Positions 1 through 64,000 of a stretch of 64,000 bases of DNA are shown here, piece by piece (within the stretch, counting starts at the first letter, position 1; each line of letters starts with the position of its first letter). Both the position numbers and the translations under genes were made by a program. The notes beneath the pieces are model-generated. The model searched no databases. It was not told the origin of the DNA and saw nothing but the letters and a program-made list of their open reading frames with translations. This DNA comes from Vulcanimicrobiota bacterium (GTDB taxonomy: Bacteria; Vulcanimicrobiota; Vulcanimicrobiia; Vulcanimicrobiales; Vulcanimicrobiaceae). The stretch is taken from contig CAWCIZ010000003.1 of the NCBI GenBank assembly GCA_963795855.1, positions 832,001-896,000 of the forward strand. The letters are read 5' to 3'.

Positions 1-1339
1 TAAGAATCCGATCAAGGCGCTGGTCGTGCTGGCGATCCTCGCGCTCAGCCTGTGGGCGATGCTGCCCATTCAGAAGAAGATCCATTTGGGTCTGGACCTG
101 CGCGGCGGCGCGCATCTGCTGCTCCAGCTCACGCCGACCGAACAGGTCAAGACGATAACGCCGGAGATTCAGGCGGACACGATGCAGGTCATCGATCGCC
201 GCATCAACGGCCTGGGCGTGACGGAGCCGCAGATCGCAAAAGTCCGCTCCGATCGAATCTCGGTCGATTTGCCGGACGTCAAAGATCCGGAAAAGGCGGA
301 AGCGGCGCTCAAGCAAGTCGCGGTGCTCGAGTACAAGATCATGCCGGACAACGTCCGCGTGGCCGCGGATGCTGCGCTTGCCGCGTGCAACGCGAATCCG
401 AAGGACAAGAAGGCCTGCGATTTCGTGAACATCGGCGCGTACAAAGCCAGCGGGCCGGTCGTGTACAGCGGTAAGGATTTGAAGTCGGCGCAGCCTGCGT
501 TCGACCAAAGCAATAACCCGGACATCATCTTCACGACCAAGGATCCGAAGAAATTCTACGACATCACCTCGAAGAATCTCGGCCGTCCGCTCGCGATGTT
601 CTTGGACAAACACTATCTCTCCGCGCCGACCATTCAAGGCCCGATTTCGGATACGGGTCAAATTACCGGCCAGTTCACCCAAGACCAAACGGCGTCGCTC
701 GCTAACGACCTCAACGCCGGCGCGCTGCCCGTCGGCATCGTGATCATCGAAAACGACACGATCGGGCCGACGCTCGGCAACATCGATCTCGCCATGTCGC
801 TGCGGGCGTCGATGCTCGGTCTAGCGCTCGTGCTGCTCTTTATGATGTTCGTGTACCGTCTGCCGGGCTTTTTGGCCGACGTCGCTCTCTTGATTTACGT
901 TGCGATGATGCTCGGGCTGCTCGCAGCGGCGCACGCGACCCTCACGCTTCCCGGGATCGCGGGCTTCGTGCTTTCGATCGGTATGGCGGTCGACGCGAAC
1001 GTCCTGATCTTCGAGCGCATCAAAGAAGAATTGTGGGCCGGCAAGACGATGCGAGCGGCGGTGCGCACCGGCTTCTCCCGCGCATTTACGGCCGTGTTCG
1101 ACAGCCATTTCACGACCATCGTCGGCGCAGGCGTCCTATTCGAACTCGGTACCGGCACGGTGAAGGGTTTTGCGTACACGCTGTTCTGGGGAACCGTCTT
1201 CTCGCTGATCACCGCCGTCTTCATCACGCGGTTTTTCGTCGACGTGCTCGTCGAGAACAACGTCGCCACGAATCCGGCGCTGTACGGCGTGAAGCGGGAC
1301 GAAGTCGGCATCTTTGCAAAGGCGGGGGCTGGAGCGTAA
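1..1339 (+). CDS. secD: Protein translocase subunit SecD (5' end at or before window start)
   Basis: LGLDLRGG motif, IDRRINGLGVTEP, GMAVDANVLIFERIKEE, six C-terminal TM segments. Confidence 0.97.
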   Translation, partial: KNPIKALVVLAILALSLWAMLPIQKKIHLGLDLRGGAHLLLQLTPTEQVKTITPEIQADTMQVIDRRINGLGVTEPQIAKVRSDRISVDLPDVKDPEKAEAALKQVAVLEYKIMPDNVRVAADAALAACNANPKDKKACDFVNIGAYKASGPVVYSGKDLKSAQPAFDQSNNPDIIFTTKDPKKFYDITSKNLGRPLAMFLDKHYLSAPTIQGPISDTGQITGQFTQDQTASLANDLNAGALPVGIVIIENDTIGPTLGNIDLAMSLRASMLGLALVLLFMMFVYRLPGFLADVALLIYVAMMLGLLAAAHATLTLPGIAGFVLSIGMAVDANVLIFERIKEELWAGKTMRAAVRTGFSRAFTAVFDSHFTTIVGAGVLFELGTGTVKGFAYTLFWGTVFSLITAVFITRFFVDVLVENNVATNPALYGVKRDEVGIFAKAGAGA

Positions 1340-2676
1340 ATGTTTTTCCGCAGACTCAACTGGAACGTCGTCAGCTGGTTTCGCACGGTTTCGCTGATTT
1401 CTTCGCTGATTATCGCGGCGGGTATCGGCACGATGATTTGGCACGGATTCCAGGGCGGCAACGGTTTCCACGCAAACAAAATGCTGCAGCTCGGCCTATC
1501 GTTCACCGGCGGCACTTCGGTCGACGTCTCCTTCGCGCAGCCCGTTCCACTCGATAAGCTCACGCACTTCGCTTGGGCCGCTGAATCTCACCGACGAAAC
1601 GATCCGCAGCGTCGGCAACCCAACCGGAAACGGCTATGGCCGGTATCAAATCGAAACCGAAACTGCCCTCGGCAACAACACGCCCCAGCTCTGGCAAGCG
1701 CTCAACAATGCCGGAACGGTGGATCGCGCCAAGTCGCAGATTTCCTCCGTCGGCCCGACGCTCGGCCGCGAATATCTCACCAGGGCGGTCGAAGCGCTGA
1801 TCATCGCGCTCGGCATCCAGTTCCTGTACATCGCGTTCCGTTTCGGTTGGAACTACATCTTCGGTTTGGTCACCGTGATCGCGCTCGTCCGCGATGCCGT
1901 GATGATGATCGGGATCTACGCGATGGCCGGCAAACGCGCCGACGACGCCTTCCTTGCCGCGGTGCTGACCGTAATCGGTTACTCGGTCATGGACACGATC
2001 GTCATTCTCGATCGAATCCGAGAGAATACGAAGCTCATGGCGGGCCAGTCATACGATAAGATCGTCAACACCTCGATCTTGCAGACGATGACGCGCTCGT
2101 TCAACACGCTCGCGACCGTCGTCATTACGCTGGTCGCGCTGCTTGCGCTGGGCGGCACGTCCCTGAAGAGCTTCGGCTTCGCGCTGCTGGTCGGTATCTG
2201 TTCCGGTGGTTACCACTCGATCTTCTTTTCTGCTCCGCTCGTGCTCGGTTTCCGCAAACGGCAGACTCGATGCGGCGGCGCGCAAGCGTGCCACGGGCGC
2301 GGCGGTGGATCGCACGCGCTCGGCGCGCAGCGTCGCTGAAAGCAAAGCTCTCGGGGCGCACGGCGGGGCCGCGCGCGAAGACATCGTTGCCGCGCGCAAG
2401 GCGCGCCGGCAAAAGGCTAAGTCAACGCGTCCAACCGACTCTTCGCCGGTGCGCTACAAACGCAAGCGCGGCGATGCGGCAGCCGGAACGACGATGGTCG
2501 AATCCGCGCCGGGAACGTACGAGGAAGAGATCGACCCGCTCGACGCGCAAGCCGCAGGTTTGGACGAGGCGGCGTTCGAGCAAGGTCACGAAGAGATCAC
2601 CCTCAACCTCGACGAGTTCGAACCCGAACGCGAGATGCCGCCGCACGATGCACCGGCGGAGCACCGCGAAGAGTAA
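1340..2676 (+). CDS. secF: Protein translocase subunit SecF, split over three frames (shifts near ~1570 and ~2265)
   Basis: LGLSFTGGT, VGPTLG, LTVIGYSVMDTIVILDRIREN, TMTRSFNT; directly follows secD; acidic C-tail in ORF 2206..2676. Confidence 0.93.
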
Positions 2677-4636
2677 GGCGCTTCCACCTCCGACCCGCTC
2701 CGAGGCTGCCTTCGAGCGCCTCTTGGCGGAGTTCGGAACGGCCGCGCACGACGCGGTTTCCGAGCGCGGCTCGGATTTCGTCGAGTCTATGTTCGCCCGT
2801 CAAAAGGAATTTTTGGCGCGCGATGATTTTGCGGGGATCGGCGAGCGTGATTCATTTCCTACGAAAGTCGTCGGCGTTTCGTTCGAAGGCCGGCAGGATG
2901 CAGTCGCGGGATTGCTGCCGGGGCAGCCGCTCGAACTGGTGCGGCACCCGGATAATCCGGTCGATCCGAACGCCATCGCGGTGCACTACGGCGCCCTGCA
3001 GATCGGCTTTCTGCGCAAGCAGATCGCCAAGCATCTCGCTCCGCTGATCGACGGCGGCGTTCGCTACACGGCTCGCATCGAACACGTTACCGGCGGCGGC
3101 CCGAGTGACGCGGACGGGTCCGAGAAGAAGTTCCGCGGCGTCAACATTCGCGTCGAGCGCGATCGCGCGCCGAGGCCCGATGCCTTCGCCGTTCAGGCGC
3201 GTGCAGCCGCGGATCACGACGCATTACGTAGGGCGCTGATTGGCGACGCGCACCCGCACGAAGCGCAATCGGCACTCCTCGCGCGCATCGACGCGGGAAA
3301 GAATACGCTCGCAGTCTTGGGGACGGGGCGCGGCAAGTCGTTCTGTTTTCAGTATCCTGCGGCGTATCGCGCGCTCGAATCCGAACAAAAAACGCTGGTG
3401 GTGTACCCGCTGCGCGCGCTGGCGAACGATCAGTTCGAGGCGCTGACGCGGCGTCTCGACGGTTTCGGGTTGCGCATTTACCGTGCCAACGGCGCTATCG
3501 GCGCGGAGGAACGAACGCTGCTGATGGAAGCCCTCGCAAGCGGTGCGTGGGACATCGTACTGGCGACGCCGGAGTTTCTGCAATTTCACCGGGACGCGTT
3601 CGCTGGCCGCAGTGCGCCGTCGTTCGTGGTGGTCGACGAAGCGCATCACATCTTCGAATCGAAGCACCGCGCCGCGTACGGACAGCTCGGCGGAACTATT
3701 GCGGGGCTCGGTTCCCCGCAGGTGCTCGCCCTCACCGCTACGGCCGGCGACGACGCTTTCAATCAGATAACTTCAGACCTTGCCATCGATGCATGGGTCA
3801 TCGATCCGACGGTGCGTGAAAACTTGCGCGTCGTCGACGCGCGAGGAACGAAAGACAAACTCGCGTATTTGGTTCGCACGTTTGAAGAGCCGGGCAAAGG
3901 CATCGTGTACTGCAACTCGCGGAGTGAGGCTACGAAGACCGCCGACGCCCTGCGAAGGCGCCTGCAGAACGACGTCATGTTTTATCATGCGGGCATGCCT
4001 TCTCCGGAACGGGCGGAAGTTGAAGGCCGCTTTCGCAGCGGCGAAGTGCGCATCATCGTTGCCACCTCAGCATTCGGTGAAGGCATCGATTTGCCGGACG
4101 TGCGCAACGTCGTGCTCTATCATCTCAACTTCGACTTCACCGAGTTCAATCAACAGGCCGGCCGCGCGGGCCGCGACGGTGCGGATGCGAACATTCACTT
4201 GCTCTTCGGCGAGGCGGATCGGCGCATCAACGAATTCATCATCGATCAAGAGGCGCCGACGCTCAACGTGCTGCGCGAACTGTATAAGGGCATGCGCGCC
4301 ATGGCGAGGGATGCGACGCTGCGAATGACGTTCGCGGATATCGCACGTACGCTCGATCTGGACAAGGCCAACGAACGGACGGTGGGCACGGCAGTTCGCA
4401 TTTTCGAAGACGAGCGACTGCTGGAAACCGGCATCGACGACGACGGCCGCTACATACGCTTTTTGCCGGCCGCCGGTAAGGTGGATCTGACCAAGAACGA
4501 GCGTTTCGCCGAAGGCGAAGCCGCACGCGAAGATTTTGCGAGATTTTGCGAACTGATCTTGACTGCCGGTACGCAAACGCTGCAGCGAATCATCAACCGC
4601 CCGATCTATCCCGAGCGCGTGGAGCTGCGCCGCTGA
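2648..4636 (+). CDS. HIRAN domain + RecQ-like DEAH-box SF2 helicase
   Basis: HIRAN (TKVVGVSFEGRQ...RHPDNPVDPNAIAV...IGFL), Walker A GTGRGKS, DEAH, TAT, ATSAFGEGID, QQAGRAGRDG; start codon uncertain. Confidence 0.85.
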   Translation: MHRRSTAKSKALPPPTRSEAAFERLLAEFGTAAHDAVSERGSDFVESMFARQKEFLARDDFAGIGERDSFPTKVVGVSFEGRQDAVAGLLPGQPLELVRHPDNPVDPNAIAVHYGALQIGFLRKQIAKHLAPLIDGGVRYTARIEHVTGGGPSDADGSEKKFRGVNIRVERDRAPRPDAFAVQARAAADHDALRRALIGDAHPHEAQSALLARIDAGKNTLAVLGTGRGKSFCFQYPAAYRALESEQKTLVVYPLRALANDQFEALTRRLDGFGLRIYRANGAIGAEERTLLMEALASGAWDIVLATPEFLQFHRDAFAGRSAPSFVVVDEAHHIFESKHRAAYGQLGGTIAGLGSPQVLALTATAGDDAFNQITSDLAIDAWVIDPTVRENLRVVDARGTKDKLAYLVRTFEEPGKGIVYCNSRSEATKTADALRRRLQNDVMFYHAGMPSPERAEVEGRFRSGEVRIIVATSAFGEGIDLPDVRNVVLYHLNFDFTEFNQQAGRAGRDGADANIHLLFGEADRRINEFIIDQEAPTLNVLRELYKGMRAMARDATLRMTFADIARTLDLDKANERTVGTAVRIFEDERLLETGIDDDGRYIRFLPAAGKVDLTKNERFAEGEAAREDFARFCELILTAGTQTLQRIINRPIYPERVELRR

Positions 4637-4641
4637 GCCCG

Positions 4642-5553
4642 ATGCTGGCTCGCGCGCTGCGCGAAGGGGACACGGTGGCGTTGATTGCGCCCGCGGGTCC
4701 GCTTTCGAGCGAAGAAGAATTCGTGCGCGCCGAGCAAGCCGTTCGTTCGCTCGGCCTCGTTCCGCGCGTCGCGCGCAACGCACGAGAGCGACGCGGTTAT
4801 CTGGCGGGATCGGACGAGCAGCGCGCGGCGGATTTCAACGAGGCGGCGCGCGATCCGGCCGTACGCGGCATCTTTGCCTTGCGCGGCGGCTACGGCACGA
4901 TGCGGATATTGGACGCGATCGATTACGCCGCTCTCGCGGGAGATCCGAAGGTCGTGCTCGGCTACTCGGACCTTACGGCGCTGCTCAACGCGATTGCGCA
5001 GCGTACGGGACTCGTCACGTTTCATGGCCCTGTAGCCGCGCTTTCCGAATTCAGCGAGAATGAAACGGCTTGGCTGCGCGCGGCCGTGATGTCGGCGAAA
5101 CCAATCGGTGCACTTCAATGCGCGCAAGGCGCCGCAATCGTCGCCGGCTCCGCGACCGGACGAATCTGCGGCGGAAATCTTTCGCTCGTGACGGCGCTGC
5201 TCGGAACGCCGTACGAGATCGACACAACGGATGCGCTATTGACGATCGAAGAAGTCGACGAGGCGCCGTACCGAGTGGACCGCATGCTCACTCAGTTGCG
5301 CCTGTCGGGCGCACTTCATCGCGCGGCGGGGATTCTCGTTGGCCGCTGCGCTCGCTGCGATGTGGATGAAAACCACGCGTACGCCGCAATGCCGCTTGCG
5401 CAAACGCTTGCCGATCGGCTCGGCGATCTCGGCGTTCCGGTGCTCTCGGACCTGCCCATCGGACACGACGGCGAGCAGTGGACGCTTCCCATCGGCTTGC
5501 CCGCGCGGATGGAACGGTCGGGAATCGTCATCGACATTGCTGCCGTGCGGTAG
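4642..5553 (+). CDS. LD-carboxypeptidase (peptidase S66)
   Basis: RGGYG, GYSDLT nucleophile motif, GGNLS, EEVDE, IGH. Confidence 0.92.
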   Translation: MLARALREGDTVALIAPAGPLSSEEEFVRAEQAVRSLGLVPRVARNARERRGYLAGSDEQRAADFNEAARDPAVRGIFALRGGYGTMRILDAIDYAALAGDPKVVLGYSDLTALLNAIAQRTGLVTFHGPVAALSEFSENETAWLRAAVMSAKPIGALQCAQGAAIVAGSATGRICGGNLSLVTALLGTPYEIDTTDALLTIEEVDEAPYRVDRMLTQLRLSGALHRAAGILVGRCARCDVDENHAYAAMPLAQTLADRLGDLGVPVLSDLPIGHDGEQWTLPIGLPARMERSGIVIDIAAVR

Positions 5554-5607
5554 CGGAGGGCTCCATTTCATGCGCGCGTGAACCTTTTTTGAGCGATACT
5601 GGGACGT

Positions 5608-6357
5608 ATGGAACAAGCGTGGGTTGTGACCGGCGAAGACGAGGTCGAAGCAGTTTTGCGAAGCGACGTGTTGTGGGCCCGTCCACTCGGCGAACGCGTT
5701 CCCAAGGCGATGCAAGGAACGCCGCTCGCAGCAATTTTCGACCGGCTCGTTCGCATGAACGACGGCGAACGTCACACGACGCTTCGCAATGAAGTCGAGG
5801 ATCGGCTGGCTACGTGGGATCCGGAACAGGTCGCCGCGATTGCCCGGGATGCCGCGCTGCGCGTCGCGCCAAGCGACATCGCCGGGTACTCCGTCGCAAC
5901 GCTGATCGGAATTCGCGAACCGGAACGCGTGCTTCCGGCGATTCGCGACTTCGCCGGCGCGATAGCGGCCGGTGCAAATGATGAAGCCGTCGCCAAGGGC
6001 AGCACGGCCACGCAGGCGTTGCTGGATGCGCTCCCGAGCGGCCTCGATCGCGACGAGGCTGCAAACCGGCTCGGCTTTCTTTTCCAAACCTACGCTGCGA
6101 CGGCGGAACTCATCGAAAACCGGCTGAACGCGCGGACCGATGCGCCGGCGCTGCTGACCCGGCGATATGCTGCCGCGGATTTGGAGATGTTCGGAAAACA
6201 TATTCGAAAGGGCGATGCGATCGTGGTGTTGCTTACTGCGCCGCGGTTTCATTTCGGCGCCGGCCGGCACGCGTGTCCCGGACGGCAAATCGCGGAGACG
6301 ATTGCCGGCGCTGCCGTGGCCGTCATTTCCGCAAATCCAGACCGAATATCCGTCTGA
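5608..6357 (+). CDS. Short cytochrome P450-like protein
   Basis: C-terminal heme motif FGAGRHACPG; RMNDGERH; only 249 aa. Confidence 0.75.
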   Translation: MEQAWVVTGEDEVEAVLRSDVLWARPLGERVPKAMQGTPLAAIFDRLVRMNDGERHTTLRNEVEDRLATWDPEQVAAIARDAALRVAPSDIAGYSVATLIGIREPERVLPAIRDFAGAIAAGANDEAVAKGSTATQALLDALPSGLDRDEAANRLGFLFQTYAATAELIENRLNARTDAPALLTRRYAAADLEMFGKHIRKGDAIVVLLTAPRFHFGAGRHACPGRQIAETIAGAAVAVISANPDRISV

Positions 6358-7009
6358 TTTGATCGCTGCCTTCGCTCGAAATGCGCAAGGCGCGGTCGCT
6401 CGCGTTGCGCATCACCCACCGGTTGCGCAAAAACGTCTCGAGCAATGCGGCGCCAAGTGCTCCCGCAACGTGATGCGTGCGTTCCGTCCAGTCCAAACAC
6501 GCGGGTCCAAAGCGGCGGCGTTCGCGGCGCAGGGTTTCCACATCGATGCCCAGTTTCACGAAAAACACTTCGCCGCGTGCGGTCAGGTGAAACGCATTTT
6601 CGCGCAATCGGATGCAGCGATCCCCGACGAGCGTTTGGGTGAGGCGCACGCCGAGGCGCCCGGCAAGGTGATCGTAGCACGAGCGAGCTTCGCGTAGCCG
6701 CTCCATCGAGGTATGCTGATTCAGCGAAGTGACCTGAGCGGCCGGAGCGATCGCTGCCAGCGCCTCCATCGCGTGCGCAACGTGAGGCGACGCCAGTCGA
6801 AACAAGCGCCGGCGGCCGGCAGTGCGAACGCAAAGCAGGCCGCCGGTAACGAGCTTCGCGAGATGCGCGCTGGCGGCTTGAGGCGACGAGTCGCCGCGTG
6901 CAGCGAGTTCCGACGCGGAGAGTTCGCCGCCGTCGAGCAGCCCGAAAAGCATCTTCGAACGCACCGGATCGCCGATGAGCGCGGCGACCCGTCCCAGTTC
7001 CGGAAGCAT
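6323..7009 (-). CDS. ArsR-family winged-helix regulator
   Basis: ALIGDPVRSKML...SAHLAKL HTH; ARSCYDHLAGRLG and CLDWTER motifs. Confidence 0.88.
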   Translation of the reverse strand: MLPELGRVAALIGDPVRSKMLFGLLDGGELSASELAARGDSSPQAASAHLAKLVTGGLLCVRTAGRRRLFRLASPHVAHAMEALAAIAPAAQVTSLNQHTSMERLREARSCYDHLAGRLGVRLTQTLVGDRCIRLRENAFHLTARGEVFFVKLGIDVETLRRERRRFGPACLDWTERTHHVAGALGAALLETFLRNRWVMRNASDRALRISSEGSDQIRRIFGLDLRK

Positions 7010-7098
7010 GCCTCGAGTTTAGCACATCGACGCTTAAGCGTCGCGTGAACTATCGATCCATACTTGTCCAGCTCGGCAGCGCGTGTTAGCCGAGCGTG

Positions 7099-7311
7099 TT
7101 ACGCCGCGACGTGAACAGTCACGGCCTTTTGCGAGGGAATCGGCACTTCCTTACCCTCCGCACGAAGTTCGGTAATGCGATAGGCAATTGCATCGCTCAG
7201 CTTTCGGATTACGTTTTCTTCGCTGTCTCCGACTGCGTAGATGCCCTCGATATCGAGCACGTATCCGCCGTAGTTCTCTCGTCCTTTTTCAACGACAACG
7301 GTGTAATCCAT
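7099..7311 (-). CDS. hicB: HicB-family antitoxin (short form)
   Basis: YTVVVEKG..YGGYVLDIEGIYAVGDSEE...LRAEGKEVP. Confidence 0.85.
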   Translation of the reverse strand: MDYTVVVEKGRENYGGYVLDIEGIYAVGDSEENVIRKLSDAIAYRITELRAEGKEVPIPSQKAVTVHVAA

Positions 7312-7323
7312 AGTGGCGGTTCC

Positions 7324-7443
7324 TCACTTTAGGCCGAGGCGCTTCTGGAGATTATGCCATGAACCCTTGGACAATTGATGGCCTGAATTCCCCGACACGG
7401 TAATCTTATCGCCATTCGCCGGATGCTCCGACTAGCGGTGGCA
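7324..7443 (-). pseudogene. hicA: HicA toxin remnant (N-terminus absent, internal stop)
   Basis: Manual translation CHR*SEHPANGDKITVSGNSGHQLSKGSWHNLQKRLGLK*, matching the HicA SH...HP...TV...L..GT...I.KQ.GL pattern; directly upstream of hicB. Confidence 0.7.
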
Positions 7444-7444
7444 C

Positions 7445-8146
7445 CTACGCAATGACGCGTGCCGCCTCGGAGGCGTCCGTTTCGGCGTAGAAGCGATTGT
7501 GCGTTTCGGTCACGTGCGGCGCCCACGGATCGACTTGAGCGGCGCTTACTGGGAAGTGCACCGTCGGTCCGGCTGCATCCGCGTAACTCGATCCGTCGAA
7601 CGGCTCGAATTCGCGGCTCTCGCGATGCGCGACGACAAGAGACCCGACACTCTTCGCGGCCGCATTTGCCGCCTTGCGCAAGCCATCGTCCAAACGCGCG
7701 TCGCCCGCTAGCGTATCGTACAGTTTGATTGCTGGACGGTCGGCATGCCACGGCATGTCCGGCGTGGCCGCCGAGAAGCGTACCATGCCCTGCACCGACG
7801 CTGCATCCTCGCGGATAGCCGCAACTTCGGAGCGATCGTTTTTTCGCGCAGCGATGCCGTCGTTGAGCGCTTTAACCGATGATTCGACGCTGCGCATTTT
7901 CGCGCTGTCGAGATCCAGTACGTCAAAGGCGGCGGCAGGTCCCCACGTTTGCCCGTCTGCGCCGTATTTCTGATGCATCACGTCGCCGACGAGCGCTTTG
8001 CCCATGGCGTGCGAATCGCTCGCGTTCTTCGCGATCGCATCCGCGACATCGCTTGGCACGCCGGGCGACACCATCGTTTCGGGGCTGGCTGCCAAGTACT
8101 GCACGCCGGCATGTGAGAGCGCGTCGGCGAAGCCCAGCGAGGCCAT
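7445..8146 (-). pseudogene. C-terminal half of clostripain-like (C11) peptidase interrupted by island 1
   Basis: Begins MASLGFADALS...YLAASPETM, the segment that follows the C11 catalytic CL(M) motif; N-terminal half lies at 28725-29233. Confidence 0.85.
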
Positions 8147-8192
8147 ATTATACGAAGTACAAAGGAGTATATCATTTCGTCACGAAGGCGGC
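8147..8192 (+). repeat. Left terminal imperfect inverted repeat of island 1
   Basis: ATTATACGAAGTACAAA-GGAG-TATATCATTT...GAAGGCGGC. Confidence 0.8.
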
Positions 8193-8214
8193 GCGAAACT
8201 AGGAGGCGCGCGCG

Positions 8215-9361
8215 ATGCTGCGACTGGCCTTTACCTCGAGCGCTTTTCGGCTCCATGGCATAAGTCGACCGGACATTCCCGTCATTATCGATGACAGCGA
8301 CATGTCCATCGCGCGCATACCAACTCTATGGCTTGTGTACGTCGCTACAATCCCCGGTAAGACCCGCAGCCCAAGGACTTGGCTGGCGTATGGAACGGGA
8401 GTTGTCGATTGGTTGCGAGTTTGCGATGCAAACGGTTGGAGTTGGGAAACCGCTACGGAAGAGCAGGTGGCTGCATATCGAGACAATGCTATTTCGGAAG
8501 AGAGCAGACTTTGTCGAGCGAGTCCTGGATCCGAAGTCGATTAATCTTTATCTCACAAGTCTGTGCCCGCTTCTACAAGTGGTGCGAAGAACGCGGCTAC
8601 GTTAAGGAAAGCCCTTTCAAATATGTTCGCTCAAACCGCGGTAAGCACGGTTTGTTGGCACATATTAATTCCGAGCGCGATTCATCAAAGACTCCTAGTT
8701 GCGTTACCCGAAGTCAAAGGAAAAACTCCTCGATTCTACACCGTCGGCGAAAGACGAAAGATCCAGTCACTCATGGGAACCCGGGATAGATTGTTCATGC
8801 GATGGGCGCTTTATACCGGGATGAGGATCTTCGAGATCGTGATGCTGGCGTTGAGCGATCATCCCGCACCAGGATACGTACGCTTCTGGAAAATGGCGAA
8901 AATTAAACATTCTCGGGAAAGGCGGCTACAGGAGAGATGTTTGGGTTCCATCATTCATTTTGGATGAGACGTGGACCTATATACGGTTACATCGTTCAAA
9001 GATACTTTCGGAGTGCAAAGCGCGGGGTGGTAAAACCGGCGAATCGGCGCTCTGGCTGGGTCGTTGGGGAAGTAAGCTCACTGAAGCCGGCGCGAGAGTA
9101 GCTTTCAATGCAGCGCTTGAAGCAGCCGGTATTACCGACGGCGTGTTTCACGATTGCAGGCACACCTACGCTATTACCACTCTCGATCGCCTGATGTTGA
9201 AGTCTAGCGACCCGAAGGCGAAGTCGCGTAATCCCCTCGAGGCGTTGAAAAAATTGCTTGGGCACAAGCATCTTTCGTCGACCGCGATCTATCTGCAGGC
9301 GCGAGAACAGTACTTGGAAGACCTCACGGACGATGACATTGAGGCGCCCGACAGTGTCTAG
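8215..9361 (+). CDS. Tyrosine recombinase 1 of island 1 (frameshifted in this sequence)
   Basis: AGGAGG RBS; YTGMRIFE (R), GKGG (K), FHDCRHTYA (HxxR), LLGHKHLSSTAIY (H,Y). Confidence 0.88.
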
Positions 9362-11103
9362 GGCCCTAAAACGCCACAAGGCATTCGCCGTTAAACTTCC
9401 CGCCAAGGGCTATGATCATGCAACAACATGGGCTTTCCTGGATCCTCACACGGCAACACAATGCACATTTGATTTCAGCAGAATGGCACAAGAAGCTAGG
9501 TCCGATCGTGCCGGACCTCATGGATGCAGCAAAGCGCCTTGAAGGTCACCAAAACCGCTCCGTTAGGGGTCGGAGCGCTGTATTGAATTGGTTGTTTGAA
9601 TACCTCGTTAAAGCGAATTTAAAACCAAAAGCGACAGATCTCACCGATCAGATCCTTGTCGACGCAGTTAAGTCGCGAGGACTGAAAGGGCATGCGCCCA
9701 GCGTCGTCCACGGAAAGTTAAGAAGTATTGTAAATGAGGCACTGCGTTTACAAAACGTGCAGTTAAAAGACGATTTACGATCCCTTCGCCCCTGAGCGTT
9801 TAGCAGCACAACATAGTGAGAGTTTGTCGAGAGAACAACGCGAAGCAATCCTCCAGGCCGCAATGATTGACGTTAGGCGGATCTGGGATGAATTCGAGCG
9901 AGCGCGTTCGGCCGAGGCGACGAGTGCTATGACAGTCCGTCGCTAAAATTGCCACTGAAAATGGCGGCTTTCTTCCGATTATAGGCTATGGGAAAAATTA
10001 CAAGCGACTAAAGAAAACCAAGGCGATGCGCGCATTGTGGGCATTGAAGGCCCGCGAGCGCCGTGCAGGAAGACCCGCCGACGTTAGGACGTTTGATAGA
10101 TGGCTTTATGCCACCGTTGAATCACTTCTGCCGTTTCTCATAGTCATCGCATATAAGCTCGCGGGAAACGTGTATTCGCTTTTGGAGAGTAAGCGCGATT
10201 TGTTGCGTGACGTGGACGACGTTATCCGAGGATCGCGATGCGCAGTTAGTTTCTACAAACCTAGAGCACGCAGAATATTGACGCACATGCTTAATCCGGC
10301 GGGTCGATTCTCGGTTCCCAGCCTTATCAAACAAGTGCTTGCAATGACAGATCCTTTGGTCCCGCTCGTGCCGGAAGCGATGAAGAACCGGTTGTTTATT
10401 TGCTTTAACCGTGTTGGGAACAGCAAGGGAAAACCACAGACGCTCAAGTCGACGCCAGGCTCAATGCGCCGATGGTGCCAACGACATAATCTCATGAACA
10501 AAGACGGAACGCCGTTAACGTTCACTCTCGACATGTTGCGTCCGACGAAGATCAACGACGTTTACGAGGACTCCGGTGGGGATCTGCTTCTGGCGTACAA
10601 GGTAGCGAATCACAAGGTGCTCTCCACAACGTATGATTACCTGAAGGGTATACGCGCAGCCGATCTCGATCGAAAGTCGATAGCTGACGCTCAGGGGCAG
10701 ACTCTTTACAGCATCCACCGAACGACGCGAAAAACACTCCCGAGACGGATCGCAGAAATCAAAATCTCGTGAGGAAAGGGCCAGAGCTGTCGAGCGAGAC
10801 TGTCTTGATCCAACGGACCCACCAAGATACACGGAAAAAGACCTGTGCCCGGAGTGGATGTTCACACTCGCCGATCCGCACCTTGCTGTACCGAATGATC
10901 CGAAATATGTCGCGAATATAATACTTGATCGAGATGCGTTCCTTGAGGCACGTGAAAGGATCGACGCAACTCGTTTTGCTCGGTATTATGCGAACAAATT
11001 GCGGATCATCGATCAAGAAATTCTACCAAAATTATCCCCAGATGTAGTAAAAGAAGCCACAAAGATAGCGGCTGGTTTACCGCTGCGGATGGAGATATAC
11101 TAA
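9333..11103 (+). CDS. Tyrosine recombinase-like protein 2 of island 1 (degenerate active site; frameshifted)
   Basis: LAGNVYSLL, YKPRA, FTLDMLRPT, ANHKVLSTTYDY; C-terminal CLDP...C motif. Confidence 0.7.
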
Positions 11104-12931
11104 TGGACGCTCAAGTGCAAAGCGAAACTACGCGAGGTCCCGCGGTGTCTGCTCGGAGCTGTTTCAATGACGATGTTTGGTATCTGCCCAACGCTGTAGT
11201 TACATCAGCAAGTAATCATATTCATTGGAAGGTGCAACTCGGCGAAGGTCGATGTCTAACAGATCCAATACACGAGAAGATACTTTCCACGTGTAAACAG
11301 ATGCTGTACTGCATGCTTAAAGGCGATTACGGATTTTACAAGAACGCGCGCTGCCGCACCGTGTTTGGGACCTGGAGCGCCCTAAGGCCATTAGTGGTGT
11401 GGATGATTGCGCAAGGTCTGACCGCGTTTTCGGAGATGGATGAAAACCAAATAGCAGACTTACAAGGCAAAAGTCACGTCAAGTGGGTTGTCCGAGAGCC
11501 GCCAAGGCCGATTACTCTTCCCTTTAAAAGTGCTTGTGGCGCTGCGCGATAAGATTGAAGACCAACCTCCCATTAAGCCTCATGTAATGATGGAAATCCT
11601 GACGCTACCGTCCACGGCGCAAAACGAGTGCAAGACGCCTGCGATCCCAGACCATATTGCCATGCCGTTATTTCGAGAGGCGCTGGAATTCATTGAGGCA
11701 AATGCGGATTTTATTTGTGAAGTCTACGCGCAAGATTGGGAAAGCCGGCGTGTTCACTATCGGGCTACCGCAAAGGCTGGCATGACGCATGGCGCCGGCG
11801 CGTTGCGTGTGAGTCGCGAACACTTCGAAAAATATGCGTCATGCGACGTCATTCAGGCCGGTAGCCAGATCTATGCAATTCGAGAGATCTCGCAAGTGAA
11901 CGAAATGGTAACCCTACTGGAGACTGCCTGCTTTATCGTAGTGGCCGGGTTCGTTGGCATGCGCATTAGTGAGATCGGCTCATTAAAATCGGGTTGCCTT
12001 TCGGTCCAAAAGAGCAATCGCGGTCTAACATTACTTACCGTGCACGGCCTTCTTTTTAAGACTTCCAGAGAAGAAGAGGGTGTCCCGTGGCAGTGGGTCG
12101 CCGGTTGGGACGGGCCAGAAAATGTGGTCCGGAAAGCGATCGAAACGCTTGAGCGGCTTCGTCGCGCAGAAAAGTGTGAGCCAGCATCGAGTAGATATTT
12201 ATTTACCAGAAGTCACGGCCGCTTTGTGGATGGAGACGCGAATCCCCTGAAGAGCTCCTACTTTACTGCGCGAGTCAATAAATTTGCACGGCTTTATGAC
12301 ATTGAGCCGTGGCATTTTACGCCTCGCCAATTTCGACGCACCTTTGCACGGTGGGTAACGCGAAAGGACCCGAACGCGTTGCTCGCGCTTCGTCGTCACT
12401 TTGCTCATGTCTCGGTGCAAATGACGGAATTCTATTCATTCTGGGATAGTGACCTAGTCCAAGAAGTGTTAGACGCGGATATTGAGCAAGACTATGAAGC
12501 ATTGGACGAGATACTTGCCGCGGATCATTTGGCGGGCCAAAAGGGCGAAGAAATTCTGTCTCGCAACTACCGATTCCGTGGTGTCGCCGGAGAGGAAGCG
12601 CGGGAAGTCTATATCCGCGCCGAACTTGCGCGTCCGGCCGATGAACAGCTGATCATTATGCGTCACGATTACGGATATTGCATTTACTTAGACTGACAAG
12701 GCGGCCTGCGGCGGTGAACGCTGGCGCATCGGTATTGACACGTGTATGGGATGTTCAAACGCCGTATTTACGAAGCAGCATGTGCCTTTCTTAGTGCGCC
12801 AGAAGGAAGCGCGGCGTTCGATTATAGGCGCGCCAATTTTTAAGACGCTTTCAGTCCGAGCTCAGACCGACGCACAAAATGGACTTGAGCGCGTAGAAAA
12901 GCTGCTGATCGATCTTACGGGGGCGGCCTAG
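11103..12931 (+). CDS. Tyrosine recombinase 3 of island 1 (frameshifted)
   Basis: FVGMRISEIGSL, LFKT, TPRQFRRTFA, HFAHVSVQMTEFY, Cys-rich tail GYC...C...CMGCSN. Confidence 0.85.
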
Positions 12932-13309
12932 TGACGAAGAAAGAGCAAACGTTGCGCAATCTCAACGCGGCTTTGTCGCGCCTAATGAAAGGAAAACCAA
13001 CGAATGAACACAATCAGAAAAACAAGAGCCAGGTTTCTGTAGCGGCGGTGGCCCGAGAGGCAGGCGTCAAGCCCGTCACTGTTTTTAGATACCCATCTGT
13101 ATGCGATCGTATAAGGGAATTGAAAAAGCGATCGAAGAGTGCCAAGAGAACAGCAACCCGCGTCGCGAATGCGGCGGCTGAAAATCGTGAGCTAGAAGGC
13201 AGATTCGGTGTCTGATCGATCGAAATATGGAATTAACGGTTAGTCTTTCAAAATATGAGCTGTGGCGTCCGATCCGAATATCGCGGATATCGTCGGAGCC
13301 CGTCTATAG
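12931..13309 (+). CDS. Small HTH/coiled-coil accessory protein (TnpC-like)
   Basis: VSVAAVAREAGVKPVTVFRYP HTH followed by a coiled coil; fourth gene of the module; 3' end frameshifted. Confidence 0.65.
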
Positions 13310-13384
13310 TGCGACCCGACAAGTTGCACAGCGGATACGCGAACATTAGTCAGTGCAGACGAAAGCATAGCAGCCGTGCGTGAT

Positions 13385-14153
13385 TTGAGCGTCGGAATTC
13401 TCATAATCGGTTCCCTCTTATGGGACCCGGACAAAAAGCGCGTTAATTGGCGCAGATTCCCGTCTAAATATGAACGCTCAACGATATGTATGGACTCATA
13501 CCCGTTATGGGCGAACTTCTAAGGGGCGAGAATGCACCCATACGATGGTGTTCTCGACGTCGGCCGCGCAGAGCACCGCCGTCGTCGTACCCTGTCAAAA
13601 CGCGTTGAGCTCGTTCGATGATTTACGCCAAGAATCTCAACAACTCGCAGTTGCCGAAGGGCTTGGCGAAGGAAAAACTTGGAAGGACTTCGGAGCGGTT
13701 GGCATTCTTTCGAACCCGTGTTCACCCGAGGCGCAAACGCTGCTAGAGCCGTGGTCGAAGTATTTCCGGGAGCATTTCAACATTGACTGCAAAGTAACAA
13801 GGGTGAAGGGCGCCGGCGAGGAGCCGAGTCTACAGAGTGATGGCGTGCTTAACGTTGCATGGCCAAAGTGCATACGAACGCAGGAGTCAAGCGCATACGA
13901 TATTCTGCTCGCCACGGCCAATGCGCCAAACCTAAACGGAGACGATTCCTATCCAACGGCGGAGCAGATTGCGGACCGGTTCACCCAGCAGCAGTACATC
14001 ACATATTTCTCTGAAAACGTGAAGGCAGATATTTTCACCGCCGACGATCCCGAGATTTGGTCTAACGTCACAACATGGAATCCGGATTGGATATCTGTTG
14101 AAGAGCGCGTCTGCATTGATGCGGCAATTACAGCTCGGCAATCCGGCGCCTAG
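13385..14153 (+). CDS. Hypothetical protein, possibly gamma-glutamylcyclotransferase-like fold
   Basis: N-terminus in another frame reads SVGILIIGSLLWD, then RYGRTS...TMVF; frameshift near 13460. Confidence 0.5.
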
Positions 14154-14273
14154 TATCGCCGAGCATTCTTTCGCCCCGTAGCGACCAAAAACCACTAGGA
14201 GAGGCGGATGAGGCGGTTTCCTAGGAGTTGGTGAAGTCATCTACCTCTGTCCGCTGCAAAGAAAGCGTTGCAT

Positions 14274-15267
14274 ATGAATTGGGTGTTTCAATCGAATCCG
14301 AAATTGTTTGACCTTTCGAAGGCGCTCGACGAGCGATCTGCGCACACACGACATTGGGCGATGAATCAACTGCGCTCGGAAGTCACGCCCGGTGACCGTG
14401 TCTACTTCTGGCGCTCCGGCGTGGATGCGGCTCTCGTTGCCATCGGCAGAATTACTTCGCCGGTGTACGAACGTGAAGGCAACCCGTTTGGTCGGTGGGC
14501 CATCGACGTCGAATATGAGTACAAGATTCAACCTACTCTAAGCCGTGCTGAGGTCCTCGCCGACGATACGCTGACGAACGTGCGTGTTTTCAAAGGAGCA
14601 CAAGGCACCAACTTTAAGATCGATGCAACTCAAGCGGCTGCGCTCGACAGACTTACTGATCAGCGGCGTGTTCGCATTGAGGGCCCTGTGGGACCACCGC
14701 CCCCCGACAGATCCTATGCGCGCGGTGACGGAAGCTCTTCGTCATGTGCATACTACAAACGTTCGCGCGATCTCAGGTTTCATGGCCGACATGGACCCAA
14801 CGCATTTTGAATGGCTGGTCGCTGCCGTCTTTGTGCGCGCTGGATATACCGACGTTGAAGTTACGCCGCCCAGTGGTGATCGCGGCATCGACGTTAAAGC
14901 AACGGCACCGGGAGTTGTCCCGATTCGCGTCTTTATTCAGGCCAAACGTAAACCTTCCGTCGGCAGCCCCACTGTAACGCAACTACGTGGTTCTTGTCCG
15001 TCTGGCTACAGTGGCATACTCGTAACGTCAGGCACTTTTACGGACGAAGCATACGACGAAGCAGCAGACAAGACGAAACATAATCAAATCACCTTAATCA
15101 GCGGGAAAGAATTCGCGGAGCTCCTGTTGGACAATGGGATCGGCACGCGACGGATACCATTGGAAACCCACTCGTTAGCGCTGGATGAAATAACGCTCCC
15201 GTTCTTACAGGAAATTGTCCAAGTGCCGGCAGAAGCGACTGCTGACGCAACGGCTCTGCGTCCATAG
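14274..15267 (+). CDS. EVE domain - Mrr-family restriction endonuclease (frameshift near 14715)
   Basis: EVE-like WVFQSNP...W...PGDRVYFWRSG; Mrr catalytic domain MDPTHFEWLVA...SGDRGIDV...IQAKR...GILVTSGTFT. Confidence 0.8.
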
Positions 15268-15431
15268 CAAGAAAGTAGCAACTCTAGATGGGCAGATTCC
15301 AGACGATCTCCGATCTAGGCAAACCGTCATGTTTTTGAACTGGCCAACGGCGGGTTCGTGAACTCTGCAATTGAAGCGGCGGCTCCAACGGTCATCGCTC
15401 GTGCTCATTGCCGAATCTCTGTCAGATCAGC

Positions 15432-16356
15432 TTAAACATCGTGCAGTTCTTCGATCAAAGCAAGGTCGCCGATTAAACTTCCGGCCGGCGATACCGTTGC
15501 CGTATGCAGGCTGTTGAACGGTGCACGCTCCGGATCGCCAGGCGATGCATAGCGCAGCGTATTGTACGCGGCTTCGAACTGAGGATCGTTCATGATGCCA
15601 GCTTTATCTGCTAGATGGAAAATCGGAGCGGCGCCGGTTGTGGACATGAGGCCACCCGATTCGTCAAAGTCCAGCAATCCGAGGCCGCGGATATGTGCGA
15701 GGTCGGCAAAAGTGTAGTGCAATTCGCCGAAGCGCAACGAACTATGGCGGAACGACGACAGCAATGCGTCGCGGGAATCGTCGGGATAGAGGCGCGTCAA
15801 TAGCTCCTCTCGCGCGCGGGCTTCCCGCGACGAAACCCGAATTGGTCCCGTCTGCAAAAAGCTAATGAGGGCGAGCAGTCGCACCTGGCGTGGGGTGAGA
15901 TCGCGTATCCGCTCGATGGCAATGCGAGCGGCAAGCGCTTCGAGCGATTCGTCGGGCGCTTTCAGCCGCTCGACGACAACGTCCGCTAAAACGTGAAGCT
16001 GCAAGCCATCGTCAGTGTCCATCGCTGTCGCAAAGGCCTCTTGCAGGGCGCCGGTTACTTCGGGGAGTGCGAATAACACATCGAGTCGCGATTCGTCGAA
16101 TTGACGCGCGTGCTCGAGTGCATCCACGCGCGCATCCAGGAGTACAACGAATCTTCGCAATCGTTCTTGCGCCGTTTCCAAATCGGAGCCGAAAATGAGA
16201 TCATTGGCGCCGCCGCCGAAGCGTTGGCCCAAGACGCGCACGAGCGCAGGTCGCGCGCGGCGCGCGATCGTGCCAAGGCCAGCATCAAGTGCCTTGCTCG
16301 CGAATATAATCGACGGCAAGCGAGACGATTTCCGGTGGAACCGGCGGCAGGCTCAT
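15432..16356 (-). CDS. Hypothetical helical protein
   Basis: ~300-aa ORF; start inferred across a probable frameshift. Confidence 0.55.
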
Positions 16357-16588
16357 GGCGTAGTCGATTCACCTTCAGGGTGGTAACTTACTCACGTTCG
16401 CTCAACTCTGCAGCTCATTATTGGGGACCCGGACCTGAACGGGCCGCTTCCGGTATAATAGCGTCAAGTCGCGGTTCCATCACATCTCGAAGTCTTGAAA
16501 GCGCATCGGCCGCCCAGTTTGCCAATTCGGCGATCTGTGTTGCATCGTTCCGGTTAATGTTCTCCCGGACTAGCGTCAGTAACCTTGT

Positions 16589-16852
16589 TCATTTCGAGTC
16601 TTCGAAAAGGTTCGCGATCTCGTCATTCGACGCGTCGAAATCGTCCGCGATTTGTATGTTTTTTCCATCGACGCCCAATTCACGCTTCCGATGCGCCTTA
16701 TCTGCTTCGCCTTTTGGGGACTTGGAATCTTCGGGCAAATCCCACAATTCGCGCTCGCTCTTGACGTACGCGTCAGAGTTTCCGTAGACGCCTTTCAATT
16801 CACCGGCAAATGACTTGCCAACCCGACGCTGCGTTTTATCGTCTTCCTTCAT
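16589..16852 (-). CDS. Small protein made of two antitoxin-tail-like segments
   Basis: GELKGVYGNSDAYVKSERELWD and RELGVDGKNIQIADDFDA...IANLFE. Confidence 0.55.
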   Translation of the reverse strand: MKEDDKTQRRVGKSFAGELKGVYGNSDAYVKSERELWDLPEDSKSPKGEADKAHRKRELGVDGKNIQIADDFDASNDEIANLFEDSK

Positions 16853-17215
16853 CCTATTGCGACCCGTCTGCGGTTGTGATGCGACAATAATCAGCGGCTG
16901 GAACGTCCCAGCATGGCAAGAAAATTAATTCCTATAACTGAGTTCGTCCGCGGTCGGAACCCGGTCGCGCGTTGGCTGTCCATCTCGCCTGAGGACGCCT
17001 TCCTCGTTCCAAATGCCTTCAACCCGGTCGCGTACGCCGGAGGTCGTGTGGCATAGGTCGTTCCATATTTCGCTGGGTGTCAGGAGATCACGTATTCCGA
17101 CAACTAGCTCTGAAAATCTCATGCCTGCTATTACCTCGTCTGATATGCATGGTTTCGCCGTTCCCCGACCGAGCCGGTTCGACGCCGTTTCCGCCGATGA
17201 AGGCCCTGGCCTGGC

Positions 17216-17440
17216 CTAGTTTGGTCGTAGTAACCAGTCTTCGAGCTCTTCGTACAGTGTGGGCCACAGCGCCGTGCCGATCTTCCCGATTGCGGTTCCC
17301 TCGTCGGAATACATGCGGGTCAGCAGCTCGCTTAGCATCTCGTTCATAGGAGCTGCAGTACCCGCAACAGCGCCAGACGGGACATCGCGGCCGGCCGCAC
17401 GACGATTAACCATTGAATCCCCGCCACGGTTGTTCCGCAT
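17216..17440 (-). CDS. Small hypothetical protein
   Basis: 74-aa ORF co-oriented with neighbouring small ORFs. Confidence 0.35.
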   Translation of the reverse strand: MRNNRGGDSMVNRRAAGRDVPSGAVAGTAAPMNEMLSELLTRMYSDEGTAIGKIGTALWPTLYEELEDWLLRPN

Positions 17441-17512
17441 GGTTAGTCATTGTCCATGTGTCAACGCGAATTTCGGCTTCTAGAAGTAGTAATCCCAAAC
17501 GGAGCATCGGCC

Positions 17513-17710
17513 CTACTGCGCGCGCCGCTGATCAGCGGCACGGTCCAAACACTCTCGTGCCCAATTAGGTTCATCACGCACGTCGTCGTGCAAGCGCTCG
17601 AGTTCAAGATCTGCCCCGTCAATGGGTGATGAGCGAAAAAAATCAAACAAGTTAGCGTAAGCGTGCCCGGGTTCGTTCCTAATTTCCGATTGTTGCGATT
17701 CGTCGTTCAA
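17513..17710 (-). CDS. Small protein with a Phd/VapB antitoxin-tail-like segment
   Basis: NLFDFFRSSPIDGADLELERLHDDVRD; GAGGTG RBS before the TTG start. Confidence 0.55.
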   Translation of the reverse strand: MNDESQQSEIRNEPGHAYANLFDFFRSSPIDGADLELERLHDDVRDEPNWARECLDRAADQRRAQ

Positions 17711-17753
17711 TTTTTGTCACCTCACATTTACGTGCTTATGCGGTCTGGCCTTT

Positions 17754-17993
17754 TCATCGTCTAACTTCGTGCAGCAGCTTCAGAAATGCCACGTAGGCCC
17801 GCTGTTCCTGTTTGCATGCACGAGACAATGCGCGAGACCATTGAAAAGCGGTTAAAAAGGCAACCGAAACGCCGGCAAGCATGACGCCCCAATGTGGTAG
17901 CAGTCGCGCAGTGGCGCACTCATAACCTAAAAGTAGAATCGCCAAGTTCGTGACGGCGTAGATCGGAAACATGGGTCGAAACGGAGCTTTCAT
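17754..17993 (-). CDS. Small 2-TM membrane protein
   Basis: Two hydrophobic segments; closely coupled to upstream ORF. Confidence 0.5.
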   Translation of the reverse strand: MKAPFRPMFPIYAVTNLAILLLGYECATARLLPHWGVMLAGVSVAFLTAFQWSRALSRACKQEQRAYVAFLKLLHEVRR

Positions 17994-17999
17994 TGCGAG

Positions 18000-18296
18000 T
18001 CACCTTTCGGACGCTCTGAGGCGCAAAGGCATTCCGCTCGACCGGCGTAGTTTTACCGCTCGCTGGATCTCGTATGAAACGATACTTGCATAGCGCGACA
18101 GCGCTTGTCGTTGCTCCGGCACGGACCACGCGTCGATGAGGCGTGACACTTCGGCTGACTTCGCAAATACGTATCGAATGTGCCCATCGCTGAGCAGTTT
18201 CCGGTTTAACAGCTTCTGTCGATTAAACAAAAGCCATGATGCCAGCTTAAGGTTCTCAACAGCGACCGTCTTGAATCCCCTGTCATTCCAAGGCAC
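18000..18296 (-). CDS. Small basic hypothetical protein (DUF5659-like, phage/MGE type)
   Basis: NLKLASWLL...YVF pattern; divergent from the HTH gene. Confidence 0.45.
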   Translation of the reverse strand: MPWNDRGFKTVAVENLKLASWLLFNRQKLLNRKLLSDGHIRYVFAKSAEVSRLIDAWSVPEQRQALSRYASIVSYEIQRAVKLRRSSGMPLRLRASER

Positions 18297-18375
18297 TTAG
18301 AACGTTCCCCCGATGGAGCCCCGAGCTAGTGCCTTGCGCTGGATTTCCCCAGGCCGGTGAATTGGGGCGTTATTA

Positions 18376-18393
18376 CACGCCATATATGGCGTG
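18376..18393. promoter_or_regulatory. Perfect 18-bp palindrome, candidate operator
   Basis: CACGCCATATATGGCGTG between the divergent DUF5659-like and Xre genes. Confidence 0.6.
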
Positions 18394-18651
18394 GTGCATC
18401 CCGAGTTCCTTCTGTACGCTCGCCTGGTGGCGGACCACCAGTACAAGCGGGCTCTCAAACGTCTAGCCGCCAACATTCGGAAGCGGCGACGAGAGCTCGG
18501 CCTAACGCAGGAAGACGTTGCTCATGCGGCCGACATGGCGGTTCGACATTTTCAAAAGCTCAAGGACGCGGACGTTAACGTCACGCTGCGGACGATGGCG
18601 AAAGTTGCGCGTGCGTTGAAAAGCGAACTACGCGAGTGTTCTAGCCCTTGA
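18391..18651 (+). CDS. Xre/C-protein-like HTH regulator
   Basis: LAANIRKRRRELGLTQEDVA...NVTLRTMAKVARAL; true start may be slightly downstream. Confidence 0.8.
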   Translation: MVHPEFLLYARLVADHQYKRALKRLAANIRKRRRELGLTQEDVAHAADMAVRHFQKLKDADVNVTLRTMAKVARALKSELRECSSP

Positions 18652-18790
18652 GTTGCCCATTTGCCGCTGTCAGTTCAAATTACGTTTGAGGACGTGGAGC
18701 GGCTTGTAACGCACTTGCGACGTGGGTCCCCTGCCGGGCTATCGGCATCGCTTCCATATTGACACCGTAAGTACTGTTGAAACCGGCAAG

Positions 18791-19825
18791 TCATTCTGTG
18801 TCGTCGTTGCGCATACGCGCTTTTCGCGCCAATGTAGATTCCTTACGGTTAATTTCTTTAAAGCGTGGAGTGAGATTTTCCGGATACTCAAAGTCGGCGG
18901 TAGGATTTCCCGTATATCGTTCGCGTTCTTCCGGCGTGTAGGATGGATAAACGCTGTAGCGCTGCAAATTGATATGTTCTTCCAAGAGAAACCGACCCTC
19001 TATTGCAAAGAACATCGGATCAATCTCAGCGCGCACAACGTCCGCCAGCCAGTTTGCGGCCCGGGTAGCCTCGTGAATGCGCTGATAACAATCATTCTGC
19101 CAATACTCATACAGCGATCTAAGTTCTTCTCGTGTAGTCTTGAATTGAAGAAACCGCTCGCCGCGGTAAAACTGATCGCCGCGATAGAAATCGTCGCGGA
19201 CGCAAATCGAGTTGAGCCATGAAGCGCAGTGCCGCTCCTGCGAGCGTCATGGAAAACCGGCGTAGCGCCGCCTCAAGCTGAGGGCGTCTCCCGAAGAACA
19301 CGGCAGCTTGGACACGATCGCGAAACTCGATCACGTCATTTACGATATCAGTGTACCAGCCGGCGTCGCCTGTAATGCGTAGGATGTCCAATCTCGCCAC
19401 ATTGATAAGCGGCACTTAATGACCGCCTCGTCGATTAGCGTGGAATATACCAGATCGCTTGTGTCGCCAACTCGATCAATTTGATCTATCGTCAGGTGTT
19501 CGTTTACCCACAGTTCATGCGCTGTTTTTATGGCATGGAGCCTTTCGATTGGGTAATCTGCTCGCAGGACTGGATCGTCTATGATTCCATGATCGTGGCG
19601 GCAAAGTAGGATAAGGTTGCTGTAATCATCGCGCTCGACGGGCGTCAATGGGCTGTCGCCACGTGGTCCGTCCGGGCTATCCGCGACGATATGAGCCTCG
19701 TGTCCTACATTTGCAGCGTCGCCGCCCACGGAATCCATTGTTAGCCGACGACGGCAGTTTTCGAATGAACATCGGCCAGCGGCGCGACCCCATAACAATC
19801 GACGTGAGCGTTCTGTTACAGCCAT
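18791..19825 (-). CDS. HNH endonuclease with uncharacterised C-terminal domain (frameshifted)
   Basis: LWGRAAGRCSFENC...GHEAHI...GPRG...NLILLCRHDHGIID; continues in ORFs 19119..19415 and 18791..19036. Confidence 0.75.
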
Positions 19826-19849
19826 TGCGAACTCGGGCTCTGCGCGTTT

Positions 19850-20999
19850 TTAAGCTTGCGCCGGACGAAGCTTCACGGTGACGTCGCGGCCGAGCTCGAC
19901 GACGAAATTCGTCAGCCGCAATTCCGGATAAACGCGCGATATCGGCCGGCGACAGCGCCAATTCTTCAACTAACTCATCAAGTCGGCCGGGCGAACTTTC
20001 GCGAAGGGCAGCGATCGCATTGGCGAGTACGCGCGGATGCTCAAAGGGTACCTGATCTTCAAAAGGCTCGCGCTCCCGCCAACCACGTCGGTTGCGGTTA
20101 ATCCATAACCGCTTCGCCTGGTCTTGGGGAACCATTCCCAAGCGCTCACTGCGTCGAAGCATCGCGGCGACCGAAGCCTTCCACTGCGGTTTTAGCATCA
20201 ATAGCGCATCGAGCGACACGAGTGGTACTGATCGTCGGAAGGTTAGCTCAGGCATCAAGAAAGCACTACCAAAGTCAAAAGCCTGCTGTTCAATGATTTT
20301 GTGGGTTTCAGGATTTGCTTCTACGAAGCGCTTATCCACCGCGCGGTGCAGAACTAAATGTCCAATCTCATGCGCAACGTCAAGCCGCTGATGGCTCGGG
20401 CTTACATCGCGACAATTGATAACGATGAACGGTCGACCAGAGCCAGACCACTGGGAAAAGCCGTCTATCGTATCGCAGCGTACGAGTTGCGTGATCACAA
20501 CGATTCCATGGCTTTCGGCTAGACGAACTACATCAGAAATAACGCCGTCCCCCAAGCCCCAGTGCCGCCTAAGCGCAGTAGCAGCCTGCTCAATCTGGGT
20601 GGGCTGTATCTCGCGAGGATCACTAGGCGGGTGAAAATCGGGGATGTTTATCTCCGGCATGATCACGTGTACGTCGAGCACATCGACGAGATGTTGTGCC
20701 CACGCCATCTGCCTTACTGCGGCTAGACGATGTTTTGGTCGTGTCTTCGAGCGGAAATCGCGAAAGAACAGGGGACGAAGCGCTGGTTGTATTCCTGGAC
20801 GCATGAAGAATGCCAACGGCAACTCAAGCGCGGTCGCAATACGTGCGGCGGTCTCCGGTCCCGGATGAGCCTTGCCAGTCTCGTATTTGTGCAGTAGTTG
20901 TTTCGAAGTGCCGACAATCGACGCCAGGTCCTCTAGCGACATTGCGCGCGCTTCGCGAGCCTCCGCAATGCGCGCGAAGGATGCGCTGGCATTTTTCAT
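19850..20999 (-). CDS. Xre HTH - ImmA/IrrE (M78) metallopeptidase fusion
   Basis: N-terminal HTH (RIAEAREARAMSLEDLA...YETGK), IDGFS, AHEIGH (HExxH), EQQAFDFGSAFLMP. Confidence 0.9.
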
Positions 21000-21602
21000 G
21001 CGCTGGTGTGTACGTCGTTTGGAGCAGTACGCTTCTTTTTGTCGAGGCTGCACGTCGCGTTTATCCGCGACGATTTCAACGGGCACCGGTTCACGGAGCG
21101 TGGTCATAAGATCCACAAATCCCTCGGCGTAATCACCATGGCCATCGGGAAAGCGAATGTCGATGTACTGCGGCTCTTCAATGGCGCCTGGATCGAATAC
21201 AATCTGGATTTCTGCAACAACCTTTGCGAAATTAAATGCGAGCTGTCTTCCGTGTTCGTACATGCGGAACAGCGTAGGCGCAGGAACCTGGCTGCGCGCC
21301 TCCAGCCTTGCGAGTCGTGAGCCGTACGCCGGAGTCTCCAGTGACGTATAATACGTCGAGCCGTGAGGATGTCGTTCTGACTGCATGGTAACGCCGTCAA
21401 GCGTTAAATCGAGCAACGCGTTTTGAATGTCGTGGTAGCGGTCCTGGCCCAACACAGGCCCGATGTGGTAGTCCGGGCGGTAACGGGCCTTTACGTGCGC
21501 GGCGGTGCTACGGCACGCTGCGATTATTGCGGTCGCGATTGCAGCCTGGTGGGTCTTGGGGAACTGCGCTTCAAACAGCGCGAGCATCTCTTCCTGGGGC
21601 AT
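20996..21602 (-). CDS. Hypothetical protein upstream of Xre-ImmA
   Basis: AGGAGG RBS; ~200 aa; probable ATGA overlap with next gene once one indel is corrected. Confidence 0.65.
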
Positions 21603-21737
21603 GCGCCCTCCTCAAAAACGTCAACCCGTGTCTTTTAACGCACTTTTTTGCAAAAATCGTCAACTGTCCTGCTGGTTTAGTCGCTATTTGTCTACGTCGC
21701 TTCGCCTCGTTGGGCCCCGGCAGTGGAATGGGGGGCC

Positions 21738-22658
21738 TTAGTTGGCATCGTCGCCTCCCGGCGCGCCGAGGCTGCCGAACGAGACGGACGCACGAGCCAA
21801 ATACGAATACAGAGCGACACAGAGGTTGACGGCGAAGGTCGCGTCATCGCGTTCAGAGACGTCGAATCCTTGATGAACCGGATGCGACATCCACCCGTTG
21901 GCTGTGCGGATTAATTGCCCTAATAAGGCAAACGGATCCGAAGCGCGCCGCCTTTCGCGTAGTTGTCCCGCGATTCGATCGATGTAGGGAGCAAAATACT
22001 CACCTTCGTTACGTTTCTCGCCCAGCGCGCCGCCGACGGCTTCGGTTATTCGCTCAAGCGCTGTACGAGCAGTCGCGACCGCTTCACCGTAGCGACCGTC
22101 GGAAAGGAATCGCGAAGCAGCCTCTATCAGCTCGGACGCATGGGCCCAGTTTCGACCTGCAGCGGGAGGCGGCGCTGGCAGTTCGATAATTCGAACCGCC
22201 GCGCTACCAATCGCGCCCAATGCGCGCGTCCACACATCGCGCGGCACCTGCAGTGGCGGAATAAAGTTTGTAGTGTAGCGTCCTAGATTGCCATCACCGG
22301 CCGGTGTTCCGATCGCGCGCAAATCGACGTTGAAATGCGGTTCTTTGCCCGCACGAACGCGTTCGATTCCGGCCACTTGATGATCTGATAGCGGAACGAT
22401 CAGTTCCGCCGTGCCTCTTGCCACAGATTGAACCGGAATCGCGATCCCGCCGCCTTCACTGGACCATTTCAACATGCCCTCAAATAACAGCGGATAATGC
22501 TTCGACTCGTGCACAATCTGCACGCCGATGTGTAACATCGGCCCAAAGGCGCTACGAGAGCCGCGCACACGCGCGGGGTCCATTTCAATAATGACAAGCG
22601 GAGCGCCAGGGCGATGCTCGTTGGAAAGTCTCGATTCGCATTGAGGTGTCCAAACCAA
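21738..22658 (-). CDS. Hypothetical protein with helical, possibly HEPN-like C-terminus
   Basis: Long ORF; EAVATARTALE helix and R...SH segment. Confidence 0.55.
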   Translation of the reverse strand: MVWTPQCESRLSNEHRPGAPLVIIEMDPARVRGSRSAFGPMLHIGVQIVHESKHYPLLFEGMLKWSSEGGGIAIPVQSVARGTAELIVPLSDHQVAGIERVRAGKEPHFNVDLRAIGTPAGDGNLGRYTTNFIPPLQVPRDVWTRALGAIGSAAVRIIELPAPPPAAGRNWAHASELIEAASRFLSDGRYGEAVATARTALERITEAVGGALGEKRNEGEYFAPYIDRIAGQLRERRRASDPFALLGQLIRTANGWMSHPVHQGFDVSERDDATFAVNLCVALYSYLARASVSFGSLGAPGGDDAN

Positions 22659-22688
22659 AGAGAGGGCCCGTAGGTGGGCCCTCGCGAG

Positions 22689-22897
22689 TTATTTATTTTT
22701 TAAGGCATCGGATAAGGTATCAAAACCTTCGCGTTTCAGATAATTGCCCAGCTTCATGTCGTTGCGCGCGCCGGGGGCGAAGATCAGGGTAATCCTTACG
22801 CAAGGTGCCTATTAGCGTATCACTGCGTTTGCGATGAATTTCGCCGTTGACGTCGCGATGGCGATCGATCGAGACCCGGCTGTTGCCGTTTCCCCAT
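22689..22897 (-). CDS. Small basic hypothetical protein (~68 aa, two indels; not in ORF track)
   Basis: MGKRQQPGLD/RHRDVNGEIHRKRSDTLIGTLRKDYPD/FAPGARNDMKLGNYLKREGFDTLSDALKNK; GGAG RBS; hairpin GAGGGCCC...GGGCCCTC downstream. Confidence 0.6.
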
Positions 22898-23076
22898 GGG
22901 GCGTTCTCCTTTGCCGCTGTGCGGCCGAAGGAGGCGGGCGAAATCGGGAGAACGCGAGGCCCTGGATGACTAGGGATCGCGGCCGTTTCGGACGGCCCGC
23001 CTCTGGTGATAAAGCGACGGCGTTAGGGCGCCGTCGCTTCCTTACTTTCGGGATAGTTTTCCACAGCCCTAGCGGG

Positions 23077-23089
23077 GAACATACGTTCG
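23077..23089. promoter_or_regulatory. LexA (SOS) box-like site
   Basis: GAAC-ATAC-GTTC(G), the Gram-positive-type GAAC-N4-GTTC consensus, ~60 bp upstream of the methyltransferase. Confidence 0.55.
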
Positions 23090-23145
23090 GACACAAAATC
23101 TTGTGGTGTTAGGTGGGGATAGGCTGTGAATAGGGGCGAACGAAC

Positions 23146-24215
23146 GTGAGCATGAGCGGGCGTGATGGTCTGTACCTTGCGGACCTCTTTGCGGGAGCCG
23201 GTGGGATTACTGAGGGCTTTCGCCGGGCCGGGTTCACTCCGGTGGCCGCGGTTGAGTTTGACCGCTGGGCGGCACAAACGTACGCGGCGAACTTCGGCGA
23301 CCACGTGCTCGCGTGCCCGATCGAAGACGTCGTTGTCGATCATCGCGACGGTATGCTCACATGGAGCGGCCGAAACGTCGCCGGCGAACCATTAAGTTTT
23401 GAAACGCCCGAAATTGACGTGCTGGTCGGTGGGCCGCCCTGTCAAGGTTTTTCTCCGCTCGGGCGCATGAACGATTGGGATTACGATGATCCCCGGAACA
23501 AACTCTGGAAGCACTACGTACGAATACTCGATACCCTCCAACCCAAGGTCTTCGTGATCGAGAATGTGCCCGAAATACTGAAGTCGGCGGAGTTTGATCG
23601 GCTTCGTAAACACGTAAAACGTCTTGGGCACGGATACGATCTCGCTTACGGCGTGCTCAATGCCGCCTTTTTCGGCGTGCCACAAACCCGCAAGCGCGCA
23701 ATCATCATTGGCAGTCGTATCGGCGCGCCCACTCTACCGCCCGAAATGTCGAGCGCATGACAGTGCGGGACGCTATCAGCGATCTACCGCTCAAAACCCA
23801 ACGGCGAAAATTGGCATATTGGCCGCAACCCACTTCCCATGTCGGTCGAACGATATAAATGCGTACCGGAAGGCGGCAATCGCTTCGATCTGATGGAAAA
23901 GCGCCCCGATCTTACGCCGAATTGTTGGAAAAAGAAAAAGACTGGTAGCACGGATGTATTCGGACGCATGAGGTGGGACGAGCCGGCACCTACCATCCGC
24001 ACGGAATTCTTTAAGCCCGAAAAGGGCCGATACTTACACCCACAAGCTCACCGCCCGATCACGATTCGAGAAGCGGCGCGCCTTCAGACCTTTCCCGACG
24101 AGTTTATCTTCGCCGGGTCCAACGTGCAGGTCGCAAAGCAGATAGGAAATGCCGTCCCCGTAAAACTTGCCACCGCGATTGCGCGTCACGTGCAATCATT
24201 GCTTGGTCGCCGTGT
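23146..24215 (+). CDS. dcm: C5-cytosine DNA methyltransferase (frameshift near 23750)
   Basis: DLFAGAGG, GGPPCQGFS, ENV, PQTRKR, REAARLQTFPD, QIGNAVP. Confidence 0.93.
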
Positions 24216-24833
24216 CAAGAAACAAAAGAGAAACATCAAGCAAACAGCAGCAGCGCCTAAACCGCGCATAAGCGATCGAGTACGCCTGCTCGATTTTCTG
24301 ATGGCGCATCCCGACCAAATTTTTGACAACGAGTCATTGCGAAGGATGCTTGGGGAAGGAACGAACAGACAGTTGGACTCGTCGGCTTCGCTCGCTTCGA
24401 GAGGCGCAGTATGGTGGCTATACGGTTCTCAGTCACCTTGATCGCAAGGAACTTAAGCCAGGTCAATACATTTTCCCAAAACAACCGCGACGCGAAGCAA
24501 AGAAGGGACCGCGCATATCGGGGAGGGTGCGCGGTGAGGTGCTGCACCGTGACGCGTATACGTGCCAGGCTTGCGGCCTTGCTCGTGGCGAGCGTTACGA
24601 CGACGGCCGCGCGGTCAAGTCTACATGTAGCACACAATCAGGCGCATTCTCAGGGCGGAAAGCCAACCGTGGAGAATTGCTTTACATTGTGTTCGAGATG
24701 CAATGAAGCGGAATCCGATATCGGTCCGGATCGACCTGTCCTTTCAAAAACCATGGCTCAGGTGCGCCGACTTCCACGCCACGAGCAGCAACAGATCTTC
24801 AGTTTTCTACTCTCCGTGTTCAAAGATGAATAA
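24216..24833 (+). CDS. wHTH-HNH endonuclease (frameshifted; possibly fused to the MTase)
   Basis: WTRRLRSLRE...LKPGQY, RDAYTCQACG, LHVAH...GG...ENCFTLCSRCN. Confidence 0.75.
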
Positions 24834-25220
24834 ATCTGAACAGATGGCGCGAGTTCGTTCTCGGGATACGCAGCCTGAGCTGCTCTGTGCGCCAACTTCT
24901 ATCGTCGCAGCATGTGCGCTACCGTCTGCATCGTCGGGATTTGCCGGGGCGACCGGATGTGTACATAGGACGTCTTCGCTTGGCGCTTTTTGTTAACGGG
25001 TGCTATTGGCACGGGCACGACTGCCGTCGAGGCGGTCGTCCAAAGACCAATGCCGACTTCTGGAACACGAAGATTGAACGCAACAAAGTTCGAGATGCTT
25101 CGGCGCGGTCGGCATTGTCGAGCATGGGTGTAGAGAGTTTGACGCTATGGACGTGCGAGATGAAGCTTTCCTTTCGTCTGTCACGCGATCGCGAAACGAT
25201 ATCGGAAAGCGGTAAGGTGA
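24826..25220 (+). CDS. vsr: Very-short-patch repair endonuclease (frameshifted)
   Basis: MARVRSRDTQPE, LPGRPD, FVNGCYWHGHDC, FWNTKIERNKVRD. Confidence 0.9.
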
Positions 25221-26115
25221 ACGAATTTCTTCCAAGGCTTTCGTCAGCTCGGGAGTCGTTTCTAGCAAAAATAAAGGCTGAAATACTTTGGATAAAGCCA
25301 CTCGATAAGGTAAAAGAGCGGATTAGTAAGAACCTTCCTTCCCAGGTCCTCGGTGCGGTGAGCATTGCCGATGTCGACAACGCATCATCGATTCGCATAG
25401 CGTGGGAATGGGCGTCCCGCTTGGCGGGCAACTTTGCAGCGGAAGAACCGCGGCAAGATTCGGGAAGCTCTTCCAGTTCGCGGTTCGAGATTTTTTGCAA
25501 GAAGGCTTTCACCTAGGCAGCGACCTTAGGCCCGGCGATTGGCAATGGAAAACGGAGTATCCGGTTTCGCACTTTGATCAGTATGCTCACTTGGACGATA
25601 TTCGTGAAGCACTTGAACGCGATAAGGAATTGCGAACGATATTCTCCGAGCAGTACCTTGTCGTTCCCGACATTGTTGTATATCGCAGTGCGGTCTCCGC
25701 TAAATCAGTAGGGCGGAGCCCGGACTACGATAAGATCGCGGCGCTTTCTCCATTGCTTGATGACGCTCAACTGTCGCGTAGTCATCCGCTGCTTCACGCC
25801 AGCGTGTCGTGCAAGATAACGATGCGATCAGATCGTGCGCAAAATAGTCGAACCGAAGCCTTAAATTTGATTCGCAATCGCAAAGGGCGTGTCCCGGCAA
25901 TCGTGGCGGTGACCGCAGAACCGCTACCGACTCGCCTCGCTTCCCTTGCGCTTGGCACCGGCGACGTTGATTTCGTGTATCATGCCGGGCTACCTGAATT
26001 GCGGGAAGCTCTTGCAGTCGTCGGCAATGAAGATCAGCTCGATATGCTGAACACATTAGTTGAAGGTCGTCGCATCCGCGATGTCGCTGATCTCGTGCTT
26101 GATCTTCTCATTTGA
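25217..26115 (+). CDS. NgoMIV-family type II restriction endonuclease (frameshifted)
   Basis: FDQYAHL, PDIVVYR, LHASVSCKITMRSDRAQNSRTEALNLIRNRKGR, LASLALGTGDVD. Confidence 0.88.
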
Positions 26116-26127
26116 GACAGGGGGAAT

Positions 26128-28203
26128 ATGGCGGGCGATAAAACACCTAAGGATAGCGGCACCGGTGGTCAACCCTTAAACGAGCTACAACAACGCGAGG
26201 CTGGCGGTGACAGTCCGGGAGCCCATCTCGATTTTCACGGGCGCATCATAGAACATCTCGGCCTACAGATGTACCAAAGCCCGACGGCCGCTATCGCAGA
26301 ACTTGTTTCGAACGCGTGGGACGCCATTCTACAAAGGTACAAATCACGCTACCCGACACGCTCGGCGACGATGCCACGATCGTGATCAAAGATTTCGGGA
26401 ACGGAATGACGCTTCAGGAGATAAGAGAGCACTACCTCAAGGTAGGCCTTAAATCGACGCGGATCCAATCCTGACGAACGCAGCCCGCTGCTTGGTCGCG
26501 CAATACTTGGAAGAAAAGGCATTGGAAAATTTGCAGGCTTCGGCATTGCGCGCAAAATCATAGTCGACACGATTAGTCGGAATACGGGTGAGCACACGAA
26601 ATTCGAGCTCTGATTATGATCGAATTCGCGGCGCAGGCGATGAATACGTCAATATCGCTCCCCTTGAGATACCCGGAGCTGAATACGAAGGGCCCGACCA
26701 ATCCCGTAAAGAGCAACACGGTACTACGATTACTCTTGCGGATTTCAGCATCTCCCGACGACCTCCCGGAGACCAGATGCGTAACAGCATGTCGCGGCGC
26801 TTTAGCTTCGGCGCGACCATTTCTGATTTCGAAATATTTATAGACGACGTGCCGTACTTGCGGATATCGATTCTGACGGCGTTCAGTTTAGCTTTCCACG
26901 GGACTACGAAGAATCTGAGCGCCCCTCAACTTTGGTTCGCATCGACGGCGAATGGGGTGTGGAAAGACTCTCCGATGGCAACGATATTAAATGGCGTTAC
27001 CGGTTTTACACCGACACAATAAGCGAAAAGGAGCTCGCCGGCGTTGCTGTCTTTACGTCCGGTAAGGTTGCACAGATGCCGTTCCTTTTCAATCTTGCCG
27101 GTGGCCTAGGCGGTCAGCACGGAGTCGCCTACATGGCGGGAAGAGTGGAGGCGGACTTTCTAGACCATCTTCCGCGGGACATCATTGCGCCCGAGCGTCA
27201 ACGAATCGATTGGGAGGCGCAGGAGGCTTCCGTACTGCTCGAATGGGGACAAAGCCGAACCAAAGAACTGTTGCGTATTTGGCATGATCGACGCGGTGAA
27301 AGGCGTCGTCAGCGTTTAGCATCACGAATGGCAACAATAGAGAGCGAGCTCGCGTCAATGCAAGGACGTGAGCGTCAGCCAATCGACAACATTGTGAATA
27401 ACCTCGCGCGCATGGAGAGCATAACGGATGCGCAATTCCTTGACACGGCGCGCTCGCTGGTTGTCGCTTGGAAAGCAGGTCGTCTCAAGGATTTGATCGA
27501 GAAAATAGGCGATGCTGAAGCACTTGACGAGGCTCAAATGCTTCAGATACTCTTGGAGGCAAACGTCTTAACTGATCTCCAAATGGCAGAGGTCGTCCGT
27601 ACCAAGATAAACATTGTTCGCGAGTGGCGCAGGCGAGTGGAGCGGCGCGACGTCGAAACTTCTCTTCGCGACTATATTGCTGAACATCCCTTTTTGATAT
27701 CGCCGCGCTGGAACACGTTTGCCATTGAACGACGCGTAAATACGATAATATCGGATGCCGCCGCAGAATCTGGAATAGAGACAGACCCGGCGTACCGGGG
27801 CAGAATCGACCTCATTATGTCAAGTAATGACACGCTGCTCGTGATCGAGTTCATGCGCCCAGGTGTGACACTCGATCGCGATCACGTCCAGCGCTTTCAA
27901 ACGTATATTGCGGAAATTAAACCCGCATTGGCTTCGAACAATCTACTTCCGCTCAAGAATGTTATTGGCTATCTCGTGGCCGACAACACAAATCGACGAC
28001 CGGCAGTAACACAATTAATTGCCGATATGTTGAAGAACGAGCAATACGTCGTTACATGGAAGACGCTGTTAGATATGGCGGAAGCGGAATGGTATGATCA
28101 GATGGAGATATTAAAGGACCGGTCAGGTGATGAAACGCGTATTCAAGACATTGCAAGGGATATAGAAAGACCTACATTGCCAAATGGTCTTGACGACGTA
28201 TAG
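26128..28203 (+). CDS. MORC/HSP90-like GHKL ATPase with C-terminal PD-(D/E)xK-like domain (frameshifted)
   Basis: AELVSNAWDA, DFGNGMT, GRKGIGKFAGFG; C-terminal HPFLI...RIDL...VIEFMRP. Confidence 0.85.
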
Positions 28204-28213
28204 TTAGAACGTT

Positions 28214-28399
28214 TTAATCGGCACGTCGGCTGGATAGCGCGTCCCGGGCAGCACGCTCCGCTGCTATGCGAACGAATTCGGAGATGCCCAGCTTGGCGGC
28301 CGACGCTCCACGTACGATCAGGTCCTTTTGCTCTGCTGAAACCTTTATCTCAATGCGATGCCGAGTCGTCGCGGAAGGGCTAGGTTCGCTGCGTTCCAT
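28214..28399 (-). CDS. Ribbon-helix-helix protein (DUF1778/TacA-like), no GNAT toxin adjacent
   Basis: RIEIKVSAEQKDLIVRGA...GISEFVRIAAERAA. Confidence 0.7.
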   Translation of the reverse strand: MERSEPSPSATTRHRIEIKVSAEQKDLIVRGASAAKLGISEFVRIAAERAARDALSSRRAD

Positions 28400-28668
28400 G
28401 CGCGTTCGTTCATCGCGCAATGTGTTCGCCCTGCGGCATGGGCGCGCCCAAGAACATGAGCCGTCTACAGTTTCTATACGGAGACTTTTTGGCGCCGGTG
28501 GACTGACGACCGGCGTTGTACGGGCCGGTGAATCGCTCAGACTCACCGCTTCTCATTACGAAATTAAATCACGACGAGCTTCGGGAACGGCGCGCGCGGT
28601 GCCGTAATGGGATACGGCCAGTCGCGTAAGTTCGCATTATCATCGAACGCGTTATCCAAATGCACGAA

Positions 28669-28720
28669 GCCGCCTTTCAAATCGGCTACGCCAAATGATA
28701 TAGTTTGTATTTTATATAAT
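28669..28720 (-). repeat. Right terminal imperfect inverted repeat of island 1
   Basis: Reverse complement ATTATATAAAATACAAA-C-TATATCATTT...AAAGGCGGC; 14/17 then 10/10 identity to the left end. Confidence 0.8.
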
Positions 28721-28724
28721 TGGC

Positions 28725-29233
28725 CAGGCATTGATTTGCTACTACCCCGTCGATTTTTCGATTGGCATCCTCCGGATGCGCCTGCGCGTGCAACTTTACG
28801 CCGTCCGCAATAGCCTGCGCGATCTTCGGCATGGGCATGATCTGGTGCGCGCTGTCCGCTTCCAGACCGCCGCCGTCGCCGGCCCCGTGATCGGTGAGTT
28901 CGATCCAGGTTTGCTGTGCGCCGGAGTCTCAGCGTTGTCGAGCACGTGCGCCACGAACTTGGCGAGATTCTTTTCGGACGCCATGTCGTGCGGCGCATCG
29001 ATCGACGCCTGGCCGATTCCCCCGTCCGCTACGCTGAAGCTGTCCGTGCGCAGCACGCCGGTTCCCACCGACGTCGTGTCTTCGACGGTGTACTCGACGC
29101 GCGAATCCTTCGCGCTGGTTTGCAACGCTTGGCGAAGCGTGACGCCTTGCGATTCGTCCAAATTGTTGTCGCCGTCGCGATAGATGCCGAATTCGACGCT
29201 TCGCTGCGCCGGCCGGCGAACTGATTCAACCAC
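28725..29233 (-). pseudogene. N-terminal half of clostripain-like (C11) peptidase
   Basis: GIYRDGDNNLD, DMASEKNLAKFV, HGAG (catalytic His), GVVANQCL (catalytic Cys) ending at the island boundary. Confidence 0.85.
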
Positions 29234-29284
29234 AGTACGAGCCCCTTACAGATGTGTGTGTCGTACGGGGCTTTCACGACGAGG

Positions 29285-29720
29285 CTAAAACTTGAAATAA
29301 ATGAACTGCGTCGTGGGCGGCTGATACCGGAAAAACTGAAAAACGAACAGCAGCGCCGCGAGCGCGGCGCTCTGCACGGACAACGAAAAATACACTTCGG
29401 CACGCACGATCGGGCCGGCCAGCAGTTGCGGAAAAACGCCAGGTAGAGCGCATCCATGGGTCCGCGCGCATGCCGGGGAGCATTGCTATGGTCGACGTGG
29501 CGAAATTCGTGTATTTGAGCCTTCCCAAGAAGGCGAGGTTCGCGGCGACGCCGAGCGACAAAAACAAGCGGCGGCGCCGATCGCCCGCTCGAGCGGCAAC
29601 GCAAATGCATAATCGCTCACGGTGAGCGCAAGCAGGAAAAGAAGGTACCATCTGTTCCAACTCGCGTAGAAGACGTAGCCGGCGACGAGCAGCACCGAGA
29701 TGGTCGCGATCCGCGAACAG
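29285..29720 (-). pseudogene. Internally deleted MBOAT (AlgI-like) O-acyltransferase
   Basis: AGYVFYASWN, ANLAFL...KYTNF, LAFFPQLLAGPIVRA joined almost directly to terminal FIYFKF*. Confidence 0.75.
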
Positions 29721-30209
29721 TTCAGGCCGTTCGAGCGCGACGTATCTTCGCTGCGGCCCGCATACACCGGATCCGGATTCGGCCGACGAAAAATTTGCGC
29801 GCGGATTGCCTGCATTTCCGCCGCATTTGTTTCAGCCGGTTCCGAAATAGTGCCGCCGGCAGCGTTTATGCGCAAACGGGCAAGGGTTTCGCTTCGCGGA
29901 TGCGCGGCGAATGGAGTATGCGGGATCGGACCGTGCGGATGCCACTGCTTGCGCGCGCGCTGCCGCATTCGCGAGAAGTTCGCGAACGTCGTCGCCGACT
30001 TGCAGCCGAGGCAGGATCGAGGGCGCGCTCGTATTGGCCGCTCACAAAAATGGCGGCGGCCGCGGCGACGACGAGTAAGACAGCGAAAGCGAGCATGGTT
30101 AGTGCCCGCAGCGAGCCGTTCACTTCGGCCAGGTCTGCGTCGGCGCTACACCGCAACTCCTGCACGAGCCCCGAGGGCACCGGCCACATGCAGCGAATCG
30201 GAAAGCGCT

Positions 30210-31883
30210 GTGTCGCAATACGTGTACTCGATGTACCGGGTCGGAAAAACCGTTCCGCCCAAACGGCAGATCCTCAAGGACATCTCGCTGAGTTTCTTTC
30301 CGGGCGCGAAAATCGGCGTGCTCGGTTTGAATGGCGCCGGTAAGTCTTCGCTGCTGCGCATCATGGCGGGCGTCGACACGGAATTCGACGGAACCGCCGA
30401 GGCGATGCCCGGCATGTCGATCGGCTATCTGCCGCAAGAACCGGTACTCGATCCCGACAAAACCGTGCGCGAAACGGTCGAAGAAGGACTGGGCGAGATT
30501 CTTGCGGCGCGCAATCGTTTGGAAGCGGTGTACGCCGCATACGGCGATCCGGATGCGGACTTTGACAAGCTCGCAGACGAGCAGGCGAAGCTGGAAGCCG
30601 TGCTCGCCTCCCACGATGCGAACAACATGGATCTGCAGCTGGAAATCGCCGCGGACGCCCTGCGCTTGCCGTCGTGGGATGCGAAGATCGCTCCCCTTTC
30701 GGGCGGTGAAAAACGCCGCGTCGCGCTCTGCCGTTTACTGCTGTCCAAGCCGGACATGCTGCTGCTGGACGAGCCGACCAATCATCTGGACGCCGAAAGC
30801 GTCGAATGGCTGGAGCAATTCTTGCAACGCTTTGCGGGAACGGTCGTTGCGGTTACGCACGATCGCTACTTCCTCGACAACGCGGCCGAGTGGATTTTGG
30901 AGTTGGACCGCGGTCATGGCATTCCGTGGAAGGGCAACTATACGTCGTGGCTGGAGCAGAAAGAAGCGCGTCTCGCGGCGGAAGAATCTGCCGAATCGGC
31001 ACGTCAAAAATCGCTCAAACGCGAGCTCGAATGGGTGCGCACCAATCCGAAGGGCCGGCAGGCGAAGAACAAGAGCCGCATCGCGCGTTTCGAAGAACTG
31101 AGCAGTTACGACTACCAAAAGCGCAACGAGACGCGAGAAATCTTCATTCCGGTTGCGGAACGCCTGGGCGATCGCGTCATGGAGTTCGACGGCGTCCGCA
31201 AAGCGTACGGCGAAAAACTGCTGATGGACGAGGTCAGTTTCCGCATTCCGGCGGGCGCAATCGTCGGCATCATCGGTCCGAACGGCGCCGGCAAATCGAC
31301 GTTGTTCCGGATGATCGCCGGCAAAGAGCAGCCGGACGCCGGAACCGTTTCAATCGGCCCAAGCGTGAAGCTGGCCCTGGTCGATCAAACGCGCGAGTCG
31401 CTCGAAAACGAGAAAACGGTCTTTGAAGACGTCACCGGCGGATTGGATTTGCTTACGGTGGGGCGCTTCGAAATGCCGTCGCGCGCTTATCTGGGTCGCT
31501 TTAATTTCAAAGGCGCCGACCAGCAGAAGAAAGTCGGTCAGCTCTCAGGCGGCGAGCGCGGGCGTTTACACTTGGCGAAGACGCTGGTCGCGGGCGCCAA
31601 CGTGCTGCTGCTCGACGAGCCGTCGAACGACTTGGATGTCGAGACGCTGCGCGCGCTGGAAGATGCGCTCGGCGAATTCGCGGGAACCGTTATGGTGATT
31701 AGTCACGACCGGTGGTTTTTGGACCGCATCGCTACGCACATCATCGCTTTCGAAGGAGACTCGAGCGTGTATTTCTTCGAAGGCAACTATCACGAGTACG
31801 AGGAGAACAAGAAAGCGCGCCTTGGCGAAGAAGCCGCGCGCCCGCACCGGCTTCGCTATAAGCCGTTGACGCTGCGCGCGTAG
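30210..31883 (+). CDS. ettA: Energy-dependent translational throttle ABC-F protein
   Basis: ILKDISLSFFPGAKIGVLGLNGAGKS, two ABC domains, ELEWVR..PKGRQAK linker. Confidence 0.96.
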   Translation: MSQYVYSMYRVGKTVPPKRQILKDISLSFFPGAKIGVLGLNGAGKSSLLRIMAGVDTEFDGTAEAMPGMSIGYLPQEPVLDPDKTVRETVEEGLGEILAARNRLEAVYAAYGDPDADFDKLADEQAKLEAVLASHDANNMDLQLEIAADALRLPSWDAKIAPLSGGEKRRVALCRLLLSKPDMLLLDEPTNHLDAESVEWLEQFLQRFAGTVVAVTHDRYFLDNAAEWILELDRGHGIPWKGNYTSWLEQKEARLAAEESAESARQKSLKRELEWVRTNPKGRQAKNKSRIARFEELSSYDYQKRNETREIFIPVAERLGDRVMEFDGVRKAYGEKLLMDEVSFRIPAGAIVGIIGPNGAGKSTLFRMIAGKEQPDAGTVSIGPSVKLALVDQTRESLENEKTVFEDVTGGLDLLTVGRFEMPSRAYLGRFNFKGADQQKKVGQLSGGERGRLHLAKTLVAGANVLLLDEPSNDLDVETLRALEDALGEFAGTVMVISHDRWFLDRIATHIIAFEGDSSVYFFEGNYHEYEENKKARLGEEAARPHRLRYKPLTLRA

Positions 31884-31887
31884 ACCG

Positions 31888-32744
31888 CTACAAGCGCGCG
31901 GAGCGCTTTTGCTGCTTGGCGAAATACATCCGCTCGTCCGCAATTTGCAGCAGCGTTTCCGCGTCGGCCGCGTCGTCCGGATACAAACTCACGCCGATCG
32001 TAATACCCACGCGATGCTGCTTGCCGGACGAATGAAATGGATCCGCAAACGCGCGTTCCAGCTTGCTCACCATGTGCATTGCTTCCTGGCGCTCCCCGAT
32101 GCGCCGGACGAGAACGCCGAATTCATCTCCGCCCAAACGGCCCGCCACGTCGATCGCGCGTACGGCGTTCGCGATGCGTGATGCAGCCATGTGCAAAATC
32201 GTGTCGCCGGTGTGATGGCCGAAGGTGTCGTTGATCACTTTGAACCCGTCGAGATCGCCGAATAGCAAAGCGACGCGCTCACCGCTTTCCGCGGTGTTCA
32301 TCGCTTCTTGGAGCGTGCGCATCAGACAGGCGCGATTCGCTATACCAGTCAGCGGGTCGTGGTCCGCCGCGCGGCGCGCCCGCACCAGCTTCCGCGCAGC
32401 GCCTCATTCGCAGCGCTCGTTACGCGCAAACGATTGGCGACGACGACCACCGCGCAAAGCGCTAAAGAGAGAATGAGCGCATCCGCCAACGGCGAAAGCG
32501 CGAGGCTCCGTCGTGGCAAGGGCAATCCGTGATCGAGCAAGCCGAGGGAAACGCCCGTGACGAACGCCGTGGCCAGTGCCGCATATTGGCGCAGATAGTA
32601 CGCGATGAACAAGATCGGAACGACCGCCAGCGCGCCGACATGGATGTTCGCCGTAAGGTACGCCAGGACGCCCAGAGCGGCCAGCGCAGCGTAGGCGACT
32701 GCGAGGATGCCGAGGTGTCGTCCGTAGGGCAGCTGACGTTTCAT
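31888..32744 (-). CDS. Membrane-anchored diguanylate cyclase (frameshift near 32385)
   Basis: TM N-terminus; DPLTGIANR, DLDGFKVINDTFGHHTGD, GGDEF. Confidence 0.9.
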
Positions 32745-32792
32745 CTACCGCCATTGTGCCTGAGTCCGTCCCAAAGCGGCAATAATGAGGAC

Positions 32793-33671
32793 CTAGGTCT
32801 TTGGGCACTCGTGAAGCAGCGTGTAGCCGTCGGAAGTGGTGTGCTGGACGACGTACTGAACGAGCGGAGGCTCGCTTGATTCTTGCTTCGGCGGCGGAAA
32901 TTGGAACGTTGCGGGGATGTTGTCGTGCCCTTTGATGAACGGGTCTTCGGCTTCGCTCTTGTAGTAAAACGGGTAGTCGAGGTTCAAACTTTGCTCCGAG
33001 CCGTCGGGGAAGTGAACGATGATGGACACGTATTCCCACACGCGGCCTGTCCGCGGATCGGTCGTCGGATTGTCGTTCGGGGCGAAATCCACGTAGCCGC
33101 AAGGTTCGTGAGCCGCCGGTGCACCGCCGGTGCCCTGCCCCGTTCCGGATTGGCCGGTCCCGGGACCGCCCGGCCCGACGCCGCCGGTGACGGCCTTGGC
33201 GACGGTGCTCGTGCCCTGTCCCTGTCCGCCGGTTGGAACGTGGGTGACGGGTTTCTTATGGAAGTGTGTGTGGACACGCGGCCGAGCGGATGCAACGCGC
33301 CGAACGACGTGATGCTCCGCGGGCGCCGCCGGCTTGACGATGCGCGGCTGTACCTGCGTTTGCGCGACCACCTTCGTATGAACGATGGGTTTCGGCGTCG
33401 GGCGCGGCTTCGGCGTCGGTGTCGCGCGGTGCTCGATGCGCGTGATCTTCTCGATCGTGATGCGCTCGGGTTCCGATGGTATCATCGCGCCCCGCATGGG
33501 AATTACGATGATTGCGATTTCTATGACCGCGATGGCGACGGCGAAGGCAATGACGAGCCGCCGGCGGTTCGCTTCCTTCGATTCGCCGGAAAGGTCGCCG
33601 AGGAACGAGGAGAGCCACCCGCGCTGGGCGGGTGACTCTCCCGGTCTGAGGTGTTTCGACGTCGTGGTCAC
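32793..33671 (-). CDS. Membrane-anchored Pro/Gly-rich (TonB-like) protein
   Basis: Single TM, PTPKP repeats, Gly-rich linker, globular C-terminus. Confidence 0.7.
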   Translation of the reverse strand: MTTTSKHLRPGESPAQRGWLSSFLGDLSGESKEANRRRLVIAFAVAIAVIEIAIIVIPMRGAMIPSEPERITIEKITRIEHRATPTPKPRPTPKPIVHTKVVAQTQVQPRIVKPAAPAEHHVVRRVASARPRVHTHFHKKPVTHVPTGGQGQGTSTVAKAVTGGVGPGGPGTGQSGTGQGTGGAPAAHEPCGYVDFAPNDNPTTDPRTGRVWEYVSIIVHFPDGSEQSLNLDYPFYYKSEAEDPFIKGHDNIPATFQFPPPKQESSEPPLVQYVVQHTTSDGYTLLHECPKT

Positions 33672-33678
33672 CAGCAGG

Positions 33679-33996
33679 TTAGGGTTGTTGCGGATTCACT
33701 CCGTACGTTTCTTTGTACCATTGATCGAATTGCTCTTGAGTCGGATAGTAGCCGTATTTTTTGTAGTACCAGTCGCGGTATGCCGACTGCCGGCGCGCGA
33801 CTTCGTGCTGCTCCGCCCGTCTGTCTCGAACTTTGTGGTTGTAATTCGTAACGAAGATCCCGGCTGCGGTGCCGAACAGAATGATGTTGCGGGTACTCGC
33901 GGCTCCGTTTGCTAAAGCCGGTGGCGTCGCGGCGAGCCCGATAGCCGCGGCGAGCGCGGCGGCCAAAGCTCTCTGCTTCATAAACCGTCCTTTCAT
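33679..33996 (-). CDS. Small secreted hypothetical protein
   Basis: Signal peptide ending ALA; GGAG RBS. Confidence 0.75.
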   Translation of the reverse strand: MKGRFMKQRALAAALAAAIGLAATPPALANGAASTRNIILFGTAAGIFVTNYNHKVRDRRAEQHEVARRQSAYRDWYYKKYGYYPTQEQFDQWYKETYGVNPQQP

Positions 33997-34064
33997 CCGC
34001 TCTGACTCCTTCCCACAGAGAACGAAAAGGCAGGCTGGCGCGTTTCAAGGAATCCCTCTGCCCC

Positions 34065-34577
34065 GTGGAAGTTCAGAGCTATATACGAGCGATCCCGGAT
34101 TTTCCGATTCCCGGGATCCTTTTCCGTGACATTACCCCACTTCTCAAAGACAAGCAAGGATTCAAGGCCGCGATTGACTTGTTCGTCGACACGTACAAGG
34201 ATCGCCGAATCGATTACGTGGTCGGAATTGAAGCGCGCGGCTACATGCTGGGAGCCCCGCTGGCGTACTCGATCGGTGCCGGATTCGTGCCTGTTCGTAA
34301 ACCGGGCAAGCTTCCTTACAGTAAACTGAGCGAATCGTACGCGCTAGAATACGGAACCAATTCGCTGGAAATCCATGCGGACGCGCTGGGCAACGGCGAC
34401 CGGGTGCTCGTCGTCGACGATCTGCTGGCTACCGGCGGAACCGCCGCCGCGACGCGGCGGCTGTTGGAGCGGCTCGGCGCGAAGATCGAAGGCTTCGCCT
34501 TTCTGATCGAACTCGAGGCGCTCAAAGGGCGCGACGCTTTGAACGGCGTGGACGTTACAACGTTCATCACGTATTGA
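34065..34577 (+). CDS. apt: Adenine phosphoribosyltransferase
   Basis: IPDFPIPGILFRDITPLL, VRKPGKLP, LEYG, VDDLLATGGT. Confidence 0.97.
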   Translation: MEVQSYIRAIPDFPIPGILFRDITPLLKDKQGFKAAIDLFVDTYKDRRIDYVVGIEARGYMLGAPLAYSIGAGFVPVRKPGKLPYSKLSESYALEYGTNSLEIHADALGNGDRVLVVDDLLATGGTAAATRRLLERLGAKIEGFAFLIELEALKGRDALNGVDVTTFITY

Positions 34578-35044
34578 AATCCGGGAGCTGCTCTATGGGT
34601 TCGACCCGTTCCGCTTTGATTTTTGCAATCGTCATTGCCGTGACTGCCGGGGGGACGGTGGCCGCTCGCGCGCAAACTGCACCAGCCTCGCCGGCCGCCT
34701 CGTCGGAGCCATCGCCTCCGCCGCTGCCCTCGCCGCAGCCGGGGCCCGATACTCCGCAGCGCCATAAACTCGCGGTGCAGCAGTTTTTGGCGTGGCAGCA
34801 AGGCCAAATCGATCGGACGCTGTACGGCGACCAAGTGAACAGCGAACTCAGCGACGAGATGCTGGACCGGGGAACGAAAACGCTGGCGAACATGGGTGCC
34901 CTCCAAAGTGCCGTATTTTTGGGCACGGCACACGCCAAAGGGACCGACGTCTACGTATACAAGATGACGTGCGAGCACGGCTCGGTTAACATGGACTTTG
35001 CACTCGCGCCCGACGGAAAAATCTCCCTGATATTTTTCGAATAG
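34574..35044 (+). CDS. Secreted hypothetical protein
   Basis: Signal peptide, Pro-rich linker, small alpha/beta domain. Confidence 0.7.
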   Translation: MKSGSCSMGSTRSALIFAIVIAVTAGGTVAARAQTAPASPAASSEPSPPPLPSPQPGPDTPQRHKLAVQQFLAWQQGQIDRTLYGDQVNSELSDEMLDRGTKTLANMGALQSAVFLGTAHAKGTDVYVYKMTCEHGSVNMDFALAPDGKISLIFFE

Positions 35045-35080
35045 GCCAAACAAAATGGACGCGGCGGCTGCGCTTATGGC

Positions 35081-37264
35081 ATGATGGACGCAATACTCAT
35101 GACGATAGCGGAGCTGGTTCAGAAGGTTCGGACCTACGACCCGTCGCTCGACGGGTCGTGGCTTATGCGCGTGTACGATTTGGCGAATCGCGCGCACGAA
35201 GGGCAGCGCCGCGCCTCGGGCGAGTCGTACATTGAGCATCCGCTCGCCGTCGCAGGTATCCTGGCCGACCTCGAGATGGATCGGCAAACCGTGGCCGCCG
35301 CTCTGCTGCACGACGTCGTCGAAGACACGAGCATCACGACCGAACAAGTCGAGAGCGAATTCGGCGAGGAAATCGCCAATTTGGTGGACGGCGTCACCAA
35401 ACTGACGCGAATCCCGTATCAGTCGAAGGAAGAAGCGCAGGTCGAAAATCTGCGCAAGATGTTCATGGCGATGGCCAAGGACATCCGCGTCATCATCATC
35501 AAGCTCGCCGACCGTCTGCACAATATGCGCACGCTGGGCAGTCTTACCGCATCCAAACAAGTTGCGATCGCGCGCGAGACGCTCGACATCTATACGCCCA
35601 TCGCGCACCGCCTAGGCATCTGGAAGATCAAGTGGGAGATGGAGGATCTTTGTCTCCGTTACATCGATCCGGAAGGTTATCGCGAGATCGTCGAGCGCGT
35701 CGCCAAGACGCGTAAGGAACGCGAGAGCGGCGTCGACACCGTCATAAACCGGCTGAACGAAGAGTTCGAACAACTGGGCATCAAAGCCGAGGTTCACGGG
35801 CGGCCCAAGCACTTCTATTCGATTTACACGAAGATGAAGAAAGGCCGCGACTTTTCGACGATTTACGACTTGTCGGCGATTCGCGTCATCGTCGAGTCCG
35901 TCAAAGATTGTTACGCGGCGCTCGGAACGGTGCACGCTCTGTGGACGCCGCTTCCAGGGCGCTTCAAAGACTATATCGCGATGCCCAAGCCGAACATGTA
36001 CCAGTCGCTGCATACGACGGTCGTCGGCCCCGAAGGCGAACCGCTCGAGATTCAAATCCGCACGTGGGAGATGCATCGCACGAGCGAATACGGCATCGCG
36101 GCGCATTGGCGGTACAAAGAGGGCGGCAAGGCCGATCAGTTTGAGAACAAACTGTCTTGGCTGCGCGCGCTGCTCGAATGGCAGAAAGACATGCGTGACT
36201 CGCGCGTGTTCATGGAGAACCTCAAACTCGATCTGTTCGATTCGCAGGTCTTCATTTTTTCGCCGCGCGGCGACGTGTTCAGCATGCCGGCCGGCGGCAC
36301 GCCGCTCGATTTTGCATACAACGTGCACACCGACGTCGGCAATCACTGCGTCGGGGCGCGCGTCAACGGCCGCATCGTGCCGCTCGACCATACGCTGCAG
36401 AACGGCGACATATGCGAGATTCTCGTCAACAAATCCAGCGGGCATCCGTCGCTCGATTGGCTTTCGGTCGTCAAGACCAGCAGCGCCAAACATAAAATCA
36501 AGCAGTGGTTCCGTAAGGAACGCCGCGAAGAAAACGTGCTGGCCGGGCAGGAGGCCATCGAAAAGGAACTGGCGCGCCAGCATATCTCACTTGGCACTCT
36601 GAGCGGCGAAATCATCGAACGCATCGCGAAGCGCTTGAATTACGCGACGCCGACGGATCTTTTCGCCGCCGTCGGGTTCGGCGACGCGTCGGGCGCCTCC
36701 GTGGCCAACCGCATCAAGGACGAACTCAAGAGCGACAACGTCGTCGCGTTTCAAGCGATTACGCGTCCACCGTCGGTTTCACGCCGCGTCGCGCGAAAGA
36801 CCAGCGGCATTCGGATTGCCGGCGTGGACGACGTGCTCGTGCGGTTGTCGAAATGCTGCAGCCCGGTGCCGGGCGACCCGATCATCGGGTACGTCACGAT
36901 CGGAAAAGGCGTCTCGGTGCATCGCGCCGACTGCCCGAACGTCGCGTACATGACCGCGACGCCGGAGCGCATGCTGGAAGCCAGTTGGGTCGGCAAGACG
37001 GAGTTTACGCACGCCGTCGACATCGAGATGGAGGCGCTGGACCGGCCGCAATTGCTGCAAGACGCGATGGCGGTGTTCGCGGAACTGAAGACGCAGGTGA
37101 GTTCCGTTACGGCGCGCGTCAAGCGCGATCGTCACGCGTTAGTGAGCCTAACGGTGCAAATTCGCGACCTCGATCACCTGCACCAAATTCTGCGCAAACT
37201 CGAAACGCTCAAGGACGTGCGCCGCGTCTACCGCGTGACCAAACGCGAGGCGAAATCTTCGTAG
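35081..37264 (+). CDS. relA: Bifunctional (p)ppGpp synthetase/hydrolase
   Basis: LHDVVEDT (HD), KLADRLHNMRTL, GRPKH, YQSLHT, TGS, CC zinc finger, ACT. Confidence 0.97.
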   Translation: MMDAILMTIAELVQKVRTYDPSLDGSWLMRVYDLANRAHEGQRRASGESYIEHPLAVAGILADLEMDRQTVAAALLHDVVEDTSITTEQVESEFGEEIANLVDGVTKLTRIPYQSKEEAQVENLRKMFMAMAKDIRVIIIKLADRLHNMRTLGSLTASKQVAIARETLDIYTPIAHRLGIWKIKWEMEDLCLRYIDPEGYREIVERVAKTRKERESGVDTVINRLNEEFEQLGIKAEVHGRPKHFYSIYTKMKKGRDFSTIYDLSAIRVIVESVKDCYAALGTVHALWTPLPGRFKDYIAMPKPNMYQSLHTTVVGPEGEPLEIQIRTWEMHRTSEYGIAAHWRYKEGGKADQFENKLSWLRALLEWQKDMRDSRVFMENLKLDLFDSQVFIFSPRGDVFSMPAGGTPLDFAYNVHTDVGNHCVGARVNGRIVPLDHTLQNGDICEILVNKSSGHPSLDWLSVVKTSSAKHKIKQWFRKERREENVLAGQEAIEKELARQHISLGTLSGEIIERIAKRLNYATPTDLFAAVGFGDASGASVANRIKDELKSDNVVAFQAITRPPSVSRRVARKTSGIRIAGVDDVLVRLSKCCSPVPGDPIIGYVTIGKGVSVHRADCPNVAYMTATPERMLEASWVGKTEFTHAVDIEMEALDRPQLLQDAMAVFAELKTQVSSVTARVKRDRHALVSLTVQIRDLDHLHQILRKLETLKDVRRVYRVTKREAKSS

Positions 37265-37995
37265 ATCGCTGGCTTCTGCTGCTGGGAGCCGCTTTCGTCG
37301 GCGGCGGAATCAACAGCGTTGCGGGCGGCGGAAGTTTCCTGACATTTCCCGCTCTGCTCGTTGCCGGAGTTCCGGCGATTCCGGCAAACGCCACGAACAA
37401 TGCCGCGATGTGGCTAGGCGTGCTCGCCAGCGCGCGCGGCTATCGCGAAGAAATACGAACCTATCGCTCGCAGATCGGTCCGGCGATTGCCGTGAGTTTG
37501 TTCGGTGCGGCAGGCGGAGCCGTGCTGCTGTTGCACACGCCGCCGAAGATCTTTGAGCGAATGATTCCGTGGCTGCTGCTGTTCGCGACGCTCATTTTCG
37601 CGGTGAGCCCGGTCATTACGCGTTCCCGGAAGCCCAAGAACGTGCATTCGCCGTGGCAGCTCGCCGCTCAATTTTTCGTCGCGTTGTACGGCGGCTATTT
37701 CGGTGCGGGCATGGGCATCATGATGCTCGCGATCCTCACGTTTTCCGCGCTGCCCGACATGAACGCGATGAACGGCGTGAAAAATTTGCTTTCGATCACG
37801 ATCAACGGCATCGCGTGCGTGCCGTTCGTCATTGCCGGCGTCATCGACTGGCGCATCGCATTGCCGATGGCGCTCTTTTCGATGGCCGGCGGTTATTTCG
37901 GCGCGCGTTTTTTCCGCCGCGTGCCTTCGCATATCACGCGCATCATCGTGCTGGCGATCGGCGCCGCGATGAGCGCCTACTTTTTTGTGCGCTAG
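37261..37995 (+). CDS. TauE/SafE-family sulfite exporter
   Basis: GGINSVAGGGSFLTFPAL, ANATN, YGGYFGAGMG; start uncertain. Confidence 0.88.
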   Translation, partial: VDRWLLLLGAAFVGGGINSVAGGGSFLTFPALLVAGVPAIPANATNNAAMWLGVLASARGYREEIRTYRSQIGPAIAVSLFGAAGGAVLLLHTPPKIFERMIPWLLLFATLIFAVSPVITRSRKPKNVHSPWQLAAQFFVALYGGYFGAGMGIMMLAILTFSALPDMNAMNGVKNLLSITINGIACVPFVIAGVIDWRIALPMALFSMAGGYFGARFFRRVPSHITRIIVLAIGAAMSAYFFVR

Positions 37996-38004
37996 GAAGC
38001 GCTC

Positions 38005-41000
38005 TTAGTGCGTCGGCGCGGGAACCGAGACCGGTTCGACTCCGTGTGCTTGGCCGTTTTGTCCGCGCTTCTCACGGCGACGCTGCACCCACGGCTCGAC
38101 CTTGTTCGAGGCCCAAAGATAGAGCGTCGGAATGACGATCAGCGAGAGCATCGTGGAGCAGAGGAGGCCGCCGATCACGACGGTTCCAAGCGGCGCTTGC
38201 GTTTCGCTTCCCGCCTCGATGCCGGCCGCGATCGGGAACATGCCGCCGACGGTTGCAAGCGTCGTCATCAAAATAGGGCGTAGACGAAGGGGGGCCGCGT
38301 GCAGCACCGCTTCACGCGCGGAAAGTCCGCGCCTGCGCAGTTGATTCGTGAATTCGACGACCAGAATCGCGTTCTTCACGACGATACCTACGAGCATCAG
38401 TAACCCGATGAACGCGGTCAAGCCGAACGAACGCTGCGTTATCAGGAGCGCGAGCACCACGCCCGCGAGCGAGAGCGGCACCGACATCATGATGATGACC
38501 GGGTGCAGCAGCGATTCGAACTGCGAGGCCAGCAGCATGTATATCAACAGCACTGCCAGGATGACGATCATGCCGAGGCTGCTGAACGTTTGGCTCTGCT
38601 GCGTGACCGACTGGCCGAACTGCCAGTAGTAACCCGCCGGAAGCGTCGTAGTGTTCATGATCTGCGTTGCCGCCTGCACCGCGTTGCCGAGCGAGGTATT
38701 CGTCAAGTCCGCGTTGATGTCGATCTCGCGCTGTTTGTTCTGACGTGTGATTTGCGAGGGACCGACGCCGGTTGAAATCGACGCGACTTCACTGAGCGGC
38801 AGCGTGGGCAGCGAATAGGATTGGCCGGGCGTTGCCGTGGAGGTGCTCGTCAGAGCGGAGCTGCCGGAGCTGCCTCCCGAGGCGCCCGAGGTGCCGGACG
38901 ATCCGACCGCACCCGATCCCACGCTCGCCGTAACCGGAATCTGCAGATTTTCGATCGTCGCTAGAGAGCGGCGTTGATCCGAAGGCAGCTGCACGATGAT
39001 GGGATATTCCGTGCCGTTGATTTGCATGAACGAAGCCGTGCTGCCGCTCGTCGCGGTATCGATCGTCTGCGCGATGGATTGCGTCGAAAGACCTAACTGC
39101 GCGGCCAGGGATCGATCCACGGAAATATTCAGCAGCGGCTGCGACGGCGTAATGCCGGTGTCCGGACGCGTGAGGCCCGGCACCTGCGCGAGGCGCGGAA
39201 TGATTTGATTCTGCGCGATGTTGTAGAGCGTCGTCATGTCGGGGCCGTAAACTTGCATATCCAGCGCGTTTTGGCCGCGCGAGATGATCTGCGACACGAT
39301 ATCGATCGGATGGCCGAACGCTGCCAAGCCCGGAATGGGCGGCCCGAAGATTTTGCGCATTGCAGCGAATTTCGGGTTCGGTTTTGCACGCGCCGCTGCG
39401 CTGCCGCGGCGGCCGCCGAACGAACCGTTCAGTGCACCTTGCCACTGCGTAACGAACTGCGCGGCGCCCGAACTCGAGATGTTCGGCTGAAGCGTGATCG
39501 CCATACTGGCGATGTTGGACACCGACGTGGAAACCAGATAGCCTTGGCTGCCTACTTGCGATCCGACGTCGAGTACGCGCGGGTCTCTACGCATCCGATT
39601 CTCGACGTCCTGCGCGACTTTGTTCATGACGTTCAGCGCGGTACCGTTCGGCATGCGCAAATTGAATCTCACGTAGCGCGAATTCGTCGCCGGGAACATT
39701 TCGGTCGAGACCGCACCGAGCCGCAACGCCAGCAGCGTAGCGACGAGAACGATGGCGGCGCCCGCGAAGATTTGAAGCGGATGGTCGACTGACCACTCCA
39801 GGCGCCGGCGATACCAGCCCGCGAACCGCTCGTAGCCCTTGTCGAACTTCGCGACGAACCGCGCGTATGCGCCTTTGTGATGACCATTCGTATGCGGCTT
39901 CTCATCGTGCAAGAGCAGCGTCGAGAGCATCGGAACCGTCGTCAGCGCCACCAACAGTGAGATCGCCACTGCAACCATGACCATCATGGCGAACGGTTTG
40001 AAGATGAGGCCTTGCAAGCCCGGGATCAGCAGCAGCGGCACGAACACCGTGATGACCGTAATCGAAGAGGCAAGCACGGCGGTGAAAATTTCCGTTACCG
40101 CGCTTTCGGCCGCTTCCTTCACATGCTGCCCGCGCGACATGTGCCGGTAAATGTTTTCGATGACCACGATTGCATCGTCGACAATCAGGCCGACGGCCAG
40201 CGCCAACCCTCCGAGCGTCATCGTGTTCAGCGAATAGCCGAACATGTACGCGGCAAAGAGCGTTCCCATCACGGAGATGGGCAGTGATATCGCGACGATG
40301 AGCGTCGAGCGCCATGAGTGCAAGAACAGCAGAATGACCAGAATCGCGAGCGCCGCGCCGTAGAGAGCCGTGTGCTCGAGCGCGGTAACGGCTTGCGTGA
40401 TGAACCCGCGCTGATCGAAGACCACCGCCATTTTCATGCCGGGGTAGCGCTGTTCGATCTGTTTGATCTTGGCGTAGACGCCGTTTGCCGTCTGCACGAC
40501 GTTGGCATTGGGCTGCGCGATAATCGACACGCCAAGTGCGGGCACGCCGTTCAAGCGCTGAAAACTGCGCTGCTCTTGTATCGAATCGGAGACGCTGGCT
40601 ACGTCCTTCAGAAAAACCGGTGCTCCGTTTTTCGTCGTGACGACTATGTTGCCGACTTGCTGCGCGTTCTGGAAGAGTTCGTTTGCCTGGATCTGATATT
40701 CGTTGTTGGCGATCTGAACGATGCCGGCGGGCAAATTCAAGTTTTCTTGCCCGACGCGTGAAACGATTTGGCTGAGCGTGAGGCCGTAACCCGACATCGC
40801 GTTGATGTTCGGCTGAATCATGATCGCGCGGACTTGGTCGTTGCTTATGCCGACCGATGCGACGCCGTTTACGCTGGAAAACTCGTCCGACAGCGTATTC
40901 GTCCACAAGTCGCCGAGATTGCGCAGCGTCATGTTCGCATCGGTCGCATAGACGCGCACGACCGGCAACTGATTCGGATCGAATTTATTGATCGTCGGCT

Positions 41001-41379
41001 GGGAAAGATTCGGATCGTTCGGCAGGCTGCTCCAAATGCGGGAAACCTGCTCCTGCACGTCGACTGCGGCCGTGTCGATATTCGTGCCGTAGTAGAACTG
41101 TGCGCTAACTTCGCTCGTGCCTTCCGACGAGGTCGAGTTGATTTGCTGAATGCCCTGCACGCGGCTGACCGCGTTTTCGATGGGCCGCGTTATCAGCGTT
41201 TCCATCTGCTGCGGTGCCACGTTCGTGTAGTTCACGGCGACGGTGACGACCGGCGGGCTGAAACTCGGCAAGAGATCGACCGGTAACCGGGGGAAAGCGA
41301 AAAGGCCGAGCACGATAATCGCGGTTGCGATCATCGCCACGGTGACGCGACGCGTTACGGCAAAACGGGCAATCGGCAT
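38005..41379 (-). CDS. AcrB/AcrD/AcrF-family RND permease
   Basis: GLIVDDAIVVIENIYRH, GIVVKNAILVVEF, RLRPILMTT. Confidence 0.95.
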   Translation of the reverse strand: MPIARFAVTRRVTVAMIATAIIVLGLFAFPRLPVDLLPSFSPPVVTVAVNYTNVAPQQMETLITRPIENAVSRVQGIQQINSTSSEGTSEVSAQFYYGTNIDTAAVDVQEQVSRIWSSLPNDPNLSQPTINKFDPNQLPVVRVYATDANMTLRNLGDLWTNTLSDEFSSVNGVASVGISNDQVRAIMIQPNINAMSGYGLTLSQIVSRVGQENLNLPAGIVQIANNEYQIQANELFQNAQQVGNIVVTTKNGAPVFLKDVASVSDSIQEQRSFQRLNGVPALGVSIIAQPNANVVQTANGVYAKIKQIEQRYPGMKMAVVFDQRGFITQAVTALEHTALYGAALAILVILLFLHSWRSTLIVAISLPISVMGTLFAAYMFGYSLNTMTLGGLALAVGLIVDDAIVVIENIYRHMSRGQHVKEAAESAVTEIFTAVLASSITVITVFVPLLLIPGLQGLIFKPFAMMVMVAVAISLLVALTTVPMLSTLLLHDEKPHTNGHHKGAYARFVAKFDKGYERFAGWYRRRLEWSVDHPLQIFAGAAIVLVATLLALRLGAVSTEMFPATNSRYVRFNLRMPNGTALNVMNKVAQDVENRMRRDPRVLDVGSQVGSQGYLVSTSVSNIASMAITLQPNISSSGAAQFVTQWQGALNGSFGGRRGSAAARAKPNPKFAAMRKIFGPPIPGLAAFGHPIDIVSQIISRGQNALDMQVYGPDMTTLYNIAQNQIIPRLAQVPGLTRPDTGITPSQPLLNISVDRSLAAQLGLSTQSIAQTIDTATSGSTASFMQINGTEYPIIVQLPSDQRRSLATIENLQIPVTASVGSGAVGSSGTSGASGGSSGSSALTSTSTATPGQSYSLPTLPLSEVASISTGVGPSQITRQNKQREIDINADLTNTSLGNAVQAATQIMNTTTLPAGYYWQFGQSVTQQSQTFSSLGMIVILAVLLIYMLLASQFESLLHPVIIMMSVPLSLAGVVLALLITQRSFGLTAFIGLLMLVGIVVKNAILVVEFTNQLRRRGLSAREAVLHAAPLRLRPILMTTLATVGGMFPIAAGIEAGSETQAPLGTVVIGGLLCSTMLSLIVIPTLYLWASNKVEPWVQRRREKRGQNGQAHGVEPVSVPAPTH

Positions 41380-41497
41380 GAAGTGGAGTTGTAATCTCTT
41401 TCCAGACCCGGGTTGTTCAAACCATCCCATGCGCTGTTTAGAGAGAGCTGAGAGGCCACTGTCAGCGACCTGGCACGCGTGGGTGCGTGCCGCGTGC

Positions 41498-41526
41498 TTG
41501 CCCACGCCGTGACCCCATGATATACT
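41498..41526 (+). promoter_or_regulatory. Sigma70-type promoter of rpsF-ssb
   Basis: TTGCCC-N17-TATACT. Confidence 0.65.
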
Positions 41527-41614
41527 CGGCCGGTCCCGGCGATGCCGGGTCATTTCCACTCTGCCCGCCGCTCCCGGTGGGCCGCCCCCCACGGGGTGTC
41601 CGCAGAGGGCTATC

Positions 41615-41953
41615 ATGGCTGTAGACTACGAAGTCACTTATATTTTGCGTCCCAATCTCGAGGAAGCCGAGGTCGCGGAGCGCAGCAACGGAATCGCCGA
41701 GCAGCTCAAGGGTAATGGCGGCGAGATTCTCAGCAGCGAACTGGTGGGCAAGAAGCGCCTGGCGTACGAAATCAACGACGTGCGCGAGGGCATCTACACC
41801 GTGATGCGGTTCCGCAGCACCACCGAGGCGGCGCACGAGCTGGAGCGCCAGCTCGGCCTGAACGAAGATGTGATGCGCGCCCTGCTCATCAAACTCGACA
41901 AGCACGCCTTGGCCGCCGAAAAAGCGGCACCGCCGGCGCCGCCTACGGCCTAA
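41615..41953 (+). CDS. rpsF: 30S ribosomal protein S6
   Basis: YEVTYILRP, GKKRLAYEI, EGIY. Confidence 0.96.
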   Translation: MAVDYEVTYILRPNLEEAEVAERSNGIAEQLKGNGGEILSSELVGKKRLAYEINDVREGIYTVMRFRSTTEAAHELERQLGLNEDVMRALLIKLDKHALAAEKAAPPAPPTA

Positions 41954-42039
41954 ACGTCCAGAAATGCCAAGCCTATGGCATAGCGGCACGCTAGCCTTGG
42001 GCTGACCCGCACACCGAAGTTCAGAAAGAGTAGTGCACT

Positions 42040-42465
42040 ATGGCGGCTTCTTTTAACAAGGTCATATTGGTCGGCAACGTCGTCCGCGATCCGGAGATCC
42101 GGTACGTCGGCTCGGGCGCGGGCGTCACCAAGTTTTCGATCGCGGTCAATCCCAACAAGCGCGACGCAAAGCCCGAAGACACGCTCTTCGTCGACATCGT
42201 CGCGTGGGAGAAGCTGGCCGAGACTTGCAACACGTACCTGAAGAAGGGTTCCAACGTGCTGGTCGAGGGCCGCCTCGTGATTCGATCGTACGACGACAAA
42301 GAAGGCAACAAGCGCAAAGCGACGGAGGTCGTCATCAATACGATGCAGATGCTCGGCTCGCCGCGCGACCGTCAAGACGGCGGCGGCAGTGAATCATTTG
42401 CCGGCGCGGCAGTCGGCGGCGGCGGCCGCGTGGACGACGGATTAGACGAGGAGATTCCGTTTTAG
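42040..42465 (+). CDS. ssb: Single-stranded DNA-binding protein
   Basis: NKVILVGNVVRDPEIRY, C-terminal EEIPF. Confidence 0.97.
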   Translation: MAASFNKVILVGNVVRDPEIRYVGSGAGVTKFSIAVNPNKRDAKPEDTLFVDIVAWEKLAETCNTYLKKGSNVLVEGRLVIRSYDDKEGNKRKATEVVINTMQMLGSPRDRQDGGGSESFAGAAVGGGGRVDDGLDEEIPF

Positions 42466-42538
42466 GACCTCGTAATTCTGTCAATGTCAAGATAGACCGG
42501 CAAGAACGCCAATTCTATCTGCCTATACAGGGCTTTTC

Positions 42539-42571
42539 GAAGGCTCGGTCATTTTTGACCGGGCCTTTTTC
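42539..42571 (+). terminator. Rho-independent terminator-like hairpin
   Basis: AAGGCTCGGTC-ATTTTT-GACCGGGCCTT followed by T run. Confidence 0.55.
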
Positions 42572-42583
42572 TATGCCAGCCCT

Positions 42584-43876
42584 ATGTCACTCGGATGGCG
42601 CATTATCGTCAAGATGACAGCGTTATCACGCTCAAAATCGTGCTCGTCTAAGCGTCGACCGTCGTTTCAGCCGTCGGATCTTTACAAAATCCGCGTTTCG
42701 GTTGCCGCAACGGGCGAGCATATTCCTTTGCTCGTTGACGCGCAGACCGGCCTTCCGATCGTGCGACCGAATCAGTTTGTGTTAGTGGTACGGCGGGACC
42801 GATGTCAAGTAGCGACCCTGAAAACTGATCTTGCCGCGCTTTCCGTTGTGCTGGCTTGGGCGAAGAGCGTCGCGTTGGATCTACACGATCTTTTCGATCG
42901 AGGAGCGGGCTTGGAGCAAGCACAGCTGGTCGCGCTGGTTGAGGCACTTCGGAGCGATTACCGCAAGCAGTCACAGTCGAAGATTGTGCCACTGCACCGC
43001 GGACTTGTTTCCGCAGGTGTTTGGGCAAACCGTATCGCCACCGCACGCGATTATGTCGCGTGGAACCTTGGCAACACGCTTGCAAAATGTGAGCCGGGAA
43101 CGCTGCGTTATCAGCACATTCGCGAACGCCGCGAAGAGTTGATTAGGGCGTTCGAGGGGCGCATGCCACGCGTTCGCACGAGTTCTGGCCGCAAGGGCTT
43201 AGATGCAGTGCTGAAGGCGAGACTTTTTGTAGTGACTCGGCCCGATGCCGTGGAGAATCCGTTTCAGACCACCGTGCGAGAGCGTAATGCGCTCATCATG
43301 GACGTTTTGCAAATGCTCGGCCTTCGGAGAGCCGAGTTACTGAAACTGCGGACGGCGCATTTTAGACCTGGTCCGAAACCTGCGCTCTTTGTCGAACGCC
43401 GCCCCGACGATCCGGACGATCCGCGGTTAGACCAACCGCAGGTAAAGACGCGAGATCGGCAACTTCCGCTGGACCCGGCTCTCGCAGAACGAATCCATCG
43501 TTATATCACCGTGGAGCGACAACGTATTCCTAATGCGAAGCGATCGCCATTCCTGTTCTTGTCGCGTTCGGGCAAGCCGCTTTCGCTGGCCGGTGTAAAT
43601 AAGATTTTCGAGCAAATCTGCAAGTGGCACGGTGAGTTCAAGGGGCAACTATCGCCGCACGTTCTTCGCCACACCGCGAACGACGATCTTTCGGTCACCC
43701 TTGAAGAGGCCGGCTGCGATGCCGAGGCTGCGAGGGCCGTACGCAATTACCTCAACGGTTGGGAGCCGAATAGCGCGCAGTCGTCAACCTATACTCGCCG
43801 GTTCGTTGAAGGAAGGGCGCAAGAGATTTCTTTGGCGCACCAGCGCCGGATCTTCACGAAGGTCGGTGAACAATGA
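42584..43876 (+). CDS. Tyrosine recombinase 1 of island 2
   Basis: LGLRRAELLKL, VKT, SPHVLRHTAND, NGW...STY. Confidence 0.9.
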   Translation: MSLGWRIIVKMTALSRSKSCSSKRRPSFQPSDLYKIRVSVAATGEHIPLLVDAQTGLPIVRPNQFVLVVRRDRCQVATLKTDLAALSVVLAWAKSVALDLHDLFDRGAGLEQAQLVALVEALRSDYRKQSQSKIVPLHRGLVSAGVWANRIATARDYVAWNLGNTLAKCEPGTLRYQHIRERREELIRAFEGRMPRVRTSSGRKGLDAVLKARLFVVTRPDAVENPFQTTVRERNALIMDVLQMLGLRRAELLKLRTAHFRPGPKPALFVERRPDDPDDPRLDQPQVKTRDRQLPLDPALAERIHRYITVERQRIPNAKRSPFLFLSRSGKPLSLAGVNKIFEQICKWHGEFKGQLSPHVLRHTANDDLSVTLEEAGCDAEAARAVRNYLNGWEPNSAQSSTYTRRFVEGRAQEISLAHQRRIFTKVGEQ

Positions 43877-45383
43877 GCGCATCAAAGCGATCAAACTCAT
43901 TCGACCGCATTTCAGGTATTTATGAGCCGTTGTACGATATGGCGCGACGGCTTGTTCCGGTTGAGAGGCTTGTGTGGCGCGTGCCATCAGTCTCAGGCGG
44001 ACGGCTCAAGAGCCTTAACTGGGGCCGTTTCCCGCAGATCCCGCGCTACATAGCCGAAGCGATTGTCGCCTACATGCGACATAGTGTCGCAACGAAATCA
44101 CCGGACCACTGCCTGGGCACGTTCAATAGTCTCGTGCAATTCGCCGAAACAATGGTGACGCAGAGCGACCATCATGAGATGCGAACTCTGCTTCTGCTGC
44201 ATTTGGCGCGCATACGTGGTATCGCTCAGGAGTGGCGTTACCACTACGTGCGCGATTGGTATAGATGGTGCTTCGACCAGAACATTTCCGGGCTCGACGA
44301 ACCAGAACTACTGTACGAGTGTGGTCTCGCTCCGAATTCCCGGCAACCGCAAGGGCGAAGCCGGTGCTTTCCGAAGACCCGGACGATGGTCCGCTGGACG
44401 AGATCGAAGAAATTGCGTTACGCGCTGCCCTTCAACGCGATAGCGACTCACTTGTGGAGCGCACGCTGACCTGGATGTTCTTGGCTTTGGGCTGCAATCC
44501 AAAGAATCTGGTTCATTTGCAAGAGAGCGACCTCACATCGATCACAAGCGAGCAGCATACGTATTTCACCCTCAGCGTTCCGCGTATCAAGAAAGGCGTG
44601 CCACCGCGGGCAGTACTGAAGCCGCGCAAGATGGATGCGTTTCTCGCGGAACTGCTCAGACAGCTTATCGAGCGCAACGCGACACTGAACATTCCCGAAG
44701 GCTTTTCAAGGCCGCTTTTTGCCCGTGCGACGCCGCGGCGGGATTGCGTCGGCACCGATATCGAACACTACGCGTATCACTTTACATCACATGATCTCAG
44801 AACGATTCTTGCATCCTACGTGGAGCGCCTAAACGTTATCTCGCATCGCACAGGGCGACCACTGCGAATTACACCAAGGCGATTACGTTACACGTTCGCC
44901 ACGCGAAAGGTCCAAGAGGGTTGCTCAATGGAGGCGTTGGCGGACCTCCTCGATCACTCAGACCTTCAGAATGTGATCGTTTATGACGCGGGTACGTCGA
45001 TGGCCAAGCACCTGGACGAGGCACTTGCAGTGTCGCTTGGGCCGCTGGTGAACCGGTTCATGGGGCGGGTCGTAGCGCGTGAATCCCAGGCGTTCAATGG
45101 CGGCGGGCGCATTAAGGCCGACACCATGGGGCGCATTAAAAACATTGGCACGTGTGGCAGCACATCGCTGTGCACGCTCTTTCCACCATTCTCGTGCTAC
45201 CTTTGTCCCGTTTTTCAACCGTGGCGCAATGCACCCCATCGTGAAGTGTTGGCGGATCTGATTAAGCAGCGCGATGCGCGAGTCCAGGTGAGTGGACGTG
45301 TCGACGATCGCATCGCGAAACAGTACGATGAGATTATCCTTGCCGTCGGCCAGGTTGTGGCGCAATGTGAGGGTGCTGCATGA
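43873..45383 (+). CDS. Tyrosine recombinase-like protein 2 of island 2 (frameshifted)
   Basis: LGCNPKNL, VPRIKK, TPRRLRYTFAT, LDHSDLQNVIVY, Cys cluster GTC...C...CYLC. Confidence 0.85.
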
Positions 45384-47292
45384 GACTTGCATCCGCAGCC
45401 TTACATGAGCCCAGAAAGCAGCTTGAGGCGTTTATCGACAAGATGCGTGCGGCAGCGCCCTTTGGCAAGGTTGACTGGGATAACGCTATGTGGGACCTAC
45501 GGACTGTCTTACGCGGGCGGGTAAGCGTCTTCACAAGCGGACGCGCGAGGTGTTGTGGTTCACCGAGCATAGGCCGACCGGAGCGACGCCGGCAGTCCGC
45601 TTTTGCTGCGCCGTTCGTAGACTTTGCAAAGGCGATAATATGTGCGCGGCATTTAAGATCTGCGCAGACCATTGGCGCGCATCGCGTTTCAGTACGGGCA
45701 GAGCGCTATCTGTACGACGCGCTTAGAAAGGACGGTCTGCTGAGATCCGTGTTCCCTGCAGCACCGCCATTTCGTGTGGGCGGAAGATGCTGCGAGGAGA
45801 CGCGAAAAAATCAGCAGCGCATACCGCGTGAGTCAACGGCTGGAGGAAATTGCAAAGTCTCGTCGACCAGCACGCCATCTCAGGGCTGCGCATACAGTTC
45901 CGCTCGTCGATCCCGAAAAGTGAAACAGTCTGTCATTGTCAGCAAGATGCCCACACGGGAAACGCTTGAGGCACTCGCCGACATTTCGGCATCGAACGAC
46001 GTGTATAACGAGCGTGGAACGTTGATTTGCATGCGCATTGTCGATATTCTTGCCGCGACCGGCTTTCGCATAGGTGAAGCGCTGACGTTACCTTCCAGCC
46101 CGATCGTTCGGCGCGGCGATAACATTGGGCTTCGTTATTGGCCGGAAAAAGGCGGACAGCTACGCATAAAAACCATCAGTTCCGTGCACCGTGATCTGGT
46201 TGAACGTGCCGTCGCTGATTTGACGGAGGCATGCGCGGAGGCCCGTCGTCTGGCTCGATGGTGCGAGGAGAACCCTAGTCGGGTGGCACTTCCTAAAGGG
46301 CTGCCAGAAAACATGACTTCTGCGGATTTTGCCACGCTCTCGCTGGATGACAACCCATCGCAATGGCTTCGCGTTCACAAAGTTCCGTACCGGCGGCAAG
46401 ATAGGAAGATCGCCTTTGCCCGAAAAGACCTAGAACGTGCGCTCGATTGCGCTGCGCGATAATCGCCCACTGGTCCGTACAACGTACGGACAACAGCACT
46501 TGTCGAAATCGCTTATCGTGGTGTTTCTGAACGAGATGCATGCGAAGCGCAAGACGAATAGGTTTGTCTCCATCGGCGTATCATGGTCGGTAATATCCGA
46601 CTTCCTCGGTGGGCGGGAAGAGCATGGATATCGCGGTGTCTTCAGCCGGTTCAACGTGCGCGATGAATCGGGCGACTTCCATCGGATTACCACGCACCAG
46701 TTTCGGCATTGGCTCAGCACCATGGCAAAACGTGGCGGCTTGTCAGAGGTCGAACCCGCGCGGTGGATGGGGCGGCGACGTCTTGCCGACAATCGTGCGT
46801 ACGATCATCGAACGCAACCTGAACGCGCTGAAGAGGCGCGCGCACTGATCCGCGACGGTCGCGCAGCAGGTCCCGTTGTTGACACGTATAGGTCTCTTCC
46901 ACCGGCTGATGGTGACGCGTTTCTCGACGCACACGTTAACGCGGTTCTGACCACGCCGTATGGAATGTGCTTACATGACTACGGACAGGGGCCTTGCGAG
47001 AGGCACTTTTCGTGCGCCGGTTGCGGAGAGTCGCTTCGCCGAAAAGGTGATCCGGAAGAGCGTGCTGCCCTCATAGCAACGCTCGGACGCACTCGCAAGG
47101 CGTTGGACGCAGGTGAAGGTCGAGGCTGCCGACGGCACGTACGGCGCATCAAATTGGATCGCGCGAAATCATGGCCTGGAGATTGATTTAATTACGATGT
47201 TAGCCGTTGACGATGACAATGCGCATAGCCACGGAGATCGAGTGCGTATTTGGCCACAAAACAGTAGGAAGCGGGACAATCATGGCTCCTAG
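45380..47292 (+). CDS. Tyrosine recombinase 3 of island 2 (frameshifted)
   Basis: TGFRIGEALTLP, EKGG, THQFRHWLST, WMGR...NRAYDH, GMCLHDY...PC...CAGC. Confidence 0.85.
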
Positions 47293-47740
47293 ACGCCGGC
47301 GTAGAGTGCCGAAAATGTCAGCGGAGGACAAGCAGCGGGTGTTCCACGAGTGGACGCGTGGTGCCGGCACGAGCGCAAAGGACGCCTCACGTGGGCGCGG
47401 CTTGAAGAGATATCGGGATTTACGCGTCAGGCGCTATCAAGTCATTCGGATATTGTTGAGCAATACGGCGTCGCCAAAGCTATCAACCGGCCTGACAAAA
47501 CGCGTACTCCGTTACCAAAAACGACTGACCAACGCGTACTCGACTCGCAGTGCGAGGTTGAGCGTTTAAAATCGATCATCAACCGTTACGACGAGCGATG
47601 GGCGACATATGCGCGCAATGCCCGCCCTACTCGGATATGACTTGGAGCGCTTGGAGGAGCCCCTTACGCCACCCGGACGCGCAGATTTACGGGTAGCGCG
47701 GCCTCCTGTGCAGAAGCGAGGCGGCCATGGGCGTCTTTGA
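47282..47740 (+). CDS. Small HTH/coiled-coil accessory protein (TnpC-like; frameshifted)
   Basis: GRLTWARLEE...FTRQALSSH, coiled coil, LEEPL tail; fourth gene of the module. Confidence 0.7.
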
Positions 47741-48021
47741 TGGACGGGGATTTTCGTGTCGTCGAGTGGTCGAACAGCGGCAGCCTGTCTTGGAGGTGTA
47801 TCACGAGAGTGATGGCGACTGGCAGCTCCTTTGCGGGGGTAACGAACACGAGGACGACAGTCAAATTCTATTGCTACATCCCGCCCACTTGGTCGAGAAA
47901 GATAGTGCGCTCGCACAGGCTTGCGGATTTGCCCCTTGGCTTCGTCGCTACGCGCACTTCACCGAACGAGCCATGGAAGTGCGCGCCGATCGAGGACGAG
48001 GACGATGAGGAAGAAGAGTGA
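47727..48021 (+). CDS. Small hypothetical protein (DUF2185-like; frameshifted)
   Basis: PVLEVYHESDGDWQLLCG...ADLPLGFVATR...W. Confidence 0.55.
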
Positions 48022-48054
48022 GAGCCGAGAGACGCTATTCCAGTTTACCGCGAA

Positions 48055-48816
48055 ATGCTTGCAGAACGGCCAAACGATCCGGTACTTTGGTTCGATCTCG
48101 GTCTCGCGTACAAACGACTCAAAGATTGGAGTTCGTGTGTTGAGGCGAACTCGAAGGCGCTTGAAATCTCGCAGAGCGCCGGCGATCCGGCTTGGTGGAA
48201 TCTCGGTATAGCAGCGACTGCTCTCAGAAACTGGGATCTTGCACGAAAGGCTTGGCGCGGATACGGCCTGGAGATCGATGACGGCCCAGGGCCCGTAGTC
48301 TGTGACTACGGTTCTACGCCCGTTCGTTTACCAAACGACGAAATTGTATGGGGACCTCGAATCGATCCGGCCCGCGTAATCGTAAGAAACATTCCATTTC
48401 CTGAGAGCGGCTTTCGGTGGGGTGATATCGTTCTCCACGATGGTGCTCCCAATGGTGAGCGCGAAATGAATGGCACGGTGTATTCGGTATTCGATGTACT
48501 TGAACGCTGGAGTCCGTCAGAGATTCCAACACTAGGCGTTGACGTGCACTGCGATTCCATCGAAGATTCCAAGGATTTAATCCGCGCATTTGAATCCCAC
48601 GACTTCGGTGCGGAGGACTGGTCTACAAATGTCCGCTATATCTGCAAGGACTGCAGTGAAGGCCGCCCAGGGCATAATCACGTCCCCCGTGACCCTGGAC
48701 CGAAAAGGTCGTTCGCTTTGGCGAGCCCCATGGGCGCTGCGTTGCAGTTTCTACAAGAATGGTGCGCGGCGTCTCCACACTCCCGCCGATTCTCCAAGCC
48801 CGTACCCATCGGCTGA
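48055..48816 (+). CDS. TPR-containing protein
   Basis: WFDLGLAYK, WWNLGIAATAL TPR motifs; GDIVLHDGAP; CKDC. Confidence 0.8.
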   Translation: MLAERPNDPVLWFDLGLAYKRLKDWSSCVEANSKALEISQSAGDPAWWNLGIAATALRNWDLARKAWRGYGLEIDDGPGPVVCDYGSTPVRLPNDEIVWGPRIDPARVIVRNIPFPESGFRWGDIVLHDGAPNGEREMNGTVYSVFDVLERWSPSEIPTLGVDVHCDSIEDSKDLIRAFESHDFGAEDWSTNVRYICKDCSEGRPGHNHVPRDPGPKRSFALASPMGAALQFLQEWCAASPHSRRFSKPVPIG

Positions 48817-48854
48817 GGGACGTTGAGTAAGTTGACAAAAATGCTCTACAGAAC

Positions 48855-48976
48855 CGTTTTAGCGTTTTAGCATTTTAGCGTTCTAGCGTTTCAGCGTTCG
48901 AAAAGTGGAAATGATCCGTCGCGACCAATAAAATGTGCGAAAAACGTCCTGTGTTTGCAGGGCGTTTTTGCATTTT
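48855..48976 (+). repeat. Six 8-bp tandem units plus hairpin (copy A)
   Basis: CGTTTTAG CGTTTTAG CATTTTAG CGTTCTAG CGTTTCAG CGTTCGAA; then AAAAACGTCCT-N8-AGGGCGTTTTT. Confidence 0.85.
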
Positions 48977-49033
48977 CTATCGTAGGCGTGCAGTTAAATT
49001 CGCTACCGCCCAAGGTTCGGCGGCCCGCGTAAT

Positions 49034-49894
49034 TCACAGTCTTAAGACTCTTAGTCGTTTAGGGTCCGCAATCACGTCAAATCGCACGATGCGCTTGTCT
49101 GCGACTTGCAGAACGATGGCAAGCTTCAAATTACCTTCTGAGGAAATAACGATTCCCGGACTACCGTCAATTTGCGCGACCCGCCCGCGCAACGCGAAGG
49201 CACGGAAGCGAGCTGCATCCGACACGACGGCAGGCGCGCCTTCGACTCGCTGTGACGCGGCGGTGGGCAGAACTTGAGGATCCGCAATCCGTATCACGTT
49301 TGGGTCTAGCAGCGCCATAAGGCGGCCAGTATCCCCTTCCCGTGCAGCATGTAAAAATGCTTCCGCCACCTGGCGTGCGTTCGGATTGTCTTGGCGTACA
49401 ACGGGCGATCTTCGACGCACGCATGCGCGCGCCCGGCTTGCGAGTTTCTTTGCGGCCACAGGCGTGGTGTTGAGAATATGCGCGATCTCTTTAAACGGCA
49501 TTCCAAACGCGTCGTGGAGAACTACTGCAACGCGTTGAGGCGGAGTCAACTCCTCGAGAACGATCGTGAATGCCGTGACTAGCTCGGACGCAAGCAACGT
49601 TGTCTCTTCGGGCTGGCTTGCGTCAGGGGTTGCAATCTGCGGCAACTCACGCTCCTCTTCCGGAATCTCGCGCCGTCTACGTAAGACGTCAACGCAAATC
49701 CGCGCGGCGACGGTAGTCAACCATGCCGGCAGATTTTTGATCGTCGTTGTGTTGGTGCGATCGTATTTGATCCAGGTCTCCTGGACGACGTCTTCGGCTT
49801 CTGTTTGCGAGCCGAGGATCCGGAACGCGACACAAAGTAAATGCCGCCGTTCCACCTCAAAATGCCGCAGCCGTTCCTCTTCTAATCGTTGCAC
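49034..49894 (-). CDS. ECF41-type sigma factor with SnoaL-like C-terminal extension
   Basis: AFRILGSQTEAEDVVQETW, WLTTVAARICVD, LASRAR, IADPKRL. Confidence 0.88.
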   Translation of the reverse strand: MQRLEEERLRHFEVERRHLLCVAFRILGSQTEAEDVVQETWIKYDRTNTTTIKNLPAWLTTVAARICVDVLRRRREIPEEERELPQIATPDASQPEETTLLASELVTAFTIVLEELTPPQRVAVVLHDAFGMPFKEIAHILNTTPVAAKKLASRARACVRRRSPVVRQDNPNARQVAEAFLHAAREGDTGRLMALLDPNVIRIADPQVLPTAASQRVEGAPAVVSDAARFRAFALRGRVAQIDGSPGIVISSEGNLKLAIVLQVADKRIVRFDVIADPKRLRVLRL

Positions 49895-50247
49895 TACGTC
49901 AATATCGACAATGCCAGCGACGTTCCAGCCAAGGCGAGGAAGAGACCGGGAAACGCGACGTTGTACAGCACACCTGCGCGAATGTGGAACGCGATGGCCC
50001 CGATGAAAAAGACTACTAAGCCCGCAGCCGCCGCCGTTCCGATCGCGGGAACCCCGAGAAGACCCGCAACGAGCCCGAAGGCGCCCGCCGCCTTTAAAAC
50101 AGCGAGCGTGGGAATCCACGAAGGCGGCACGCCGACTTCATCCGATGTCTTGAGTACGAACGGAGCCTTCGCCAGATCAGCAAGACACGCACCCACGTTT
50201 GCGAGAACTGTGAGACCTCCAACGGCCATGTAAAGCTGGTTCATCAT
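49894..50247 (-). CDS. DoxX-family membrane protein
   Basis: LKAAGAFGL...IGTAAAAGLVVFFIGAIAFHIR. Confidence 0.85.
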   Translation of the reverse strand: MMNQLYMAVGGLTVLANVGACLADLAKAPFVLKTSDEVGVPPSWIPTLAVLKAAGAFGLVAGLLGVPAIGTAAAAGLVVFFIGAIAFHIRAGVLYNVAFPGLFLALAGTSLALSILT

Positions 50248-50254
50248 GGCATAT

Positions 50255-50281
50255 GACGGCAAGTGGCGGCAAAAGGTGACC
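50255..50281 (-). promoter_or_regulatory. ECF41-type promoter
   Basis: GGTCACC-N16-CGTC (ECF41 consensus TGTCACA-N16-CGTC), 7 nt before the doxX ATG. Confidence 0.7.
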
Positions 50282-50506
50282 TGGGCGAGGAAAGACTCCG
50301 GACACCCCTCCTAGGACACGAACTCGAATTTGCTCCATGGAGGTTCCGTACGACCTACGGCCATTCGCTTGCGATTCCAATAGTGACCGTTTACTGGTGA
50401 GATCCGGCTCTTCCGGGCACAAAGCTCGCCTTAGTCACCAGTTAATGTGAAATGCGAGCAGAAACTACCAATTAGCGTGAAACTCTTCTAAAAGGTGAGG
50501 CAACGC

Positions 50507-50605
50507 CGTTTTAGCGTTCTGACGTTCTGAGGTTCTGACGTTTTCGCGTTGTAATATCACCGAATACACGAAAAAAAACGCCCCCTTACGTTCGGGGCGT
50601 TTTTT
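50507..50605 (+). repeat. Six 8-bp tandem units plus hairpin (copy B)
   Basis: CGTTTTAG CGTTCTGA CGTTCTGA GGTTCTGA CGTTTTCG CGTTGTAA; then AAAAAACGCCCC-N9-GGGGCGTTTTTT. Confidence 0.85.
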
Positions 50606-50617
50606 GTCGCTTGATAC

Positions 50618-50800
50618 TCATTGTGGCTCGGCCCGACGGATAGCGCGAAGCTCTTCCAGAATGGAATCGAGTGTCTTTGTGATTCTGTCGTTTGACGCGC
50701 CGTCCGAAGACATCGAGTCCAACGCCAATCCGACGCCGTGCGCGAATTGCCCGAGCGCATCCACTTCGTCTGGTGCGTATGCTTGGCCGCCGGCTCGCTT
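50618..50800 (-). pseudogene. 3' fragment of a membrane GAF-domain gene
   Basis: KRAGGQAYAPDEVDALGQFAHGVGLALD...*, homologous to the 56134-56500 fragment. Confidence 0.7.
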
Positions 50801-50871
50801 GACGTTCTAGCGTCTCGATTGCCCAATAGTAAAAAGCCCTGTTTACGGGCTTTTTACTTTGTGGCTGTGGG

Positions 50872-52388
50872 TTAGTGCGATGTCGCTAATAACGCACGGA
50901 GCTCTGCATTCTCCACATGATCAAATGCGGCGCACGCGCGATCGATCAGATCGACTAGATGCTGCTCTTCAATCGGATCGATTTTGCTGTGATCGGTGTG
51001 CGCACCGTAGAGCACGAATCCCGCCATCTGCTCCCGCACGACCAACGGGATGGCAACGACTGGCGCATGGCTGCCATGCGGAACGTCGGTGCGTAACCAG
51101 CGCGCCTCGCGAATTTGGAGCGGTGAACGCGCGGAGCGTAAGAAACGCACGAGCTGATCGTCCGCTTCCAGGCGGGCGGCATCCGCCTGATGCCAACCGG
51201 CAGCAGCAACACGAGCGTATTCACTACTGCCGTTACGGCGAAATAATGCCGCCGACGCCAGTCCCAAAGCTTCGGGCGCCTGAATCGCAAGGGCTTCCTC
51301 GATTATGCGTTCATTCGAAGCTAGAGCCAGTGAGGCCCCTAGGCGGCGCAGGTATCGAGCTGCGTCGTAGCGCGAACGAAACAACGTTCGCTCCACGACG
51401 GTCTCGATGCGCCGATGCACCGTATTCATGACGAGCGCAAGCAGGATTGTCGCAATCGCCTGCAACGCAAGCGCCGTTCCGGTCTCTGTAAGGTAGTGTT
51501 CGATGAGCCAGTCGACGCCCGCTATTGAGGCACCGAGTGAGACTGCTGTTGCAGCGAAAACCGTTGACTCGATTCAGTACGAAAATTGGATCAATGTCAC
51601 TGCTCTTGACAAGTGCATACGCAGTGCACGCCGGGAATTATGGCAATTGCTGCCGCTCCGAATCCCGCCCACAATCCAAATGCGGTTTCGTACCCCACAA
51701 TAGGAACGCGAACGGCGATCAAAAACATTGCATACACGAGGTAGCATAGGCCGAGGACCATTCCGAAAAGCGCCAGCCGAATCTGCATCTGCATGCGGCC
51801 CGCGCCCTCGCGATGACGGGCGATGAGAATGCCTGCTGCAATCAGCAGCGACGCCGCGGAGAAATACGCCATCACCGACTCGCCCCAAAAGCTGCCGTGG
51901 AGCGTTTTCGGATATTCGTACACCTCATTCGCGATGAGAAAGCTTTCAGCGGCAATGGCCACCGCAAACGCGATGCGGTCGGCACGAACGCGCCATCCTA
52001 GCACGCTATCGTCCGGGAAGCGAAGGGCAAAAATGATTAATGCCGGCCAAAAGCCGTTATGCGTCAAAAGCGTAGAGATCAAATGAATCGCGTCGCTGGC
52101 GGACGTCGATATTGGTAGGCCTCCCAGGAACGAGTCGGCGGAGTTTAGCGACGCTAAGAACAGTGAAAACGTCATCCATCCCGGACGAACAGTGACAAGC
52201 CACGCGGCGATTACGATTGCGCACGCGGCGAATGTCGCGTCCGTTACGCCGTAGAAGCCTAAAAACTTCTGCGCCAGCGTAACGTGGCCGTGATCGTAGG
52301 CAAAGAGCGCTATTTGATTAGCGATCTGAGTCGAGATAACAACTGCCCCCAGGAACCACGAAATAAGCGGCAGCAGGCGCTTCGACAT
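50872..52388 (-). CDS. Multi-TM protein with C-terminal GAF-like domain (frameshift near 51600)
   Basis: FALRFP TM region; VERTLFRSRY; GFVLYGAHTDHSKIDPIE. Confidence 0.75.
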
Positions 52389-52691
52389 GGCGTAGTCTTC
52401 GCGTCGGCTTTCCGATCTACATCGCGTCGGGCTGACAGGGGCCCAAGGTCCTCTCGAAAGGACGCGGTAGTTAAGGTGAAATCCCCCGAAGACCGCTAGT
52501 TCGGGCGAAATTCGCCTAAAAGGTGAGACAACACCGTTCTTGTGGTTGGCGCGAGTTCGAGGCGAGATGGGGGGCCGTTTTGGCCGGAAATCCACAATTA
52601 TCCATGGCCGAGATTCCGGCCGCGGGCGCTAGCGACGAACGCTTCGCTCATGGTGGTTAGGGTCGTTCCATAAAAACCAGTGCGATTTGGC

Positions 52692-52718
52692 GCAAACAAT
52701 ACTGCCTCGGCCGGCGTC
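52692..52718 (+). promoter_or_regulatory. ECF-type autoregulatory promoter
   Basis: GCAAAC-N17-CGTC, 9 nt before the sigma ATG. Confidence 0.55.
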
Positions 52719-52727
52719 TTTTAAAGT

Positions 52728-53291
52728 ATGGACGATAGGGCGTCGCTCTGCGACTTAGCGAGAGCGGCTTTAAGCGGAGAGCAACAGGCTTACGAGGCGC
52801 TGGTTCGCGACCTCTGGCCAAACGCATATCGTATCGCATGGTCGATCCTCGGAGACCGTTGCGCGGCTGAAGATGCCGCGCAATCCGCATGCGCCGCAAT
52901 TTGCGCCAAGCTCGGCGACCTTTCCGACGTACGCGCTTTTGTCGGGTGGTCGTATCGGATCATCGTATCGCATGCGCGCGATCATGCGCGCGCCAGATCG
53001 CGCCGTGAGCGGCGAGAAACGATCGGTTACGAAACGGCCGTCGCCGTCGCAACGCACGAAGACCCAACGACGCAGCTCGACCTTGAAGCTGCCATCGGCA
53101 AGTTGCCTGAACCGCTGCGGCTTGCACTTGAACTCCATTATTTCATCGGTCTGACAACGAGCGAGGTTGGCCTCGCACTGGGTGTACCCGCCGCGTCGGT
53201 GCGCTTTCGGTTAATGATTGCGCGCCGTCGTTTGCGTCCGCTCCTCTACGATTTAACGATGCACTCATCGGCACGGGAGACTTTATCATGA
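52728..53291 (+). CDS. ECF sigma-70 factor
   Basis: AEDAAQ, FVGWSYRI (region 2); LPEPLR...EVGLALGVPAASVRFRL (region 4). Confidence 0.9.
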   Translation: MDDRASLCDLARAALSGEQQAYEALVRDLWPNAYRIAWSILGDRCAAEDAAQSACAAICAKLGDLSDVRAFVGWSYRIIVSHARDHARARSRRERRETIGYETAVAVATHEDPTTQLDLEAAIGKLPEPLRLALELHYFIGLTTSEVGLALGVPAASVRFRLMIARRRLRPLLYDLTMHSSARETLS

Positions 53292-53938
53292 ATGTCGATC
53301 AAAAAATCGAAGCTGCGCTGCAACGGCGATTTACGCGCGCCGCCGTTCCACAATGCCCGCAAAGCGCGTGGAGTGCAACGACGTCCGCACCCGTTCGGCA
53401 ACGTCCTCGATCGCGCAGTTTCGCCTACGCATGCGCAGCACTTGTTATTCTTATAAGCGGCGGCGTTGCAGCGCAAGCCTCAGGTGCTTTAGGCGCCGAG
53501 TACGCGCATCTTTTTACTTTCAATGGCTCGTCAAAACCGTTACCGCCGCTCATCCACCGTGCGGATCGGTTCACCATGGCGCAAGCGCAACAGCGCATGC
53601 CGTTTTCTATTGTCACACCGGTTGGATTGCCGCCGGAGACGACATTTCAGTACGCGCACGTAATTAGCGAACACCCCCTTCCGCGCGTTTCGCTGGTTTA
53701 CCAAACGCAGATCGGCCCTCGGTATTATCGTATCATCGTTAACGAGACCACGGAGGCCAGCGGCCCAGCCGTCGCTCACGCTGAGGCAGAATTTAAAGGA
53801 AATGATGGCCGCATGCGTCATGAAACGTGGACGATTCCCATGCGCCGTTGGAAGCATGGAGCAATCTTCATGGAGATGGTGACGCCGGGACTACCTGGGG
53901 CAATAGTCGATCGGATCGTTCGCGAAAACACGCTCTAG
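53288..53938 (+). CDS. Putative membrane anti-sigma factor
   Basis: ATGA overlap with sigma gene; single TM; extracytoplasmic domain. Confidence 0.7.
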   Translation: MNVDQKIEAALQRRFTRAAVPQCPQSAWSATTSAPVRQRPRSRSFAYACAALVILISGGVAAQASGALGAEYAHLFTFNGSSKPLPPLIHRADRFTMAQAQQRMPFSIVTPVGLPPETTFQYAHVISEHPLPRVSLVYQTQIGPRYYRIIVNETTEASGPAVAHAEAEFKGNDGRMRHETWTIPMRRWKHGAIFMEMVTPGLPGAIVDRIVRENTL

Positions 53939-55371
53939 ACACCTCACACGCTAAAGTCGATCGGAGAACCGCGTTGTTCGTTTTCTCACTGCTTCTTGCC
54001 GCGGGGGCGCCGCAGCCGGCGCCGGACGCCGGGATCGCCGCTCGCATCGGCGCCGCCGTTACAAAAACGGTCGAAGCGCAGCATCCGGTCGGAGGCGCCG
54101 TCGGCGTAGCGAAAGACGGCAAATTAATCTACGTCGCCGCTTTCGGCGACAGGGACCTGTCAACGCGTGCTCCTGTGGACGCGGCCACACACTTCGAAAT
54201 CGGCTCCGTAACCAAGCAGTTCACCGCGGCTGCCATCCTCCAACTCCAGGAACGCGGGAAACTGAGCATCAACGACAAGCTCTCGGCGTATTTCCCCGCG
54301 TTTCCGCACGCCGCGGAAATCACGCTGCGGGATCTGCTTTATCAAGTCTCCGGTCTACCGGATTACCTTCCGGACAACGATATGGCGAAGTCGTTTCGGA
54401 CACCGGCGACGTTGATTTCGATTGCATCGCTAGCGACGAACCTGCATTTCACTCCCGGGACGAAATGGCAGTACAGTAATACGAACTATTTTCTGCTCGG
54501 CAACGTCGTTGCGAAAGTATCCGGTCACACGTACGAACAGTACGTCCGGGAGAATTTGTTCGGCCCCGCCGGCATGACGCAATCTGCGTTCGTCGAGGAT
54601 GAACCGAACCTTACGGATGTAGCGAAAGCGTATTGGCGCGGTGAGGACGGTAAGAGTAAGCTAACTGAAGCCCCGGAGATTCCCGAATCGTGGGCCGGCG
54701 GCGCAGGCGCGATCGTCTCGACGATCCAGGATCTCGTGAAATGGGATACGGCGCTGACGTCGGGTAAGATCGTGAGCGCGGCGGACTATACGCTCATGTC
54801 CACGCCCGGAAAGTTGAATAACGGCAATCCGACGACGTACGGCATGGGATTGGGCATCGACCCGATCTTTGGGCACAAGCGGGTTTGGCATAACGGCGGT
54901 ACGCTAGGCTCATTTACCATGAACGGCACCTATCCCGACGATCATATCGACATCGTCGTGTTTGAGAATAGTGTGGACAGCGATCCGGCCGGCGTTGAAG
55001 TTGCTGCATTGGGCGCAATCTTCCCGGAAGCTCTGGCTGCATCGAAACGCGCCGCACCGGGCGAAGATCTTTCGTTTCGTCCGCGCATTCTCCACTATCT
55101 CGATGAAACTCTGAAAGGAACCATGCCCGCAAGTGAAATGTCCGCTCAATTTGCGAGTATAGCAACGCGGGATACGCAGCAGCGGTTTGCCGCGATGTTT
55201 GCTCCGTTTGGCAAACCGACGGCGGTTATTTTTCGCGGAAAACGACTCAAAGGCGAGGACACCGCGTATTCGTATCGTGTTGAGTTTGCGAAAAACGCAA
55301 TCATGTTCGTGGTCGTATATAACCCGAAGACCAAACTCGTCGACGGTATTGGACTTCAACCGGCCCCCTAG
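53827..55371 (+). CDS. Serine hydrolase, beta-lactamase/PBP family (true start probably near 53950)
   Basis: FEIGSVTKQF (SxxK), YSNTNY, WHNGG. Confidence 0.88.
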   Translation: MDDSHAPLEAWSNLHGDGDAGTTWGNSRSDRSRKHALDTSHAKVDRRTALFVFSLLLAAGAPQPAPDAGIAARIGAAVTKTVEAQHPVGGAVGVAKDGKLIYVAAFGDRDLSTRAPVDAATHFEIGSVTKQFTAAAILQLQERGKLSINDKLSAYFPAFPHAAEITLRDLLYQVSGLPDYLPDNDMAKSFRTPATLISIASLATNLHFTPGTKWQYSNTNYFLLGNVVAKVSGHTYEQYVRENLFGPAGMTQSAFVEDEPNLTDVAKAYWRGEDGKSKLTEAPEIPESWAGGAGAIVSTIQDLVKWDTALTSGKIVSAADYTLMSTPGKLNNGNPTTYGMGLGIDPIFGHKRVWHNGGTLGSFTMNGTYPDDHIDIVVFENSVDSDPAGVEVAALGAIFPEALAASKRAAPGEDLSFRPRILHYLDETLKGTMPASEMSAQFASIATRDTQQRFAAMFAPFGKPTAVIFRGKRLKGEDTAYSYRVEFAKNAIMFVVVYNPKTKLVDGIGLQPAP

Positions 55372-55822
55372 TGTGCGCACTGCCGCTACTCTATTAACTT
55401 AAGGATAACGCGCTACTACCACGTGGATCCAACGCGACAGTTTTACGGACGCACTTGCATGTGAGCTGTCACTGTGGCGTTGTCGAGGCGACGATGAATC
55501 AACGACGCGGTTGACATCATGTCTAACGCGCCTTGCTCTGCGCTATTGTCCGAGCGCTCGAATTCTTCTCGCGACACGTAGCATAGTCAAAGTGACATTG
55601 CCGGTATCGACCGGTTTTACTCAAGGCACTCGGATCAAATTCAGCGCGGCATGCGATCGCCGCGCGGCCGTATCGCCGACTCTTCGCGCTGGTCTTCGCG
55701 GCTAAGCCGCAAATAACGGATCGGCCCGAAAGCCGGCAAGCCAAGCCGTTCGGGAGTTTGCATCATTTGAAGAGGCCGCGGGCGCAAGAGTTGTACGAGC
55801 GAATGGTACAGAAACCCTCAGC

Positions 55823-56110
55823 ATGAGCAACTACCGAGATGAGTTAGCTGGAGCGGAGCGCCAAGGAAAAGCCGCCCACGATGCGATGGAAGGATGGGTT
55901 AACCGCCCACTGGATGCGCCGGACGTTCCCGGCGAAGTGTTGGAAGGATACGCGCGTGAACTGCGTGAGAGCCGAGAACGCTTGAAACGGCTCATCCGCG
56001 AGCAGGGCGTTCGGGACGACATCGAAGCCGCGCTCAAATCTAATGAACAATATCATCGCTCACTCGGATTGAGCATTCGGGATATCCCGGACCCCGCCGA
56101 CGAGGAATAA
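55823..56110 (+). CDS. Small hypothetical protein
   Basis: 95-aa charged helical ORF. Confidence 0.5.
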   Translation: MSNYRDELAGAERQGKAAHDAMEGWVNRPLDAPDVPGEVLEGYARELRESRERLKRLIREQGVRDDIEAALKSNEQYHRSLGLSIRDIPDPADEE

Positions 56111-56133
56111 CGTTGGATGGCGGTGCCAGGCGA

Positions 56134-56500
56134 TTATTCGCGCGGATCGTCTGAGACTGTATCCCCTTCGCCGACGAGTGCGTCCAATCGCGCGATGACG
56201 TCGTTTCGAAGTGACGCGACAGCGGCTAACATCGATTCTATCCGGTCGCCTGCGTTGCGTTCGAGCCCGTCAAGCGCCGCACCCACCCCGTACGCTACGC
56301 CTTAAGTGCGTCAATTTCGTCCGGTGCAAAGCGCCTCACCGCTCCTTTTCGCACCGCACACGAGCAAGCCGAGCAGCGACCCACGCCCAAACATCGGGAA
56401 AGCATATTCTCCGGCAAGAGCCGTGTGGTAACGATCCAGTTCCATCGCGTCGTGCCAGGTGCGCATCGCGAGGATTGCGGGTCGTGCAGATCGGTTGCGC
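56134..56500 (-). pseudogene. 3' fragment of a membrane GAF-domain gene
   Basis: LAMRTWH...AFPMFGRGSLLGLLVCGAKRSGEA/APDEIDALKRVAYGVGAALD. Confidence 0.7.
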
Positions 56501-56629
56501 CGGTCCCGTTCTCTGGTTATAGCTTGCGCTGCCGCGCGAGGTGAGCCGGCAACGTAAGGCAAGCCGAATACAACCGCGATGCGCTAGAACACTCTAAGTT
56601 TCAGGATCGATCCTCGTTTTAAACTTCCA

Positions 56630-57211
56630 TCAGCATGAAGCGCAGATGACCGAATACACGAGCGGGCGCAGGCTGGAACCGGCAATATTGTGCAACTGTC
56701 CGTTCCCACCATCCTTCCAAAAAGCATATGCTATTTCGTTGAGCCCGTCGCGGTAGCCGACTGACACGCCCGATTTTTCAGCATAGTGGTAAGGGGGCTG
56801 ATTCACCGAAGTCAATGCGTATCTCGACGTGATTCTGCTCCACGATTGCAAAACTCCCGCGGAATTGGAAAACTGCACGTAGCCGGTGAAGAGAACATCG
56901 CTGTCGGTCGGGATGTCTTGTTTGACAAGTTTGCGAGCAAAAACGCAGTCGGTAGCATAGCCGCCTGGAGGCACGAGTTCTCGCAGCGCGCTCGTGCCAG
57001 GCAGGTTCGAACCGCCCCCGCCGGACCACGCGTAGGGCCCGAATATCCTTTGGGCGAGGGCCGGCGCGGACGGCATCACGGCGCATCCCGGCCCGCTCGA
57101 TGCTGTATGTGGACCGGCTTGCGCCTTCGATGGGACTCCCATCGGCGTAAAACAGAGGGCTGCAACGAAAAGCGCAGCCGCAAATTTCAGGAAGACACGC
57201 TTGAGTTTCAT
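56630..57211 (-). CDS. Secreted hypothetical protein
   Basis: AAGGAG RBS; signal peptide ending AQA. Confidence 0.7.
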   Translation of the reverse strand: MKLKRVFLKFAAALFVAALCFTPMGVPSKAQAGPHTASSGPGCAVMPSAPALAQRIFGPYAWSGGGGSNLPGTSALRELVPPGGYATDCVFARKLVKQDIPTDSDVLFTGYVQFSNSAGVLQSWSRITSRYALTSVNQPPYHYAEKSGVSVGYRDGLNEIAYAFWKDGGNGQLHNIAGSSLRPLVYSVICASC

Positions 57212-57440
57212 TGTCGAACTCCTTGTGCACAGATTCTAGGGCTGCAGTGTCCCGACGGCGTCCCGGCGCACATCGAAACAGGCGCAAACGACCTGATCGT
57301 GCCCGAAGTTCTGCCGAGCGCTCGCTCGACGAATGCCTAACGAGGCGCCTGCCGCGCTTAGGGGAATATGACCTGCTCGTGAAAACCGGCATGATAGCCC
57401 TGTGCATCGCGTGCGAACGCTGCTCGGTGGATCGCTCTGC

Positions 57441-57998
57441 ATGACGCCGGAATGGATCAGCGCAATTGCGTCCATCGTGACGATGGTGGTTATCGCTGCA
57501 TCGGCGATAACTGCGCTTATGCAGCTTCGCCATATGCGCGGCAGTAACCAAATTGAACTCATTGCAAATTGGACTGAAGCGATCGAGGGAGAGCAATTCC
57601 AGCGCGCGTTTGCATTTGTAAGCAGGGACCTGACGAGAATTCTCTCCGACGCGGAGGCAGTCCGCAGCCTTTCTTGGAGTCCCGTTCCTCCCGAACTGCA
57701 GCCAGTACGAACCGTAGCAAATCATTTCGAATCGATCGGTTCGTTTGTGCGGCGAGGAATTATCGAAGCGGACGTCGCTTGCGATCTGTGGGCATTAGTC
57801 GTTACGCTTGCGTGGGATGCCTCGGTTCCCGTCGTTACCCACGCGCGCTATATCCTGGCCTCCGATGCGCTTTGGGAAAACTTCGAATACATGGCAGCAA
57901 TTTCCAAGCGATGGATCAATACGCACCCAAATGGCACGTATCCCAACGATCAGCCACGCATGCCCAAGGACGACTCGCTCCTGAAGATACTCGGCTAG
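57441..57998 (+). CDS. N-terminal TM + DUF4760-like protein
   Basis: TM helix then QLRHMR; ANHFESIGSFVRRG; WENFEYMA. Confidence 0.7.
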   Translation: MTPEWISAIASIVTMVVIAASAITALMQLRHMRGSNQIELIANWTEAIEGEQFQRAFAFVSRDLTRILSDAEAVRSLSWSPVPPELQPVRTVANHFESIGSFVRRGIIEADVACDLWALVVTLAWDASVPVVTHARYILASDALWENFEYMAAISKRWINTHPNGTYPNDQPRMPKDDSLLKILG

Positions 57999-58290
57999 CG
58001 TGGGTGAGTGGTCAAGGTGGTCGAACAAAACGGCTGATCGCCTTTGAAGTCGTGCTATTTCGCGGCTTTCCGGCTTTACATGCGCACCGAAGGTACAACG
58101 TGCGCCTGTACTGGAACCCTTCTGGTTGGTGCAGTTGCGATTCGCCGCGGACCGAAAATTTTTGCGCGACTCGTATGAATTTTTGTCGCGCTCCCACAAA
58201 CATGGGATAGAGCTTAGTGAAGTTACGGTCTGGTCGAATCTCAGCGGTAGCGCTGCAACGGTGTGCAGAAGAGGCATCTCGCAGCGGGTT

Positions 58291-58320
58291 TTGCATTCGG
58301 AAGCGGCCCTCTGCTATACT
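58291..58320 (+). promoter_or_regulatory. Sigma70-type promoter
   Basis: TTGCAT-N18-TATACT with extended TG. Confidence 0.6.
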
Positions 58321-58451
58321 TCGGGCAGAGCGCGATGAGGCGCGACCGGTCCGCGGAAAGGTCAGAAGACCGCTCATCCTTCGTCATCGGCATCACAAAC
58401 GAACTTCTGCCTGCAGATGCGGACGTCAGGCGTACTTCAAAGGAAGTTCGT

Positions 58452-59554
58452 ATGCCTACTCGTCAGCTGCCGATTCGGCCAAACGTAGCACACCTAAAGC
58501 ACCAACTGCAGATTTACTTAGCGGGCAGCGTGCCGGCCTTCGGCATGTCGTGCAGCGTCTTCGCGAGTTTCATCCACGCTTATCCGGTCTTACCGACGCA
58601 CAGATTGCAGCTACGCGGCTGAAATTGAGCGATGCGTATCTCGCAATTGCGCGGGAATACGGTTTTCCGAGTTGGGCAAAGTTGAAAGCATTCGTCGAGG
58701 GCGGCAATCCTGCGATCTTGAAGTTACCGGCACATGAGCGTATCGGCGATCCGGATTTCCGGCAGGCCGTAGATTTCATCGATGCGGGCAATGTGGAGGC
58801 TTTACGCGAGCACATGCAACGGCATCCTAGTCTTGTGCGCCGGCACGCTACGCTTTATGGCGGCAACTACTTTCAGACTCCCACGCTGCTAGAATTCATC
58901 GCAGAAAACCCATCGCGCCGCGGCGTATTGCCCGAAAACATCGTTCCGATCGCTCGCGTCCTTTTAGTTGCGGGAGCCAGCCACGATCGTTCTGCGCTGG
59001 ACCGCGCGCTGGCGCTCGTTGCATCCAGTAGCGTGGCGCGGGCTAACGGCGTGCAACGCGCGCTTATCAACGCCCTATGCGATTACGGGGCTTCACCGGA
59101 TGCCGCGATGCTCGATGCGCTGATGTATGGCGAATTTGACAGCGTCGATGCGCTTCTCGAACGTGGCGCCAAGATGAATCTGATGGCGGCGTCCGCTCTA
59201 GGTCGCGTGGAGAAGATACGCAGTCTGGCGCGAAATGCCGGCGATGACGAGCTGAGGCTAGCCCTTGCGCTTGCAGCGCAGCATGGACGCACGGAGACAG
59301 TGCGAACCCTGCTGGAAGCCGGAGCTGATGCTGCGAGCTTTACGCCTCCTCCCGGACACTCCCACGCGACACCGCTGCATCAAGCCGCTCTCATCGGAAA
59401 TGAAGAAATCGTGAAGTTGCTGTTGGCGCACGGCGCTCGCCCCGAGGTGCGCGATATCCTGTATGACGGCACGCCGGCCGGCTGGGCCCAGCACAACGGA
59501 TTTCGCGACCTAGCTGCATGGCTGCGAAAATCTCCAGCAGCAGACGACAACTGA
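58452..59554 (+). CDS. Ankyrin-repeat protein (frameshift near 58510)
   Basis: MPTRQLPIRPNVAHLKHQ..., AIAREYGFPSWAKLKAFV, TPLHQAAL ankyrin repeats. Confidence 0.85.
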
Positions 59555-59603
59555 CGGCCGTGGGCGGGCACTGGAAAAACGGCCGTGGGCGGGCACTGGA
59601 AAA
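59554..59603 (+). repeat. Perfect 25-bp tandem duplication
   Basis: ACGGCCGTGGGCGGGCACTGGAAAA x2. Confidence 0.9.
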
Positions 59604-59663
59604 AAGGCCATCTCGGCGAAGGCAATCGGCAGAAGCTCCTTGCGCTAGGAAGGGAGGTCCGAT

Positions 59664-61088
59664 TTGGCCATCCGTTTCACGGCATTTCTTCAGGCTGCAC
59701 TCCTGCTTTCAACCGCGGCGGCGACGCCCCAGGCGCACTACGATGGCGACATTCACAAAATTCGCCACGTCGTCATCATCATGCAAGAGAATCGTTCCTT
59801 CGATAGCTACTTCGGCACGTATCCGGGCGCCGATGGAATCGCGATGCGCAACGGTATTCCAATCGCGTGCATCGCAAACGTTCATGGAAAACCGTGTGTC
59901 CGTCCGTACCACGACCTCAATGACGAGGACACGGGCGGCCCACACTCCGCCAAAGCGGCGGATGCGGACATCGACCGCGGCAAGATGGATGGCTTCATTC
60001 GCGTGATGTACGGTGCGAGAAATACCGGCGGCTGTCCGACGGATATTCCGACCTGCATCGTCAAGGGGCATGAGGGCACCGTAATGGGCTACCATACCGG
60101 GCGTGAATTACCGGCGTATTGGTCATACGCGCGGAATTTCGTGCTGCAGGATCACATGTTCGCACCGATCCGATCTTGGAGCTTGCCCGCGCATCTCTAT
60201 ATGGTTTCCGAATGGGCGGGACGCTGCAAGAAAGCGAACGAAGCAATGAGTTGCGTGCCCGACCGCGCGTACAGAAGTCCGGACGAGCGACCGCGGGACA
60301 TCATTCCGCGCAACTATTGGATTCCCGGACGGCCCTCGTACCCATGGACCGATCTCACGTATCTGCTTCACGCGCACCACGTCTCGTGGGCGTATTACGT
60401 CATGGACGGTTTTGAGCCGGACTGTGAAGCCGATCAGCAGAGTTGTCACCTCAAACCGCAAAGCGCGCGCACCCCGGGAATTTGGAATCCGCTGCCTCAC
60501 TTTACCGACGTCAAGCAAGACGGCCAGCTCGCAAATATCAGAGATACGTCGCAGTTTTTCCGCGATCTCAAGGCCGGATCGCTGCCATCAGTCGTGTGGC
60601 TCACGCCGTCGAATCGCTACAGCGAGCACCCGCCGGGGCTGCTCAGCACCGGGCAGGCCTACGTAGTGGGTCTTATCAACGCCATCGCGCGTAGCAAGTA
60701 CTGGGATTCAACGGCGATTTTCGTGAGCTGGGACGACTGGGGTGGATTTTACGATCATGTCGCTCCGCCGAATGTCAATTTCTTTGGATACGGCTTACGC
60801 GTGCCGGGACTCGTCGTGAGCGCGTACGCGCGAAAGGGATACGTCGATCACCAGACTCTCAGCCATGACGCATACGTCAAGTTTATCGAAGATGACTTCC
60901 TAAGCGGTGCGCGGCTTGATCCGAAAACCGACGGCCGTCCGGATCCGCGAAAGAGCGTTCCCGAGGAGGGCCCCCGACTCGGAGATGTACGTCGCGACTT
61001 TGACTTCACGCAGTCGCCGCGACGACCGCTTATTCTTGCGGGCGGCATCGAGGGGCCTTACAAGCCCGGATACACCGGTGGACCTTAG
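59664..61088 (+). CDS. Secreted phosphoesterase (phospholipase C/acid phosphatase family)
   Basis: IRHVVIIMQENRSFDSYFG, SEHPP, WDDWGGFYDHV, GLRVP. Confidence 0.92.
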   Translation: MAIRFTAFLQAALLLSTAAATPQAHYDGDIHKIRHVVIIMQENRSFDSYFGTYPGADGIAMRNGIPIACIANVHGKPCVRPYHDLNDEDTGGPHSAKAADADIDRGKMDGFIRVMYGARNTGGCPTDIPTCIVKGHEGTVMGYHTGRELPAYWSYARNFVLQDHMFAPIRSWSLPAHLYMVSEWAGRCKKANEAMSCVPDRAYRSPDERPRDIIPRNYWIPGRPSYPWTDLTYLLHAHHVSWAYYVMDGFEPDCEADQQSCHLKPQSARTPGIWNPLPHFTDVKQDGQLANIRDTSQFFRDLKAGSLPSVVWLTPSNRYSEHPPGLLSTGQAYVVGLINAIARSKYWDSTAIFVSWDDWGGFYDHVAPPNVNFFGYGLRVPGLVVSAYARKGYVDHQTLSHDAYVKFIEDDFLSGARLDPKTDGRPDPRKSVPEEGPRLGDVRRDFDFTQSPRRPLILAGGIEGPYKPGYTGGP

Positions 61089-61185
61089 GCAAAGCCCAAT
61101 CGTTCGCCAAAGAAATGCCCTGCATTGCGCGGCGCATTTTCATTTACCGGATTTGTCTCCACGGGATGCCCGGTGCCGCCGCATG

Positions 61186-61500
61186 TTATTTCGACTTACG
61201 TCTATTGAGAACGTATTGCACTGACGGACTGATCGGCTTATCGCTGCGATGAATACAGCCTATCCAACAACAAGGTCTGCGCTTTCCCTCCTTGAGATGC
61301 GTGCGCACTCTCTCGACATGTTCCTCGCGCGTTTCCGCTTTCTTGACCGATATAACCCAGCATATCCACTCATTGCGGGCGAGCGGCGTCAGACTCTGCC
61401 ATGCTCCAAACGCTTCGGAGTCGGCAAGCAGCGCCTTGCGCAGATCGTCCGGTACGTTGTGGACCACGCCGCCGGCGATTTCTTTTTTCGTACTGCTCAT
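61186..61500 (-). CDS. YdeI/OmpD-associated family protein
   Basis: VPDDLRKAL...LTPLARNEWICWV...KKAETR...RPCCWIGC. Confidence 0.85.
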   Translation of the reverse strand: MSSTKKEIAGGVVHNVPDDLRKALLADSEAFGAWQSLTPLARNEWICWVISVKKAETREEHVERVRTHLKEGKRRPCCWIGCIHRSDKPISPSVQYVLNRRKSK

Positions 61501-61597
61501 TTATGTGACTCCGTTCAGACGCCTTATAACCTAGCCACCCCAACCGTCATCACGGTCTCTTTTCTCATGCCATATTCGTCCGCCTTCGGGAGGAGCC

Positions 61598-62563
61598 TTA
61601 CGTTGTAAAGCGCCGCCGGTATTCGGCGGGAGCGATTCCGTAGCGGCGTTCGAACGCACGCCGGAACGTATCGTCGCTCGTATAGCCGACGGTTTGGGCC
61701 AAATCGTTCATGGGATCCTCGCCGTTGACGAGCAGCCAACGCGCCTCGTCCAAGCGAAGCTCTTCGACAAAGTCTGCGGGCGTCAACCCGAGCGTGGCTT
61801 TGAATTTGCGCGCAAAGTGTCGCGGGCTTAGGTCGACGCGTTCGGCGAGCGAATCGAGTGTGAGATCGCGCTGGAGGTTACCGCGAATCCACGCGGTCAG
61901 ATCGCCAAAGTGCGCCTTCGTCTTCGTTTGCGCAAGAAGCGGCTGTGAGTATTGCAGCTGTCCGCCGGAGCGTTTGAGGTAGACTACGATGTCGCGCGCA
62001 ACCGCCAGTGCGAGCTCGCTGCCGTAGTCTTCCTCGACGAATGACAGCGCCAGATCGATGCCTGCCGTTACTCCCGCGGAGGTATAGAATTTTCCGTCTT
62101 TGACAAAAATCGCATCGGCGTTCACGCTCAGTTTTGGCCAGCGGCGCTGCACCTCAGCCGCATAGCGCCAGTGCGTCGTTACGTTGCGTCCGTCCAGTAA
62201 ACCCGTATCCGCGAGAGCGTAAATTCCGGTACAGACCGATGCAACGCGCCGCGCGCTTCGCGCTTGTTCGCGCAAAAATTTCGTGACCGAGGTTCGTGTC
62301 TTCGGGTGCAAACGCACGCCCTTACCGCCCGGGACGATTATCGTGTCGAACAAACCGCCGTCGGCAAGTGCAGTATCTGCATAGAAGCAGACTCCCGATT
62401 CGCTGGTAATGCGACCGCGGCGCAGCCCTACCACGACGACGTCGTAGGCTGCCGGTTCGCGGGCTAAGAGCTGGTTAGCGCTGGAGAACACGTCCGCCGG
62501 CCCGGCCACATCCAGCGTTTCAACGGCGTCATAAACCAAAATTGCAATTCGTCGCACTTTCAT
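61598..62563 (-). CDS. GlxA-family (DJ-1 + AraC) regulator
   Basis: SVCTG, TTHW, TSAGVTAGIDL, AraC HTH. Confidence 0.93.
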   Translation of the reverse strand: MKVRRIAILVYDAVETLDVAGPADVFSSANQLLAREPAAYDVVVVGLRRGRITSESGVCFYADTALADGGLFDTIIVPGGKGVRLHPKTRTSVTKFLREQARSARRVASVCTGIYALADTGLLDGRNVTTHWRYAAEVQRRWPKLSVNADAIFVKDGKFYTSAGVTAGIDLALSFVEEDYGSELALAVARDIVVYLKRSGGQLQYSQPLLAQTKTKAHFGDLTAWIRGNLQRDLTLDSLAERVDLSPRHFARKFKATLGLTPADFVEELRLDEARWLLVNGEDPMNDLAQTVGYTSDDTFRRAFERRYGIAPAEYRRRFTT

Positions 62564-62624
62564 ATCCGCACTGTAACGCCGGATGGCGACGTCCGCAATG
62601 GTCTCGAACCGACCTTTCAGGACG

Positions 62625-63452
62625 TTATGCTTGGGACGCGGCTTTGGCTGCGCGCGCAGCTACGTCCGATATGCCCAGGCGCTCGCAGACCGACGCAAAT
62701 GCGGTGGTTGGTCCGTGCCACTGCAACTGGTCGACGCTGTCAAAGAGCCTTGCATCGGTTCGAAGCGTCGCAAGTTTCTTGAAAAGCAAGGCGAGCGTGC
62801 GATGTGCGCCCAGCACTTCAGGTGGGAAATCCTCGATCTTGCCATATCGAATAAGCAAAGACGCCGCCCCTTTTGCGCCGATTCCCTTAATGCCGGGATA
62901 TCCGTCCGCAGCATCGCCCACGAGGGCCAGATAATCGGGGATAATTTCGGGGTCCACCCCAAATTTCGATCGTACTGCAGCGGCGTCGCGAATGGCCTTG
63001 CTCTTGCGGTCTACTTGCACGATCCGATCTCCTCGAACGCACTGCGAGAGATCTTTATCCGGCGTCCAAATGCAGATCTTTTGCACGCGAGGATCGCGCG
63101 CGGCGATCTCGGCGGCGGATGCCAGCGCGTCGTCGGCCTCGAGATCCACCATCGCCCAAACCGCGACGCCCATCGCCCGCAACGCGTCCTCGAGGGGCTC
63201 GAACTGGGCCAGCAGCGCCCGCTCGACCCCATCGCCCGTCTTGTATCCGTCCCAGAGTTCGTTGCGAAAAGACTCGATGACGTGATCCGTTGCAACCCCG
63301 ACGTGCGTGGCTCCCTCGCCAATCATTTGCAAGACGGTATTGAGCACTCCCGCGACCGCACCGAACCGGGCGACTTTATCGGTCTTGGCGCGGCGCAGGC
63401 CGTAAAAGTGCCGGAACAGCTCGTACGTTCCGTCAATCAGGTGAACGATCAC
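62625..63452 (-). CDS. 5'-3' exonuclease / flap endonuclease
   Basis: LIDGTYELFR, EADDAL, DKD, LVGDAADGYPGIKGIG. Confidence 0.92.
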   Translation of the reverse strand: MIVHLIDGTYELFRHFYGLRRAKTDKVARFGAVAGVLNTVLQMIGEGATHVGVATDHVIESFRNELWDGYKTGDGVERALLAQFEPLEDALRAMGVAVWAMVDLEADDALASAAEIAARDPRVQKICIWTPDKDLSQCVRGDRIVQVDRKSKAIRDAAAVRSKFGVDPEIIPDYLALVGDAADGYPGIKGIGAKGAASLLIRYGKIEDFPPEVLGAHRTLALLFKKLATLRTDARLFDSVDQLQWHGPTTAFASVCERLGISDVAARAAKAASQA

Positions 63453-64000
63453 GAGTGTAGTATGCGATAGCGCATGTAAATCACTCCAGTGCCGACGCGC
63501 CGCGTTTCGAGAAGCTCGAGATTCCGCCGGAAGGCCGGCCGGAATGCCGGTTTTCCGCCGCCCAAGATCACCGGATTGACAAGGAGCACACATTCATCCA
63601 CGAGGCCGGCTTCGAGCGCAAGGCCTGCAAGCTCGGCGCCGCCAATGGTGATGTCGTGTTTCGAGTTCCGTTTGAGTTTTCGAACGGACTCGAAGTCGAA
63701 GTCTCGCTCCACTCGCGTGTTCCGCGTCGAAGCGCGCATCAGCGATCGTGAGAAGACGATCTTCTCAGTCTTCTGCCAAATTCGTGCGAAGTCGCGGTGT
63801 TGGGGCGGATAAGTCTGCACCGGCGCATCCCAATAAGCCATTGACTCGTAGAGTCGCCGCCCATAGAGATACGTTCCGACGGGCCGCAACAATTCATTGA
63901 CGAGCGGGTGTACTTGATCGGGATCGCCCCAATCGAACGCTCCGGTTTCGTCCTCAATATATCCGTCGAGCGACGTATTGGTGATGTAGATCAACTTGGA
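63449..64000 (-). CDS. Dihydrofolate reductase/RibD C-terminal family protein (5' end at window edge)
   Basis: SLDGYI, YGRRLYE, GGAELA, GLVDE, GGGKP. Confidence 0.88.
   Translation of the reverse strand, partial: SKLIYITNTSLDGYIEDETGAFDWGDPDQVHPLVNELLRPVGTYLYGRRLYESMAYWDAPVQTYPPQHRDFARIWQKTEKIVFSRSLMRASTRNTRVERDFDFESVRKLKRNSKHDITIGGAELAGLALEAGLVDECVLLVNPVILGGGKPAFRPAFRRNLELLETRRVGTGVIYMRYRILHS

Follow-up and report, generated by a model that had tools for sequence, protein, structure and literature searches.

A probable SE-type integrative element with defence cargo splits a C11-like peptidase gene beside its conserved cysteine in Eremiobacterota

Positions 8147-28724 of the window, the whole 64,000-nucleotide stretch of DNA analysed here, very probably represent a site-specific integrative element of the SE/GInt/Tn554 superfamily, which combines a recombination module in SE order with a defence cargo and splits the gene of a C11-like peptidase. 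The element is 20,578 bp (20.6 kb) long and present in one copy in the 3.06-Mb genome, with a GC content of 0.50-0.59 against 0.59-0.65 in the flanks. An earlier note on this DNA had described a discrete tyrosine-recombinase element with definable ends, a TnpC-like fourth gene and defence cargo, a description that our analysis upholds. The module is found again, at the same codon, in a second Eremiobacterota species (G061/G370), whose left junction is identical.

The interrupted gene and its empty site

The conserved gene is cut between Leu169 and Met170, with one codon separating the element from an invariant Cys. On the minus strand, the N-terminal part of the peptidase (residues 1-169, positions 28725-29233) terminates with ...DGVVANQCL at 28725, and the C-terminal part (residues 170-401, positions 7445-8146, starting MASLGFADALSHAG) opens with MASLG at 8146, being 78.5% identical to residues 161-401 of the G005 orthologue; these ends and junction coordinates, proposed in the earlier note, were recovered when the sequence was re-read. 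Joining the flanks gives ANQCLMASLG. In the intact orthologue of G005, a genome of the same genus (L002, 1501-2703, minus strand, 401 aa), GCAAATCAATGCCTGATGGCCTCA encodes ANQCLMAS, and all 11 intact orthologue loci, L002-L012, agree with the joined flanks, reading an uninterrupted ANQCLM[AS]SLGF (10/10 if L008, an unpublished genome, is dropped). Because these orthologues read so, the C-L-M-A join represents the empty site that had been predicted, and, compared with them, no target bases were lost or duplicated at the insertion, in line with the claim of asymmetric junction bases in place of a true target duplication. The alternative C-L-A join by crossing over within GGCCA is unsupported, as the orthologues read CLM. 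Gene order around the peptidase is that of G005 both left and right of the element. Among the other genomes of the genus, the C-terminal part was found in 6/7 (G003 gave no match), and the five same-genus loci without a contig-end cut contain open frames of about 400 aa or longer.

By fold and by the Pfam matches of its homologues, the interrupted gene is predicted to encode a divergent C11 (clostripain-like) peptidase. A Pfam profile search returned no match to PF03415 for the peptidase halves of the window or for the G005 orthologue, and of four homologues tested, which share 64-82% identity with the orthologue in G005, three scored 27-32 bits, with a cut-off of 25.8. The best PDB matches of the structure model (pLDDT 76, pTM 0.83) are clostripain (9cip, E 4.6e-11) and the C11 proteases 6nag, 6mzo and 3uws, while the candidate His/Cys dyad, H115 and C168, is invariant across 31 sequences. 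With a modelled C11 fold and a conserved dyad, the protein is a predicted enzyme, and the insertion next to its putative catalytic Cys, as claimed before, is borne out by the position of C168 one codon away.

Ends of the element

The left terminal inverted repeat (ATTATAcgAAgTACAAaggAgTATATCATTT, 8147-8177, plus strand), identical in the G061 copy, adjoins the first recombinase gene and resembles SE motif C, and the AT-rich right repeat (AAATGATATAgTTTGTAttTTatATATAAT, 28693-28720, plus strand) resembles motif C'. Aligned with the reverse complement of the right arm, the left arm is equal at 24 of 28 bases with one 3-nt gap: 14 positions agree in the outer 17 nt, and beyond the gap 10 subterminal nt are identical. 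Both arms are kept in the G061 copy. Outside the right arm, and before the restored target, lie the extra junction bases TGGC (28721-28724, plus strand), also as described earlier; their counterpart in G061 is TAGCGAT, so that the right junction has 3-4 extra nt in the window and 6-7 nt in G061. Only 5 nt, GGCCA, are common to the two junctions of the element.

The recombination module

Four plus-strand genes, A to D, occupy the left end. Gene A (8215-9361) encodes an ordinary, IntA-like tyrosine recombinase with R, HxxR, H and Y all there; in this assembly its coding sequence is spread over several frames and meets an in-frame stop at 8542-8544. Gene B (9412-11103) encodes a Tfp-like protein of recombinase fold, with Asn in place of the first catalytic Arg and without the first HxxR His, and is frameshifted in this assembly at ~9770-9935 and ~10700. 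Gene C (11103-12916), for a large IntB/TnpB-like tyrosine recombinase with a Cys motif at its C-terminus, is spread over three frames (11103-11480, 11488-12696 and 12695-12916); R, HxxR, H and Y can be located in the window and in G061, but the window copy has Arg for the HxxR His. Gene D (12931-13290) encodes a small counterpart of Srap, TnpC and GinD, shortened by a T absent near 13192 to 94 aa, against 118 aa in G061.

The Phage_integrase profile matches genes A and C, and finds no match in gene B or in an intact B homologue. In an alignment of 10 gene B homologues the Arg-I position is always Asn and the HxxR His is missing, with R, H and Y retained. Of the three recombinases previously counted, the middle one is thus without two catalytic residues, Arg-I and the first HxxR His, and on this account the module follows the IntA-Tfp-IntB-Srap order of SEs.

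In tblastn searches, the A-B-C order was present in every distant locus with enough contig, with intact, overlapping genes (A ~390 aa, B ~600 aa, C 610-670 aa) followed by an ORF of ~150-170 aa. The complete four-gene module occurs in 5 more Eremiobacterota genomes, and relatives at 31-35% identity were found in genomes of Alphaproteobacteria, Deltaproteobacteria, Dehalococcoidia and Acidobacteriota. Gene C matches the third module gene of the P. aeruginosa plasmid pZYPA162 (E 7e-15, 26.7% identity, 87% of the query). In searches whose E-values come from a database of that one locus only, genes A, C and D match module genes 1, 3 and 4, the match of D to the Srap-like gene being weak (E 1.2e-4), and the comparison of gene B with gene 2 is not significant (E 0.24). 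The product of the fourth plasmid gene, WP_009681707.1, is the RefSeq reference of the Srap entries in the supplementary sheet 'SE_gammaproteobacteria' (PMC10214605), the one source for the SE status of the pZYPA162 module.

Cargo and the state of this copy

The 15-kb cargo is, as judged from its sequence, made up of defence (anti-phage and restriction) genes. Two overlapping plus-strand frames (14268-15267) encode an EVE domain and an Mrr-type restriction endonuclease (type IV-like), followed on the minus strand by an LPO_1073/Vpar_1526-family protein (15432-16319) and by a group (19340-22658) comprising a defence-effector-like HNH endonuclease, an RmrA-like HTH and M78 peptidase protein, and a 306-aa ORF of no assigned family. 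A type II restriction-modification block on the plus strand (23146-26115) comprises a C5 cytosine methylase, with a stop at 23758-23760, an HNH protein, a Vsr nicking endonuclease and an NgoMIV-like restriction enzyme. Next to it lies a BbrUII/HgiDII-like restriction enzyme in pieces (26128-28203, plus strand). The element holds no copy of its target gene.

In this assembly every module gene is off-frame or stopped, as are the methylase and further cargo genes, so the element cannot be called complete, as it had been. This condition raises the possibility, which we rate well below even, that the window copy is a dead relic whose recombinase, methylase and restriction genes decayed after insertion, leaving it immobile and the peptidase unrestorable. 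Of the 16 indel events that separate the window from the G061 core, 14 add bases to the window, whose copy has private 1-nt insertions, and short-read contigs from four soil runs of three studies, which contain relatives as short contigs only, side with G061 at 8508, 8560/8561, 8691, 9478, 9773, 9936 and 13192. The in-frame stops in gene A and the methylase and the Arg in gene C point the same way, as does the N-terminal part of the peptidase, which is frameshifted near 28925 here and not in G061. Against such decay, frameshifts also affect core genes of the assembly, among them several flanking genes, in comparison with G005, and the DNA ligase gene, with at least four frame changes; the assembly is only 86% complete, in 6 contigs. 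The G061 copy, for its part, is broken in frame at other places of its own, and the pooled pN/pS between the two copies, ~0.23, implies that the genes were under selection until recently. The extra bases do not lie in homopolymers, and about half of them duplicate the transition partner of the neighbouring base, a pattern that might resemble mixed-strain consensus error.

Relation to known element families

SEs (SE-6283, SE-6945 and relatives; Idola et al. 2023) are described as carrying a four-gene core, intA-tfp-intB-srap, at their left end, in which IntA and IntB bear the RHRY motif and Tfp is a recombinase fold without it (PMC10214605). The same source gives them imperfect terminal inverted repeats of 13-19 bp, an insertion without target duplication that leaves a 6-bp donor-site footprint next to the far repeat, and attL x attR recombination that leaves no empty site and turns one strand into a nicked circle. 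The element of the window shares with SEs the left-end arrangement of recombinase, motif-less recombinase-fold protein, large recombinase and small protein in overlapping genes, inverted repeats within the 13-19-bp range, the unduplicated target with extra bases beside the far repeat, and a target-specific insertion with cargo and without transfer genes; gene C is, besides, a detectable homologue of gene 3 in an SE-group module. It differs in its host, an Eremiobacterota genome, whereas the authors of the SE study report that homologues of Tfp and Srap were confined to Gammaproteobacteria, which was read as host-factor dependence (PMC10214605). Further differences are that gene B has no BLAST-detectable similarity to Tfp, that the right junction has 3-4 extra nt rather than 6, that the insertion breaks a conserved enzyme gene where the active site is encoded, and that the cargo is defence genes rather than drug resistance genes. 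Strand-biased circles are a described feature of SEs.

It is unlikely that the element is instead a GInt proper, a RIT or a Tn554, outside the SE-like branch. GInts are ginABCD islands (Bardaji et al. 2017; PMC5385486), all four genes of which are needed for recombination; their cargo varies, measures 2.5-70 kb and in many cases contains restriction-modification genes. Three recombinase-fold genes with a small fourth one, restriction-modification cargo, an AT-rich far end, site-specific insertion and an occurrence in several phyla are common to GInts, as described there, and to our element. In GInts, however, the first Arg is missing from the third protein, GinC, whereas here the second lacks it and the third has it; imperfect direct repeats of 10-17 nt border GInts, against the 5 nt of GGCCA; and GInts mostly enter gene ends and leave the product unchanged, whereas here the gene is cut mid-way (PMC5385486). 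Assignment to GInts thus fails on which protein lacks the Arg and on the border direct repeats.

The earlier note had likened the element to RIT and Tn554, which the module order contradicts. Like Tn554-family elements, the present one targets a conserved host gene without duplication, and some of its relatives carry a copy of the target gene, as Tn552-II does with its target-gene-like gene tgl (PMC12486829), whereas the window's element has none. Tn554 itself targets radC and is small, with Firmicutes hosts and drug-resistance cargo, and its tnpA-tnpB-tnpC includes two recombinases and, according to PMC10214605, no counterpart of gene B, whose place between A and C rules out membership. RITs likewise have an adjacent trio of recombinase-fold genes between inverted repeats and occur in many phyla, but Table 1 of PMC10214605 gives them proteins of 315-410 aa, all with the catalytic Tyr motif, and neither a fourth gene nor cargo. 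The sizes of B and C in intact relatives, the fourth gene and the 15 kb of cargo exclude a RIT.

Excision and insertion

Precise excision is known to rebuild interrupted genes, as with the skin element in sigK and the phage in comK. That this element is such a programmed reversible switch, excised precisely under some condition to restore the peptidase, is very unlikely, even if the joined flanks give the exact wild-type reading frame and both peptidase halves are still open in G061. The published SEs leave no empty site (PMC10214605, Background), which by analogy makes reactivation of the peptidase through excision doubtful, and GInts produce one in some strains only (PMC5385486, Results). 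Only two genomes carry the element, and the same stretch also receives elements unrelated to it, for instance casposon-like ones that duplicate their target. In the sequencing runs found, which contain relatives as short contigs only, neither a circle junction nor an empty-site molecule turned up. The earlier suggestion of a protease switched on again by excision is weak, the more so with its N-terminal part frameshifted here.

Site-specific insertion is best seen by comparing the two copies. Their module cores are 94-99% identical and their flanks 55-78%: on the left, identity rises from 55-66% in the C-terminal part of the peptidase (bins 7500-7999) to 94-99% inside, exactly at the junction, with 85% in the mixed junction bin 8000-8249, and the right flank is 78% identical. 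The G061/G370 element, of ~26.0 kb, has other right-junction bases and a cargo unrelated to that of the window save for 2 kb at 82%. Because the flanks are less alike than the module and both cargo and junction bases differ, the insertion is site-specific and recent; the recent acquisition proposed in the earlier note is thus supported, relative to host divergence, by these sequences, which also show an independent gain of the same element by the second species at the same codon. One ancient insertion, inherited vertically by both species or moved with flanking DNA by homologous recombination, would fit the shared codon and left junction, but the identity leap, the 78% right flank, the unrelated cargo, the TGGC and TAGCGAT junctions and the open peptidase genes of the genus make it highly improbable.

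By analogy with SEs, Tn554 and GInts, A and C, aided by B and D, would join the two ends of the element into a circle, whose joint would hold ~6 bases of the donor site's left flank. On recombination with a target, the target's own 6 bases would come to lie beside the left repeat and the imported bases beside the right repeat, which would explain the extra right-end bases and the lack of target duplication. A relative in G160 has the structure X-CCGCGG-[inverted-repeat element]-CCGCGG-Y, with the expected 6 bp on both sides. As for the choice of target, the family would recognise very conserved DNA, its relatives lying at active-site codons of other enzymes.

A shared target stretch

All four target types of related modules that were examined lie at active-site codons. 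In the C11-like peptidase the target is the Cys (NQCL|M), in an ATP-dependent DNA ligase the KxDG adenylation motif (EDKYD|G), in an ArdC-type zincin the HExxH, and in the radical-SAM motif CxxxCxxC the first Cys (NPYRG|C). Some members of the branch bring a spare copy of the gene that they destroy. In related soil bacteria, mobile elements of unrelated kinds have struck this short part of the peptidase gene repeatedly. The peptidase is split at the same stretch in at least 19 of 289 genomes, eight of them (G016, G056 and six more) by Cas1-encoding, casposon-like elements of 15-19 kb with a weakly recognisable DNA polymerase. In G016 and G056, whose ends were read, these have long terminal inverted repeats and target duplications of 14-18 bp, because of which they cannot precisely restore the peptidase. 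Casposons, which are Cas1-encoding transposons, are unrelated to the window's element, and the targets named in abstracts on them (PMC4046053, PMC5137440 and others) include no enzyme active-site region.

We lean slightly towards the view that the three-recombinase branch homes to active-site DNA and that the ~30 codons round the peptidase Cys are a landing pad for at least three unrelated kinds of mobile element, a family of casposon-like elements among them. The boldest reading would be that the caspase-like peptidase acts against mobile DNA and that its knock-out pays the invader; a plainer one is that this stretch is the most conserved dispensable DNA on offer.

Significance

SE-type elements were described only in 2022-2023, and an SE-like gene order, with matching ends and junction asymmetry, in Eremiobacterota suggests a range wider than Gammaproteobacteria; the module relatives in genomes of four further groups provide sequences for better search profiles. 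Targets at active-site codons in 4/4 types suggest how such elements find a target that is constant across many species. Spare target-gene copies would be one way in which the cost of insertion is paid, whereas the window's element just removes a conserved protease. The peptidase gene offers a rare example in nature of competition between tyrosine-recombinase islands and Cas1-dependent transposons over one target of 60-90 bases, and the target choice of both can be tested on one short piece of DNA. Restriction and anti-phage genes travel with the element from one species to another in a soil phylum that is poorly known and mostly uncultured.

Boundaries of the element and the empty site

The element divides a peptidase gene on the minus strand, whose upstream piece (28725–29233) ends ...DGVVANQCL at position 28725 and whose downstream piece (7445–8146) begins MASLGFADALSHAG at position 8146, the junctions lying where the earlier note had placed them. 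In the same-genus genome G005, which keeps an intact orthologue (401 aa), the gene reads GCAAATCAATGCCTGATGGCCTCA, that is, the two flanks of the window joined with no bases lost and none duplicated; the motif ANQCLM[AS]SLGF is unbroken in all 11 loci fetched (L002–L012; 10/10 when L008, from an unpublished genome, is left out), and gene order is collinear with G005 on either side, so that the insert spans 8147–28724, or 20,578 bp. The predicted empty-site join, in which AGCGAGGCCAT runs directly into CAGGCATTG, gives C-L-M-A, the reading found in all 11 orthologues, G005 included, while the variant also proposed, a crossover within GGCCA giving C-L-A, is ruled out by the Met that all 11 retain. 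Nor is the gene naturally split at this point: most genomes keep the peptidase as one frame of about 400 aa (a protein search placed the C-terminal piece in 54/61 related genomes, mostly within open frames of ~400–450 aa), and the split cases contain inserted mobile DNA. GC content is 0.50–0.59 within the element vs 0.59–0.65 outside, and the 3.06-Mb genome holds a single copy.

The ends were aligned directly because the gapped terminal repeats were absent from the best 25 of the 412 pairs returned by a generic inverted-repeat finder. This alignment bore out their description as imperfect inverted repeats, with 24 of 28 aligned bases matching, one 3-nt gap and a surplus TGGC at the right end. 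A metagenome scan with the end consensus ATTATAYRAARTACAAA gave at least 118 AT-rich chance matches, none window-like beyond the motif among the matches listed.

The interrupted peptidase

Pfam and NCBIfam gave no match for either peptidase half of the window or for the G005 orthologue, and a profile search of PDB sequences returned a chance match only, for which reason a fold search was needed. Modelled with AlphaFold (pLDDT 76, pTM 0.83), the G005 protein retrieved C11 proteases as its top matches, led by clostripain 9cip (E 4.6e-11) and followed by 6nag, 6mzo and 3uws. Three of the four homologues tested passed the Peptidase_C11 Pfam cut-off of 25.8 bits, at 27–32 bits, and His115 (DHG) and Cys168 (NQC) are invariant across 31 aligned sequences. 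Homologue scores, fold matches and invariant residues support the initial reading that the interrupted gene encodes a C11 peptidase, evidently a divergent one, cut one codon after the predicted catalytic Cys. No signal peptide was detectable in the protein by eye, nothing unusual adjoins its gene (the window has an ABC-F ATPase there, G005 an LD-carboxypeptidase), and no spare copy was found in the window's element, in its twin in the genome G061 or elsewhere in G000, the genome holding the window. Judging by the source names attached to homologues, the host belongs to Eremiobacterota.

Gene module and cargo

The left 5 kb of the element form a four-gene module on the plus strand, whose members in relatives overlap by a few bases and encode products of ~390, 600, 610–670 and 120–170 aa. 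Gene A (8215–9361) codes for a tyrosine recombinase of ordinary type in which R, HxxR, H and Y are all present; gene B (9412 to ~11103), for a protein with the recombinase fold and without the full motif; gene C (11103–12916), for a large recombinase that has the full motif together with a Cys cluster, common to B, at its C terminus; and gene D (12931 to ~13290), for a small protein. Across 10 aligned gene B homologues an invariant Asn stands in place of the first Arg and HxxR lacks its His, the second Arg, last His and Tyr being retained, and an intact homologue gave no match to Phage_integrase. The remaining 15 kb are cargo, comprising a type IV-like EVE-Mrr nuclease, an HNH nuclease similar to defence effectors, an HTH-M78 protein resembling RmrA, a cytosine methylase accompanied by Vsr and an NgoMIV-like enzyme, and a BbrUII/HgiDII-like enzyme; no conjugation or replication genes were recognised in the element. 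The nearest relative of the gene C protein outside the genome set (P0002, 84% identical) lies on a 25.6-kb contig.

A second insertion at the same codon

Scanning the genome collection with a gene C alignment gave 17 loci. In G061 (= G370), a MAG titled Candidatus Eremiobacteraeota and representing a second species, the gene C protein is 95% identical, and the element occupies the same gene; its left junction, GAGGCCAT followed by ATTATACG, is identical. At the DNA level, window and G061 are 55–66% alike in the host-gene bins next to the element, 85% in the mixed junction bin, 94–99% from the element's first bases through gene D, and 78% in the right flank. The G061 element is ~26.0 kb long and has in common only 2 kb of cargo at 82% (window 16596–18635), a stretch with no family match and no clear long ORF. 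The right-junction bases are TAGCGAT in G061 vs TGGC in the window. Six other same-genus genomes contain the C-terminal part, five in frames of at least ~400 aa and the sixth cut by a contig end. The identity jump at the junction, the differing cargo and right-junction bases, and the unsplit same-genus genomes fit two independent insertions at one codon; neither shared ancestry nor co-transfer of the flanks fits this pattern.

With the right repeat read as ending at ...TATATAATT, the extra bases in G061 are exactly 6 (AGCGAT), the number found in integrative elements of the strand-biased circularizing type (SEs) and Tn554, whereas the window falls short of it with 3 (GGC). The clean form is seen in a relative in G160, where CCGCGG flanks the element on both sides, the repeat tips are TTTT...AAAA, and the intact gene reads ATCGCGGCTGC. 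The GGCCA repeat of the window may be a remnant of GGCCAT brought in from a same-site donor, three bases short; a subsequent deletion, a crossover at a shifted position or a fault of the assembly may account for the shortfall.

Homologues of gene C (E ≤ 1e-20) occur in only 8/401 sampled genomes of the phylum, a sample that, like our other cross-genome counts, includes related, non-independent genomes and some unpublished ones. Among sequencing runs, only 0.05–0.08 of words were shared, in soil metagenomes; contigs from the runs covered parts of the module and cargo at 88–99%, and none bridged a junction under the criterion applied (29 flank letters in X1 record 1, 11 in X4 record 16). A contig joint from 8051 to 17261 was discounted, one of its sides being only 21 letters long.

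Class of the element

According to the available parts of the two reports, GInts carry ginABCD, have a third product, GinC, that lacks the first Arg, and are flanked by direct repeats of 10–17 nt (PMC5385486), while SEs carry intA-tfp-intB-srap with a second product lacking the motif, have imperfect inverted repeats of 13–19 bp, make no duplication, and keep, beside the far repeat, a copy of six bases from the left flank of the donor (PMC10214605). The window's element resembles SEs in the order of its genes, its pattern of motifs, its ends and the asymmetry of its junctions, and differs from GInts in that gene B, the second gene, is the one whose product lacks the first Arg. Of the initial description as a RIT/Tn554-like transposon, the tyrosine-recombinase element with defence cargo stands, with SE-like architecture; both named classes are ruled out, RITs having three small catalytic recombinases and no cargo, and Tn554 having no gene B.

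A gene C search of plasmid records gave 250 matches, one of them, at E 7e-15, being the third of four genes that form a module on the P. aeruginosa plasmid pZYPA162. Genes A, C and D correspond to genes 1, 3 and 4 of that module, the match of gene B to it falling below significance. For Srap entries in the available part of the SE supplementary table (PMC10214605), the RefSeq reference is the fourth gene of the pZYPA162 module; on this single look-up the SE status of the module rests. Judged from these matches, homology of the element to SEs seems real but thin. According to the available text of the SE report, its authors saw homologues of Tfp or Srap in no group beyond Gammaproteobacteria (PMC10214605), and titles and abstract openings of the literature mentioning SEs name none from any other phylum. 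With homology this thin and no SEs reported beyond Gammaproteobacteria, the element is better filed as a putative distinct branch with SE architecture than as a proven SE. The element kind (SE, GInt, Tn554), the brought-in flank bases, restriction cargo and, in one Tn554 relative, a spare target gene are already published; within the portions of the literature covered by our searches, we found no SE-order module in Eremiobacterota, no C11-like peptidase as target, and no target stretch common to recombinase islands and Cas1 elements.

Intactness of the window's copy

The element had been called complete, a description that fails for this assembly, in which genes A, B, C and D and the methylase gene are broken: the frame of each of A, B and C shifts at two or three points, in-frame stops lie in A and in the methylase gene, D is truncated, and C has Arg in place of the first HxxR His. 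Comparison with G061 gives 16 indel events in 5.1 kb, the extra base lying in the window in 14; relatives' contigs (88–99% alike; 4 soil runs, 3 studies) agree with G061 at seven indel places, and the G061 copy has its own breaks at other places. Flanking core genes likewise differ in frame from G005, and the DNA ligase gene of G000 (86% complete, 6 contigs) has at least 4 frame changes within ~100 codons. The recombinase genes of the window and G061 differ mostly at synonymous sites, with pN/pS of 0.05–0.46 in four in-frame stretches and ~0.23 when pooled. Assembly error appears the likelier cause of the broken frames, with decay a weaker though serious contender.

Core genes also shift frame repeatedly relative to relatives at window positions 1340–2270 and 35700–41400 and, outside the window, at G000:C3:1026000-1028500, which suggests numerous indel errors or else gene decay across the genome. 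Between window positions 8100 and 13260, the private extra bases relative to G061 lie outside homopolymers, about half of them beside a transition partner (TC for C, AG for G), a pattern that might stem from a consensus merging two co-occurring variants.

The peptidase gene as a shared landing pad

Some relatives were examined for occupants because their C-terminal peptidase part lay in a short open frame. The peptidase halves are 18.8 kb apart in G016 and 18.7 kb apart in G056, and the two inserts (L188, G016:C41:201200-220400; L189, G056:C52:87800-106800; each ~18.7–18.9 kb) carry Cas1, with a near-perfect 36-nt terminal inverted repeat in G016 and a clear but less exact one in G056. They bear no DNA-level relation to the window's element or to each other, and the ~14–18 nt of target that each has duplicated lie at (S)LGF(AD/SS), downstream of the site used in the window by three to eight codons. 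The G056 insert further holds a 1017-aa ORF with a weak family-B polymerase match, an nSTAND3-Mrr protein and DUF6610. By their sequences, both inserts look like casposon-like elements in Eremiobacterota. Two more genomes, in which the peptidase halves lie on different contigs, have the gene cut between GVV and ANQC by an occupant with the inverted repeat xAAT...GTCTACT (G039; L184/L180) and at AASPET by one with CACATG tips (G054; L186/L181).

The peptidase gene is present in 289/401 sampled genomes of the phylum. Among 15 genomes chosen by feature, namely for showing two weaker peptidase matches, 13 carry it as two separate pieces that adjoin at residues ~156–197, and in two the gene is contiguous with stops. 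Both pieces share a contig in 9/13, at distances of 3.1–86 kb; a Cas1 homologue lies inside six of these nine gaps (G209, G208, G344, G241, G135 and G159, halves 15–31 kb apart), G159 having two and that of G208 containing stops, and none was found in the gaps of G100 (4.0 kb), G215 (3.1 kb) and G221 (86 kb). Within this stretch the peptidase is split in at least 19 of the 289 genomes, eight by Cas1 elements, a lower bound from coordinate-checked cases, the 15 genomes above having been chosen by feature.

Probable mechanism of insertion and the question of a switch

In two species, represented by the window and G061, the element is inserted precisely and with no target duplication at one fixed codon; its ends are conserved, and so is its four-gene module, which is under purifying selection. 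By analogy with SEs, GInts and Tn554, the element ends would recombine into a circle carrying ~6 donor bases, which would then integrate at a conserved target by staggered exchange, leaving the donor bases at the far end.

The earlier note further proposed that excision restores the reading frame and could switch the protease back on. Its first half survives in principle, as a conservative cut-out would rejoin the flanks in frame to wild-type CLMA; a working, reversible protease switch, however, is very improbable, given that SEs leave no empty site and GInts leave one only in some strains (according to the available parts of PMC10214605 and PMC5385486, respectively), that the N-terminal peptidase part shows a further frame change in this assembly, and that the same stretch is used by unrelated elements incapable of precise excision.

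Related modules at active-site codons

At 16 distant loci, where gene C is 31–35% identical, the A-B-C order is retained wherever the contig allows; the sources are MAGs of Alphaproteobacteria, Deltaproteobacteria, Dehalococcoidia, Bryobacteraceae and Gammaproteobacteria and one isolate genome, Novosphingobium fuchskuhlense. The suggestion that the same end motifs should stand beside homologous recombinase trios applies to G061, with its identical left end, and not to these 16 loci, which have other left-end motifs, as expected at such identity. In several, HELCHSSGH..., read on the reverse strand, adjoins the left end; this is the HExxH start of a zincin metallopeptidase domain. On the conjugative Novosphingobium plasmid pLA1 (L154, 161921–168681), a four-gene module adjoins an ArdC-like gene pair, annotated separately as an ssDNA-binding part and a zincin part, with a second, diverging integrase pair upstream.

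Intact four-gene modules are found in five other Eremiobacterota genomes (G131, G361, G400, G160 and G252; L163–L167, L169, L172). In G160, G361 and G252 the module follows ...INPYRG, directly before the first Cys of the radical-SAM CxxxCxxC (NPYRG/C), the intact radical-SAM gene of G000 reading NPYRGCYHQCVFCY; in G131 and G400 it follows ...EDKYD, within the KxDG motif of an ATP-dependent DNA ligase (EDKYD/G). Taking the peptidase, zincin, radical-SAM and ligase sites together, each of the four types of target examined is no more than two residues from a predicted catalytic motif. In the radical-SAM and ligase elements, gene D is immediately followed by the target gene in a complete copy, a kind of spare that the available part of the report on Tn552-II names 'target-gene-like' and proposes as rescue (PMC12486829). 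The window's element and its G061 twin differ in this respect, being without a spare peptidase.

At L164, L166 and L167, CGAACGTATGTTCG and then TATTATACT stand ~100 nt upstream of the radical-SAM start codon. We take this pair to resemble a LexA box of the CGAAC-N4-GTTCG type; if it is a true LexA box, the inserted recombinase operon would be located behind a damage-inducible promoter.

Follow-up and report, generated by a model that had tools for sequence, protein, structure and literature searches.

Two small open reading frames on a mobile island of a Vulcanimicrobiota bacterium encode conserved proteins made only of VapB antitoxin tails. The frames, ORF87 (16589..16852) and ORF65 (17513..17710), lie on the minus strand of the 64-kb stretch of DNA that was analysed (the window), at the places and with the quoted strings given in a preliminary description of this DNA. 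We put at roughly 55% the probability that their products act in trans as polyvalent mimics that neutralise VapC toxins, from which the island would profit.

ORF87 begins with ATG and encodes 87 amino acids (aa) that include two tails and no DNA-binding domain. The first tail (aa 13-38; 16739..16816, minus strand; KSFAGELKGVYGNSDAYVKSERELWD) corresponds to the C-terminal tail in VapB antitoxins of the AbrB/MazE type, with which it has the pattern ...SYAG..GVYG...YV..ER..W in common, and it keeps the invariant columns of that alignment (G17, G21, G24, E33, R34 and W37). The second (aa 55-86; 16595..16690, minus strand; RKRELGVDGKNIQIADDFDASNDEIANLFEDS) corresponds to the C-terminal tail in class A VapB antitoxins of the Phd/YefM type, retains all invariant tail columns (R57, L59, G60, D62, F72, I79 and F83) and shows 47% identity to the equivalent segment of the host VapB. 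Judged by these alignments, ORF87 joins the tails of two different VapB antitoxin families in one protein, as had been proposed. Its best ESM Atlas score is 0.84, and the nearest named cluster, DUF2281, scores 0.76; we treat both as leads only.

ORF65 is a one-tail protein of 65 aa with a TTG start, likewise lacking a DNA-binding domain. Its tail (aa 19-47; 17570..17656, minus strand; ANLFDFFRSSPIDGADLELERLHDDVRDE) matches that of another family of Phd/YefM-type VapB antitoxins, class C. A Shine-Dalgarno-like GAGGTGA (17717..17723, minus strand), which presumably serves in initiation, is located 6 nt upstream of the TTG, and both motif and start codon are conserved in L004, a metagenome-assembled genome from another genus of the same phylum.

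Neither protein has a Pfam or NCBIfam match over cut-off. The Phd/YefM domain (PF02604) is absent from both, and the SpoVT/AbrB swapped-hairpin domain (PF04014) from ORF87, by the two libraries and by alignment, in agreement with the earlier statement that the two ORFs lack a DNA-binding domain. The sole DNA-binding or antitoxin hint for either is NF050009 (TA_VapB), with an E value of 0.024 and a score of 15.1 bits, where the cut-off is 60. When the two ORFs are aligned with real antitoxins, their start codons fall just past the end of the AbrB or Phd domain.

In relatives from the phylum, the same tails terminate full-length antitoxins that adjoin genes for PIN (VapC) toxins. Among the best 28 partial matches to ORF87 in 401 phylum genomes, 18 align with residues ~50-86 and the other 10 with residues ~2-52, none spans both tails, and all fall at the ends of antitoxin-type ORFs. 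All 16 matched antitoxins compared with Pfam have an N-terminal Phd or MazE/AbrB domain match, which exceeds the cut-off in 14 (8 of 10 for PhdYeFM_antitox and 6 of 6 for MazE_antitoxin). Downstream genes encode a PIN domain over cut-off in 11 of 11 cases tested, which upholds the suggested pairing of these tails with PIN (VapC) toxins. The best matches to ORF87 aa 55-86 and ORF65 aa 19-47 come from families of the same phylum and are about 60-67% identical.

Hidden Markov models (HMMs) built solely from genuine antitoxin tails were run on the 58,561 six-frame ORFs of the genome. The tail-A and tail-B models identified ORF87 (E 1.2e-12, next best 1.1; E 3.1e-9, next best 0.4), the tail-C model identified ORF65 (E 6.8e-11, next best 0.64), and blastp scores against antitoxins of 40.0 and 41.2 bits for ORF87 and ORF65 were equalled by none of 500 shuffles, all of these scores being flattered because the antitoxins used in both tests were themselves retrieved through similarity to ORF87 and ORF65. 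Besides these two frames, one tail-HMM match among the 58,561 ORFs had an E value under 0.4, the host's own VapB. When complete antitoxins of classes B and C served as tblastn queries, they had no other match in the genome, and an antitoxin from genome L047, used as a reciprocal query, found the ORF65 tail as its sole match (E 5.8e-6). The three antitoxin family assignments of the preliminary description thus stand above chance in HMMs, alignments and shuffles, and similarity to antitoxin C-termini is present at E values of 1e-9 to 1e-12. Sequence searches of the PDB with three alignments (A3, A4 and A5) matched N-terminal Phd or AbrB domains and never the tails; the class A N-terminal profile weakly matched chain 3dbo_A (E 0.015), which we take to be VapB5.

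The PIN family PF01850 has two matches genome-wide, at C3:667424-667783 and C2:409806-410123. Both lie outside the window (C3:832001-896000), which confirms that the window holds no PIN gene detectable with this family, and the ORFs downstream of ORF87 and ORF65 are not PIN genes. The host carries one intact class A VapBC pair. Class B and C toxins and antitoxins were not found in this genome, which is 86% complete, and two of the three tails are therefore without a visible target here.

ORF87 and ORF65 sit in a block of six co-directional small ORFs facing the gene for an XRE-family HTH regulator (18391..18651, plus strand; PF01381, E 4.3e-6; PHROG category transcriptional regulators), which is transcribed divergently. 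The first gene of this cassette, ORF98 (18000..18296, minus strand), is DUF5659-like (PF18903, E 0.031), and its ESM Atlas score of 0.90, to mostly viral clusters, serves only as a lead. It is followed by ORF79 (17754..17993, minus strand), a small protein that reads as hydrophobic. ORF74 (17216..17440, minus strand) belongs to a family of stand-alone small ORFs in the phylum whose members are frames of 43-70 aa and one of 129 aa, and ORF65b (16925..17122, minus strand) has a relative in another genome (L041) that adjoins an integrase. The cassette probably forms an operon; a scan for promoters and terminators found no more of them than in shuffled sequence.

The preliminary description spoke of a cluster of antitoxin-like mini-proteins, and this holds for part of the cassette. 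By sequence comparison, only two of the six small ORFs, ORF87 and ORF65, are antitoxin-like, whereas ORF74, ORF65b, ORF79 and ORF98 score no better against antitoxins than shuffles do (the ORF98 score was equalled by 373 of 500 shuffles and that of ORF74 by 230 of 500). All small ORFs from 17713 to 16418 share one reading frame, and we considered whether they might be remnants of one long broken gene. This possibility was rejected because the seven stops that separate them are of all three kinds, the L004 homologues lie in different frames and the relatives of the individual pieces are unrelated.

The presence of a separate XRE regulator and of several small cassette proteins under purifying selection also raises the possibility that ORF87 and ORF65 serve as antitoxins to an unrecognised partner toxin, the product of ORF79, ORF98, ORF74 or ORF65b. 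Three-component toxin-antitoxin (TA) systems with an antitoxin that has no DNA-binding domain do exist, among them paaR-paaA-parE and omega-epsilon-zeta. The latter is included in Table 1 of PMC4803016. However, the tail families had PIN partners in every one of the 11 cases tested, and Pfam, NCBIfam and PHROGs reveal no PIN or other toxin domain among the cassette ORFs. Moreover, three different tails would be an unparsimonious provision for one toxin, and relatives of ORF74, together with the one ORF65b relative examined, occur without tail ORFs nearby. We regard a cognate toxin within the cassette as very improbable.

The cassette is part of an island that carries a tyrosine integrase (11488..12696, plus strand; PF00589; phrog_216, integrase), XRE and ImmA-type regulators, restriction-modification genes and EVE/Mrr. 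Island identity to the other genus is far higher than that of a flanking core gene: island blocks are 82-93% identical to L004 (cassette 81.7%, integrase block 93.3%), compared to 74% for the core flank (a helicase gene, 73.6%). Together with the integrase and phage-type regulators, this supports the proposal that the cassette resides on mobile DNA. A number of genes on the island are split (EVE/Mrr, Dcm, a phrog_6203-like gene and an LPO_1073-like gene), and the island may be decaying, or the splits may be indels from long-read assembly. The host is an uncultured, soil-type bacterium.

Such split genes prompt the question of whether ORF87 and ORF65 are non-functional debris, left when deletions removed the 5′ portions and the toxins of vapBC loci on a decaying island, with frames that stay open by chance or through recent origin. 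Several relatives (L076, L077, L066, L055 and L060) do contain decayed pieces of antitoxins or toxins, no clear Shine-Dalgarno motif was seen upstream of ORF87, and the architecture is rare: the full tail-only form was found in 2 of 401 phylum genomes and in one 142-aa protein among 1.84 billion representatives. Against this, joining the tails of two unrelated families in frame, with a start at the domain boundary, would have taken several precise deletions.

Conservation between genera also speaks against decay. The cassette is common to our genome and L004, where the ORF87 homologue (P0002) has 84 aa and 74-76% identity and the ORF65 homologue (L004:9145-9345) has 66 aa. The XRE, ORF98 and ORF65b frames of L004 are disturbed by indels (the start of ORF65b is not kept because of a 1-nt indel), yet ORF87 and ORF65 are intact in both genera. 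From this one sequence pair, the dN/dS of ORF87 is 0.31 in frame versus 1.04 and 1.22 when read in the two alternative frames, with values of 0.22 for tail 1, 0.26 for tail 2 and 0.47 for the linker; the same pair gives 0.41 for all of ORF65 and 0.28 over aa 19-65, shifted-frame values for the two ORFs of 0.78-1.66, and 0.12, 0.23, 0.37 and 0.23 for ORF98, ORF79, ORF74 and ORF65b, respectively. The tails thus stand at 0.22-0.28 against about 1 in other frames, and divergence of the two ORFs from L004 is concentrated in the linker and N-termini. These comparisons support the view that ORF87 and ORF65 are coding and conserved under purifying selection, and that the tail-only architecture, whose conservation in other elements had been left as a question, is maintained in another genus.

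A further point against debris is that the three tail types recur, reordered, in an unrelated metagenome protein. This protein, P0005, has 142 aa and no Pfam domain, and in it tail A comes first, tail B second and a weaker C-like segment last, so that A and B are reversed relative to ORF87. P0005 strengthens the idea that the tail-only architecture is selected. On balance, we find it unlikely that ORF87 and ORF65 are debris.

Other searches for the architecture returned little. Protein homologue searches yielded nothing for ORF65 among 2 candidates and only P0005 itself among 48 candidates for P0005. A metagenome scan with P0005 gave six loci, of which five are ordinary antitoxins and the sixth is a C-terminal fragment located where a contig ends; a viral-contig scan with query A1 found the tail-only form in none of 46 stretches; and a search of 41 genomes (our own and 40 relatives) with the cassette DNA matched our own genome only. 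A second match, in L005, lies within the C-terminal part of a 469-aa ORF and was discarded as fortuitous. P0004 (3832 aa) and P0007 (805 aa) were rejected as relatives, being long repeat proteins whose scores were summed over 17 and 8 repeats. Six weaker phylum matches, three of which seemingly cover much of both tails, proved to be four low-complexity frames and two decayed ordinary antitoxins, and no further two-tail protein was found among them.

Type II antitoxins are modular: their N-terminal domain binds DNA, and their C-terminal segment binds the toxin. Because of this arrangement, bare tails would be expected to wrap and block VapC toxins without touching vapBC operators. The 87 residues of ORF87 would cover two toxin families, and ORF87 plus ORF65 would cover three. 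The island could then be protected when host VapBC fires, for example after entry, induction or antitoxin loss, and the addiction modules of competing elements might be cancelled too, in an anti-addiction role. The C-terminal parts of antitoxins are described as carrying toxin binding (PMC4803016), and Table 1 of that article includes fragments alone on their toxin in crystals, CcdA 37-72 with CcdB and VapB5 53-86 with VapC5. Bare tails of this kind can therefore occupy their toxins, although the CcdA and VapB5 fragments are laboratory constructs or crystal-ordered parts, whereas ORF87 and ORF65 are natural genes.

VapC binding by the two proteins is predicted from their tails, and structure prediction lends it weak support in the case of ORF87. 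A modelled complex between ORF87 and the class A VapC of the host scores 0.54 (0.54, 0.56 and 0.54 in three runs), a weak pass that may reflect likeness rather than binding because VapBC complexes have already been solved. The best of three controls scored 0.02. Of 157 solved complexes, 116 attained the pass mark, as did 2 of 215 mismatched pairs, with passes at 0.60 or under comprising 18 of the 157 solved complexes and both passing mismatches. The three runs share at least 95% of contacts, and the partner pLDDT is at least 52.

That low confidence for ORF87 (pLDDT about 53) is as expected of a largely disordered chain, and it suits a different account in which the tails act indirectly, either by soaking up the protease that degrades VapB or by shifting the toxin:antitoxin ratio and so re-tuning transcription of host vapBC through conditional cooperativity. 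Antitoxin C-terminal regions are disordered until bound and protease-sensitive, according to what PMC4803016 states on MazE. However, both ORFs keep the positions conserved among genuine tails, as toxin contact would require, while a degron needs less. Indirect action of this type thus seems improbable to us, and direct neutralisation of VapC by the tails is the preferred reading.

ORF87 (aa 55-86) and ORF65 (aa 19-47) resemble Phd/YefM-type VapB proteins, which have the PF02604 domain and a PIN partner, in having their tails with conserved positions kept; they differ in lacking that domain and an adjacent PIN gene, and tail 2 of ORF87 is fused to a tail from another antitoxin superfamily. Likewise, ORF87 aa 13-38 align with the C-terminal tail of AbrB/MazE-type VapB (SpoVT/AbrB, PF04014), but ORF87 has neither the swapped-hairpin domain nor a toxin gene, and this tail is internal with a second tail after it. 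Orphan antitoxins and antitoxin mimics, such as Dmd of phage T4, are similar in that an antitoxin-derived gene without a toxin, carried on a mobile element, is proposed to disarm TA systems of hosts or competitors. Reported cases include orphan antitoxins in plasmid leading regions (PMC11541004), orphan antitoxin-like enzymes of T4-like phages that act against DarTG1 (PMC11825919), an antitoxin mimic of ICP1 (10.1101/2023.12.14.571748), pseudo-ToxI RNA repeats of phage PhiTE (PMC3475682) and a cyanophage with three antitoxin genes (PMC9964418). By their descriptions these are whole genes, enzymes, unrelated proteins or RNA repeats, whereas ORF87 and ORF65 keep toxin-binding tails only and ORF87 concatenates different families.

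The proposal that this is not a described system consequently needs narrowing: the concept of an orphan antitoxin or mimic is in print (PMC11541004, PMC11825919), and only the tail-only, concatenated form looks undescribed. Within the terms used, the open-access literature yielded no tail-only, fused, tandem or polyvalent protein antitoxins. Anti-addiction modules, reportedly described by Saavedra De Bast et al. in 2008 as chromosomal antitoxins that cancel plasmid addiction, share the principle that an integrated antitoxin function would let the cell survive the toxin of another element, on its loss or attack. They are complete toxin-antitoxin pairs, in contrast to ORF87 and ORF65, which are toxin-less, lack a DNA-binding domain and appear multi-specific by design.

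TA modules are now seen both as defences against phages and plasmids and as addiction devices, and mobile elements answer them with orphan antitoxins or mimics, one per system. We offer tentatively, with somewhat less assurance than the reading of ORF87 and ORF65 themselves, the broader idea that mobile elements build polyvalent “bead-string” antitoxins in which tails of unrelated families are joined in a tiny regulator-free protein that would disable many VapC toxins together, with ORF87 plus ORF65 and the independently assembled P0005 as first members. If true, a natural string of tails from several families would constitute a compact, multi-specific counter-measure, and antitoxin tails would be portable modules that evolution shuffles like beads. 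The same idea would supply a search rule for hidden anti-TA genes, namely at least two antitoxin-tail matches in a protein with no DNA-binding domain and no toxin. It would also supply ready-made minimal peptides with which to probe VapB-VapC specificity in a poorly known, uncultured phylum.

Two small minus-strand proteins, ORF87 (16589-16852, ATG start, 87 aa) and ORF65 (17513-17710, TTG start, 65 aa), resemble the C-terminal tails of VapB antitoxins. Both reading frames named in the preliminary description are real, and its observation that they are tail-only antitoxin-like ORFs is confirmed. Together with ORF98 (18000-18296), ORF79 (17754-17993), ORF74 (17216-17440) and ORF65b (16925-17122) they form a cassette of six minus-strand small ORFs in series (ORF98, ORF79, ORF65, ORF74, ORF65b, ORF87), from which an XRE helix-turn-helix gene (18391-18651) diverges.

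A search of 401 genomes of the phylum (E ≤ 0.05) matched ORF87 in 55 genomes, with full-length matches only in its own genome and in G369, a Candidatus Eremiobacteraeota genome. Among the 28 best partial matches, 18 cover residues ~50-86, 10 cover residues ~2-52 and none covers both. The first group (class A) comprises ~78-aa ORFs starting MKTVNMHEAK..., whose last ~30 residues align with ORF87. The second (class B) comprises ORFs with an AbrB-like core, mostly about 77-108 aa, that read ...RKRNQLTLP...RPVRRSYAG..GVYG...YV..ER..W before the stop and likewise match through their last ~30 residues. By a crude motif test a PIN-like start lies just downstream in 24 of these 28 cases; by eye, it is also present at loci L012 and L036 and absent at L026 and L032. 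For ORF65, the whole minus-strand frame 16418-17713, with stops read as X, was searched against the same 401 genomes, and the ORF65 part was matched in six. All four matches that were opened (L047, L054, L055, L060) are Phd-type antitoxins ending ...NLFDFFRSSPLVGADLDLQRLPGAIREVDL (class C), each followed by a PIN gene, intact in two instances and split in two.

Pfam was run on 27 of the matched antitoxins and downstream proteins. PhdYeFM_antitox matches all six class A antitoxins (four over the cut-off) and all four of class C (all over it), MazE_antitoxin matches all six of class B, and PIN matches all 11 downstream proteins, the latter two sets entirely over the cut-off. In every antitoxin the tail falls outside the Pfam match, which is limited to the N-terminal part, or to the core in longer ORFs. 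Alignments show that the start of ORF87 coincides exactly with the end of the AbrB domain and that of ORF65 with the end of the Phd domain, and that both proteins retain the conserved tail positions. The three tail types named in the preliminary description match the C-termini of antitoxins carrying Phd or MazE domains.

Profile searches recover both proteins. Tail HMMs were trained on genuine antitoxins alone, with ORF87, ORF65 and their homologues in locus L004 of G369 excluded, and were run against all 58,561 stop-to-stop ORFs of at least 25 aa from the six frames of the host genome. HMM A finds the host VapB (6.5e-17) and the ORF87 frame (1.2e-12; next best E 1.1), HMM B only the ORF87 frame (3.1e-9; next best 0.4) and HMM C only the ORF65 frame (6.8e-11; next best 0.64). 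Likewise, tblastn of full-length class B and C antitoxins against the genome returns only ORF87 and ORF65 (E 5e-6 to 2e-4). No shuffled version of ORF87 or ORF65 (500 shuffles) reaches the real blastp score, while the other four cassette ORFs are shuffle-like (33 to 373 of 500 reach it); these figures are somewhat flattering, since the test antitoxins were retrieved through similarity to ORF87 and ORF65. Selection by similarity cannot explain why the matches are antitoxin C-termini, nearly all with a PIN-type gene just downstream.

Neither protein has a match over the cut-off in Pfam or NCBIfam, in agreement with the claimed lack of a DNA-binding domain, and neither has a match in PHROGs. The sole hint is NF050009 (TA_VapB) over residues 44-75 of ORF87 (E 0.024; 15.1 bits against a cut-off of 60). 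As had also been claimed, the window holds no PIN gene; the two PF01850 matches in the whole genome both lie elsewhere. ORF87 and ORF65 thus lack two of three features of VapB proteins, the DNA-binding domain and the cognate toxin, and keep the third, the tail. That they are cognate antitoxins of an unrecognized toxin within the cassette we regard as very improbable.

The cassette lies on a stretch (~7.5-29 kb) with a G+C content of 0.51-0.58, versus about 0.60-0.64 in the window flanks, in a genome of 3.06 Mb (6 contigs, 86% complete) of which the window is C3:832001-896000. This island carries a tyrosine integrase (11488-12696), an LPO_1073-like gene, an HNH gene, an ImmA/IrrE-HTH regulator, EVE and Mrr-type nuclease domains in two overlapping frames, and a Dcm / Vsr / NgoMIV restriction-modification set whose methylase is split in two; no tRNA gene was found on it. 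L004 shares the cassette block (16596-18635) at 81.7% nucleotide identity and the integrase module (7473-13259) at 93.3%, against only 73.6% for the flanking helicase gene. Because G369 belongs to the same family as the host but to a different genus, these values indicate that the island is younger than the split between the hosts and was acquired horizontally, and with the integrase they bear out the proposed mobile element. In the window a 3.3-kb insert (13260-16595) lies between the two shared blocks and contains a 227-aa ORF, EVE/Mrr and the LPO_1073-like gene. Compared with the other genus, the island is mosaic (window 7473-18635 versus L004 8240-16693).

Other features of the island were noted in passing. 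Genes are in pieces at 14268-15267, 15432-16588, 23146-24441 and 26128-28203: the LPO_1073-like gene (relatives, 330-540 aa) has its N-terminal piece severed from its body, and a phrog_6203-like gene is broken into three ORFs. This reflects either a decaying island or indels introduced by long-read assembly; window core genes, unlike these, appear intact. At L004 8230-8484, two compensating 1-nt indels enclose out-of-frame sequence in place of the XRE helix-turn-helix, reflecting either a real regulator loss or an assembly error. ORF98, which is DUF5659-like (Pfam E 0.031; Atlas score 0.90 with 209 features in common), is the most strongly conserved cassette gene (dN/dS 0.12). Most of the clusters it resembles are viral, in keeping with an early operon of phage origin. 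ORF74 has no resemblance to antitoxin tails. Eight of its relatives were opened (L043-L046, L049, L050, L061, L063; E as low as 9e-8 in one genome), all in unrelated contexts: six stand alone as ORFs of 43-70 aa with the ending ...W(L/I)(L/I)R.N, one forms the end of a 129-aa frame and one copy is interrupted by in-frame stops. A 43-aa relative of ORF65b (52% identity; L041:1492-1623) lies directly downstream of an integrase gene in another genome, with an ImmA-like gene ~0.55 kb beyond, and ORF65b may belong to the small proteins characteristic of such islands; its ATG start is not kept in L004 owing to a 1-nt indel. We rejected 16418-17713 as one broken gene or a case of recoding. Its small ORFs share one frame, with seven stops of three kinds between them, and since the homologous ORFs in L004 occupy different frames this sharing appears coincidental.

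The tails could be inert debris, and several observations lean that way: neighbouring genes have disturbed frames on both the island and L004 (a possible sign of decay or of indel errors in long reads), and ORF87 lacks a clear ribosome-binding motif. Against this, pairwise codon alignment with L004 yields a dN/dS of 0.31 for ORF87 as a whole (tail 1, 0.22; linker, 0.47; tail 2, 0.26) and 0.28 for aa 19-65 of ORF65, versus 0.78-1.66 in the two shifted frames, estimates that come from a single sequence pair. Differences between ORF87 and its 84-aa L004 homologue, P0002 (76% identical), cluster in the N-terminus and linker, and a GAGGTGA motif 6 nt upstream of the ORF65 TTG is kept in L004.

The tail-only architecture also recurs beyond G369. 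A profile of ORF87 and P0002 gave six matches among 1.84 billion representative proteins (E ≤ 0.001), one being the protein itself. Another, P0005 (142 aa, on a 1091-base metagenome contig, no Pfam domain), carries tail A, tail B and then a C-like segment. BLASTP aligns it with two separate stretches of ORF87, their order swapped (8e-9 and 2e-8), and with ORF65 in one short, weaker segment (0.013). An unrelated protein that joins these three tail types in a different order is hard to square with random decay, and we consider the debris explanation unlikely. P0006 (48 aa, 1037-base contig) is a lone tail A and may be a fragment. P0008 (P0008 / P0009, Calothrix sp. FACHB-156, MBD2342226.1; 184 aa) ends in two tandem DUF2281-type antitoxin tails (...GIWKGKVKIADDFDD...), another instance of multiplied tails; its N-terminal part gives a faint SMODS hint only (E 0.05). 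Two long repeat proteins were rejected as relatives, as their scores accumulate over many repeats.

A candidate target is at hand. The host encodes a single intact class A pair, in which a Phd-type VapB of 78 aa accompanies a PIN protein of 129 aa. Tail 2 of ORF87 shares 47% identity with the tail of this VapB, and up to 63% with tails of other genera. No toxin or antitoxin of class B or C was found in this genome, which is 86% complete. In G369, one Phd-PIN pair has its PIN split and a class A-like pair is decayed; the three classes are scattered through the host family, and in family f1 ORF87 has matches (E ≤ 0.05) in 49 of the 296 genomes. Multimer prediction, a check that had been proposed, scored ORF87 with the host VapC at 0.54 (best of three controls, 0.02), with runs agreeing in at least 95% of contacts and a partner pLDDT of at least 52. 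Of 157 solved complexes, 116 reached the mark, as did 2 of 215 mismatches; with scores of 0.60 or under, only 18 of these solved complexes did so, along with both passing mismatches. The result was graded weak support, and because VapBC complexes are already solved it may do no more than echo the similarity.

Type II antitoxins are modular, with a usually DNA-binding N-terminal domain and a toxin-binding C-terminal part. The N-terminal profile of class A weakly matches chain 3dbo_A (E 0.015), which we take to be VapB5 of M. tuberculosis. In crystals, C-terminal fragments alone occupy toxins, as described for CcdA 37-72 and VapB5 53-86 (PMC4803016). The concatenated antitoxin mimics envisaged earlier are partly supported: the sequences, their fused, tail-only architecture and conservation, the mobile setting and the recurrence in P0005 are established, and toxin binding, neutralization and a gain for the island are predictions. 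An indirect action of ORF87 and ORF65, as protease decoy or regulator, seems quite unlikely, and we leave a similarly small chance for something not thought of.

Orphan antitoxins and mimics on plasmids and phages are already in print. Plasmid leading regions are described as enriched in orphan antitoxins, proposed to act against host or competitor systems (PMC11541004); T4-like phages carry orphan antitoxin-like enzymes against DarTG1 (PMC11825919), ICP1 an antitoxin mimic (10.1101/2023.12.14.571748), phage PhiTE pseudo-ToxI RNA repeats (PMC3475682) and a cyanophage three antitoxin genes (PMC9964418). Judged from these descriptions, each of them addresses one system and is a whole antitoxin, an enzyme or an RNA. 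ORF87 and ORF65 are of the same kind as orphan antitoxins of mobile elements but differ in being tail-only and concatenated across families, a build that is new by the literature found; titles and abstract openings in the open-access literature yielded no fused, tandem, polyvalent or tail-only protein antitoxins.

We favour, at a probability of roughly 0.55, the reading that ORF87 and ORF65 are bare toxin-binding modules that disarm VapC toxins of three families to the benefit of the island. Such modules would plug the toxins while leaving vapBC operators untouched, and neutralizing VapC would profit the island through counter-defence or anti-addiction.
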